Of a stretch of DNA of 64,000 bases, positions 1 to 64,000 are shown in pieces. The notes under the pieces were generated by a model. The model saw only the letters and a program-made list of their open reading frames with translations. It was not told the DNA's origin and made no database searches. The stretch's first letter is position 1. Each line of letters opens with the position of its first letter. The position numbers and the translations under genes are program-made. The stretch is from Mobula birostris (taxonomy: Eukaryota), in contig NC_092374.1 in the NCBI RefSeq assembly GCF_030028105.1, positions 188,884,638-188,948,637 of the forward strand. Reading direction: 5' to 3'.

Positions 1-1017
1 ATATAATATAATTATGAATTTATGTCCTGATGCTTCTAATAAAATTAAAGCTGACTGGGAAAGAGAACTTGAGATTAATATACCAACTGAAAAATGGGAA
101 AAAAATTCTTCAGTTGGTGAATTCATCCTCTGTATGTGTTAAGCATAGGTTGATACAGTTTAAAGTAGTGCACAGGGCTCATATGTCCAAAGATAAACTA
201 TCTCGTTATTACTCTTATATTAATCCAATATGTGACAGATGTCATTCCGAGATAGCTTCTTTAACCCACATGTTTTGGTCATGTCCCTTGTTGGAGAAAT
301 ATTGGAAAGATATTTTTGATATTATTTCAATGGTCCTAAATATAGACTTACAACCTCATCCAATTACTGCTATCTTTGGACTACCAATGATAGACTTAAA
401 TAATTTAACCTCTTCATCACGAAGGATGATTGCATTTTTTACTTTAATAGCTAGAAGGTCCATTTTGTTGAATTGGAAAGAGATTAACCCTCCTACTGTA
501 TTTCATTGGTTTTCACAAACTATGGTCTGTTTGAATTTGAGGAAAATTAGAAGCGCAGTTTATGACCCTTCCACTTAGTTTGAAAAAATTTGGAGGCCAT
601 TCATTCAGCATTTTCATTTGACGTAATTTGATCATTTCCAAACTTGTTTTATCTCTCTGTACTGTTGTTGGAGGGGAATGGAGTCATCGACACTAAGGTT
701 TTCTTCTTTTCCATTTTTAAGTTGTTAGTTTTGCCCAAGTCTTTTAGTTTAGTTGATTAATTTTGTTTTTCTTTGGGGATGGGGTTTGCTTTTTTTTCAT
801 TTTGTTTTTTTTTTCTTTTTCATGTTTTTTTCCAGTTTTTATTTGCTTTGTATTATCTGTTGTTAGTTCTACATGATTGGGAGCTTTGTTAATTTACACT
901 ATTTGATTTTACAATTACTTTTTTTAAGTGTAACAATATATCTCCTACTATTTGTATTATTGCTATGTTTTGTTTCTATATTTTGAAATTAATAAAAAGA
1001 TTGAAAAAGAAAGAAAG
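1..1017 (+). mobile_element. L1-clade LINE 3' end (ORF2 C-terminal zinc-finger region, T-rich 3' UTR, A-rich tail)
   Basis: ORF 30-578 has L1 C-terminal motifs (QFKVVHR, CDRC..HMFWSCP, ARRSILLNWK), followed by AATAAA and an A-rich tail at ~991-1017. It is absent at the homologous site in copy C (~37533). Confidence 0.85.
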
Positions 1018-2802
1018 TTTTGTTCTGCAGTTATTCCAGGTGGTTTTCAAAAAGACTTGTGACTTTCTGATATCCTTCCTCACACTCAAGCACAAGCAGC
1101 TGTGGAAACATTTCAAGGTTTTTGCAACATGATTTTTCCAAAGATTCAGTTTCCTTTTAAATCTAAGATTCTTGTCACTTGAAGTCAAAACATTTTCTCC
1201 AGTGCCTTGCAGAGACTTGTTTAACTGGTTCATATGATGAAGAATTTCTGTTAGTAGGCTAGTTTATGCAGCAGTTTGTTCATATTCAAAGCACTCAGCA
1301 AAATCTGGCCTATTCTCCGTGTAATACAGTGCTCACCAGTTACAAATGACCTCCCCTACTCACGGTAAAAACTGAGAATGCACTCAAGCAAGTAAAAATG
1401 GCCCAGCAGTGCATTCCCATACTGGGCTGAGAGATCTCTAACGAGATTGCTAATGGGTCTGCTCGGTCACGGCCCACCACTGTGAGTGCTCGCATCACAC
1501 GTTGTACTTAGTTCAAAAAACAAAGTTTTTTTACATGATCTCTTGTGGAACCCCTAGCAACCTCTCACGGAACCCCGGTCAAGAAACTGAGCATTAGAGA
1601 CACAACAGCACCCGGTGTCAGAAATCACTCCTGCAATTCAGCTTTCAGCTTAAACACCCTGTTGAGAACTTCCTCTGCGAAGCCACTGGATTTCCACATG
1701 TAACAGGAGACTGGTTTGCTCTTTGTTGAGGTTTTCACACAGTTTTTCAAACATTCTCGAGTGAACTGGTCTTAAAGCTACTAAATAAGTTGCTTCCTGT
1801 ATTATTTTACTGACTGTGACTTTATATTCAAAAGCTGGAATCTCTTTGATTCCAACAGTCATTTAAAATAATCAGCACTTTTATGTTTCATACGGTTGTG
1901 ATTTGTCGTTAACTGTCTTTTCTATTTTGCTGGAGCCATTGCTACATTTGTAAGTTGTTTGCCCAGACTAGGCACAATGGAATCGGACAACTTGGATCAC
2001 CAGTCCGTGTAAAACCCATTGATAGTTTGAATGTAAAGATGGACCTTTATTTGTGTCCGTTGTTGCACTAGTGCAGAGAAATGACTCAGAAGATTGAAAT
2101 TCTTCACCATTAACCCTATCAGAATTGTCCGTAGGCCTAGGCTAGGATCCTCCTCTTCCATCTCATACCTCCACTTCAAAAATCGCCACACTGGGCCATC
2201 CCGAATGAAAATTTCTCTTACTTTCTATACACTGGTACTTTGTTTGCTCCCATCAGTCAGTCGGTGGCATGTCAGGGGAAGTTGCGGGAGGTTATTCAGG
2301 AGGGAGAGGCTGGTGTCACAGCCCAAGCTGGGCAACTCTATTCAATGCTTGGAAAATGCACTTCACACTCAACAGACTACCAGCCTCCCCTCTGAAATAC
2401 AACACTCATCAGTTATCAGCCTACCATACTACCATCCGTGCACTACAATGCTCACCAATTATCAGCCTACCGTCCTCCCCTCCATGTAATACAGTGCTCA
2501 CCAATTATCAAACTAACATCTTACCCTCTGTGTAATACAGTGCTCACCAGTTACAAATGACCTCCCCTACCTCACGGTAAAAACTGAGAATGCACTCAAG
2601 CAAATAAAAATAGCCCAGCAGTGCATTCCCATACTGGGCTGAGAGATCTCTAACGAGATTGCTAATGGGTCTGCTCGGTCACTGCCCACCACTGTGAGTG
2701 CTCGCATCACACGTTGTACTTAGTTCAAAAAACAAAGTTTTTTTACATGATCTCTTGTGGAACCCCTAGCAACCTCTCATGGAACCCCGGTCAAGAAACT
2801 GA
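1018..2802 (-). mobile_element. Degenerate hAT/Charlie DNA transposon remnant in intron 4 of copy A
   Basis: Broken ORFs with Charlie-type transposase motifs (LLLHVEIQWLRRG; LNKSLQG..NVLTSSDK) and a terminus-like GGAACCCC..GAAACTG end next to cattagag. Paralogous to 37010-39020. Confidence 0.7.
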
Positions 2803-2856
2803 GCATTAGAGACACAACAGCACCCGGTGTCAGAACTTCAGCTAAAATTTACTCAC

Positions 2857-2879
2857 CTCTTCAAAAGGGCTTGAATATC
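2857..2879 (-). CDS. Copy A exon 4 (23 nt, DIQALLKR)
   Basis: CCTCAG|GATATTCAAGCCCTTTTGAAGAG|GTGAGT. A 23-nt microexon is typical of class IV TRIM genes. Confidence 0.85.
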
Positions 2880-5800
2880 CTGAGGAAAAAGAGAGAGAAT
2901 AGGATTGAGTGAAACTGTAGTTGAAACTCTCTGGAAGGGTTGGAGTATGAAGGCTAGACACTCAACCAGAAGAAAGACTGAGGAACTAATTTGATTGTTT
3001 TCCACAGCAAAACCCTTCACTCTGAGGTTACCTCTCTATGTCCTCCAATACCTTCTTCTCTTCTCAAAAACGGAACTGTTTGAACACCTACTTCCCTTCA
3101 ACCATTCAGTTGAAATCAGCAAAACCCAAATCACGACAGTTTATCATCACTGTGACCACTTTGACCTCTTGCACTAAAATGAACTTGGTTTTAATTATAT
3201 TCTTCCTTATAAAAGTTGTGTATAATTTATGCTTCAATTATGTTGTGAGGAGGGGCCACTTTCTAGGATCAGAAAATGCTGCAGAAGGTTGCAAACTCAA
3301 TCAGTTCTATCACGGGAGCTTGCCTCCCCAGTATTGAGGAGCTCTTTAAAAGGCAATGTATCAAAAACACAGCATCCATTATTAAAACAAAACACTGGAG
3401 GGTGGAGTGTCTCTGTCAGTGAGGCATCTCTCCAGCTCTCTCTCTCTCTCGTGGTCGTGATGCAGTGATGCACCACACTGGGGAATGGGGACTAGCACAG
3501 GGTCTGTGGTTGGGTGGGAGTGCAGAGTGGGGAGGAACTGGGACCAGGCCTGGAATGGGACAATTGGGGACAAATGTGGGAGGATGAAAGGCAGGGTAGT
3601 GGGATGCAGTGGAGGGGAAAGAAGGGGCAGAGGGTGTGTTAGGGAAGAGCGAAGCACAGAGGGGGAAGAGAAAGGGACAGGGGAGGATGGGGAGGAGAAG
3701 GAGGTGAGGGAAGGGGGAGAAAGGTGGGCAATGTGAGACTGCATTGGTGGTGATATGATCAGCAGCAGCCGGGGCAAATACAGAGTTGGTTGTAACACAA
3801 GGGAGAGGTAGCTGGGACCGGTTTTGGGAAAGGAGTATTTGGAGGAATGACATCATCTGTGCCTGTGCAGACACAGGAAACACGGGGTTGCCATTGTGAT
3901 TCAGGACAGCCCATTCCCAGAACAATTTCCACACTTATTTATTTGGACATACAGTGTGAACAGGATGGTCCAGCCCGATGGGCCATCCCACCGAGCAACC
4001 CAACAACTTTAACCCAGTCTAAACTAGCTCACTAACTGGTATGTCTTTGGACTATCAGAGGAAACCCACATGCACATGGGAAGGATTACAGACTTTCTTT
4101 CTTACAGAGGACACTGGAACTCAACTCTGAACTCCAACACCCTGAGACGTAATCACGTCACGGTCATCGCTATGCTACCATGCCACCCCGCCCCCCCATG
4201 GTATTTATTTGGGGTCAATCAATCCTCACCCCCATGGTGCTGAGGGCACCTCCTGGTGATGATTCAAGCAATTGCTCTGGGATTTCCACACTCAAAGGAT
4301 GATCTCCATTCCAGCAATCACACAGGGGTCAAACCCAGGGCCAGGATGGCAAGGGCAGGGTGTGAACCCACTGCTGGTTAGTCTCTGAACGTTTCTGAGT
4401 TTCTATTGAACTGACTGCATTCAGGAAACCAGTATTAACCCTAGTTGCCCATATAATTAAATTCACTCACAGGTATTTATGACAGTTTGGATGCCCCAGA
4501 CAAGAAAGTGACACATCCTGTACCTTGAGGAGCCCATGGGGATCGTCAATTTCCAATCTCACTTTTACATCTTGTATCACTGCTTCAAGTGAAGAGATTT
4601 CATCGACGGTTCTCTTTAAGTTGTTTTCCAGTTGTGTTAGGATTTTGTCCGCTTCTCTCTGCAGCTCTGCTTCCATCTGCTGCTGTCTCTCACGCAGGAA
4701 CTGGTGCATCTTTTCAAATTCAGCCCTGATCTGACAGCTCCGTCCATCAACCTGGTCCTGAATCAGAGTGAGGTTAGCAGAGAGTCACTGGCCAAATATA
4801 ATTCATGCATTTGAATGATTTATTTTCTAAATAACACATTTGGTGCTGCTTGGAGTGGTTATTTACACTCGGGTCAGGGTTGCTTTTTTTTTTTAAAAGT
4901 GAAAAATGGGCGCTGACTGGAGTGGGGTCAGAGTAAACAATCATAGACAGAATAATTGACCAAAATCCAATCCCAAGTATCTGACTGGATCTCTGGGATT
5001 GATCCCCATTCTGGAATCGAAGAGAGAACAACATGCAGTGAAGAGGATAGTTCAGGTTGTCCTTTGGGACTTCAGTAAAGTGACAAGATTCCACATGGGA
5101 GGATGTTTGGAAAGGTTACACCGTAGGATATGGGGTGAGGTGGCAAATTGTATCTATAGACTTAGCTTGGCAATAGGAAGCAGATTGTGTTGTTTTAGTG
5201 ATTAGATATTTGTGACCTGTGAAGCATTACAAATATCACTGTTGGGACTCCTACTGTTTTGTTCTGCAGATCATTTTGGATAGGAGTGTACAAGATACGA
5301 TTTGTAATTTTCCAGTTAACACGAAAATACTTGTGTTGATAGAGTGGAGAACAGTCAGAGTCTACAGGATGACATTGATCTGTTGGGAAATGAGGCAAAG
5401 CGGTGGCATTGGAATTTAATCTTTGGAAGTGTGAGGTGATGCACGTGGGGTGGACTAATAAAGAGTTGGACATAGACAATAAAAGGCAACGTCTTAGACA
5501 TTCAAAATGATAGAAGATTAGTCAGCATCTATAGAGGCAAAAGAATAGTCAAGGTTTCAGGTTGAGTCTCTTTATCATGACTGGGATATCCAGGGGTGAG
5601 TTACAGACTGGAATCTAATCAATAGGTTCAGGGTGGTCTATATATAGAATAGTGGATCCCTGGACTATGTTGCAGGCTGGGGTCTAATCAATGGGTTCAG
5701 GGTGTTTTTTATATTGAATAATGGATACCCAGGAGTGAGTTACAGGCTAGGATATAAGCAAGGGATTCAGCTGGTATCCATACCAATCTGTCATGGTGAG

Positions 5801-8315
5801 CGCTGGTAATGACTGAATCCAGGTCCGGAGGAATGACAGAATCCCATGTAGAGACTGAATACAAAGTTAATACATTGGAATTCCAAAAGTACTTCAGTGG
5901 CTCAAATGAATGACACCCTGAGAGGTGATGTTCTCAAAACGCAACCCACTTAAATAATCACAGAACACAGAAAGCCCTTGCCAGTCAAAATCAATTTGTG
6001 AAGATTAAACCAATAAAATACCAGGGATTATTGACTCACGTCAAATCAACAATTCACAAAGGGTCTCAGCCTGAAACGTCGACTGTACTTCTTCCTATAA
6101 ATGCTACCTGGCCTGCTGCGTTCCACCAGCATTTTGTGTGTTGCCTGAATTTCCAGCATCTGCAGATTTCCTCGTGTTTGCGTTTTTAAATTCACAAATT
6201 CAGCTGCTCTTTGTAACCTTCGGCGCACAGTGCCCTCTGGCTCCCCACACAGGCCGGAGGAGCTCATTACTTACAATGCTCAATATCTGGGAGCAAGAAA
6301 CAGGCTGGAGTCTGATAAAGAGGTTAGGTGGTTTATATGTAAAATACTGGATACCAAGATGCTTCAGATTCAAGCATCTATAGTCCCTGGCATCTCCAAA
6401 GTGTACCCAGGGGTTGGGTGAGCAGTAAGGTATGTTTGGATGGAGGCAGGGACCAAGTAACAGTGGACATTTCACAACATATAGAACGCAGTCTCTAACT
6501 TCTCATGTCAAATGATAAGGTCAGGTAATGAAAACAGTCCACACATTCCTTTCATTGTAGTTATTATTTACAGTCAGCTGCTTACATTTTGCTGTGGGAC
6601 AGCATCGTACAGCTGAAAGGGACCTGTCACTGTCAGTCTCTTTATTTATTTATTGAAATACAGCATCGAAAAGGTCCTTCGAGCCATGACGCCCAGCAAC
6701 CCCGATTAACCCTAACCTAATCAGCAGACAATTTACAATCACCAATTAAACTAACAATTGAAAAGTCTTGTCTTTGGACTGTGGGAGGACACTGGACACA
6801 CAGCCCAGGGAACCATCCACGATCACCGAATGATTCCTTACCTTCAGCCGCCGGATCACAGTCTCCCCTTCCTGCTTAGTCCGAACACTCTGATTCATTC
6901 GCTCTTGCAAAAGCTTCACTGCCTCTTCCAACTTTTCCTGAAAGTCAGAAGATGCAGAAGATCTGAGAAATGAACCTGCTGAATCTGCTGACCGAAGTGG
7001 GGGGGGGGGGTGGTGGCAGAGGACTGGGGGGGTAATCCCGTGGGGGAAATAGAATCATTCTTTCAAACCTTCCTACCAGTCATGGTCACCTCCCCTTCAC
7101 CCTTCATCTCCTAGTCCCTTTCTCTCATTCCCTTCCTCAATATTGCCCATACCCCATTCTGCCCCTCCCACACCATGCTGCATTTCCCCATTCTCCCACA
7201 CCTCCCTCCTGTTCGATCATCTCCAATCTGATTCAGTTTGTCTTCTTTCTACAACTGCTGCACCTCGACCTCTCCCCTCCACACCTCCCAATTCTGCCCG
7301 ATAAAGTTCGAAGTAAATTTATCATCAACGTGTTTGCACGTCGTCATATGTACAGGAAAATAAAGATATAAATAGCATTTATGAAAAACCACATGAGTCC
7401 ATTGGATGTGGAATCAATTCAGTGTTGAGGTGAGTGAAGTTATCCACACTGCTTCAGGAGCCTGACTGGCCTGGTGACTAGTACCTCTTGTACCTCCTTC
7501 CCAATGGCAGCAGCCAGAGAGCATGGTCTGGGTGAGAACCCACCTCCCCTCCCTTGCAGCCTCTCAGCTGTCAGACATCCCTCATCTACACTCCTCTTTC
7601 CGCCTCTCCCCATTCCTTCCTTTACCCTTGACCTTTTCTACATTCCCTTTCCCTTGCCATATTCTCCGATTTTCCTCCCGTTTAAAACGTCTTTTCCTTC
7701 GTTCTCAAACAACTCTCTCACCTCTAAACGGGACAATCCCATATCTCTGCTCTGTCCCTATCGTTTTCCTTCCTCCCCGACCTTCATCGCCCCCTCTCTG
7801 AGCTCTCCACCTTCTCAAAGTTTCCCTTCTCCGTCTCCCTGTTCTTTCAGCACTTACCCACCCGCCCCTCTCCCCGACCGCATGGCGGTGAGTTCAGGCG
7901 GGCGATCTCGCACCTTGTTCGCCTCGGCTGCCTCCTTTATCGGGATGACATTGTGCATCTTGTGCTGCGCAGACAGGCCACACACCAGGCAGATCATCTC
8001 CTGCTCCTCCTGACAGAACAGTTTCAGCTTCTCGTCGTGCTCCCGGCAGACAAGCTCCTTCTTCCGCTCGACCGCCCCCACCCTCAGCTGTCTGACATTC
8101 TCCGTGACGTTGCTCAGGATGTGAGCGGGCCTGGTGTTCCTCTGGGCGAACACCTGCCGGCACTGAGGACAGGAGACATCCCCCGAGACCCTCTCCCAAA
8201 CCTGAGAGATGCACGTTGCGCAAAAGTGATGTCCACACTCCAGAGAGACCGGATCGGTGAACACCTCCAGACAAACTGGACACGTTAATTCCTGGACCAG
8301 GTTTGCAGAAGCCAT
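2857..8315 (-). CDS. TRIM E3 ligase copy A (RING/B-box/coiled-coil; TRIM39/TRIM35/A33-like), partial; exons 5-6 presumably lie left of the window
   Basis: Exons 8315-7914, 6937-6842, 4757-4524 and 2879-2857, all with GT-AG boundaries and in frame. C3HC4 RING and B-box2 are intact. Confidence 0.88.
4524..4757 (-). CDS. Copy A exon 3 (coiled-coil, 234 nt)
   Basis: Encodes AEFEKMHQFLRERQQQMEAELQRE. Acceptor GCTAAC..GATTCAG|, donor AAG|GTACAG. Confidence 0.88.
5586..5780. repeat. Degenerate ~69-bp tandem repeat (about 3 units; also ~24465-24660 and ~41766-41960)
   Basis: Recurrent GAT(A)CCC..GAGTTACAG(A/G)CTGG..TCTAATC...TATAGAAT units in intron 2 of copies A, B and C. Confidence 0.55.
6842..6937 (-). 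CDS. Copy A exon 2 (coiled-coil, 96 nt)
   Basis: TTTCAG|GAAAAG...CTGAAG|GTAAGG; encodes EKLEEAVKLLQERMNQSVRTKQEGETVIRRLK. Confidence 0.88.
7914..8315 (-). CDS. Copy A exon 1 (RING + B-box2)
   Basis: MASANLVQELTCPVC..CGHHFC..C..CPQC followed by CREH..FC..C..C..H..H; donor AAG|GTGCGA. Confidence 0.93.
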
Positions 8316-8340
8316 CTTGGTTCTCTCTTCCCCACTCGGA

Positions 8341-8399
8341 ACTTCCACATTCAATTCTGAGAAAGTGTTGCACTTCCTGTTTTTGACCCCATGTGACCT
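8341..8399 (-). promoter_or_regulatory. Copy A ATG-proximal module: degenerate ISRE, ETS site, DR4 nuclear-receptor element
   Basis: acttccacattc (8341-8352, diverged from the ISRE in copy B), cacttcctg (8371-8379), TGACCC-catg-TGACCT (8384-8399). Motif matches only. Confidence 0.35.
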
Positions 8400-8612
8400 C
8401 TGAGAGGCTGCAGCCTTGTAATTGCTACTGGTTTATTTTACCACAAGTACCGAGCCTGTCTTGCAGACTCTTCACACAGATCAGACCATTTTACCGAGTT
8501 GTCACAATGGGGGGCGCTGGGAACGGACCTAAATGCGAGACACATTAAGTACAAGGAACAGGACTTGTCTGTATCCAGTCAGGTCCGTACTCTCGTCAGG
8601 TCCCTACTCTAG

Positions 8613-9125
8613 TGCGGGATCCTCGAGGCTGGGGTTCTGGGAGCCCGGCTGCGGGATCCTCGAGGCTGGGGTTCTGGGAGCCCGGCTGCGGGATCCTCGA
8701 GGCTGGGGTTCTGGGAGCCCGGCTGCGGGATCCTCGAGGCTGGGGTTCTGGGAGCCCGGCTGCGGGATCCTCGAGGCTGGGGTTCTGGGAGCCCGGCTGC
8801 GGGATCCTCGAGGCTGGGGTTCTGGGAGCCCGGCTGCGGGATCCTCGAGGCTGGGGTTCTGGGAGCCCGGCTGCGGGATCCTCGAGGCTGGGGTTCTGGG
8901 AGCCCGGCTGCGGGATCCTCGAGGCTGGGGTTCTGGGAGCCCGGCTGCGGGATCCTCGAGGCTGGGGTTCTGGGAGCCCGGCTGCGGGATCCTCGAGGCT
9001 GGGGTTCTGGGAGCCCGGCTGCGGGATCCTCGAGGCTGGGGTTCTGGGAGCCCGGCTGCGGGATCCTCGAGGCTGGGGTTCTGGGAGCCCGGCTGCGGGA
9101 TCCTCGAGGCTGGGGTTCTGGGAGC
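8613..9125. repeat. Perfect 37-bp GC-rich minisatellite, ~13.9 copies
   Basis: Unit TGCGGGATCCTCGAGGCTGGGGTTCTGGGAGCCCGGC with starts at 8613, 8650 ... 9094. Confidence 0.97.
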
Positions 9126-9157
9126 TTCTCCTGGGCAGGACGCGGAACTTCACCCCG

Positions 9158-9430
9158 CAGAGGCAAATCTGGGTGGGTCGGACCCAACTGCAGGGTAACA
9201 CCAAATGGCCTGCTTACCCGACAGAGGCAAATCTGGGTGGGTCGGACCCAACTGCAGGGTAACACCAAATGGCCTGCTTACCCGACAGAGGCAAATCTGG
9301 GTGGGTCGGACCCAACTGCAGGGTAACACCAAATGGCCTGCTTACCCAACAGAGGCAAGGGACAGGGAGGGACAGAACCAACCACAGGGTAACAGCAAAT
9401 ACAGCCTGGCTTACCCAACAGAGGCAAGGA
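9158..9430. repeat. 64-bp tandem repeat, 3 near-perfect copies plus degenerate ones
   Basis: Unit CAGAGGCAAATCTGGGTGGGTCGGACCCAACTGCAGGGTAACACCAAATGGCCTGCTTACCCGA at 9158, 9222 and 9286. Confidence 0.93.
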
Positions 9431-10256
9431 CAGAAAAAGAGCTCAATCCAGGGTGGCTGTCAGACTTGGGGCAGCCAGCAACCTTAGCTGGCTACAGAAA
9501 CAGCCAAATCCATACCACAATGACTGCTCCGACGAGTGGCAACAAGGCTCCATGAAGCAGTGGTCCTCCAACCAGGCCGAGAGATCACAAATGGTTTCAC
9601 CAGCCTTCCATCAGCAGATTGCTCCAAGGGGGACTAACAAGACAAACCAGCAACCCACACTCAACCCCAAGGCTACTTATATTCCAAGCCCCAAGATGGG
9701 AATCAGATGCCTATTATTAACTCAACCAATCGAGGGACAGCTGGAAGAGCCGGAGCCCTGAGTCCACGGACCGGACCGTGAACCGGAATGCGGAGTTCAC
9801 GGACCAGACAATGACATGGTGTATAGAGGTAGAGAATAACACAATGCAGAATGAAGCGTAACAGTCACAGAGAAAGTGTAGTGCAGGTAAGCAATAAGGT
9901 GCAAGGTCATAACGAGGTAGTGAACTCAAGGGTTGTTCTCTCACGTCTTTCTGCAGATGTGCAGTAGAGATCATTCGAACATGTTGGTATGAATAGTTTC
10001 GACACTCCACTGCGGCGGGCAGAAGACTCTGTAACGGTTTGTCAAAACTACCCATCGGCAACAGCCTACTCGCCATCAAGGACTTATATAAATAAAGGGG
10101 CTGGAAGTATCATGAAGGATCCTAACCAAACTGGTCATGAACGCTTTGTCCCACTCCCATGAGGGAGGGGGCTGCATAGCATCCATGCCAGGAGCACCAG
10201 GAGATAAACTGTGAGTGAAGAACAATGAGAGAAGAACTGACAGCAGTATGTTTTTT

Positions 10257-11028
10257 AACATAGAACATGGAATAGTACAGCACATACAGGCCCTTCAGCC
10301 CACAATGTTGTGCCGACCCTCAAACCCTGCCTCCCATATAAGCCCCCACTTTAAATTCCTCCATATACCTGTCTAGTAGTCTCTTAACTTTCACTAGTGT
10401 ATCTACCTCCACCACTGACACAGGCAGTGCATTCCACGCACCAACCACTCTCTGAGTAAAAAACCTTCCTCTAATATCCCCCTTGAACTTCCACCCCTTA
10501 ACTTAAAACCATCTCCTCTTGTATGGAGCAGTGGTGCTTGGAGTTTGATCTTCTAAAGTGTACCACCTCACACTTCTCCGGGTTGAACTACATCTGCCAC
10601 TTCTCAGCCCACTTCTGCATCCTATCAATGTCTCTCTGAAATCTTCGACAATCCTGTATACTACCTACAACACCACCAACCATTGTGTCGTCTGCAAACA
10701 TGCCAACCCACCCTTCTACCCCCACATCCTGGTCATTAATAAAAATCACGAAAGTAGAGGTCCCAGAACCGATCCCTGTGGGACACCACTAGTCACAACC
10801 CTCCAATCCGAATGTACTCCCGCCACCACGACCCTCTGCCTTCTGCAGGCAAGTCAATTCTGAATCCACCTGGCCAAACTTCCCTGGATCCCATGCCTTC
10901 TGACTTTCTGAATAAGCCTACCGTGTGGAACCTTGCCAAATGCCTTACTAAAATCCATGTAGATCACATCCACTGCACTACCCTCATCTATTTGCCTGGT
11001 CACCTCCTCAAAGAACTCTATCAGGCTT
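10257..11028 (-). mobile_element. CR1 LINE fragment (RT plus 3' tail, internally deleted)
   Basis: Minus-strand RT motifs ([27 protein letters not shown]) and an acatagaacat tail. Absent at the homologous site ~46890. Confidence 0.8.
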
Positions 11029-11059
11029 GTTTTCTTTTTTAACTTTATATAGAATCATA

Positions 11060-11440
11060 TTTTAACAAAATAAACTTTATTCATAATAAAATATTTACGA
11101 GATTGAACCATGCGATGAGCTTTCATTTGTTATATTTGCTGTCAATGCTTTCCGAACTGATGTTTATGAATGATATGATTCGCATACACACTCCCCAACA
11201 GCCCTGCTGCCAGTCCTGTGGCTCTCCGGGATGGTATACTACTATGATAGTTGAGGGGCTTCCTTGCCCCACGCTGCCCCTCTCTCTCCAGTATGAGAAG
11301 ACCCCTACGCTGTGTTCCTGTCCCACCGAGCCCTCGGGGTGGCTGCACAAAGCGTCAGTGCATCCCTCAGCACGTACTCCTGCGGCCTGGAATGTGCCAG
11401 TCAACAGCATCCCTCACGGACAGCTCGATGTGCTGGCAGA
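11060..11440 (-). mobile_element. Tx1/L1-type LINE 3' end (paralog at 46925-47300)
   Basis: The paralog encodes CCRLAHSRPQEYVLRDAL, resembling Tx1-type ORF2 C-termini, and the element ends in AATAAAG. Confidence 0.55.
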
Positions 11441-12129
11441 TAAAATTATGAAAAGGAGAGATGAGACAAAAGAATGAAAGTTATTTCCACTGGTCAGTGA
11501 GACTGGAACTAGGGGACATAGCCTCAAGATTAGGGGGAGCAAATTCAGGAAGGAGATAAGGATAAGCTGATTTTCCCAGACTGTGGTGAATCTGGAATTC
11601 TTAGCCCAGGAAAGCAGCAGAGGTTACCTCATTAAATAAATATTAAGATACAGTTAGATAGGTATTTGCATTGGAAGGGAATGGGGAAATGGCAGGTAGG
11701 CAAAGGGGCAGCTCCCTCATAGATGGTCAAAGATCTCGGGAACTCTCTTCCTCAAAGGTCATAAAAGAGGAATCTTCAAAACAGTTTTAAAATGGAGGCA
11801 AAAGACAAAAGGTTGCCATGATCAGGTGGGACCGCGGAGTTGAGCTGATCAGCTACGACCCTGTTGATCAAGGAACAGCTTTTGTGTTGCCCTTAAGACA
11901 TTTATTTGACTCTGTTGGGTCTACACTTTAAATGATTTGTTTGTAACTATTTTCTAGTTAAAGTTAAAGGTTGATAATTATGTTACAGTCTAACAAAGGT
12001 AAATTCATTGTCTATGGTATATCGCGGCATGTGATGACTTCACCTCCGGTTTCGCCGTGTCTTATGTGTAACTTCTGGTTCGGAGAAGGTGAGAAGGTGG
12101 GTGCCATGCGTGCGGCTTGATTGTGAGGA

Positions 12130-12690
12130 GGCAAACACGAGGAATTCTGCAGATGCTGGAATTTCAAGCAACACACATAAAAGTTGCTGCTGAACGCAGC
12201 ACGCCAGGCAGCATCTCTAGGAAGAGGTACAGTTGATGTTCCAGGCCGAAACCCTTCGTCAGGACTAACTGAAAGAAGAGCTAGTAAGAGATTTGAAAGT
12301 GGGAGGGGAGGAGGAGATCCGATATGATAGGAGAAGACAGGAGGGGAAGGGATGCAGCCAAGAGCTGGACAGTTGATTGGCAAAAGGGATATGAGAGGAT
12401 CATGGGACAGGAGGCCTAGGGAGAAAGAAAGGGGGAGGGGGGAAGCCTAGCGGATTGGCAAGGGGTATGGTGAGAGGGACAGAGGGAGAAAAAGGAGAGA
12501 GAGAAAAAGAATGTGTGTATATAAATAAATAACTGATGGGGTACGAGGGGGAGGTGGGGCATTAACGGAAGTTTGAGAAGTCAATGTTCATGCCATCAGG
12601 TTGGAGGCTACCCAGATGGAATTTAAGGTGTTGTTCCTCCAACCTGAGTGTGGCTTCACCTTTACAGTAGAGGAGGCCGTGGATAGATAT
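12130..12690 (-). mobile_element. Penelope-like element 3' fragment
   Basis: Reverse complement of the 60240-60758 Penelope end (LEEQHL..LGSLQPDGMNIDFS plus terminal repeat). Confidence 0.8.
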
Positions 12691-14195
12691 CCTTCAAATA
12701 GACAACTTCAAATTCCTGTGTGTTAACATATGAAATGACTACTCTAGGCTCAGAACATAATTACAATCACAAGGAAGGTGTGTCAGTGACTTTACTTTAT
12801 TAGGAGGTTCAGATTGTCATGAAACAGTTTAACAAACTTCTACAAATGTCCGGCTGAAAGTATCCTGTGGTTGCATTATGGTCTGGTACAGCAATTCAAA
12901 CATGCAGGAATGTTGGAAGCTGCTGAGTAGTGGACCCTGTCCAATACATCACTGACCCACCCCACCCCACCATGGTCATATTTAATGAGACACTGCCTCA
13001 AGGCGGCAAAATCTGTCACTGACGATCCCGACTGTCCAAGTCATCTTCTTGCACCTACCATCAGACAGGAGATACAGAGACCTGAAGTCCCACACCACCA
13101 GGTACAAGAACAGTTACTTTCCTTCAACCAGTCAGTTGTTAAAACAACCTGCACAACACTAATCACTCCAGATTAGCAAAACCTGACCCGTTCGATCAAT
13201 TTGCACCAAAATGGACTTTGTTTTTCTTGTCCTCATATTGTGTTCCTTCCTGTAAATACTGTGCATAATTTATGCTTGATTAGTTTCCCTTGTGAAAGCT
13301 GTTTCTATGATGCAGTGTGTCTTGATGCTGCTGCAGGTTTTTCATTGCACCTGTGCAGACATGTACTTGTGCACGTGACAATAAACTACCTTGACTTTGA
13401 CAAAACTAAAGCTCATCCTGGGACAGCATTCCCGATACATTTCATCACACAAAACGTTCTGGATGTGTGGAACACTCTGAATACTGCTGAGGTCATCAAT
13501 AAAGATTATGGACATGTTCAAACCCTTTTCACGGACTTTCTGAGTTCCACCTTGGTTTCACTGGGCTTTAAGGATCTCTGTTCAATTGGACCAGACTCCC
13601 TGTCTTTCAGAGACACTATGGAGTCAAGTTAACGATCGAGGGCTTGTCTCTTTCAGAACTAGGCAGCAATCTCCCCAAAAGCTGAGAGGCAACAGCTTCC
13701 CTGTCCTTCCTCTAGCAGTGAGCCCGAACCTCCATCTCCCATTTTGTTCCCATTCCGTTCACCGTTTCCCCAATGTAACCAGCTCAGACACACTGTCAGT
13801 TCACTCTGCAGGTCAAATGTTTATTACACAGAGAATATCTGCACATATTCACACTGATTACTAGAATCAGATATCACAATTCCAGAGAACAGCCCACTTC
13901 ATTCTAACACAATGTGCGCCTGAACTGCGGTCGGTGGGAGAGAGTGTGAGAGAGCTGGGAAGGAGACAGTGAGTCTAATTTACAGATTAGACATCAATAT
14001 AAACATCCTCATCTGTCAGTAGCAATGACAGAGAATCAGTTCTCACATGGTGGTCTGGACCTGAAACATTAACTATGTTTCCACCATTGCTGAGTGCTCT
14101 GACTTTTTCTGGTTGTATTTCAGAGTATCGGTGCAGTGAGATCTGCTCAGTGGATCCAGAGGAGTCTGAGAGCTCGGAGAACGTGTCCCACTGTG

Positions 14196-14722
14196 TTAAG
14201 TGGTGAGCAGTGTGAGTGGTTCAGGGTTTTTGCCTGATTTGTTAGTATATGGATTTAAGATGAGATAAAGTTTCTCAGTGAAACTGTCTGTGTAAGTGTG
14301 GAGGTGACACATATTGTCAGCATTGTAAAATGACACTTGGCCCCGCTCGTAATCCAGGTAAACCCCCAGTTTTCGAAGTTTTACTTCCAGATGGGAGATG
14401 ACATTTGGTTTCTTCACTGAATTAGAAGAGACATCAATAACCCACTGTCCCTGTTCCAGTGTGTAGAAGATGTCTCCATCCCCCTTTACAAACTCTCTGC
14501 AGACACCCACAATCCAGTCAGTCTTATTTCCAACACACACCTCCCAGTAGTGCCTCCCAGACATGAAACTCTGTGAACTCAAAACACACAAATCTTTCAC
14601 AAATCTTCTCGGGTGATCCTGACGATTTTGTTTGGTGGTCACGTACTGCACACTCATCAGATCCTGAGAGAGGACGAGATTATTGTGAGCTGTATCCAGG
14701 TCCAGTGTTAGCTGCTCTGGCA
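14196..14722 (-). CDS. Copy B exon 6 (PRY-SPRY/B30.2)
   Basis: LTLDLDTAH..GRHYWEV..LGVYLDYERGQVSFYN motifs; acceptor TTTCAG|, stop TAA. Confidence 0.94.
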
Positions 14723-17700
14723 CTGAAACGAAACAGTTACAGTAAGAAAACCAGATGGAACCTTCCAGCTAAGATGACACTTCACCTGTGAGTCTGTTGG
14801 GTTTATATACCATGTCCAGTGCTCCCGGTGTGGCCTCCTGTATACCGACATAGATTGGGAGACCATTACACTGAGCTCTTAGGCTCCATTGGCCAGACAA
14901 AGTGGGATCACCCATTGGTTCTCCCTCGACTGTCTGGGTAGACTCCAACCTGATGGCATGGACATTGATTTCTCAAACTCCATCCCCTTTTTCCCCTCTC
15001 AACTTATCTCCTTGCCTGCCCATCAACCCCCTCTGATGCTCTTCCCACTATTCTTTCTTCCATGGCCTTCTGTCCTCTCTTATCGGTCATCCTTCCCCAG
15101 GCCGGTATCTCTTTCACCAATCAACCTCCCAACTATTTAATTCATCCCTCCCTCTCCAGGTTTCACCTATCACCTTGTGTTTCTCTCTCCCCTCCACCGC
15201 CTTTTAAATCTACTCCTCGTCTATTTTTTCTCCAGTCCTGCCGAAAGTTCTCAGCCTGAAACGTCAATCGTACTCTTCTCCCTTGATGCTGCCTGGCCTG
15301 CTGAGTTCCTCCAACATTTTGGGTGTGTTGCTTGGAACTGCCAGGATCTGAGCTGACAATGGTGACCATCGTCTCCTCCCCCAGCCCAGGAAGTGTGGAG
15401 CCCCTGGAGGAGATTTCAATCCCCACTGCTCCCTCTGTCCTATTTAACACTGTACAATGTCACAGTGATTTATTTGTTACAGGGTAGTTCAATCCCCTTC
15501 CTCTGCCCAGCTGACTGTATTCTATGGTGTTTTATGTGGCTGCAGTTTTCTTTTTAAAAGCTAAACAGGACAAGCCATGACAGCTCCATTCCCAGCGACA
15601 CAGCAGCCCGTGAGGGGCCAGGGCTGAGTGAACATTTATTATTTAAACTGCAGATGCTGGAGATGTGAACCCAAAACAGAAATGTATCAGTACAGGCAGC
15701 ATTTCCCATGGTAGAGCGATCAAAAACAAGAGGGTGGAGGTTTAAGGGGAGGGGAAGGAGATTTAAAGGTGATCTGTGGGGTAAGTGCTTTACACAGAGA
15801 GCGCTTGCTATCTGGAACGTTCTCCCAGAGGAAGTGGTGGGATCAGATACAATTGCCAGGTTTAAGAGACATTTAGACAGACATGTGAATAGGCCAAGCA
15901 CAGAGGGATACGAGCCGAATGTGGGCACATGGGATTAGTGTACAGTAGATGGCCAGAGTGGGCTGAAGGCTTGCTTCTATACAGTAGAACTCTACGACTC
16001 TGAACAACCAGGACTGGGTGACAAAATCTGTGCTCAAATAAAAATCGAAAAATGCTGATGCTGGAAATTTGAAATAAGAACAGAGAACTCTGGAATCATC
16101 AGATCAGGTTGGGACTGTGGAAAGAGTGTGGAAAAACTGTGAATTGATGTTTTAGGTTGTAACAACGATCTGTACTTACAAGTTGATTTGTGGTAAATTC
16201 AGCACCAGATATCAGAGGGTATCACTACTTGAAACTACAGGTCAGTGTCAGAATAAGGGACAAAACCTTCGGATTTGAGAGGAGGAGAAATTTCTTCTCT
16301 CGGAGGGAGTTGAACCTCAGGAATTCTCTTTTCGCAGAAGCCAATTCTGTTTAAGTCACAGAATTTATGAAGGATGGAGGTGGATCAATCTCTAGATATG
16401 AAATGTATCGGGGGTAATCTGAGAGATGAGGGATGGTGGAACAGACCTGATGGGCCGAGTGGCCTTATTCTGCTCCTATGTCTTATGGTCTATTAGGAGA
16501 GAGCAGGACCAAGGTATTGAGACTGATGATCATCCATGATTGTGTGTGTGGATCAGTGACGATGTTTGCATGCTCCTGTGTTGGCTGATAAATGTGATGG
16601 ATGTGCTGAGTTGGGCTTCAAATGTCCTGAAGGTTTTCACTGGGCTGCACAACAAGGGACAACCAGTGGATTGTCTGAGGAAACACTAACCGGGAGTTAC
16701 AGTGGACTCAGGTGGAACCTGCCTCTGAGGAGGCAAACAGTGGAGCAACACAAAATGGTAAAGGGGAGGTGTCCCTAAAATGAGTGTTCCAGTCAATGGA
16801 TCAGCGATGGCGGGGAGGGAAACAGTCTCAACAAGGCTGTTCCATATGGGGGCAGCAGGCGGGGGTTCTTGGGGAGGGTCAGAAAGCATTTCAGGACATT
16901 GCTTATGTCGGAATGTGGGTGTTTGAAGCAGAAATGTTGCACACATTGAACAAATGCCTGATGAGGGATGGTAACTGATAAATGCAGAGTGTGGATCTGG
17001 AGCCTTGGAGTATCAGGAATTACAGGGGAAAAGGCGGCGGGGCAGTGGGGAGAAGGGGGATTACAGAGAAAGAGAAAGGTACCTGGTGAAACCACGGCTC
17101 TCATTTCCTTCCACACTTTGAGATATCTCAACCTTCCTTCAGCCACATCCTCATGAAGATCGACAGGCACCACTCCAGGACTGGAAACCGACAACTCACA
17201 CCTACAAAGTCAGGGACAGGAATTAGTGACACACATTACCAAAGACTCTGTCTGCACTTCTCACAGCCTCAGTAAAGCAGCCAACATCATCAAAAACCCC
17301 ACCCACCCTGTACACTCTCTCTTCTCCCCACCTCTCCCATCTGGGAGAAGGTACAAAATCATCAAAGCTCACCACCAGGCTCAGGGAGAGTTTCTATCCT
17401 GCTGTTATCAGACTGTTGAACAGCCCCCTTGTGTGATATAATGGACTGAAGACCTCTCCGTCCATCTACCTCGTCATGGCCTTGCAGCTTATTGTCTCCC
17501 TGCACTGCACTCTCTCTGTAACACTTCATTCTGCATTCTGTTGTTGTTTTCCATTGTAATACAGTACTGTGCAGAAGTTTTCGGCACATTTACTGTATAT
17601 AGTTAGCGTGCCCAAGACATTTGCACAGTATTGTAGTAATTTTATATATTACACTGTACTGCCGCCACAAAAGAATAAACAAATTTCAAGCCATATGTCA

Positions 17701-20700
17701 GTGATGATAAACCTGATTCTGATATGGGTTTCTATTGTGGTCTGAGAGTGGGAAGGTGACAGGGAGAGGGGAATCCTGGTTGGGAAAAGGGGAAGGGAGA
17801 GGAGAGGGATCTAGAAGCACCAGAAAGGCATTCTGTAATGATCAATAAACCGATTGTTTGAAATCAAATGACCTTGCTTGGTGTCTCAGGGCTGGTTGTG
17901 TCTACACCCATGCCACTCACTGCCAGCGGACCCCTTCTCTGCCAACTGTCCCACACCCTCCCATGGTTCTCCACCCTCTCCATTCCCAACAGAGGTTTAC
18001 AAACTCGCTCTCCATTCCACAATGACAAGTCAGTATTGTGCAAAATTCTTACACTGTTGTAAAGCAATAACCTGTACAGAAAACATGCAAAATGAAGTTT
18101 CATGTAACAATAATAAATCGACTGCCAATGTACATTAGAGACACAAAAGCAACCTGGTCTCAGAATTTCAGTTAAAATTTACTCACCTCTTCAAAAGGGC
18201 TTGAATATCCTGAGGGGAAAGAGAGAGAATAGAATTGAGAGACACAGTAGCTGAAAATCTCTGGAAGGATTCACAGTGAGGGCTGGAGTACAAAGGCTAA
18301 ACACTCAGCCAGAGGAAAGACTCAGGAACATGTGATTGTTTTCCTTTTTTCCATCTTTGCCTGAATTAGCTTTTGAGGACTGAATTTAAATAATGTTCCA
18401 CTGCAAGACCCTTCACTCTGAGGGTGACTTCTCTAAAAACTCTTCTCTTCTCAAGAATTGAACTGTTTGAACAGCTACTTCCCTTCAACCATTCAGTTCC
18501 TTAAGCAATCAGCAAAATCCATTCACTACGGTTTAGTATCACTGTAACCACTTTGAACTCTTGTATTGAAATGGACTTTGCTTTAACTATATTCTTTCCC
18601 TGTAAAAGTTCTGTTTCAATCGTTGTCAGGAGGGTCACTTTCTAGGATCAGTAAAAGATGCAGAGGGCTGAAAACTCAGGCAGCTCTCTCACGGCACTCC
18701 CTTCCCGAACACTGAGGACATTCTAAAAAGGCAATGCATCAAAAAGATGGCATCCATTATTAAGGGACCTCTCACCCAGCACATGCAGAGATTACTGTCC
18801 TGGAGCTCCTGCTTTTCATCTTTCTATATAACTCTATATTCTCACTTCAGAACATCCTCTCTTTTCCTGCTTTTTGGTTTGTACCAATACACACCAAAAG
18901 CTCTGGATGTCACCTTCCCACTTCAGAACTTTGTGGAACTGATCCACCACATCGTTGACCCGAGTTCCTGGGAGACAACATTCCACCAGGGTGTCTCTTT
19001 CAAGTCCACAGAATCTGCTTTCCGCTCCGCCAACTATGGAGACCCCTATCACAACTGTACTTGTCTTCTCCCCACTTCCCTCCTGACCCACAGAACTGCA
19101 GCTTCCCACATTGGTCATTCCCTCTAATACCATCTAAAGCCGTATACTTATTATCAAGGGGAACAGCCACAGGAACACTCTGCACTGGCTGCCTGATTAC
19201 TCTGCCTCCCCTGACACTCACCCAGATATCTGTCTGCTCTAACTTAAGGGTGAGCACCTCCCCGCAGCTCCTTATTTTCCCATGAGATGGAGGTCATGGG
19301 CTGCAGCTCCAGTTCCCTAAGACAATCTCTAAGGAGCTGCAGCTCAAAGCACTTTGCCCAGGTATAGTTACTAAGGAGACTGGAGATCTCCCAAATTTCC
19401 AACATCTCACTCAAGGAACATGCCAGTACCTCCAAATCCATCCTCCGCGCACTAGCTCCATGTACTAATAGAGAAAAAAAACTTACTGGAAACTTTCTTA
19501 CCTACCTAGAACTTCCATCTGTGCTTGCTCAAGCCTGTTGGGTCAATGCCAGGCCACTCACACCTCAACTTTTTATTGGCCACATGCTGATCGACACCCG
19601 CAGAAAAGCATCATCAGCGAATAACGTCTCGCCCACTGAGAAGTTCTGTGTGGAACAGTTCCACCTGCATTTTGTGTGAAACAGTTCCACCTGCATTTTG
19701 TATGAAACAGTTCCTCCGGATTTTGCTTGTGTTGACCCTTCACCCGTTGTGTCCACACTGACCATCGAACACCCACTAACACTAACACCATTTCATTCCC
19801 TCCACATTACAATCCATTGCTCCAGATTCTCCCATTTATCTTTCTGCTGGGGGCAGTTTACAGTGGCCAATTAGGCTATTAAACAACATACACTTCAGAT
19901 GGAGGAGGAAACTGGGATATTTGCCGATGAGATCGGGGAAACCATGTAGGCAGAAGGAGATTGTGAAAACTCCACACAGACAGCAGCAGTAAAGGTCTCT
20001 ATTGATCCTGGGTCACTTGAACTGTGGCTCTACCCACTGTGTCACTGTGCTGCCCCACCCACACCCGCCCAGCCCTGCAAAACGGGGCAACAGTGTTGGG
20101 ACCTTGAACCGCCAGTGAGAGGCTCTCCTCTCTCATCCCCACCACTCCAGCTGCCTCGGAGGAACATACTGTAGGTAGGAAAACTTGAGACATAGGTAGG
20201 AAAAGGAAGCAGGTCCAGAACATCAACTAGGCAGCTAGCTAGAAAAACAGAACTTCCAGGGTAGTAATCTGTGGATTGTCACCTGTGTCACACACTAGTG
20301 AATAGGATGGCGGAGAAACTGATGATGGGTGCAAAGTTCCAAATTTATGAATCATTGGGATCTCTTTCGGGGAAGGTATGATCTGATCAAAAAGGACGGG
20401 TTATACCTGAAACTGACCGCGACCAATATCCTTGTGGGCAGGTTTGCTACAACAGCTGGGGAGGGTTTAAGCTAACTTCTCAGGGGAGTGGGAAACTGAG
20501 TGATCGGGCTGAGGATGGGGCAGTTGGTATACAAGCTGAGGCAGTGCGTAGTGAGACTCTCAGGAAGGACAGGGAAATAATGGGGAAAAATTGCAGTCAG
20601 TGGAATGAGTGCAGTGCAACAGGGGGCAAAATCAAAAAGGTTAATGAATACAGCACTAATGGTGTTAAATTTGAATGCACACAGGAAACAGAATAAGGTA

Positions 20701-23700
20701 GACGATCATGTAGTGCGGTAAGAGTTTGGGAGTTATGACATTAAATTCACTCACAAATATTTAACTGACAGTTTGGATCCCCCCAGACCAGAAAGTGACA
20801 CATCCTCTACCTTAAGGAGCCCTTGGGAATCTTGAATTTCCAATCTCACTTTTACATCTTGGATCACTCCCTCAAGAGAAGTGATTTCGTCGATGGTTCT
20901 CTTTAAGTTGTTTTCCAGTTGTGTTAGGATTTTGTCCGCTTCTCTCTGCAGCTCTGCTTCCATCTGCTGTTGCTTCTCACGCAGGAACTGGTGCATCTTC
21001 TCAAATTCAGCCCTGATCTCACAGCTCCGTCCATCAACCTGGTCCTGGATCAGAGTGAGGTTAGCAGAGAGTCACTGGCCAAACCGAAATCATCAATTTG
21101 AATGATTCATTTTCTAAATAACAAATTCAGTGTTGCTTGGAGTGGTTATGGATACTGGGGTCAGGGATGCTTTATTTTTTAAATTAGAAAATGGGCGCTG
21201 ATTGGAGTTTCGGTGGGAGTGGGGGTCAGAGAAAACAATCAAAGACAGAATAATCGACCAGAATCCAATCCCAAGGATCTGACTGGATCTCTGGGATTGA
21301 CCTCCATTCTGGAATCAAAGAGACAATAACATGCAGTGATGAGGAGGGCAGCTAATGTTGTCTATTGGGCCTGACACTGTATTCTATCTGCTAATTCTCT
21401 GACATTCTCCTCAACTCCGAACGAGTAGTCTTTGGAGTTCTGCAAGTCTGTGTCTTCGCTGTTGCTTTGCTGCACACTTGATTGCTCGGTGGTGGGTGCC
21501 GATGCCTTTTTTTTGCTGCCAGGGGGAGGCAAGTTCGTTGCTTGCTGCCCCTTAGGGAGGGAGGAGTGCTGGTGTGGGGTACTTTGGGGTTCCAACATTT
21601 AACTGTCATTCAATCTTTGGGGCACCCCTCTGTCTTTGTGGATGGTTGTGAGGAAAAATCATTTCAGGATGACATTAAATGTAGCTTTGAAAGCTTTAAA
21701 GTACTTCTGTAGTACTATATATCCGCAAAACTACCTGCCCCTCCACCAATCTACGTATCATCTGCAAACTTCGCAACAAAGCCATCAATTCCATCAAGCG
21801 AATCATTGACATACAGTATAACGTAAAAGAATTGGTCCCAACACAGATCTCTATGCAACACCACTCGTCATTGGCAGCCAACCAGAAAAGGCTCCCTTTA
21901 TTCTCACTCTTTGCCCTCTGCCAATCAGCAACTGCTTTAACCATGATAGATTCTTTCCTGTACTACCATGGGCTAGTACCTTATTAAGCAGCCTCAAGTG
22001 TGTAACCTTGTCAATGGCCTTCTGAAAGTCCAAGTAGACAACATCCACTGATTCTCCTTTGTCTATCCTGCTTGTTATTTTTTTCAGAGAATTCCAACAG
22101 ATTTGTTAAGGGAGACTTTCCTTTAAGGAAATCATACAGACGATTTCTTGTTTTGACATGTGCCTCCAAATACCCTGAAACTATATCCTTTGCAATCCAC
22201 TCCAACATCTTCCCAACCACTGAGGTCAGTCTAACTGGCCTATAATCTCTTTTCTTCTGCCTCTTTCCCTTCTTGAAGAGCGGAGTGACATTTGTAACTT
22301 TCCAGTTTTCTTTAAAGACTATTACTTATGCCCCTATGATCTCTTCAACCACCTCTTTCAGAACCCTGGAGTGTACACAACCTGGTCCCGATGACTTATC
22401 TACCTCCAGGCCTTTTAATCTCCCAACAACATTCTCTCTAATAATGGTAACTTCACACATTTCTGCCCCCTGGCACTCTCAAACTTCTGGCATACAGCTA
22501 CAGCTAGTGCCTTCCATAGTGTTGTAAAATACTTATTCAGTTCGTCTACCATTTCCTTGTCCCCCATTACCACCTCTCCAGCATTGTTTTCCTGTGGTCT
22601 GATATCCACTTTATTCTCTCTTTTACACTTGCTATAACTGAAGAAAAAGCTGGTACCCTCTTTAATGTTATTGGCTAGCTTACTTTTGTATTCCATCTTA
22701 ATGACTTTTTAGATGCATTTTGGTGGTTTTTACAAGCTTCCCAATCCTCTCTTCCCACGATTTTTTGCTCTATTATATGCCCTCCCTTTGGCTTTTATGT
22801 AGGCTTTGACTTCTCTTGTTAGACACAGTTGTGTCATCTTGCCTTTAGAATACCTCTTCCTCTTTGGGATATATATATACTGTGCCTTCCGAAATGAATT
22901 CCAGCCATTGCTGCTCTGCTGCCATCCCTGCCAGTGTTCTTTTTCAGAAAATTCTGCTCAATTCTTCTCACGTGCCTCTGTAATTCCCTTTACTCCACTA
23001 TAATACTGATGCATCTGACTTCAGCTTCTCTTTCTCAAATTTCATGATGAGTTAGATCACCCACCTAAGAACCTAAGGTTCCTTTACCTTGCTATCTGAT
23101 CAGTTCTGGTTCATTGTACAACACCCAATCAATAATAATTGATCCTCAAGTAGGCCCAACTTTGAGTTTCTCTAAGAAGCCATCTGACGGGTATTCTAGA
23201 AATCCCCCCCTTGGCATCCAGCTCCAACTTGATTTTCCCAATTTTACTGTATATTGAAATCTCCCATGACTATTGTAAAATCGTCCTTTTGGCATGCATT
23301 TTCTATCACCTGCTGTACTTTGTAGACCACATCCTTACTATTATTTGGGGGCCTGTATACATCTCCCATCATTGTCTTTTTAACCTTTCAGTTCCCTCGC
23401 TCTATCCACAATGATTCAACGTCTTCCAACCCTATGTCACCTATTTCTAATGATTTAATTTCATTTTTTACCAACAAAGCAATGCCACCCATTCTGTAGC
23501 AAAAGGACAGGCAGGAAGGCAATGTACATCCTTGGGCATTAAGCTCCCAGCTATAATCTTCTGCCAGCCATGATTAATTGATGCTACAACATCATACATC
23601 TCAATCTGTAACTGTGCAACAAGTTCATCTACCTTCTTCTGTATAATGCATGCATTCAAATATAACACCTTCAGTTCTGTACTCACCATTTTTGATTTTG

Positions 23701-26700
23701 TCCATCTTTTACATTGCAACTCAACCTGTTGACTGTAATTTTGTCCTATCATCAGCGTCGTCTTGCTAAGAGTCTAACTACACATAGCCTCCGTTTCATA
23801 AACCAACTACCTCATCCTCAGCACTTTCACTACTGTTCCACCTACCAACGTGTAGTGATGAGCACAGAGGAAGATGTCTATTGGGACTCCAGTGAAGTGT
23901 TTGACAAGATTCCACATGTGAGTCTCATTGGCAAGGTTACACTAGGCAAATTTTATCTATGAACAGCTTGGCAATAGGAAACTGCTTGTGTGGTTTTAGT
24001 GATTAGATGTCTGTCACAAATATCACTGATGGCATTCCTACAGTTTTAGTCAATGCAATATCAACTAAGATAGGAGTGTAACAGATATGATTTTTAATTT
24101 TGAAAATAACACAAAAATGCTTGTGTTGATAGCACGGAGAACAATCATAGCTTACAGGATGACAATGGACTTTTGGTAAATCAGGCAAAGCTGTGGCAAT
24201 GGAGTTTAATCTTGGTAAGTGTGAGGTGATGCACATGGGGTGGACTGATATCAGTTGGATATAGGCAGTGAAAGGGAGTGCCTTAGGGCAGAGCTCCCAT
24301 TACAGGTCCATCATTAATGGTAAGGCACCATGGCATAATAAAGTTTGGAAAGCCCTATCTGAGGGAGACACTTCAAAATGATGGAGGAACTCGGAACGTC
24401 AGGGAGTGAATGGAGAGGCAAGTGAATAGTCAAGATTTCAGGTTGAGTCTCCTAATCATGACTGGGATATCCGGGGTGAGTTACAGACAGGAATGTAATG
24501 AAGGGATGCAGGCTGGTCCATCTATAGAATAGTGAATCTCTGGAGTAGGTTGCAGGCTCTGATCTAATCTAGAGGTCCAGCATGTGTTTTTAGACAGAAT
24601 AATGGATACCCAAGTGTGAGTTAAAGGCTGAGATGTAATCAAGGGTTTTAGCTGGTATCCATGTAATGCCTTTTGTGGTGAACACTGGCAATAACTAAAC
24701 CCAGGTACAGAGGAATGAAAGGGTCCCATGAAGAGATAGAAACAACACTTAATACACAGGATTTCCAAAAGAACATCAGTGGCTCAATTGTGTGACACCA
24801 CAAGATGAAATGTTCTCAAAACTCTCAAGGAATCACAGAATGCAGCAAACCCATGCTAGTCAAAATCAATTTAATAAGATTAGAGAGAAAGCACGATGTA
24901 TTAATGAGTCTAGTTAAAACAACAATTTATAAATTCACGTGCTCTTCTAAACCTTCAGAACCCAGTGCTCTCTCGCTCCTCACAGAGCCCACAGCAGCTC
25001 ATTACATAAACTCCAGATACCTGGGAGCAAGTCATAGGCTGGAATCTAATCGAGTGGTTCAGGTGGTTTAGATATAGAATACTGGATACCGAAATGCTGC
25101 AGATTCTAACTAATTTCTACATCTCCAGAGGATACCTGGGGATTGGGTGGGCAGTAAGGTACGTATGGATGGATGGAGGCAGGGACCAAGTGACAGTGGA
25201 CATTGTACAACATATAGAACCCAGTCCCTAACTTACCATGTCGAATGATAAAGTCATGTGATGAAAACAGTTTACACCTTTCTTTCATTGTAGGTATTAT
25301 TTACAGTCAGCTGCATTCATTTTGCTGTGGGAGAGTATTGTACAGCGAGAAAGGATCTGTCACTGTCAGGTTCATTCATTTATTAAATACAGCATAGGAA
25401 AAAGTCTCTGAGGCCCTATGAGCTGCACCGCGCAGAAAACCGAATTTTTTTCCTCAGCCTAAACACCAAACAATTTACAATGGCCAATTAACCTACCAAC
25501 CAATATGTCTTGTGTTTGGACTGTGGGAGGAAACTGGACAGATAGCCCAGGAAACCATCTACAAACACTAAATGACTTCTTACCTTCAGCCGCTGGATCA
25601 TATCTTCCCCTTCCTGCTTACTCCGAACACTCTGATTCATTTGCCCCTGCAGAAGCTTCAGTGACTCTTCCAGCTTTTCCTGAAAGTCAAAAGATGCAGA
25701 AGAAGATCTGAGAAAGGAATCTTCCCAGCTTGCTGGCATTTATTGGCCTTGAAGTGGGGTTGGGGGAGTGGGGAATGCTGAGATAAACCCTGAATACTTT
25801 GCTAACATTCATTAATCTTGAAGTGTGGGTGGGGGTAGGGGACTGCAAAAATAATCCTGAACTTGAGAAGGGTGGGAAATACAATCATTGTCTCTTATCT
25901 TCTCACCACTCAAGTTCACCTCTCCTTCTCTCTTCATCTTCCAGTCCCTCTCTCTCTCTCATTCCCTTCCTCAATCTTGTCGTTACCCCACTATGCCCCT
26001 TCATCATGCTGCATTTCCCCCTCTCCTCCACTTCAATCTGATTCTGTGTCTTCCTTCTAGTGCAACCATCTCCATCATTCGCTGCCTCACCTCGACCTCT
26101 CCCCTCCACACCTCCCAATTCTGCCCCATAAAGTTCAAAGTTAATTTATTATCAAAGCGTTTGTAGGTCATCATATGTTACCTTGAGATTGATTTTCTTA
26201 CAATCATTTACAAGAATATAAACATTAATGGAATCTATGAAAAACTAAAATAGCCAAGTCTGACAAAACATCCAAATAATACAAAAGGTAAATAAATAAT
26301 ATTGAGAACATGAGATATCTAGAACTAGATGACATTGCCTCAAGATTCAGGGGAGAAGATTTTGGATGGAGATGAGGAGAAACTCTTTTTCCCAGAGAGT
26401 GGTGAATCTGTGGAATTCTCTGCCCAGGGACGCATTTGAGGCTTCTTCACTAAATATATTTAAGATACAGTTAAGCAGATTTTTACATGGTAGGGGAATT
26501 AAGGGTTATGGGTAAAAGGCAGGTAGATGGAGCTGAGTTTACGGACAGATCAGCCACGATCTTACTGAAAGGTGGGGCAGGCTCGATGGGCCGGATGGCC
26601 TACTCCTGCTCCTATTTCTTATGTTCTTATGTCGAGCCCTTGAAAGTGAGTCCGTAGGTTGTGCTGAGCTGAGTGAAATTACCTACACTCTTTCAGGTTC

Positions 26701-27630
26701 CCTACCTGGTGACATGGTACCTAAAGTTCTTAAGACCTGAACCCTTCCTTCCCAATGGCAGCAGTGAGAGAGAGCATGGCCGGGATGATATCCCATCTCC
26801 CCTCCCTTGCAGACTCTCACATGTCAGTTGTCCCCTCATCTACTCTCCTCTACCCAGCTCCCCCTCTCTCACCCATTCCTCTTTCCCTTTTTCCTTTCCG
26901 TTCTCCTGCCATATTATCAGATTTTTCTCCCCTTTCTAAACGTCTTTTCCTTCTTTCTCTAACATCCCACTTACCCCAGCCTTCTCACCCACCTGAAAGT
27001 TGTTAGTCCTCCTTCCAACCCAGGCTGCGTCCTGTTTCCAAAACGGGTATTACATTATCTCCTACTCTCTCTTTACCGTTTTCCTTCCTCCCCGACCTTC
27101 ATCGCCCCCTCTCTGCCCTCCCCACCCCCTCAAAGTTTCCCTTCTCCGTCTCCCTGTATTTTCGGCACTTACCCACCCGCCCCTCTCCCCGACCGCACGG
27201 CGGTGAGTTCAGGCGGGCGATCTCGCACCTTGTGCGCCTGGGCTGCCTCCTTTACCGGGATGACATTGTGCATCTTGTGCTGCGCAGACAGGCCACACAC
27301 CACGCAGATCATCTCCTGTTCCTCCTGACAGAACAGTTTCAGCTTCTCGTCGTGGTCCCGGCAGACAAACTCCTCCTTCCGCTCGACCGCCCCCACCCTC
27401 AGCTGCCTGACCTGCTCCGCGACGTTGCTCAGGATGTGAGCGGGCCTGGTGTTCCTCTGGGTGAACACCTGCCGGCACTGAGGACAGGAGACATCCCCCG
27501 AGACCCTCTCCCAAACCTGAGAGATGCACGTTGCGCAGAAGTGATGTCCGCACTCCAGAGAGACCGGATCGGTGAACACCTCCAGACAGACGGGACACGT
27601 TAATTCCTGGACCAGGTTTGCAGAAGCCAT
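14196..27630 (-). CDS. TRIM E3 ligase copy B, complete RING/B-box/coiled-coil/PRY-SPRY protein, 466 aa
   Basis: Exons 27630-27229, 25679-25584, 21044-20811, 18209-18187, 17201-17083 and 14722-14196 total 1401 nt, with GT-AG boundaries, compatible phases and no internal stop. Confidence 0.92.
14761..15332 (+). mobile_element. Penelope-like 3' fragment inserted ~40 bp before exon 6 (shared by copies B and C)
   Basis: GIY-YIG remnant, flanked by duplicated tggaac. Absent in copies D and E. Confidence 0.75.
17083..17201 (-). CDS. Copy B exon 5 (linker, 119 nt)
   Basis: TTTGTAG|G-CELSVSSPG...YLKVWKEMRAVVSP-G|GTACC. Confidence 0.88.
18187..18209 (-). CDS. Copy B exon 4 (23 nt)
   Basis: Identical to copy A exon 4, with the same splice sites. 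Confidence 0.85.
18790..19500 (-). mobile_element. Degenerate CR1 LINE ORF1 (esterase-type) fragment
   Basis: VVIGVSIVGG..FCG..CCLPGTRV and VPLDNKYTAL motifs. Confidence 0.6.
20160..20740 (+). mobile_element. Degenerate CR1 ORF1 end/ORF2 start fragment
   Basis: Homologous in inverted orientation to 23560-23830; VVI.GL.P and L..LNA.. remnants. Confidence 0.55.
20811..21044 (-). CDS. Copy B exon 3 (coiled-coil, 234 nt)
   Basis: AEFEKMHQFLREKQQQMEAEL with AG/GT boundaries. Confidence 0.88.
21700..23830 (-). mobile_element. Degenerate CR1 LINE ORF2 (endonuclease + RT)
   Basis: Broken frames with LKVLYLNA, KGKS.LTNLLEF and DVVYLDFQKA motifs. Confidence 0.85.
25584..25679 (-). CDS. Copy B exon 2 (96 nt)
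   Basis: EKLEESLKLLQGQMNQSVRSKQEGEDMIQRLK, donor GTAAGA. Confidence 0.88.
26320..26632 (+). mobile_element. CR1 LINE 3' end
   Basis: FSQRVVNLWNSLP-type coding remnant and a ctcctatttcttatgttcttatg tail. Confidence 0.7.
27229..27630 (-). CDS. Copy B exon 1 (RING + B-box2)
   Basis: Intact C3HC4 RING and B-box, 402 nt. Confidence 0.93.
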
Positions 27631-27655
27631 CCTGGTCCTCTCTCTCCTACTAGGA

Positions 27656-27713
27656 ACTTTCAGTTTCAATTCTGAGTAAGAGTTGCACTTCCTGTTTTGA
27701 CCCCGTGTCACCT
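27656..27713 (-). promoter_or_regulatory. ISRE (GAAACTGAAAGT), ETS site (CAGGAAGTG) and DR4-like element 26-83 bp upstream of the copy B ATG
   Basis: actttcagtttc at 27656-27667 matches the GAAANNGAAA consensus; cacttcctg at 27686-27694; tgaccc-cgtg-tcacct follows. Confidence 0.5.
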
Positions 27714-30700
27714 CCGAGAGGCTGCAGACGTGGAATTGCTGTTGGTTTATTCTGCCACAAGTACCGAGCTTGTCTTGCAGACTCTTCACACAGATCAGAC
27801 TATTTCACCGCGTGTGGAGGTAGAGAATAACAGAATGCAGAATGAAGTGTAACAGCTACAGAGAAAGTGCAGAGCAGGTCAGCAATAAGATGGAAGGTCA
27901 TAACGAGGAAGATCGGGAATTGAAGAGTCTGTCCTTACTTCTTTCTGCAGATGCGCAATAGAGAGCGTTATCACCTGTATCACTGAATGGTGTGGAAGCT
28001 GCACTGCGGCGGGCCGAAGACGCTGTCACGGCCAGTCGACAGCATCCTTCACGGACATCTTGATGTGCCGGACAGTAAAAGCAGTTAAAATTATGTAGAG
28101 GAGGGGTAACACAGAGGAATGGAGGTTGTTTCTACTGGTGGGTGAGGCTGCTTTTCCCAGACAGTGGTGAATTTGTGCAATTATTTGCCCCGTGAAGCAG
28201 TGGAGACTACCACATTAAGTAAATATTTAAGACACAGTAACATACATGTTTGCATAGCGGGGGGATTTGGGTGATGGGGGAAAGGCAGGTTGGAGGAGGT
28301 GGAGCTCTCTCATACAAGATCGAGGGTCTCGGTACTCTCTTCCTCAAAGTTGATGGAAGTGGAGTCTTTGAAGCAATTTTAAGACGGAGGCAAAAGGTTG
28401 CTGTGATCAGGTGGGACTGCAGAGTTGAGTTGATCAGCTACCTTTTTGATCGAGGAACAAATTTATTCACCAGATACATTTACATGTATTAGGAATTTGC
28501 TGTGGTGTGTTGATCAGGACTTGACATGCAACAGAAAACCAGCAGCATTCAACAACAATAAACAATTATGTAAACAGTAAAGTTAGAGGTGAAATACGAA
28601 TATGAAATAAAATGTGTGTAAATGCATAAATGCCAGCTTGTATTTACAATGTAAACAGGTGATTAAAAAGTGCCTGGGGGCTTTACAGTGCAGTGCAGTG
28701 ACGGGTGTAATAGACAGAGGAGGTGTGGAGGATCAGATTAACTGTATAACGGCAGAAACATTTTTTACGTGGAGTGAAGTTTTGTTTGAATAGCCCTTTG
28801 GAGCTCAATAGATTTTTCTGCCTGCTTCTTTGTTCTCGACACATGCAAATACGGGAATACAGGACTGAGCGGACAAATGGTATTATTTTGAGCCTGTGGT
28901 GACGGAGCTTGGTGTCCTGATGAAGGATCTCGGAATGAAAAATCGACTGTTCACTCTATTCCAGATGTTACCTAATCTGCTGAGTTCTTCCAGCATTTTG
29001 TGAGTCTGTTGCCGAGGCTCACTGTGGTCATATTCCATACAGTCACCAGGTGGCAGTATTGCACTTACTGTTCTGATCCTGTGCGACCCGTGAGAAGGCT
29101 GAACACGTGGAAATGATAATGCCACAAGTACGGGGACACAGAGAAAAAGGTTGCCTTGCATACTGTTCAGACAGACAAAATATTACAGCATGTATAGAGC
29201 CAGAACAATCACAAAACACAGATTAAAGTTACAAAGATAGCAGTTGCAGAGAAACACACACAAAATGCTGGAATAACTCAGCAGGCCAGGCAGCATTTAT
29301 GGTAAAGAGTGCAGTCGACGTTTCAGGCCGAGACCCTTGCTTGTGTAACATGCTGTAAGGTTTCACTGCTAGTGTAATGATTTCTCTGTAGCAGCAATGT
29401 TTGGGTTATGACTAGAGATAAAGGGGTTTTGAATGTTGAGGTATCTAATGAGAGAAATGTTGTTCTTTCTTGTGAGTCTGGAAGAGAGATTTTTGCGGTC
29501 TTTTGCTGGGGAGAGATGTGTTTGCAACATAGTTTCATTTATCTTGGGCACTCTAGACTTTAGTGTAGAAGAGGGAGAGGTGAGTGATTGGATTGGTATT
29601 GGCTTATTTTTCTCACATGTGCTGAGGTGCAGTGAAAAGTGTGACCTGCATACTGTTCATACAGATTAAATCATTACAGAGTGCATTGGGGTAGAATAAG
29701 GTGAAACAGTAACAACTACATTGAAAATCCAGTGCAGGTGGACAATAAGGTACAAGATCATGACAATTGTCTCAGGGTAGACAACCTGTCACAAACCAGG
29801 CTCCACAATAGGAGGACTGCCTGACCCCACCCCGGCATCAGATGTTGGTGTTTCTGTCTGCCCTTTGTGCCGTGTGGAACAACCAAAGGAACTCTAAGTG
29901 AGTCCCAGGCCAGCCAGCCAGGATTGTCACTCGAGCGGAGAGAAGTCTGTGATTGTTGGTGGTGCCCAGAGATTGGTGCTTGCAGACCTGTGTGGGGTTG
30001 GGCATTGACATTGATGTTCTCCTCTCGTAGGATTAATGAGAGGTTGGGAAGGAAAACCAGAGTGCAGGTGTCTGAAGATATCAGCGAGTTGTTGGACAGG
30101 AAGAGATTACAAGATAGTGAGGAAGTGATGTTGTGGGAGGGATTTGAAAAGAAGAGGTTGGTGAAACATTTCCAGTCTAGGGGGGCAGTGTAGCTTGGTG
30201 AGAGTGGAGATGACAACACTGTTGTTGTGGGGATGGTCATCCCATAACTCTGGAGTTAGAGGTGTTGTCACTGAGATGAGACACAGGAGGAGTCTTGGCA
30301 GGAATATCACAAACAAGGAATGTATGTGGTGGGGGTTGGGGTAAGAAGACATTGAACTCTGTAGATTTAGCCTCTCCTTTAAAAGTCTTCAGACCCCCAC
30401 CCCACCTGTTTTACAGGCTCCACACCTTCAGGTACATTATCTGTGCAATACAGTGTTCATCAGCTCATTATCTTCTCCATGCATCCACTGACATCTGGAG
30501 AGTTTCATATTGGGATTGGAATTCTGGAGATACTGGGAATTAGGGAGTATCTTCTCAACATCCACTGTCCAATTGCCCAATTTCTGATCTGTACACAGTG
30601 AACACTCCCCATCCTCAGCTCTAACATGATAGGTACATTGGGAAAGTTACCTGTACTGTGGAGGGGTAAGGCAGCCTGGTGAGGGTATTAGAAACACAGA

Positions 30701-32359
30701 CTGCAAAACAGTTATTGGGAAATCTTTGGGTGCAGTGAGGCAGGGGAAGGGGTAGTGGTGAATAATTCAAATGTGATAGAGAAAATGATCTAGAAAAATG
30801 ATACTGGAAAGGTGTTTTCATTGATGGGGAAATCAAGAAGGGAGAAATCCCTCTCGCTGGAGCAGGCCAGCAACTTCAAATTCCTGTGCTAACATAGATG
30901 ACTTATTCTAGGCTCAGAACATAAATACAATCACAAGGAAGGTGTGTCAGTGTCTTTACTTTATTAGGAGGTTCAGATTGTCATGAAACAGTTTAACAAA
31001 CTTCTACATATGTCCGGCTGAGCGTATCCTGTGGTTGCATTATGGTCTGGTACAGCAATTCAAACATGCAGGAATGTTGGAAGCTGCAGAGTACTGGACC
31101 CTGTCCAATACATCACTGACACACCCCACCCCACTTTGGTCGTACTTACATGAGACACTGCCTCAAGGCGGCAAAATCTGTCACTGACGATCCTGACTGT
31201 CCAAGTCATCTTCTTGCACCTACCATCAGACAGGAGGTACAGAGACCTGAAGTCCCACACCACCAGGTACAAGAACAGTTACTTTTCTTCAACCAGTCAG
31301 GTGTTAAAACAACCTGCACAACACTAATCACTCCAGATTAGCAAAACCTGAACCGTTCGATCAATTTGCACCAAAATGGACTTTGTTTTTCTTGTCCTCA
31401 TATTGTGTTCCTCCTGTAAATACTGTGAATAATTTATGCTTGATTAGTTTCCCTTGTGAAAGCTGTTTCTATGATTGCAAGTGCCTGTGTTGCTGCCACG
31501 GGTTTTTCATTGCAGCTGTGCAGACATGTACTTGTGTACGTGACAATAAACTTGACTTTGACTTTGACAAATGTAGACCTCATCCTGGGACTGCATTCCC
31601 AGTACATTTCATCACACAAAACGTCCTGGATGTGTGGAACACTCTGAAAGGTGCTGAGGTCATCATAGAAGACTATGGACACATTCAAGCCCTTTTCACA
31701 GACTTTCTGAGTTCCACTTTGGTTTCACTGGGCTTTAAGGATCTCTGCTCAATTTGACCAGACTCCCTGTCTTTCAGTGACACTAGGGAGAGAAGTTAAC
31801 GATCGAGGGCTTGTCTCTTTCAGAATGAGGCAGCAATCTCCCCAAAAGCTGAGAGGGAACAGCTTCCCTGTCCTTGCTCTAGCTATGAGCCCGAACCTCC
31901 ATCTCCCATTTTGTTCCCATTCCGTTCACTGTTTCCCCAACGTAACCAGCTCAGACACACTGTCAGTTCACTCTGCAGGTTAAGTGTTTATTACACAAGA
32001 GAATATCTGCACATATTCACACTGATTGCTAGAATCAGATATCACAATTCCAGAGAACAGTCCACTTCCAACACAATGTGCACCTGAACTGCTGTCAGTA
32101 GGAGACAGTGTGAGAGAGCAGGGAAGGAGACAAAGAGTCAAATTTACAGATTAGACATCAATATAAACATCCTCACCTGTCAGTAGCAATGGCAGAGAAT
32201 CAGTTCTCACATGCTGGTCTGGACCTGAAACATTAACTATGTTTCCCCCACTGCTGAGTGCTCTGGCTTTTTCTGGTTGTATTTCAGAGAATCGGTGCAG
32301 TGAGATCTGCTCAGTGGGTCCAGAGAAGTCTGAGACCTCAGAGAACATGTCCCACTGTG

Positions 32360-32886
32360 TTAAGTGGTGCGCAGTGTGAGTGGTTCAGAGTTTTTGCCTG
32401 ATTTGTTATTACATGGATTTAAGATGAGATAAAGTTTCTCAGTGAAACTGTCTGTGTAAGTGTGGATGTGACACAAATTGTCAGCATTGTAAAATGACAC
32501 TTGGCCCCGCTCGTAATCCAGGTAAACACCCAGTTTTTGAAGTTTTATTTCCAGATGGGAGATAACATTTGGTATCTTCACTGCATTAGAAGAGACACCA
32601 ATAACCCACTGTCCCTGTTCCAGTGTGTTGGAGATATCTCCATTCCTGTTTAGAGACTCTGTGCGGACACCCACAACCCAGCTATACTTATTTCCAACAC
32701 ACACCTCCCAATAGTGCCTCACAGATGTGAAACTCTGTGAACTCAGAACACAAAAATCTTCTACAAATCTTCTCGGGTGATCCTGATGATTTTGTTTGGT
32801 GGTCAAGTACTGCACAATCATCAGGTCCTGAGAGGGGACGAGCTCATTGTGAGCTGTATCCAGGTCCAGTGTTAGCCGCTCTGGCA
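32360..32886 (-). CDS. Copy C exon 6 (PRY-SPRY/B30.2)
   Basis: LTLDLDTAH..RHYWEV..LDYERGQVSFYN motifs. Confidence 0.93.
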
Positions 32887-35800
32887 CTGAAACAAAACAG
32901 TTACTGTGAGAAAACTAAATGGAACCTTCCAGCTAGGATGACACTTCACCTGTAAGTCTGTTGGGTTTATATACCGTGTCCAGTGCTCCCCATGTGGTCT
33001 CCTGTATATCGGTGGCCTCCTATATACCAACATAGATTGGGAGACCATTACACTGAGCACTTAGACTCCATCCGCCAGACAAAGTGGGATCACCCAGTGG
33101 TTCTCCCTCGACTGTCTCGATGAGACCACACTCTGGTTGGAGGAACAACACCTTATATTCAGTCTGGGTAGTCTCCAACCTGATGGCATGAACATTGATT
33201 TCTCAAACTTCCAGTAATGTAACCCAACCCTCTCCTTCACCATTCCCCATCCCCTTTTCCCCCTCTCAACTTATATCCTTGCCTGCCCATCACCCCTCTC
33301 TGGTGCTCTTCCCACTATTCTTTCTTCCATGCCCTTCTGTCCTCTCTTATCGGTCATCCTTCCCCAGCCCGGTATCTCTTTCACCAATCAACTTCCCAGC
33401 TATTTAATTCATCCCTCCCTCTCTAGGTTTCACCTATCACCTTGTGTTTCTCTCTCCCCTCCCCCACCATTTAAATCTACTCCTCGTCTATTTTTTCTCC
33501 AGTCCTGCCGAAGGGTTTCAGCCCGAAATGTCAACTGTACTTTTTTTCCATAGATGCTGCCTGGCCTGTTGAGTTCCTCCAGCATTTTGTGTGTGTTTCT
33601 TGGAACTGCCAGGATCTGAGCTGACAGGGATGACCATCGTCTCCTCCCTCAGCCCAGGAAGTGTGGAGCCCCTGGAGGAGATTTCAATCCCCACTGCTCC
33701 CTCCGTCCAATTTAACACCGTACAACGTCACAGCGATTTATTTTTTACAGGGTAGTTCAATCCCCTTCCTCTGCCCAGCTGACTGTATTCTATGATGTTT
33801 TATGTGGTTGCAGGGCTCTTTTTAAAAGCTAAACAGGACAAGCCATGACAGCTGCATTCCCAGTGACACAGCAGCCCATGAGGGGCCAGGGCCCAGTGGA
33901 ATTTTATTATTTAAACTGCAGATGCTGGAGATGTGAACCCAAAACAGAAATGTATCAGTACAGGCAGCGTTTCCCATGGTAGGGCGATCAAAAACAAGAG
34001 GGTGGAGGTTTAAGGGGAGAGGAAGGAGATTTAAAGGTGATATGTGGGGTAAGTGCTTTACACAGAGAGTGCTTGCTATCTGGAACGTTCTCCCAGAGGA
34101 AGTGGTGGGATCAGATACAATTGCCAGGTTTAAGAGACATTTAGACAGACATGTGAATAGGCCAGGCACAGAGTGATATGAGCCAAATGTAGGCACGTGG
34201 GATTAGTGTACATTAGATGGCCAGAGTGGACTGAAGTCTTGCTTCTGTACAGTAGAACTCTACAACTCTGTGAATAACCAGGACTGGGAAAAAAAAATCG
34301 AAAAATGCAGATGCTGGAAATTTGAAATAAGAACAGAGAATTCTGGAATAATCAGATCAGGTTGGAATTGTGAAAGGAGTGTGGAAAAACTGTGAATTGA
34401 TGTTTAAGGTTGTAACAATGATCTATACTTACAAGTTGATTTGTGGCAAATTCAGCACCAGATATCAGAGGGTATAACTACTTGAAACTACAGGTCAGTG
34501 TCAGAATAAAGGGCAAAACCTTCGGATTTGAGAGGAGGAGAAATTTCTTCTCTCGGAGGGAGTTGAACCTCAGGAATTCTCTTTTCGCAGAAGCCAATTC
34601 TGTTTAAGTCACAGAATTTATGAAGGATGGAGGTGGATCAATCAATAGGTATGAAATGTATCGGGGGTAATCTGAGAGATGAGGGATGGTGGAACAGACC
34701 TGATGGGCCGAGTGGCCTTATTCTGCTCCTATGTCTTATGGTCTATTAGGAGAGAGCAGGACCAAGGTATTGAGACTGATGATCATCCATGATTGTGTGT
34801 GTGGATCAGTGACGATGTTTGCATGCTCCTGTGTTGGCTGATAAATGTGATGGATGTGCTGAGTTGGGCTTCAAATGTCCTGAAGGTTTCCACTGGGCTG
34901 CACAACAAGGGACAACCTGGAGAGTATCCTTGGAAACACTGGCTGGGAGATGCAATGGGTTCACCTGTAAGCTGCCTCTTTGGAGGCAAAACTTTGAGTA
35001 ATATGTATTGTCAAAGGTGAGTTAACCCTAAGCTGAGCGTTCCAATCCATGAATCAGTGATGGAGGGAACTGAAGGTGCCTCAACTAGGGATGAGGTAGG
35101 GAAGGGTGTTGGGGAGGTTCTGGATGCATTACAAGACAGTGCATATGTCAGGTTGTGTGTGTCAGAAGCAGAAATGTTGCACACACTGAACACATGGCTG
35201 ATAATCAGAATCAGAATCCTTTAATATCGCCAAATATGTGGACACATACAGGGAATTTGATGCTGGTTTCCCTGAGCTCTCGCTGTACAGAATTGAAAAT
35301 CAAACAAAACAATAATGCAAATAGTCGTGAACTATATACAATGAGGTATACCTGTGTATGTACAGGTGGACTTGGTTTATAATAGACTAAAATTCAAGTG
35401 TTCATAAGACTGATGGCATACGGAAAGAAACTGTTCTTGTACCTATTTGTCCTGGCACACGGTCACCTAAAGCGCCTACCAGAAGGAAGGAGTTGGAACA
35501 GGTGATGTCCAGGGTGTGATGGGTCTACAATGATGCTGCTTGCTCGCTTCCTGACTCTAGATGCACATAAGTCCTGGATCGAGGGCAGCTTCACACCAAT
35601 AATCCTTTCCTCAGCCCTGGCGGTTCTTTGGAGTCTATTCTTGTCTTGTTTGGTAGCTGATCCAAACCAGACAGTGATGGACGAACAGAGAACAGACTGG
35701 ATTATTCCTGAATAGAATTGAATCAGCAGCTCCTGAGGCAGGTTGTACTTCCTGAGTTGACGTAGGAAATACAACCTTTACTGAGCCTTTTTGATAAGAG

Positions 35801-38800
35801 TGTCCATGTTGGGTGTCCACTTCAGGTCCTGGGAGATTTTGACACCCAGAAACCTGAAGGTCTCCACAGTAGACACAATACTGTTGAGTATAGTGAGTGG
35901 GGGGAGTATTGGGGGCTCCTCCTGAAGTCATAAGGAGTGGTAACTAATAAATGCAGAGGCTGGCATCTGGAGTTTCTAGAATTACAGTAGAGAAGGTGGG
36001 GCAGTGGGGAGAAGGGGAATTACAGAGAAAGAGAAAGATACCTGGTGAAACCACGGCTCTCATTTCCTTCCACACTTTGAGAGATCTCAATCTTCCTTCA
36101 GCCACATCCTCAGGAAGATCGACAGACACCACTCCAGGACTGGAAACTGGCAACTCACACCTACAAGGTCAGGGACAGGAATTAGTGACACACATTACCA
36201 AAGACTCTGTCCGCACTTCTCACTGCCTCAGTAAAGCAGCCAACATCATCAAAAACTCCACCCACCCTGTACAGTCTCTCTTCTCCACACCCCTCCCATC
36301 AGAGAGAAGGTACAAAATCATCAAAATCACCAGGCTCAGGGAGAGTTTCTATCCTGCTGTTGTAAGACTATTCAACAGCCCCATTGTATGATATAATGGA
36401 CTGAAGACCTCACCATCCATCTACCACGTCACGGCCTTGCAGCTTATTGTCTGCCTGCACTGCACTCTCTCTGTAAATGTAACACTTCATTCTGCACTCT
36501 TTTGCTGTTTTCCATTGTAATACAATACTGTGCAAAACTTTAAGGCACATTTATACAGCTAGAGTCCCTAAGATATTTGCACAGTACTGTAGTAATTTTC
36601 TGTATTGCACTGTACTGCTGCCGCAAAGGAAAAACATAACAAATTTCTGGGCATATCTGAGTGATGATAAACCCGATCCTGGTATGGGTTTCTATTGTTG
36701 ACTGAGAGTGGGAAGGGGACAGGGAGAGGGGAATCCTGGTTGGGACAAGGGGAAAGGAGAGGAGATGGAGCAGGACGCACCAGAGAGACATTCTGTAACG
36801 ATCAATCAAGGAATTGTTTGAAATCAAATGACTTTGCTTGGTGTCTCAGGGCTGGGTACATCTGCACCTGTGTCACCATCCCTCAGCACTCCTCCTGTCT
36901 CACCTGTGCCACACACTTCCCATGACTCTCCATTCTCTCCACTCCCAACACTCTTTGCTCCCACCACACTTACAAACTCGCTCTCCACTCCATGTTAACA
37001 TAATACTGTGTACAATGCTCTTTTGAGTAGAAAATAAATTTTTAGTTGACCTTTCTTGGGGGAGAAAAAAAACAGTTAAGCTTAGCTTACTGTTCTTGAA
37101 ATTACTCTTCCTTTCTCTTGCATAAATTTTAAACAACTCATAAGGCAATCATAATAAATGTCTCAGTTCTGGGTCGAACTTGATATCAGCACACATGGAT
37201 TTCACCTTCAACTAAAATGAGACAAACTCTATCCTTACTCGTGATGCTTGTTAAACAAGAAAAAGCTTGCTGACACATGTAAGAAGTTGAAAACTGCAAC
37301 AAAATATTCATTGCATTCCAATGAATGGCTTGAAACTTTTCTTTCACAGAAATCCAGAACTTGTCCCGGGGCAGGTCAGTAAATCTCATCTTGAGTGCAC
37401 GATCAGACTGCATCTCACAAAGTTCTTCCTCTTCTCTCAAAGTCAAGTTCTCAGGCTGAGCAGAAGATTCAGGGAAACGGTCCCTCACCTAGTCATGCAC
37501 TTGTGTTGAAAGGGAGGAAAAATACTCTTCAATTTTGTTCTGCAGTTATTCCAGGTGGTTTTCAAAAAGACTCGTGACTTTCTGATATCCTTCCTCACAC
37601 TCAAGCACAAGCAGCTGTGGAAACATTTCAAGGTTTTTGCAACATGATTTTTCCAAAGATTCAGTTTCCTTTTAAATCTAAGATTCTTGTCACTTGAAGT
37701 CTCCAGTGCTTTGCAGAGACTTGTTTAACTGGTTCATACGATGAAGAATTTCTGTTAGTAGGCTAGTTTATGCAGCAGTTCTTCATCTTCAAAGCACTCG
37801 GCAAAATCTGGCCTATTATTTTCTTGAAATCACTCCTGCAATTCAGCTTTCAGCTTAAACACCCTGTTGAGAACTTCCTCTGTGAAGCCACTGGATTTCC
37901 ACATGTAACAGGAGACTGGTTTGCTCTTTGTTGAGGTTTTCACACAGTTTTTCAAACATTCTTGAGTGCACTGGTCTTAAAGCTACTAAATAAGTTGCTT
38001 CCTGTATTATTTTACTGACTAAGACTTTATATTCAAAAGCTGGAATCTCTTTGATTTCAATAGTCATTTAAGATAATCAGCACTTTTATGTTTCATACAG
38101 TTGTGATTTGTCATTAACTGTCTTTTCAATTTTGCTGGAGCCATTGCTACATTTGTAAGTTGTTTGCCCAGACTAGGCACAATGGAATCGGACAACTTGG
38201 ATCACCAGTCCGTGTAAAACCCATTGATAGGTAGTTTGAATGTAAAGATGGACCTTTATTTGTGTCCATTGTTGCACTAGTGCAGTGAAATGACTCAGAA
38301 GATTGAAATTCTTCACCATTAACCCTATCAGGATTGTCCGTAGGCCTAGGCTAGAATCCTCCTCTTCCATCTCATACCTCCTCTTCAAAAATCACCACAC
38401 TGGGCCATCTATAGAATGAAAATTTCCGTCCAATTTTCTACTACACTGGTAATTTGGTTGCTCCCGTCAGTCAGTCAGTTGTGTGTCAAGGGAAGTTGAG
38501 GGAGGTAACTCTGGAGGGAGAGGCTGGCGTCACGGCCCAAGTTGGGCGTCTCTATTCAATACTTGGAAAATGCACTTCACATTCAACAGACTACCAGCCT
38601 CCCCTCTGAAATACAACGCTCACCAGTAATCAGCCTACCATACTACCATCCATGCACTGCAATGCTCACCAATTATTAGCCTACCGTCCTCCCCTCCATG
38701 TAATACAGTGCTCACCAATTATCAAACTAACATCTTACCCTCTGTGTAATACAGTGCTCACCAGTTACAAATGACCTCCCCTACCTCATGTTAAAAACTG

Positions 38801-41800
38801 AGAATGCACTCAAGCAAATAAAAATGGCCATGCAGTGCATTCCCATACTGGGCTGGGAGACCTCTAACGAGATTGCTAACCAGTCTGCTCAGTCACTGCC
38901 CACCACTGTGAGTGCTCGCATCACACGTTGTACTTAGTTCAAAAAAACAGAGTTTTTTTTTAGATGATCTCTTGTGGAACCCCTAGCAACCTCTCATGGA
39001 ACCCCGGTCAAGAAACTGTGCATTAGAGACACAACAGCACCCGATGTCAGAACTTCAGCTAAAATTTACTCACCTCTTCAAAAGGGCTTGAATATCCTGA
39101 GGGGAAAGAGAGAGAATAGGATTGAGTGAAACTGCAGTTGAAACTCTCTGGAAGGGTTGGAGTATGAAGGCTAGACACTCAACTAGAGGAAAGACTTAGG
39201 AACTAATTTGATTGTTTTCCACAGCAAAACCCTTCACTTCTCTACATCTCCCAATACTTGCTTCTCTTCTCAAAAATGCAACTGTTTGAACACCTACTTC
39301 CCTTCAATTATTCAGTTGAAATCAGCAAAACCCAAATCACAACAGTTTATCATCACTGTGACCACTTTGATCCCTTGCACTAAAATGAACTTTGTTTTAA
39401 TTATATTCTTCGCCACTTTCTAGGATCAGAAAATGCTGCAGAAGGTTGCAAACTCAGTCAGTTCTATCATGGGAACTTGCCTCCCCAGTATTGAGGACTT
39501 CTTTAAAAGGCAATGTATCAAAAAGATGGCATCCATTTTTTAAACAAAACAAAACACTGGAGGGTGGAGTGTCTCTGTCAGTGAGGCATCACTCCAGCTC
39601 TCTCTCTCTCTCTCTCTCTCGTGGTTGTGATGCAGTGATGCACCACACTGGGGAATGGGGACTAGCACAGGGTCTGTGGTTGGGTGGGAGTGCAGAGTGG
39701 TGAGGGACTGGGACCAGGCCTGGAATGGGACAACTGGGGACAAATGCGGGAGGTTGAAAGGCAGGGTAGTGGGATGCAGTGGAGGGGAAAGAAGGGGCAG
39801 AGGGTGTATTAGGGAAGAGCGAAGCACAGAGAGGGGGAAGAGAAAGGGACAGGGGAGGATGGGGAGGGGAAGGGAGATGAGGGAAGGAGGAGAAAGGTGG
39901 ATGATGTGAGACTGCATTGGTGGTGATATGATCAGAAGCAGCCGGGCAAATACAGAGTTGGTTGTTACACAAGGGAGAGGTAGGTGGGACCGGTTTTGGG
40001 AAAGGAGTATTTGGAGGAATGACATCATCTGTGCTTGTGCAGACACAGGAAACACGGGGTTGCCATTGTGATTCAGGACAGCCCATTCCTGGCCCCATTT
40101 CCACACACTTATTTAGACATACAGTGTGGAACAGGATGTTCCAGCCTGATGGGCCGCCCCACTGAGCAACCCAACAACTTTAACCCAGCCTAAACTAGCT
40201 CACTAACTGGTATGTCTTTGGACTGTCAGAGGAAACCCACATGCACATGGGAAGGATTACAGACTTTCTTTCTTACAGAGGACACTGGAACTCAACTCTG
40301 AACTCCAACACCTTGAGACGTAATAGCGCCACAGTCATCGCTATGCTACCATGCCACCCCACCTCCCATGGTATTTATCTGGGCTCAATCAATCCTCACC
40401 CCCATGGTGCTGACAGCACCTCCTGGTGATAATTCAAGCAATTGCTCTGGGATTTCCACACTCGGAGGATGATCTCCATTCCAGCAATCACACAGGGGTC
40501 AAACCCAGGGCCAGGATGGCAAGGGCAGGGTGTGAACCCACTGCTGGTTAGTCTCTGAATGTTTCTCAGTTTCTATTGAACTGACGGCACCCGGGAAACC
40601 AGTTGTAACCCTAGTTGCCCATATAATTAAATTCACTCACAGGTATTTAAGACAGTTTGGATCCCCAGACAAGAAAGTGACACATCCTGTACCTTGAGGA
40701 GCCCATGGGGATCGTCAATTTCCAATCTCACTTTTACACCTTGTATCACTGCTTCAAGGGAAGAGATTTCATCGATGGCTTTCTTTAAGTTGTTTTCCAG
40801 TTGTGTTAGGATTTTGTCCGCTTCTCTCTGCAGCTCTGCTTCCATCTGCTGCTGCCTCTCACGCAGGAACTGGTGCATCTTCTCAAATACAGCCCTGGTC
40901 TCACAGCTCCGTCCATCAACCTGGTCCTGGATCAGAGTGAGGTTAGCAGAGAGTCACTGGCCATACATAATTCATCTATTTCAATGTTTGATTTTCCAAA
41001 TAACAAATTTGGTGCTGCTTGGAGTGGTTATTTACACTGGGGTCAGGGTTGCTTTACTTTTTTAGAAGTAAAAAATGGGCGCTGATTGGAGTGAGGTCAG
41101 AGTAAACAATCATAGACAGAATAATTGACCAAAATCCAATCCCATGTATCTGACTGGATCTCTGGGATTGATCTCCATTCTGGAATCGAAGAGAGAACAA
41201 CATGCAGTGACGAGGACAGTTCAAGTTGTCCTTTGGGACTTCAGTAAAGTGACAAGATTCCACATGGGAGGATGCTTGGAAAGGTTACACCGTAGGATCT
41301 GGGGTGAGGTGGCAAATTGTATCTATATACTTGGCTTGGCAATATGAAGCAGATTGTTTTATTTTAGTGATTAGAAATTTGTGACCTGTGATGCGTCACA
41401 AATATCACCGATGGGAGTCCTACTGTTTTGTTCTCCAGATCACTTTGGATAGGAGTGTACAAGTTATGATTTGTAACTTTCCAGTTACATGAAAATACTT
41501 GTGTTGATAGAGTGGAGAACAGTGATAGCCTACAGGATGACATTGATCTGTTGGAAAATGAGGCAAAGCAGTGGCAATGGAATTTAATCTTTGGAAGTGT
41601 GAGGTGATGCACATGTGGTGGACTAATAAAGAGTTGGATATAGACAATAAAAGGCAACGACTTAGTCACATTCAAAATAATGGAGGAACTCAGAAGATCA
41701 GTCAGCATCTATAGAGGCAAAAGAATAGTCAAGGTTTCAGGTTGAGTCTCTTTATCATGACTGGGATATCCAGGGGTGAGGTACAGACTGGAATCTAATC

Positions 41801-44337
41801 AGTAGGTTCAGGGTGGTCTACATATAGAATAGTGGATCGCTGGACTATGTTGCAGACTGGGATCTAATCAATGGGTGCAGAGTGTTTTTTTTTAATTTTA
41901 AATAATGGATGCACAGGAGTGAGTTACAGGCTAGGATATAATCAAGGGATTCAGCTGGTATCCATACCAATCTGTCATGGTGAGCGCTGGTAATGACTGA
42001 ACCCAGGTCCGGAGGAACGACAGAGTCCCATGTAGAGAATGAATACAGAGTTAATACATTGGATTTCCAAAAGTGGCTCAAATGAATGACACCCTGAGAC
42101 AAAATGTTCTCAAAACTCGACCCACTTAAATAATCACAGAATGCAGAAAGGCTTTGCCAGTCAAAATCAATTTGTGAAGATTAAACTGAAAATACCAGGG
42201 ATTATTGACTCACGTCAAGACAACAATTCAAAAAGGGTCTCGGCCAGAAACGTCGACTGTACTTCTTCCCATAAATGCTACCTGGCCTGCTGTGTTCCAC
42301 CAGCATTTTGTGTGTGTTGCTTGAATTTCCAGCATCTGCAGATTTCCTCGTGTTTGCGTTTTTAAATTCACAATTTCAGCTGCTCGTTGTAACCTTCGGC
42401 GCACAGTGCCCTCTGACTCCCCCCACAGGCCAGACGAGCTCATTACATACAATGCTCAATATCTGGGAGCAAGAAAAGAGCTGGAGTCTGATAAAGAGGT
42501 TACGTGGTTTATATGTAAAATACTGGATACCCAGATGCTTCAGATTCCAGCATCTATAGTCTCTCGCATCTCCAAAGTGTACCCAGGGGTTGGGTGAGCA
42601 GTAAGGTATGTTTAGATGGAGGCAGGGATCAAGTAACAGTGGACATTTCACAACTTCTCATGTCAAATGATAAGGTCAGATGATGAAAATAGTCCACACA
42701 TTCCTTTCATTGTAGTTATTATTTACAGTCAGCTGCTTATATTTTGCTGTGGGACAGCATCGTACAGCTGGAAGGGGCCTGTCACTATCAGTCTCTTTAT
42801 TTATTTATTGAAATACAGCATCGAAAAAGTCCTTCGAGCCATGACGCTCAGCAACCCCGATTAACCCTAACCTAATCAGCAATTTACAATCACCAATTAG
42901 ATTACCAATTGAAACGTCTTGTCTTTGGACTGTGGGAGGAAATTGGACACTCAGCCCAGGGAGCCAACCACAATCACCGAACGTTTCCTTACCTTCAGCT
43001 GCCGGATCGCAGTCTCCCCTTCCTGATTACTCCGAACACTCTGATTCATTTGCTCTTGCAGAAGCTTCAGTGATTCTTCCAACTTTTCCTGAAAATCAGA
43101 AGATACAGAAGATCTGAGAAAGGAGCCTGCCGAAGCTGCTGACCGAAGTGGGGAGGCGGGCAGAGGACTGGGGGGTAATCCCTGAACCCCTGGGAGAAAT
43201 AGAATCATTCTCTCAAACCTTCCCACCAGTCATGGTCACCTCCCCTTCACCCTTCATCTCCCAGTCCCTCTCTCTCATTCCCTTCCTCAATATTGTCCAT
43301 ATCCCACTCTGCCCCTCCCCCACCATGCTGCATTTTCCCCATTCTCCCCACCTCCCTCCTATTGGATCGTCTCCAATCTGATTCAGTTGAGGTGAGTGAA
43401 GTTATCCACACTGCTTCAGGAGCCTGACTGACCTGGTGACTAGTACCTCTCGTACCTCCTTCCCAATGGCAGCAGCCAGAGAGCATGGTCTGGGTGAGAA
43501 CCCATCTCCCCTCCCTTGCAGCCTCTCAGCTGTCAGACATCCCTCAACTACACTCCTCTTCCCGCCTCTCACCCCCTCCCCATTCCTTCCTTTACACTTG
43601 ACCTTTTCTTCATTCCCTTTCTCTTGCCATATTCTCCGATTTTCTTCCCGTTCAAAACGTCTTTTCCTTCGTTCTCAAACATCTCTCTTATCCACCGCCC
43701 AACGTTGTTAGTCCAACTCCGTCATGCCCTGGAATCGTCCTGTTTCTAAACAGGACAATCCCGTATCTCCTGCTCAGTCCCTATCGTTTTCCTTCCTCCC
43801 CGACCTTCGTCGCCCTCTCTCTGCGCTCTCCACCCCTCAAAGTTTCCCTTCTCCGTCTCCCTGTACTTTCAGCACTTACCCACCCGCCCCTCTCCCCGAC
43901 CGCACGGCGGTGAGTTCAGGCGGGCGATCTCGCACTTTGTTCGTCTGGGCTGCCTCCTTTATCGGGATGACATTGTGCATCTTGTGCTGCGCAGGCAGGC
44001 CACACACCACGCAGATCATCTCCTGTTCCTCCTGGCAGAACAGTTTCAGCTTCTCGTCGTGCTCCCGGCAGACAAACTCCTCCTTCTGCTCGACCGCCCC
44101 CACCCTCAGCTGCCTGACCTGCTCCGCGATGTTGCTCAGGATGTGAGCGGGCGTGGTGTTCCTCTGGGCGAACACCTGCCGGCACTGAAGGCAGGAGACA
44201 TCCCCCGAGACCCTCTCCCAAACCTGAGAGATGCACATTGCGCAAAAGTGATGTCCGCACCCCAGAGAGACCGGATCGGTGAACACCTCCAGACAAACGG
44301 GACACGTTAGTTCCTGGTCGAAGATTGCAAAAGCCAT
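32360..44337 (-). CDS. TRIM E3 ligase copy C, complete RING/B-box/coiled-coil/PRY-SPRY protein, 466 aa
   Basis: Exons 44337-43936, 43088-42993, 40926-40693, 39096-39074, 36160-36042 and 32886-32360; open frame with GT-AG boundaries. Confidence 0.9.
32926..33600 (+). mobile_element. Penelope-like 3' fragment (same insertion as 14761-15332)
   Basis: Same position and tggaac duplication as in copy B. Confidence 0.75.
35203..35929 (-). mobile_element. Rex1/Babar-like LINE 3' fragment
   Basis: YFLRQLRKYNL..WFGS..DPSHPGHHLFQLLPSGRRFR motifs with an (ATTCTG)n tail. Absent from copy B intron 5. Confidence 0.8.
36042..36160 (-). CDS. Copy C exon 5 (119 nt)
   Basis: CELPVSSPG...SLKVWKEMRAVVSP with AG/GT boundaries. 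Confidence 0.87.
37010..39020 (-). mobile_element. Degenerate hAT/Charlie transposon in intron 4 of copy C
   Basis: FWISV...LLQFSTSYMCQQAFS (hAT C-terminal dimerisation-like) and LLLHVEIQWLHRG motifs. Confidence 0.75.
39074..39096 (-). CDS. Copy C exon 4 (23 nt)
   Basis: Identical microexon and splice sites. Confidence 0.85.
40693..40926 (-). CDS. Copy C exon 3 (coiled-coil, 234 nt)
   Basis: FEKMHQFLRERQQQMEAEL with AG/GT boundaries. Confidence 0.88.
42993..43088 (-). CDS. Copy C exon 2 (96 nt)
   Basis: EKLEESLKLLQEQMNQSVRSNQEGETAIRQLK, donor GTAAGG. Confidence 0.88.
43936..44337 (-). CDS. Copy C exon 1 (RING + B-box2)
   Basis: MAFAIFDQELTCPVC...CLQC with intact zinc ligands. Confidence 0.92.
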
Positions 44338-44362
44338 CTTGGTCCTCTCTTCCCTACTCGGA

Positions 44363-44374
44363 ACTTTCTTTTTC
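44363..44374 (-). promoter_or_regulatory. ISRE-like GAAAAAGAAAGT upstream of the copy C ATG
   Basis: Same position as the copy B ISRE and fits GAAANNGAAA. Confidence 0.4.
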
Positions 44375-44506
44375 AATCTGAATAAGCACTTCCTAAGGCT
44401 GCAGACGTGGAATTGCTATTTTATATTGCCACAAGTCCCGAGCCTGTCTTGCAGACTCTTCACACAGATCAGACCATTTCACCGCGTATAGAGGTAGAAC
44501 AGTAAC

Positions 44507-45696
44507 AGTCATAGTCATAGTCATACTTTATTGATCCCGGGTGAAATTGGTTTTCGTTACAGTTGCACCATAAATAATTTAATAGTAATAAAACCATAAA
44601 TAATTAAATAGTAATGTGTAAATTATGCCAGGAAATAAGTCCAGGACCAGCCTATTGGCTCAAGGTGTCTGACCCTCCAAGGGAGGAGTTGTAAAGTTTG
44701 ATGGCCACAGGCAGGAATGACTTCCTATGACGCTCTGTGTTGCATCTTGGTGGAATGAGTCTCTGGCTGAATGTACTCCTGTGTCCAACCAGTACATTAT
44801 GTAGTGGATGGGAGACATTGTCCAACATGGCATGCAACTTGGACAGCATCTTCTTTTCAGACACGACTGTCAGAGAGCCCAGTTCCATCCCCACAACATC
44901 ACTGGCCTTACGAATGAGTTTGTTGATTCTGTTGGTGTCTGTTACCCTCAGCCTGCTGCCCCAGCACACAACAGCAAACATGATCGCACTGGCCACCACA
45001 GACTCGTAGAACATCCTCAGCATCATCCAGCAGATGTTAAAGGACCTCAGTCTCCTCAGGAAATAGAGATGGCTCTGACCCTTCTTGTAGACAGCCTCAG
45101 TGTTCTTTGACCAGTCCAGTTTATTGTCAATTCGTATCCCCAGGTATTTGTAATCCACCACCATGTCCACACTGACCCCCTGGATGGAAACAGGGATCAC
45201 CGGAACCTTAGCTCTCCTCAGGTCTACCACCAGCTCCTTAGTCTTCTTCACATTAAGCTGCAGATAATTCTACTCACACCATGTGACAAAGTTTCCTACC
45301 GTAGCCCTGTACTCAGCCTCATCTCCCTTGCTGATACATCCAACTATGGCAGAGTCATCAGAAAACTTCTGAAGATGGCAAGACTCTGTGAAGCAGTTGA
45401 AGTCCGAGGTGTAAGTGGTGAAGAGAAAGGGAAACAAGACAGTCCCCTGTGGTGCCCCAGTGCTGCTGATCACTCTGTCGGACACACAGTGTTGCAAGCA
45501 CACGTACTGTGGTCTGCCAGCCAGGTAATCAAGAATCCATGACACCAGGAAAGCATCCACCTGCATCGCTGTCAGCTTCTCCCCCAGCAGAGCAGGGCGG
45601 ATGGTGTTGAACGCACTGGAGAAGTCAAAAAACATGACCCTCACAGTGCTCGCTGGCTTGTCCAGGTGGGCGTAGACACAGCTCAGCAGGTAGACG
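44507..45696 (-). mobile_element. 5'-truncated Rex1/Babar-like LINE (RT and C-terminal region)
   Basis: VRVMFFDFSSAFNTI, GAPQG, KFSDD, KTKELVVD, YKYLG and LYFLRRLRSFN motifs; AATAAAG plus (TATGAC)n tail. Confidence 0.9.
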
Positions 45697-46260
45697 AATG
45701 CAGAATAAAGTGTAACAGCTGCAGAGAAAGGGCAGTGCAGGTAAGCAATAAGGTGAAAAGTCATAACGCGGTAGATCGGGACTTCAAGACTCTGTACTTA
45801 AGTGTTTCTGCAGATACGCAGCAGAGAGCATGCTAACATATTGTTATCACGGAATGGTATGGAAGTGGCACTGCAGCGGGCGGAAGACTTTGTAACGGTT
45901 TGTTAAAAGTACGCATCGACAACAGCCTCCTCACCATCAATGACCTATATGCAGAAAGGTCCCAGAAAAGGGCCTGAAGTATGAAGGATTCCACCCACCG
46001 TTTGCCCCACTCCCATGAGGGAGGATGCTGCGTAGCATCCAACCAGGACCACTGGTCTCAGGAACTGTTTCTTTCCGCAATCAGTAAGGCTGATCAACAC
46101 CTCCAGACATTTACCCCACATCTTCCCCCACCCCAGCACCACTACTTTATCATTTCCTCTCAGTCATCTCGTGCTCAGCGTCACTTTCAACCTTTGTGTG
46201 TGAGCTCTCTTTTGTATTTATATCTAATCTTTTTTAAAAAAATGTCTTTGTCTTATTGGG

Positions 46261-46466
46261 GGTGCCAGTGGTGTAGTGGTATCCGCAAAAGGACTCTGGA
46301 ACAAGAGGTAACACACATAAAAGTTGCTGGTGAACGCAGCAGGCCAGGCAGCATCTCTAGGAAGAGGTGCAGTCGACGTTTCAGGCCGAGACCCTTTGTC
46401 AGGTCGTCAAGACCCTTCCTGTTGTTTCCAGAACAAGAGGTCCCGGGCTCCAATCCGGCTGAAGCC
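46261..46466 (+). mobile_element. tRNA-derived SINE head interrupted by a short Penelope terminal fragment
   Basis: A-box TGGTGTAGTGG and degenerate B-box GGCTCCAATCC. The insert at 46310-46430 is flanked by an 11-bp duplication gaacaagaggt. Confidence 0.55.
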
Positions 46467-46486
46467 TTTCTCGCTTTCCATCCATA

Positions 46487-46555
46487 AGACAAACGGGACA
46501 CGTTAGTTCCTGGCCGAAGATTGCAGAAGCCATCTTTGTCCACTCTCCCCTGCTA
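46487..46555 (-). pseudogene. Orphan ~70-bp fragment of the TRIM exon 1 start (MASAIFGQELTCPVCL)
   Basis: Clear homology to 44291-44357; ATG at 46533; truncated after the first RING CxxC. Confidence 0.8.
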
Positions 46556-48453
46556 CCTTGTAACACAGCCAAACGCTGAAGCAACAGCAAGGTCACCGCC
46601 CGATGCGCCAAACAGGACGCAGGGAGGAATATGACCCTTTTTCCCTTTTTATTTTTCAGTGATGCATCAAACCCAGAGTAACAATTAATCTGTTCCTCTT
46701 TACATCGGTGTACTGGAAATAACATTAAACTATCTTGAATCTTACACCTGCGAGCCCGTTAATAATTTTATAACTGGCACAGAGGCTGGTGGTACATGCT
46801 TTCAGACTTTCGTACATTCTGCTCGATGAGAGCGAGGAGTTCGCGAGACCATGCTGAAACTCAGAAGAATGAGAGAACTGAGAGCAGTATATTTTTCTTT
46901 TTTAAATTTTAATAGAATCATATTTTAACAAAATAAACTTTATTCATAATAAAATATTTACAAGATTGAACCATGCGATGAGCTTTCATTTGTTACATTT
47001 GCTGTCAATGCTTTCCGAACTGATGTCTATGAATGATATGATTCGCATTCACACTCCCCAACAGCCCTGCTGCCAGTCCTGTGGCTCTCCAGCACGGTAT
47101 ACTGCTACGATAATTGAAGGGCTTCCTCGACCCACGCTGCCCCTCCCTCTCCAGTATGAAAAGACCCTGACACTGTGTTCCTGTCCCACCGAACCCTCAG
47201 GGTGGCTGCAATGAGTGTCAGTGCATCCCTCAGCACGTACTCCTGCGGCCTGGAATGTGCCAGTCGACAGCATCCCTCACGGACACCTCGATGTGCTGGC
47301 AGATAAAGTGATGTAAAGGAGAGATGAGACAAAGGAATGCAAGTTATTTCCAATGGTCAGTGAGACTGGAACTAGGGGATATAGGCTCAAGATTAGGGGA
47401 AGCAAATTCATGACAGAGATAAGGAGAAGCTGATTTTCCCAGACAGTGGTGAATCTGGCATTCTTTGCCCAGGAAAGCTGTAAAGGCTACCTCATTAAAT
47501 AAATATTAAGATACAGTTATAGATATTTGCATCGGAAGGGAATTAGGGTGATGGGGAAATGGCAGGTAGGGGGAGGTACAACTCCCTCATAGAAGGTCAA
47601 AGATCTCGGGAACTCTCTTCCTCAAAGGTCATAAAAGAGGAATTTTCAAAACAGTCTTAGGATGGCAGCAAAAGGCAAAAGGTTACCATGATCAGGTGGG
47701 ACTGCAGAGTTGAACTGATCAGCTACGACCCTGTTGATCAAGGAACAACTTTGTTCACCAGATACATTTCCATGTATTGGGAATTTGCTGTGGTGTGTTG
47801 ATCAGGATGTGACATGAAACCGAGAACAGCAACAATCTGCAATAATATAAAATTATGTAAACCATAAACTTAGAGGTGAAATACGAATAAGAAATAAAAT
47901 GTTTGTAAATACACAAATGCCAGCCTGTATTTACAATGTAAACAGGATGATAAAATGTGCTTGAAAGTCTTTACAGTGCAGTGCAGTGATGGGGGTAATA
48001 CACAGATGAGGTGTGGAGGCTCCGAGACTGGTTGATCAGATTAACTGTATAATGGGAGAAAAATGATTTTAATAGCACCATGGAGTTTTACAGATTTTCC
48101 TGCCCACGTGCCAATATGGCAATACAGGACTGAGTGGACAAATGGTCTAAACCTGTTCTTCTACCTCGAGCCCTCCTTGTAAAAATAACCTCCTGTCTCG
48201 GGGTAAAGCAGTTCTCCTGAATTCCTCGGCTGATTGACTGTGGGCTAATTATTTTGAGCCTGTGGTGACAGGCTTGCTGTGGTCATATTCCACACAGACA
48301 CCAGGTGACAGGGTTGCAATTCCTGTTTTGACCCTGTGTGACCAGAGACAAGTCTGCAGACATGGAATTGCTGTCGGCTTCTTATTGTCACGTGTACTGA
48401 GATACAGAGAAAACCTTGTCCTGCATACTCTTCATACAGTTCACATCATTAGA

Positions 48454-49881
48454 CAAACCCCATTTCCAGAAAAGTTGGGATATTTTCCAAAATGCAATAA
48501 AAACCAAAATCTGTGATATGTTAATTCATGTGAACCTTTATTTAACTGACAAAAGTACAAAGAAAAGATTTTCAATAGTTTTACTGACCAACTTAATTGT
48601 ATTTTGTAAATATACACAAATTTAGAATTTGATGGCTGCAACACACTCAACAAAAGTTGGGACAGAGTTAAAATAAGATTGAAAAGTGCACAGAATATTC
48701 AAGTAACACCGGTTTGGAAGACTCCACATTAAGCAGAGAATTTAGGTCTTTCAACATCTACAGTACATAATATTGTGAAAAGATTCAGAGACCTCTCAGT
48801 GCGTAAAGGGCAAGGTTGGAAACAACTGTTGAATGCGCGTGATCTTCAAGCCCTCAGGCGGCACTGCCTAAGAAACCGTCATGCTACTGTGCCAATTATA
48901 GCCACCTGGGCTCGGGAGTACTTTGGAAAACCATTGTCACTCAACACAGTCCGTTGTTGCATCCAGAAATGCAACTTGAAACTGTATTACGCAAGGAGGA
49001 AGCCATACATCAACTCTATGCAGAAACATCGGTGAGTTCTCTGGGCCCGAGCTCATCTCAGATGGACCGAAAGACTGTGGAACCGTGTGCTGTGGTCAGA
49101 TGAGTCCACATTTCAGCTAGTTTTCAGAAAAAACGGGCGTCAAGTTCTCCGTGCCAAAGATGAAAATGACCATCCAGATTGTTATCAGTGAAAGGTGCAA
49201 AAGCCAGCATCTGTGATGGTATGGGGGTGCATCAGTGCCCACGGCATGGGTGAGTTGCATGCACGTGAAGGTACCATTGACTCTGAGTCACATATTAGGA
49301 TTTTAGAGAGACATATGTTGCCATCAAGGCGACGTCTCTTCCCGGGACATCCATGCTTATTTCAGCAGGGCAATGCCAGACCACATTCTGCACGGGCTAC
49401 AACAGCGTGGCTTTGTAGACACAGAGTGCGTGTGCTTGACTGGCCTGCTGCCAGTCCAGATCTATCTCCTATTGAAAATGTATGGCCCATCATGAAGAGG
49501 AGAATCAGACAATGGAGATCACGGACTGTTGAGCAGCTGAAGTCTTATATCAAGCAAGAACGGACAAAATTTCCAACTGCAAATCTACTACAATTAGTAT
49601 TCTCAGTTCCAAAACAATTAAAAAGTGTTATTAAAAAGAAAGGTGATGTAACACAATGGTAAACACGCCTCTGTCCCAACTTTCGTTGAGTGTGTTGCAG
49701 CTATGAAATTCTAAATTTGTGTATATTTACAAAATATAATTAAGTTGGTCAGTAAAACTATTGAAAATCTTTTCTTTGTACTTTTGCAGTTAAATAAAGA
49801 TTCACGGGAATTAACATATCACAGATTTTTGTTTCTATTGCTTTTTGGAAAATATCCCAACTTTTCTGGAAATGGGGTTTG
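48454..49881 (+). mobile_element. Tc1/mariner (DD34E, IR/DR-type) transposon, inactive
   Basis: ~213-bp terminal inverted repeats with internal aaaagttggga direct repeats and TA on the right flank. WSDES, VWGCIS, FQQGNARPH (second D changed to G) and SPDLSPIENVW motifs with in-frame stops. Confidence 0.93.
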
Positions 49882-50347
49882 TAGATCAAAGTTCAACAGT
49901 TACAGAGAAACAATAAGTGGCAAGTTCATAACGAGGTTGATTGTGAGGTCAAGAGTCTATGCTACCTAAGCAGTGAACCAGCTACTTGTCTTATAACCGT
50001 GGTACAGAAGCTGTCCTTCAGCCTGTCCTTGGTGGTAGGTTTTTGAATCTTTCAGGCTTTTGAATCTTTGGTCCCATGGGAGGGAGGAGCCCTGTGAAAC
50101 TCACTGGAAGAATGGGGGAGATTTCACAGCATTTCTGAAAATGGGAGAAAACTGGACTTGAAACACTAGGAACTAAAAAGATTCTCCCTGCAAAGGTTAG
50201 TCAACTGTTTCTTCCTGTCTCCTGTACCTTTCCGTCCAGCATCCCAATAATCTACTGGACTGATACCAGGATGAAGTGGGTTGTCTCAGGACAAAGTGTG
50301 CTGGAGGATTGGGAAGTCAAAAAAAAAGCAACTGCATTTCCTGGAGA

Positions 50348-50627
50348 GTGTGGCGCGTGGCCAAGTGGTTCAGATTGTGAGCCAACTGGGCTCACAATCT
50401 GAAGGTCATGGGTTCAAGTCTCAGCCAGGGCAGCATGTTGTGTCTTTGAGCAACGCACTTAACCCCACACTGCTCCAGTCCACCCAGCTGAAAATGGGTA
50501 CCGGCAAATGCTGGCGTCCTATCCGGGGGGTGGGGGGCTGGGAAGTCTCATACTCTCAGTCGCTTCATGCCACAGAAACCAGCGTAAGCACACAAAGCCA
50601 CAAAGCTCCTGACAGAGTTTGACTTTG
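50348..50627 (+). mobile_element. tRNA-derived SINE (Meta/V-SINE-like central domain)
   Basis: A-box TGGCCAAGTGG, B-box GGTTCAAGTC, GTGTCTTTGAGCAA..CACTTAACCC..AATGGGTACC core and a 12-bp TSD atttcctggaga. Confidence 0.8.
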
Positions 50628-53400
50628 ATTTCCTGGAGAACTGAAATTATAGCGGAAAATGCAGGAAACACTCATCAGGTCAGGCAGCATCTGTGGAGAG
50701 GGAAACAGTCTGCTCAGCTTGACAGGTTGTTTCCATTTATCTTGTGCATCTAGTTTTTAGTGTAGAAGAGGGAGAGGTGAGTGATTGGGTTGGAATTGGC
50801 TTATTTTTCTCACATGTATTGAGGTGCAGTGAAAAGTGTGACCTGCATACTGTTCATACAGATTAAATCATTACAGAGTGCATTGAGGTAGAATAAGGTG
50901 AAACAGTAAGAACTACAATGAAAATCCAATGCAGGTAGACAGTGAGGTACAAGATCATGACAACTGTCTCAGGCATGGACTAACTGCCACAAAGCAAGCT
51001 CCACACCTCACCCCAGCCCCACCGTCAGATGCTGGTGCCTCTGTCTGCACTTTGTGCCATGTGGAACAACCAAAGGAATTCTAAGTGAGTCCCAGGCCAC
51101 GCAGACAGGATTGTCACTGGTGTGGAGAGAAGTCTGTGGGTAGGTGGTTGTTGGTAGTGCCCAGAGATCGGTGCTCGCAGACCTGCATGGAGTTGGGGAC
51201 TGGCATTGAGGTTCTCCTCTTGTCGGAGGAATGGGACGTTGGGAAGCATAGAGACGGTGGGAAGGAAACCCAGAGCTTAGAGTGCGGGTGTCTGAAGATA
51301 TCAGCGAGTTGTTGGACTAGAGGAGATTACAAAATAGTGAGGGAGTGATGTTGAAAACAAGAGAACACTTCCAATCTAGGAGGCAATGTATCTTGGTGAG
51401 AGTGAAGATGACAACGCTGTTGTTGTGGAGATGGTCATCCCATAACTCTGGAGCCTGGTGGTGTCTCTGAGTAGATGGTGGGTGTTGGGGTAAGAAGGCA
51501 TTGATCTCTGTAGTTTTAGACTCACCTATAGAAATCTTCAGACTCCCACCACACCTGTTCTGAATTATCTATACAATGCAATGTTCATCAGCTCATTATC
51601 TTCTCCATGCATCCACTGACATTTGGAGATATTTCATATTGGAATTTGGAATTCTGGAGATACTGGGAATTGGGAAGTATATTCTCAATATCCAGTGTCC
51701 AATTGCCCACCTCCTGATCTGTACACAGTGAACACTCCCCATCCTCAGCTCCAACACGATAGGTACATTGGGAAAGATACCTGTACTGTGGAGGGGTAAG
51801 GCAGCCTGGTGAGGGTATTAGAAACGCAGACTGCACAACAGTTATTGGGAAATCTTTGGGTGCAATGAGGCAGGGGAGGGGGTAGTGGTGAATAATTGAA
51901 ATGTGAAAGAGAAAATGATCTGGAAAAGTGATACTGGAAAGGTGTCTTCATTGGGGGGGAAATCAAGAACAAGGGAGAAATCCCCCTGGGTGGAGAGGGT
52001 CAGCAACTTCAAATTCCTGTGTGTTAACGTAGGAGATGACTTATTCTAGGCTCAGCATGTTAAATAAAATCACAGTGAAGGTGAGTCAGTGACTTTACTT
52101 TATCAGGAGGGTCAGATTGTCATGAAACAGTTTGACAAACTTCTACAAATGTTCTGTTGAAAGTATCCTGTGGTTGCATTATGGTCTGATACAGTTATAC
52201 AAACATGCAGGAATGTATGAAACTGCAGAGTCGTGACTCTGTCCAATGTGTCAAGAACACATCACTCTCCACCTTTGGTAGTATTTACATGAGGCACTGC
52301 CTCAAGAAGGCAACATCTATCGTCAATGATCCGTATCATCCAGGCCCAGTCATCTTCTCACGGTCACCATCAGACAGGAGCTACAGCGGTCTGAAATCCC
52401 TCACCAGCAGGTACAAGAACAGCTGCTTCCCTTCAGCAATCAGTTGTTAAACCAACTTGCAAAGAATGAATCACTCCAGATTAGCAAAACATGACCCCTT
52501 TGATCAACTTGCACAAAATTGGACTTTGTTCTTTTTATCTTCATATTGTGTTCTTTCCTGTAAATATTGCACCCAATTTATGCTAGATTAGTTTCCCTTC
52601 TGAAAGCTGTTTCTATGATTGCGGGTGTCCGTGATGCTGCTGCAGGCTTTTCAGTGCACCTGTGCAGACATGTACTTGTCCACATGACAATAAACTACCT
52701 TGACTTTGACTTTGACAAAAGTAGACCTCATCCTGGGATTGCATTTCCAGTACATTTCTTCATGCACAGCCTTCTGGAAGTATAGAACACCCTGAATAGT
52801 GCTGAGGTAACCAATAATCATTATGGACGTGTTCAAACCCCATTTAACTGACTCTATGAGATCCACTTTGGCTTCTCAGGGCATTAAAGAGTGCTCTGTT
52901 TAATTGGACAAGCCCCTCTGCCTCTCAGAGACACTACAGAGAGAAGTACATGATTGAGAGCGTGTCTCTGACAGAACTAGGCTACAATCTCCCCAAAAGC
53001 TAAGAGGCAGCAACTCCCCAGTCCTTCTTCCAGTGCAGAACCCAAACTGATCTCCCATTCTGTTCCCATTCCGTTCACTGTTTCCCCAACATAACCAGCT
53101 CAGACATACCTGAAGTTCATTCTGCAGGTTAAATGTTTATAATGCAGAGAATATCTGCACATATTCACACTGTTTGCTAGATGCAGATATCACAATTCCA
53201 GGGAACAGTCCACTTCACTGTATTCCAACACTACGTGCGCTTAGTCTGCAGTCAGTAGGAGAGACTTGAAACATTAACAATGTTTCCCCCACTGCTGAGT
53301 GCTCTGGCTTTTTCTGGTTATATTTCAGAGAATCGGTGCAGTGAGATCTGCTCAGTGGGTCCAGAGAAATCTGAGAACTCAGAGAACAGGACCTGCTGTG

Positions 53401-56038
53401 TTAAGTGGTGAGCAGTGTGAGTGGTTCAGAGTTGTCTGGTTTGTCAATACATGGATTTAAGATGAGATAAAGTTTCTCAGTGAAACTGTCTGTGTAAGTG
53501 TAGATGTGACACATATTGTCAGCATTGTAAATTGACACTTGGCCCCGCTCGTAATCTAGGAAAACCCTCAGTTTTCGTGGTTTTATTTCCAAATGGGAGA
53601 TGACATTTGGTATCATCGCTGAATTAAAAATGACTCCAATTATCCAGAATCCCTCTGCCAGTGTGTAGATGTCTCCATCCCTGTTTACAGACTCTCTGCA
53701 GACACCCACAACCCAGCTAGTCTTATATCCAACATACCCCTCCCAGTAGTGCCTCCCACGTGTAAAACCCTGTGAACTCAAAACATTTAATCGTTTTTAC
53801 AAAACTTCTTGGGTGACCCTGAAGATTTTGTCTGGTGCTTGTGTACTGCACACTCATCAGATTCTGAGAGAGGACGAGCTGATTGTGAGCTGTATCCGGG
53901 TCCAGCGTCAGCCGCTCTGGCACTGAAACAAAACAGTTATGATCAGAAAACCAGGTGGAACTGCCAGGATCTGAGCTGACAGCGATGACCATCGTCTCCT
54001 CCCTCAGCCCAGGAAGTGTGGAGGGTCTGGTCGAAATTTCAATCCCCACTGCTCCCTCCGTCCTATTTAACACCATACAACGTCACAGCGATTTACTTGT
54101 TACAGGGTAGTTCAATCCCCTTCCTCTGCCCAGCTGACTGTATTCTATTTAAAAACTAAACAGGACAAGCCATGACAGCTCCATTCCTAGTGACACAGCA
54201 GCCCGTGAGGAACTTAAAATTTGAAATGGAGCAAATTCAGCTCCAGATATCAGATGGTATCTTTACTTGGAGCTACGGATCACAGTGTCAGAATATGAGG
54301 CAAGGACTTTGGAATTGAGAGGAGGAGAATTTTTTTTCTCTCAGAGTGGTGAACCTCGGGAATTCTCTTCCGCAGAAGGTTACAGAGATGAAGTCACTGA
54401 ATTTATGAAGGATGTAGGTAGATCAATCTCTGGATGTGAAATCACCCCAGGGTATTGTGAGACATGAGGGATGGTGGAACAGATCTGATGGGCCGAGTGG
54501 CCTCATTTGGCACCTATGTCCTATCATCCATTAGGAGAGAGCAAGGAACAAGACACTGAGTCTGAGGATCATCTATGATTGTGTGTGTGGATCACCAGTA
54601 ATGCTCGTATGCTCCTAAATTTGCTCATAAATGTAGATCATTGTGCTGAATTGGGCTTCAAATGTCTTGAAGGCTTCCACTGGGCTGTTTAACCAGAACA
54701 ACCAGTGGATTGTCTGAGGAAACATTGCTTGGCAGATGCAATGGGTTCAGCTGTAAGCTGCCTCTTTGGAGGCAAAAGTTTGAGCAATATATCTTGCCAA
54801 AGCTGAGGTATCTCTAAGCTGAGTGTCCGAGTCCCTGGATCAGTGATGGAGAAAGGGAAGCAACCTCTACACAGTGTGTCCATCTGGGGGCAGGAGGTGG
54901 GGCGGGGCTGTTGGGGAGGTTCAGGACATTGTTTATGTCAGATCATGGGTATTCAAAGCAGAAATGTGGCACAAACTAAACACATGCCTGATAAGGGGAA
55001 TTACAGAGAAAGAGAATGGTACTTGGGGAGACCACAACTCTCATTTCCTTCCACACTTTGAGATACCTCAACCTTCCTTCAGCCACATCCTCAGGAAGAT
55101 CGACAGACACCACTCCAGGACTGGAAACTGGCAACTCACACCTACAAAGTCAGGGACAGGAATTAGTGACACACATTACCAAAGACTCTGTCTGCACTTC
55201 TCACTGCCTCAGTAAAGCAGCCAACATCATCAAAAACCCCACCCACCCTGTACACTCTCTCTTCTCCCCACCTCTCCCATCAGAGAGAAGGTACAAAATC
55301 ATCAAAGCTCACCACCAGGCTCAGGGAGAGTTTCTATCCTGCTGTTATCAGACTATTGAACATTCACTTGTGAGATATAATGGACTGAAGACCTCTCCGT
55401 CCATCTACCTCGTCATGGCCTCGCAGCTTATTGTCTGTCTGCACTGCACTCTCGCTGTAACTGTAACACTTTATTTCCCACTCTTTTGCTGGTTTCCATT
55501 GTACTACAATACTGTGCAAAAATGTTTGGCGCATTAATATAGCTAGAGTGCCTCCGACTTCTGCACAATACTGTAGTAATTTTATGTATTGCATTGTACC
55601 GCTGTTGCAAAAGAAAAAACACATTTCATGACTTTTGCACGGTACTGTATCTCAGTACTCTGTTGTAAGGATATAATCTGTGTGGAAGACATGCAGAACA
55701 AAGTTTCATGTAACAATAAATCAATTGCCAATATATGTTAGAGCAGCCTTTTCCAACCTTTTTGCCCTGGAGGAATCCTTGAAATAATTTTCAGGTCTCA
55801 GGGAAACCCTGCGTAAAAATTATTATATCTAGAGCTCACGGTACATGATCAGTAAGTTGTGGAGACAATAATCGATAAAAAACTGTCATATGGAAATAAT
55901 CTGTATAGAGGATATGCAAAACGAAGTTTAATGTAACAATAATAAATCAATTGCCAATATACATTAGAGACACAACAGCAACCTGGTCTCAGAATTTCAG
56001 CTAAAATTTACTCACCTCTTCAAAAGTGCTTGAATATC
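53401..56038 (-). pseudogene. TRIM copy D: headless exon 4-5-6 cassette with a +1 frameshift in PRY-SPRY
   Basis: Exons 56038-56016, 55141-55023 and 53922-53401 have intact splice sites. There is an extra base in the T5 run at 53794-53798 and a premature stop at 53723. No exons 1-3 are found between 56039 and 63230. Confidence 0.82.
55745..55880. mobile_element. hAT/Charlie terminal fragment
   Basis: CAGCCTTTTCCAACCTTTTT.. terminus directly after tgttagag, at the site homologous to the hAT insertion in copies A and C. Confidence 0.5.
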
Positions 56039-59000
56039 CTGAGGGGAAAGAGAGAGAATAGAATTGAGTAAAACTGTAGCTGAAAATTTCTGGAAGGAAT
56101 CACAGTGAGAGCTGGAGTATGAAGGCTAAACTCTCAACCAGAGGCAAGACTCAGGAACATTTGATTGCTTTCCATGTTCCATCTTTTCCTGAGTTAGCGT
56201 TGGAGGACTGAATTTAAATACTGTTCCACAGCCAGACCCTTCACTCTGAGGTTACTTCTCTAAATCTTCCAAAATTTTCTTCTCCTCAAGAACTGAGCAG
56301 TTTGAACAGCTGCTTCCCTTCAACCATTCAATTCCTGAAGCAATCAGCAAAACCCAAATCAGTTTAGCGTCACCGTCACCACTGTGATCTCTTGAACTAA
56401 AATGGACTTTGTTGTAATTATATTCTTCCTTATAAGAGTTGTGAATATTTTATTTTTAAGTTGTGTTTATGGAGGAGCCACTTTCTAGGACCAGAAGCAG
56501 CTGCAACTCCTGCCAAAGGGTCTCGGCCTGAAAAGGCAACTGTACTTTTTTTCCATAAATGTTGCCTGACCTGCTGAGTTCCTCCCGAATTTTGTGTGTG
56601 TTGCCTGGATTTCCTGCATTTGCAGATTTTCTCTTGTTTGTCAGGAAATGCTGCAGAGGGTTGCTGACTCAGGCAGTTCTATCATGAGCACTCGCCTCCC
56701 CAGCACTGAGGACAACTTCAAAAGGCGATGCATCAAAAAGACGGCCTCCTTTAGTAAGGAACCTCTCAGCCTGGACATGCTATGTGGCACAGGTAGCAAT
56801 CCAGAGATTACTGCCCTGGAGGTCCTGCTTTTCAGCTTTCTACCTAATTGTCTATATTCTCTTTTCAGGACCTCCCCTCGTTTCCTACCTTCCTGGTTTG
56901 TACCAATAAGCACCATGACTTCAGGCTGTCACTCTCCCCCTTTAGAATTCCGTGGAATCGATGCGAGACATCACTGACCTGAGCCCATGGGAGGCAACAT
57001 TCCATCTGGGTGTCTCTTTTATGTCCACAGAATCTGCTTTCTGGCCCTTGATCTCGCATGATAGTCCTTTCATTCCTGCAATCATCCTTGTGAACCGCCT
57101 CTGGACCCTCTCCAATGCCAGCACAGCTTTTCTAAGACGAGGGGCCCAAAACTGTTCACAATACTCGAGGTGAGGCCTCACCAGTGCCTTATAAACCCAG
57201 AGAGTGTTGAGTCAGTGGAATTCTCTGCCCATGGAAGCAGCACGGGCTACATCATTAAATACATATTTAAGACAGCCAGACTAATGTTTGCGTAGCGAGA
57301 AAATTCAGCTGATCAGCTACGACTCTGTTGATCAAGAAAATAACTTTATTCACCAGATACATTTACATATATTAGGAATTTGCTGTGATGTGTTGGTCAG
57401 GATCTGACATGCAACAGAAAAACAGCAACAATCTGCAATAATATAGAATTATGTGAACAGTAAAGTTAGAAGTTAAATACGTATAAGAAATAAAATGTGC
57501 ATTAATACATAAATAGCAGTTGGTATTTACAATGTAAACAGGATGATAAAAAGTGCTTGAAAGTTTTTACAGTGCAGTGATGGGGGTAATAGACAGGGGA
57601 GGTGTGGTATCTCACTTAGAATGGTTGATCAGATTAACTGTAGTGGGGGAGAAACTTTTTACATGGTGTGAACGGTGTTTGCATGGTGGGCGGCGTCTAC
57701 AATTATTTTTTTTCCTGCCTGCTTTTTTATTCTCAACACATCCAAATACGGGAATACAGGACTGAGAGGCCAAATGATCTACACCTGTTCTTAATCCACA
57801 ATAATGGTATCAGCAGGTTTGTCTTGCGCCCTCCATGTAAAGACACCCTCTGGTCTCTGGGTAATGCCATTTTTCTTGAATTCCTCAGCTGATTTATTAT
57901 TTTGAGCCTGTGGTGACAGGCTTTGTGTAGTCATGGAAGGCCACGGGTAGAAACGTCGTCTCTTTGCTCTTTTCCATAGATACTGTCTGGCCCACTGAGT
58001 TCCTCCAGCATTTTGTGTGTGTGCTGCCGAGGGCTCGGTTGGTCATATTCCTTACAATCACCAGGTGGCAGTATTGCACCTATTGTTGATCCTGAGAAGG
58101 CTGCACACGTGGAATTGATATTGTCACATGTACCGAGACACAGAAAAGGTTGCCTTGTATGCTGTTAAGACACATCAAATATTACACCGTGTATAGAGGT
58201 AGAACAATAACAGAATACAGATTAAAGTTATAAAGTTAACATTTACAGAGAAAGTGCAGTGCGGGTAAATGATAAGGTGCAAGGTACTAACGAGGTACAG
58301 TAGATTGTGACTTACAGACTTAGCACCTGGAAACTTCTGATTCATTAACCTGAACTGTGAATGGGTACCAAGTACTGAACTCCATGTTGTAGGAAATTCT
58401 GACATTGACCCCGGTGTCCTGGCTGACAGTTACTCACTACCACTGTCAGACCTGGTCATACCCATACTGTGTTCTGTGGGGTCTGTCTGCCCAGAGGCTG
58501 CCCGTCTTCTGCACAGCAATCCCAGTCCTATTTCCCAGGGGCAGCAATGACCGATATCAGAGGACATTTGATTATAGTGAGCGGATCGCAGATGTCTGTT
58601 TCTCAGCAGGTGCCTGGAATATCAGAGGACAATCGATTATGTCCTAATTGAATATCAGGGGACCTTTGATTATGGGAATTGGGGAGTATCTCCTGTTACA
58701 TAACTCAAGGAGATCTGTGATTTTCTTTTTGTGAGAATGATGTAATGGTCTTTTGGAGGTCACCTGATGTAATTTTCCCACCGATGTGAGGTCACGTGAT
58801 GACATGTGCACCACGGGTATGCAAGGGAAGACCCCAGATGACGCAGTTAGTTTTTAGTTTTTAGATTTCCAGCTAGAACATCCGTCTACGTCTCCATTTC
58901 TGTTGTGTATTTGTTTTTATGACGCAGTTTCATTTTTAAAATGGTTGTGCATTCTGTTGCAAGGAACAATAGTATTGGACTGGAAATTTTTGCTAGATGT

Positions 59001-59123
59001 ATTGATGTACCTTATTCCAGCAGCAGTACAGGAGAGTGAAGACTTTATCGAAGTACAGGACACAAAGAATTGAGAGGAGTCAGTTTCATTCGGCAGTTTA
59101 ACAAAGGATCAACCTTATTGAGT

Positions 59124-60758
59124 TTAATTAGTCCTTGCTCTTAATAATTTCTCCTTGGGCTCCTCTCACTTCCTCCAAACTAAAGGTGTAGCTATGGACA
59201 CCCGTATGGGTCCTAGCTCTGCCTGCCTTTTTGTTGGCTTTGTGGAACAATCTATGTTCCGTGCCTATTCTGGTATCTGTCCCTCACTTTTCCTTCTCTA
59301 CATCGACGACTGCATTGGCGCTGCTTCCTGCACGCATGCAGAGCTCGTTGACTTTATTAACTTTGCCTCCAAGTTTCACCCTGCCCTCAAGTTTACCTGG
59401 TCCATTTCCGACACCTCCCTCCCCTTTCTAGATCTTTCTGTCTCTGTCTCTGGAGACAGCTTATCCACTGATGTCTACTATAAGCCTACTGACTCTCACA
59501 GCTATCTGGACTATTCCTCTTCTCACCCTGTCTCTCGCAAAAACGCCATCCCCTTCTCGCAATTCCTCCGTCTCCGCCGCATCTGCTCTCAGGATGAGGC
59601 TTTTCATTCTAGGACGAGGGAGATGTCTTCCATTTTTAAAGGAAGGGGCTTCCCTTCCTCCACTATTAACTCTGCCCTTAAACGCATCTCCCCCATTTCA
59701 CATACATCTGCTCTCACTCCATCTTCCCGCCACCCCATTAGGAATAGGGTTCCCCTGGTCTTCACCTACCACTCCACCAGCCTCCAGGTCCAACATATTA
59801 TTCTCCGTAACTTCCGCCACCTCCAATGGGATCCCACCACTAAGCACATCTTTCCCTCCCCCCCCCTCTGCATTCGTCAGGGATCGCTCCCTACGCAACT
59901 CCCTTGTCCATTCGTCCCCCCCATCCCTCCCCACTGATCTCCCTCCTGGCATTTATCCGTGTAAGCAGAACAAGTGCTACACATGCCCTTACACTTCCTC
60001 CCTTACCACCATTCAGGGCCCCAAACAGTCCTTCCAGGTGAGGCAACACTTCACCTGTGAGTCGGCTGGGGCGATATACTGTGTCCGGTGCTCCCGATGT
60101 GGCCTTTTATATATTGGCGAGACCCGACTCAGACTGGGAGACCGCTTTGCTGAACATCTACGCTCTGTCCGCCAGAGAAAGCAGGATCTCCCAGTGGCCA
60201 CACATTTTAATTCCACATCCCATTCCCATTCTGACATGTCTATCCACGGCCTCCTCTACTGTAGAGATGGGGCCACACTCAGGTTGGAGGAACAGCACCT
60301 TTTATTCTGTTTGGGTAGCCTCCAGCCTGATGGAATGAACATCGACTTCTCTAACTTCCGCTAATGCCCCACCTCCCCCTCGCACCCCATCTGTTACTTA
60401 TTTTTATACACACATTCTTTCTTTCACTCTCCTTTTTCTCTCTCTGTCCCTCTGAATATACCCCTTGCCCACCCTCTGGGTCCCGCCCCCTTGTCTTTCT
60501 TCCCGGACCTCCTGTCCCATGATCCTCTCATATCCCCTTTTGCCTATCACCTGTCCAGCTCTTGGCTCCATCCCTCCCCCTCCTGTCTTCTCCTATCATT
60601 TTAGATCTCCCCCTCCCCCCTCCAACTTTCAAATCCTTTACTCACTCTTCCTTCAGTTAGTCCTGACGAAGGGTCTCGGCCTGAAACGTCGACTGCACCT
60701 CTTCCTAGAGATGCTGCCTGGCCTGCTGCGTTCACCAGCAACTTTTATGTGTGTTGCT
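59124..60758 (+). mobile_element. 5'-truncated Penelope-like retroelement (RT + GIY-YIG endonuclease)
   Basis: GVAMDTRMGP, YIDD, FLDL and YYKPTD RT motifs; YCVRC..C..LYIGET..RFAEH GIY-YIG motif; frameshift near the C-run at ~59860; 13-bp TSD aaccttattgagt. Confidence 0.93.
60659..60694 (+). ncRNA. Minimal type I hammerhead ribozyme motif in the Penelope terminal repeat
   Basis: agtc-CTGACGA-agg(gtctcgg)cct-GAAAC-GTC-gact: helix I agtc/gact, helix II agg/cct and intact core nucleotides. Confidence 0.7.
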
Positions 60759-62139
60759 AACCTTATTGAGTCTTTGTTGAAGGAGTAGCCACCTGCATCG
60801 AAGATAACTCTTGCCAAAAGACAAAGGTAGTTCATGCAAAGGTTTGCTCTCTAGAATTTAAGGTCAGTTGTTTTAAGCCGTTTATTTCCTGCATCGTGGA
60901 TCCTTTGGACAGAACCAGCAGGAAAGTCACGTCTATGAAGAAATCCTTCTCCAGAGAAGTCTCTCCCAATTGAATCTATAAATCTGTTGGACTTTCGAAT
61001 TTACCATTTTAATAACTATATCTGACTTTACCGCTTTAAGAACTGTTTTTGCATTTAATGCTTTAAGAACCAGTGCCGAGTGATGACTTGTTGAACGGCT
61101 GCATTAGCGGTTAACTTGCGGTTAAGGTTTTTGTTTGTTTTTTTTACTGTTTATCCGTGTTCGATAAATGTTTGGTTGTTTTTATATAACCTGTCTCGAT
61201 TGATATTCATTGTTTGCCAGTTACCTAACACTCCTCAACATCTATTGTCCAATTGCCCACCTTTGGATCTGCACACAGTGAATACTCCTCACCCTCAGCT
61301 CTAACACGCTACATTGGGAAAGATACCTGTACTGTGGAGGGGTAAGTCAGCCTGGTGAGGGCATTAGAAACACAGACTGCAAAATAGTTATCGGTGAATA
61401 TTTGGGTACAACAGTGCAGGGTTGGGGTGAATAATTCAACGGAGAATGATAAAATGATCCAATATAAGTGATAATGGAAAGGTGTCCTCATTGGTGGGGA
61501 AATAGATAGCAAGTGAGAACACCGAAGTGGAGAGGGTCAGCAACTTCAAATTCCTCAAGTAACATACGAGATGACTGATCCTAGGCTCAGCACATAAATA
61601 CAATCACAAGGAAGGTGAGTCAGTGACTTTACTTTATTAGGAGTGTCAGACTGTCGCCAAACATTTTAACAAACATCTACAAATATCCTGTTGACAGTAT
61701 CCTGTGGTTGCATCATGGTCTGACACAGCTATTTGAACATTCAGGAATGTAAGAAGCTGCAGAGTAGTGGACTCTGCCCAATGCATCACTAACACTCCCC
61801 CCCCCCCCACCCTCACCACCACTGGTAGTATTTACATGAGGTACTGCCTCAAGTAGGCAATGTCTATCATCAAACCCCATTCAACTGACCCACCTTGGCT
61901 CCTCTGGGCTTTAAAGAGCACTGTTTAATTGGATCAATCTGTCTGCCTTTCACAGAAACCACGTCGAGATGTCTCTGCCCAAACCTGGGCTGCAATCTCC
62001 CAAAAAGCTGAGAGGCAACAGTTCCCTGTCCTCCCTGCAGAGCTAAACCCAAACCTCCACCTCCCATTTTGTTCCCATTCTGTTCACAGTTTCCCCAACA
62101 TAACCAGCTCAGACACACTGGCAGTTCACTCTGTAGGTT

Positions 62140-62842
62140 TCTCCCCGGTAGGGGGAGAAGATGGCGGTGCGACGGCAGCGTCCGCGGCCACTTCAGTGGT
62201 GATGTCTGTTATCTGTCAAGTAGAGAACTGTGCATAATTCTGATTTGATGGAGATAGACGTAGACAGACGTGAGAACACAGCAGAACATCTGGAAAACTT
62301 CTGAAATGCCCGCTTCGCTGCCGCTGCTACTGTGTGGTAACCGGAATCTCCAGAGCTGAAGGTCCTGAGATCCTCAGCTTTATGTGTTTCAGCAGCCAGG
62401 AAGAGGTCGAAGGTGCTCGGCAGAGGATGGCGCTCAGGAGGCTGTATCGGAGAGGCTGGTCAGAGACTCGGAGTTTTCAGACGGATGGACTAAGAGTCAG
62501 CTGTGGTTAGCTGCTTCCAAGGCATTGGCAAGTTGACAGTGCCTGGAAGTTTATGGCAGGGAGTTTCTCCCTTTTGCTGCTGCTATCGGGGACTCAGGAG
62601 TCAATTTACTCCGGACTTTGAGACTTTTTTTACTGTGCCCATAGTCTGTTCTTTATCAAATTATGATATTGTTTTGCACTGCTGTAACTATATGTTATAA
62701 TTATGTGGTTCTGTCAGTGTCAGTCTTTGGTCTGTCCTGTTATCTGTGATAGCACTCCGGAGAAACATTGTATCATTTCTTAATGCAGGTATGCATTTCT
62801 AAATGACAATAAAAGAGGACTGAGTGTTCTTATAATCTAAAA
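62140..62842 (+). mobile_element. Non-autonomous retroelement-like insertion (~700 bp)
   Basis: Absent from paralogous 3' flanks (13812, 31980, 53130). GC-rich AAGATGGCG head and AATAAAA plus A-rich tail. Confidence 0.6.
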
Positions 62843-63230
62843 AAATGTTTATTACATAGAGAATATCTGCACATTTTTACACTGATTGCTAGATGCAGAT
62901 ATCACAATTCTGGAGAACAGTCCACTTCATTTTATTCCAACAGCACGTGCACCTGAACTGCGGTCAGTAGGAGAGAGTGTGAGAGACAGCTGGGAAGGAG
63001 ACACCGAGTCTAATTTACAGATTAGACATCAATATAAACATCCTCACCTGTCAGTAGTAATGGCAGAGAATCAGTTCTCACATGGTGGTCTGGACTTGAA
63101 ACATTAACTACGTTTCCACCATTGCTGAGAGCTCCAGCTTCTTCTGGTTGTATTTCAGAGAATCGGTGCAGTGAGATCTGCTCAGTGGGTCCAGAGAAGT
63201 CTGAGACCTCGGAGAACGTGTCCCACTGTG

Positions 63231-63757
63231 TTAAGTGGTGATCAGTGTGAGTGGTTCAGAGTTGTCACCTGTTTCGTAATCGCATGGATTTAAGATGAGA
63301 TGAAGTTTCTCAGTGAAACTGTCTGTGTAAGTGTGGATGTGACACATGTTGTCAGCATTGTAAAATGACACTTGGCCCTGCTCGTAATCCAGGTAAACCC
63401 CCAGTTTTCGGAGTTTTATTTCCAGATGGGAGTTGACATTTGGTATCTTCACTGAATTAGAAAATACATAAATGACCCAGTATCCCTCTGCTGGTGTGGA
63501 GGTGTGCCGTCCATCCCTGTCTACAGACTCTCTGCAGACACCCACAACCCACTCAGACTTATATCCAACACACACCTCCCAGTAGTGCCTCCCACATGTA
63601 AAACCCTGTGAACTCAAAACATTTAATATATTTACAAATCTTTTCGGGTGATCCTGACGATTTTGTCCGACAGTCACAAACTTCACACTCATCAGATCCT
63701 GAGAGAGGATGAGCTTATTGTGAGCTGTATCCGGGTCCAGCGTCAGCCGCTCTGGCA
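63231..63757 (-). CDS. TRIM copy E last exon (PRY-SPRY/B30.2); rest of the gene presumably lies right of the window
   Basis: LTLDPDTAH..GRHYWEV..LDYEQGQVSFYN in an open 527-nt exon with TTTCAG acceptor. Confidence 0.93.
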
Positions 63758-64000
63758 CTGAAACAAAACAGTTACAGTGAGAAAACCAGGTGGAACTGCC
63801 AGGATCTGAGCCGACAGTGATGACCACCGTCTCCTCCCTCAGCCCAGGAGTGTGGAGCCCTGGTGGAGATTTCAATCCCCACTGCTCCATCCGTCCTATT
63901 TAACACTGTACAACTTCACAGCGATTTATTTGTTACAGGGTAGTTCAATCCCCTTCCTCTGCCCAGCTGACTGTATTCTATGATGTTTTATGTGGCTGCA

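Follow-up and report, generated by a model that had tools for sequence, protein, structure and literature searches.

Self-alignment of the 64-kb window, i.e. the whole stretch of DNA that was analysed, revealed five homologous TRIM units, which are all located on the minus strand and are repeated in tandem with interruptions by repeats. The units were numbered T1 to T5 from left to right and correspond to units A to E of the preliminary description, in which the same exon sizes had been assigned to all five. Their homology and common orientation were reproduced, but all six exons (402, 96, 234, 23, 119 and 527 nt, with AG/GT borders) are present only in T2 and T3, as T1 and T5 are cut by the window edge and T4 is broken. 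T2 is complete (14196..27630; exons at 27630-27229, 25679-25584, 21044-20811, 18209-18187, 17201-17083 and 14722-14196), as is T3 (32360..44337; exons at 44337-43936, 43088-42993, 40926-40693, 39096-39074, 36160-36042 and 32886-32360), and each of them encodes 466 residues. T1 spans 2857..8315 within the window with exons 1 to 4 (8315-7914, 6937-6842, 4757-4524 and 2879-2857), in which a RING and a B-box were detected by Pfam, and its exons 5 and 6 lie outside the window. From T5 exon 6 alone is inside the window, an intact B30.2 exon at 63231..63757, and the remaining gene lies past the window edge. The 23-nt exon 4 was correctly described as encoding the same peptide in all four copies that have it, with a silent change in one copy.

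T2, T3 and the T5 exon are 100% identical to the Mobula birostris records P0002, P0007 and P0013 (residues 293-466), respectively, in agreement with the elasmobranch origin that had been proposed. These NCBI records represent the same genes and carry the automatic name 'zinc-binding protein A33-like'; an evolutionary or functional description of them was not found in the literature searched. AATAAA signals are present after the stop codons of three units, and T4 lacks such a signal. No unrelated host gene was recognised within the window, and the region contains many retroelement remains.

T4 is reduced to exons 4 to 6 (53401..56038, minus strand; 56038-56016, 55141-55023 and 53922-53401) and is likely a pseudogene. 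Its exon 6 measures 522 nt and lacks two codons, and its frame is shifted by one base in a run of A at 53794-53798; the motif 'KRLN' that had been listed for this copy is consequently read across a break. No trace of exons 1 to 3 was detected at the T4 locus by blastn or tblastn; near 57041-57196, intron 3 meets sequence that shows homology to the stretch above the T2 start codon. Alternatively, the frameshift could be an assembly error and exons 4 to 6 could serve as an alternative B30.2 cassette that is spliced to the RING-coil exons of T5, given that T4 follows downstream of T5 in the same orientation, that its AG and GT splice sites are retained, that the break falls into an A run and that dN/dS of exons 4 and 5 is low in comparison with T2 and T3 (0.18 and 0.09). 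However, such splicing would have to skip T5 exons 4 to 6, which are followed by a poly(A) signal, the T4 B30.2 departs from the consensus at 8 conserved positions, an AATAAA is missing and no close match to T4 occurs among the matches listed. A functional T4 is therefore considered very improbable, and the copy is treated here as a likely pseudogene.

An exon-1 stub at 46487..46555 on the minus strand, with 16 codons from 46533 before it breaks off, is the remnant of a further gene copy, and together with the truncated T4 it bears out the birth-and-death evolution that had been suggested for the array. Moreover, T3 shows 15 departures at 210 conserved positions, including a RING proline, as compared with 4 to 9 in the eleven other full-length ray proteins. 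T3 thus looks relaxed, and relaxation contributes to the difference between T2 and T3.

RING (C3HC4), one B-box (zf-B_box at residues 86-126), PRY and SPRY domains were found above the Pfam cut-offs in all three full proteins, and all 15 zinc ligands (8 in the RING and 7 in the B-box) are conserved without exception in the 14 ray proteins compared. The coiled coil was indicated by Pfam TRIM_CC only below the cut-off and in one of the three proteins; in the predicted model (mean pLDDT 77.7, pTM 0.40) it forms a 110-residue helix from 126 to 235. Fold matches of this model were TRIM72, TRIM20, BTN3A1 and TRIM21, of which TRIM72 and TRIM20 support the coil. The PRY-SPRY part of the model could be superimposed on the TRIM21 PRYSPRY with a TM score of 0.90 by target length at a B30.2 identity of approximately 36%. 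Among solved structures, the best sequence match of exon 1 is TRIM21 (E 6e-29), and those of the B30.2 are pyrin and BTN3A1. With RING, B-box, coiled coil and C-terminal PRY and SPRY the array proteins belong to class IV TRIM proteins. In the RING the equivalents of TRIM21 E13, D21 and the linchpin R55 are retained, and the position of the E12 anchor is occupied by Q, H or Y in all 38 subfamily rows (roles of the four residues according to the available text of PMC6776665). Due to the retention of the former three and the replacement of E12, ubiquitin-ligase activity of the RING is likely, judged from these residues, and a preference for Ube2N is uncertain.

A phylogenetic tree was calculated by a quick method with SH-aLRT support for 113 of 186 fetched proteins, a set without zebrafish or human references, in which the rows are 90% clusters among the best matches, with possible isoforms, and are not gene counts. 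Among the matches listed, a ray clade (support 100) unites 11 Mobula rows, 4 and 7 of them from two Mobula species, with 2 stingray rows, and this clade lies inside an elasmobranch subfamily of 43 rows (support 99). Separate clades of the same subfamily comprise 18 catshark, 3 smoothhound and 6 mackerel-shark rows, and three other sharks are represented by single rows. Rows named TRIM39, TRIM35 and TRIM69 are located outside an elasmobranch clade of 52 rows with weak deep support; the 'TRIM39' row itself falls within a caecilian expansion, and the TRIM39 query gave caecilian and turtle expansions only. As the tree contains no one-to-one orthology, the lineage-level expansion of the preliminary description stands and, within this protein set, a conserved TRIM is ruled out as one-to-one ortholog. 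The site comparison included 38 proteins; some sets were compiled without P0014, P0020 and further rows that are truncated or fused. Site variability is correlated between the expansions in the B30.2 (rho 0.46, 0.41 and 0.53) and to a lower degree in the RING-coil part (0.09, 0.07 and 0.32), and shared structural tolerance could explain part of the B30.2 correlation. As judged from the tree and the aligned proteins, devil rays, catsharks, smoothhound and mackerel sharks each have their own expansion of the subfamily, and overlapping B30.2 sites vary in these expansions.

The designation of the RING/B-box modules as near-constant was too strong. Residues 1-56 of T1 and T2 are indeed the same, with nucleotide changes at 4 silent positions in this stretch, and the modules are about two-fold more alike than the B30.2, but T1 to T3 differ from each other at 10, 16 and 18 of 134 residues. 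B30.2 differences between the copies amount to 33-49 of approximately 174 residues. For 10 Mobula proteins the mean pairwise difference was 0.108 in the RING/B-box, 0.129 in the coil and 0.211 in the B30.2.

Comparison of the non-coding parts revealed that the copies are mosaics which originated from exchange between paralogs. In introns 1 to 3, T2 is distinguished from T3 at 465 of 2614 sites, but in intron 5 together with the 3' flank at only 264 of 3285 sites (p 2e-29). The distances of both copies to T4 remain level over these regions (p 0.95 and 0.37), which shows that the local mutation rate is not the cause of this contrast. The intron distance between T1 and T3 is small (0.05-0.07). 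Between T1 and T2, only 6 of the 90 silent sites of exon 1 are changed, as compared with 482 of 2733 sites in the introns (p 0.004); the rate of this exon may be low because it forms a CpG island. Additionally, T3 has one insertion in common with T1, a repeat of about 130 bp in intron 2 (T1 6060..6189; T3 42234-42365) that is missing in T2, and another one in common with T2, of about 570 bp in intron 5 (T2 14761..15333; T3 32925-33601), that is missing in T4 and T5. As the simplest reading we infer that T1 to T3 are young siblings and that the middle of T2 was derived from an older paralog. For 13 ray proteins, with groups picked after the trees had been seen, the main B30.2 clade was rejected by the coil (p 0.022) and two coil-based groupings were rejected by the B30.2 (p 3e-41 and 4e-5), with p 0.050 and 0.077 in the remaining single-clade tests. 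Whole-tree AU tests between the domain trees were discounted due to the fact that fully resolved, poorly supported trees were compared. Exchange between paralogs partly accounts for the constancy of the N-terminal modules.

For the B30.2 exon, the preliminary description had counted about 33 amino-acid changes against about 6 silent ones between T2 and T3. The 33 amino-acid changes in 174 codons were confirmed (Nd 36.5, Sd 7.5), but the excess is not significant (dN/dS 1.41, Fisher p 0.57). The other five pairs gave dN/dS values of 1.00-1.30, and with significance in none of six B30.2 pairs pairwise dN/dS was rejected as evidence for selection. All five B30.2 motif sets that had been listed are present. 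The clustering of changes that had been described was not detected by a runs test (p 0.24), but the four long loops, which may correspond to the loops v1-v4 of TRIM5, contain a higher proportion of variable codons (34 of 53) than the remaining B30.2 exon (40 of 121; p 0.0002).

Codon site models (GY94) were fitted with self-written code, not with PAML, to four DNA sequences, one of which is a likely pseudogene; T4 was masked at the frameshift in the four-exon model. The comparison of M8a with M8 for the four B30.2 exons gave 2dlnL 27.5, with about 16% of the codons at omega ~8 and the rest near 1, in fits without gene conversion, which can bias such models. For the three exons with intact frame (T2, T3 and T5) the value was 15.6, and for two other trios 23.3 and 20.0; the maximum in null simulations (n=50) was 5.65. 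A null model with a class that is fast for silent and replacement changes alike was rejected (10.3 and 11.0; p ~0.001), as was a null model with double and triple nucleotide changes (10.5-15.0 in six of six settings). No signal was detected in the RING-coil exons 1 to 4 of T1 to T3 (omega 0.68, LRT 0.08), in line with the proposed confinement of site-specific positive selection to the B30.2.

The background omega of ~1 in the four-copy fit indicates weak constraint, and these data have to be weighed against drift of redundant young duplicates under relaxed constraint, in which patchy conversion homogenises the conserved parts and tolerant loops only look selected. Such drift would be in accordance with the whole-exon dN/dS values, with the broken T4 and the decaying T3, with the strong mosaicism and with RING-coil omega values of up to 0.5-0.8. 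Silent divergence is raised in the loops as well (fourfold-degenerate sites: 5 of 19, 4 of 18 and 4 of 18 for the pairs with T5), and loop replacement divergence exceeds the flanking non-coding divergence in only three of six pairs, all of which include T5. On the other hand, omega >1 is still preferred when silent and replacement rates may rise together, loop codons alone have omega 2.1-2.5 (p ~0.02), the signal persists in trios without T3 or without T4, and the RING-coil exons, which are subject to the same conversion, lack it. Drift alone is thus regarded as unlikely, and positive selection on the B30.2 as highly probable.

Ten codons reached a naive posterior >0.8, namely exon-6 positions 14, 27, 43, 67, 68, 83, 85, 92, 96 and 159, which except for 14 and 27 are located within or beside the five motif sets. 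Under strict DSSP loop definitions the ten sites are not enriched, neither in non-strand positions (7 of 10, p 0.52) nor in long loops (5 of 10, p 0.18); a count of 9 of 10 in loops (p 0.003) was discounted because the loop limits had been drawn after the sites were seen. The ten positions are more variable than others in 17 catshark (0.46 vs 0.15) and 6 mackerel-shark paralogs (0.43 vs 0.14). Positions 43 and 85 align with the BTN3A1 pocket residues H351 and K393 (two of five alignable positions, p 0.027, with an ambiguous gap at K393), in an alignment that recovers, with its spacing, all six of the pocket residues given in the available text of PMC4303140.

The selecting target may also be other than a pathogen, e.g. 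proteins of endogenous retroelements, small metabolites like those bound by butyrophilins, or host proteins that change quickly, for example in germ or blood cells. Arguments for such a target are the match to pyrin and BTN3A1, the latter with a pocket that binds small ligands, the retroelement remains in the region, and the role of zebrafish bloodthirsty in erythropoiesis together with the finding that no TRIM35-like gene was interferon-induced (accessible part of PMC3137616; 10.1101/693333). However, the basic residues of the BTN3A1 pocket have been replaced (by D, I, F, N and N in T2), an interferon-response-like element at T2 points to infection, and comparable arrays that were tested restrict viruses, as far as the available text of PMC12262214 reports. 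Real selection by a non-pathogen target is accordingly judged to be quite improbable.

The element, with two GAAA half-sites, is located at 27656..27667 on the minus strand, 26-37 nt above the T2 start codon. A weaker copy occurs above T3 at 44365-44374, and a degraded one above T1. Interferon-response elements consist of two or more GAAA repeats according to the accessible text of PMC7819612. A strict pattern, which was picked after the site had been seen, matched once in the window with 0.18 matches expected, and a loose pattern set before the scan gave 8 matches with 4.2 expected. From this motif we infer that T2 may be interferon-inducible.

Taken together, the locus probably represents a tandem cluster of recently duplicated class IV TRIM genes with site-specific diversifying selection on the B30.2, whose products would act as cytosolic immune receptors. 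In TRIM5 and TRIM21 coiled-coil dimers are formed, clustering activates the RING and pathogens are the targets. By analogy, the B30.2 would bind foreign targets and the RING would tag these with ubiquitin; coiled-coil dimers would present two B30.2 heads, and target-driven clustering would switch the RING on. Unequal crossing-over and gene conversion would make, reshuffle and delete copies and would keep the effector modules alike, with selection separating the binding surfaces. The selecting agents would be pathogens, probably viruses. The role in pathogen sensing or restriction that had been proposed for the array would thus follow from analogy and one promoter motif. A more far-reaching reading is tentative and somewhat doubtful: the array could belong to a so far undescribed elasmobranch family of interferon-inducible antiviral TRIM receptors with at least four independent expansions, in each of which the same B30.2 pocket positions were diversified and binding modules were swapped among shared RING-coil backbones, as an equivalent of TRIM5alpha and finTRIMs in sharks and rays, and separate promoters could tune the response of each copy to infection.

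The array resembles several known systems. FinTRIMs, in the available text of PMC2657112, likewise show tandem expansion, coil exons of 96 and 234 nt, selected sites in B30.2 loops and pseudogenes; they are teleost-specific and have a first exon of 555-594 nt encoding a RING and two B-boxes and middle exons of 154 and 60 nt. Identity of the ray genes as finTRIMs was rejected on account of the 402-nt first exon with one B-box, the middle exons of 23 and 119 nt, the ray host and the position in the elasmobranch clade. The zebrafish btr (bloodthirsty-like, TRIM39-related) and trim35/hltr arrays belong to another lineage than the ray array and are likewise clustered class IV RBCC-B30.2 genes, for which the accessible part of PMC3137616 also gives B30.2 positive selection, recombination between btr paralogs and domain loss in some copies. 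RING, single B-box, coil and B30.2 are common to the ray array and the TRIM5/TRIM21 group, and the rodent Trim5 cluster shares with it species-specific clustering of paralogs and possible conversion (available text of PMC6677749 and PMC6776665); the replaced E12 anchor and the low B30.2 identity distinguish the ray proteins from TRIM21. The squamate harbingerTRIM genes are likewise a lineage-specific TRIM cluster in a non-mammal, for which interferon induction, antiviral activity and a capsid target are reported in the accessible text of PMC12262214, whereas the ray array offers a promoter motif and the genes alone.

As TRIM arrays with expansion and positive selection in the B30.2 are well known, the present array, which is real and moderately well supported, is ordinary in kind; the pattern is already known from bony fish, reptiles and mammals, and the new aspect is its occurrence in a cartilaginous fish. 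A study of such a TRIM array in cartilaginous fish was not found in the mostly openly accessible literature searched, and TRIM genes are not mentioned in the available main text of the manta genome preprint. If the immune reading is true, a small set of candidates for antiviral effectors and for specificity residues could be drawn from the array, in the most ancient lineage of jawed vertebrates that possesses interferon, and the parallel expansions would be natural replicates. Similar TRIM expansions were observed in caecilians and turtles.

The B30.2 exon of T5, the fifth of the minus-strand TRIM units and represented in the window by this exon (exon 6), was compared together with its adjoining intron 5 with the corresponding regions of T2, T3 and T4. 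In each comparison, intron 5 had diverged by just 0.06-0.07 over the approximately 200-230 bp adjacent to the exon (63757-64000 in T5 versus 15333-15544, 33601-33812 and 53956-54148), while divergence of the B30.2 exon itself was higher, at 0.14-0.17. The low intronic divergence may reflect either conversion or hidden constraint.

In the complete unit T3, 15 changes affect conserved positions, including P50L in the RING exon (43936-44337) as well as G347V and C366R in the B30.2 exon (32360-32886), and T3 is possibly a gene being lost. Beyond the window, the B30.2 ends of the family proteins P0014 (Mobula birostris), P0122 and P0124 (both Hemitrygon akajei) are shortened or missing, in line with frequent gene decay.

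A short distance upstream of the interferon-response-like site, AGGAAGTG, presumably an ETS-like motif, was located in all three promoters, at approximately 8365-8375 (T1), 27680-27690 (T2) and 44385-44395 (T3). About 300 bp upstream of the T1 start begins a perfect 37-bp tandem repeat (8613-9125) with 13.9 copies and 100% matches, and after it comes a 64-bp repeat with 4.2 copies (9154-9427); several reading frames are open across this stretch (8613-9427), for which Pfam gave no match.

Remains of mobile elements comprise a Tc1/mariner-type transposon (48453-49882) with 215-bp inverted ends of 95% identity and broken transposase pieces, and non-LTR retroelement remains (zf-RVT; RVT_1) at 18-575 in T1 intron 4 and at 45273-45797 upstream of T3. 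On visual inspection, two overlapping long frames at 59128-60361, without a Pfam hit, resemble a Penelope-type retroelement, and the 3′ part of this region is similar to the insertion that T2 and T3 carry in intron 5.
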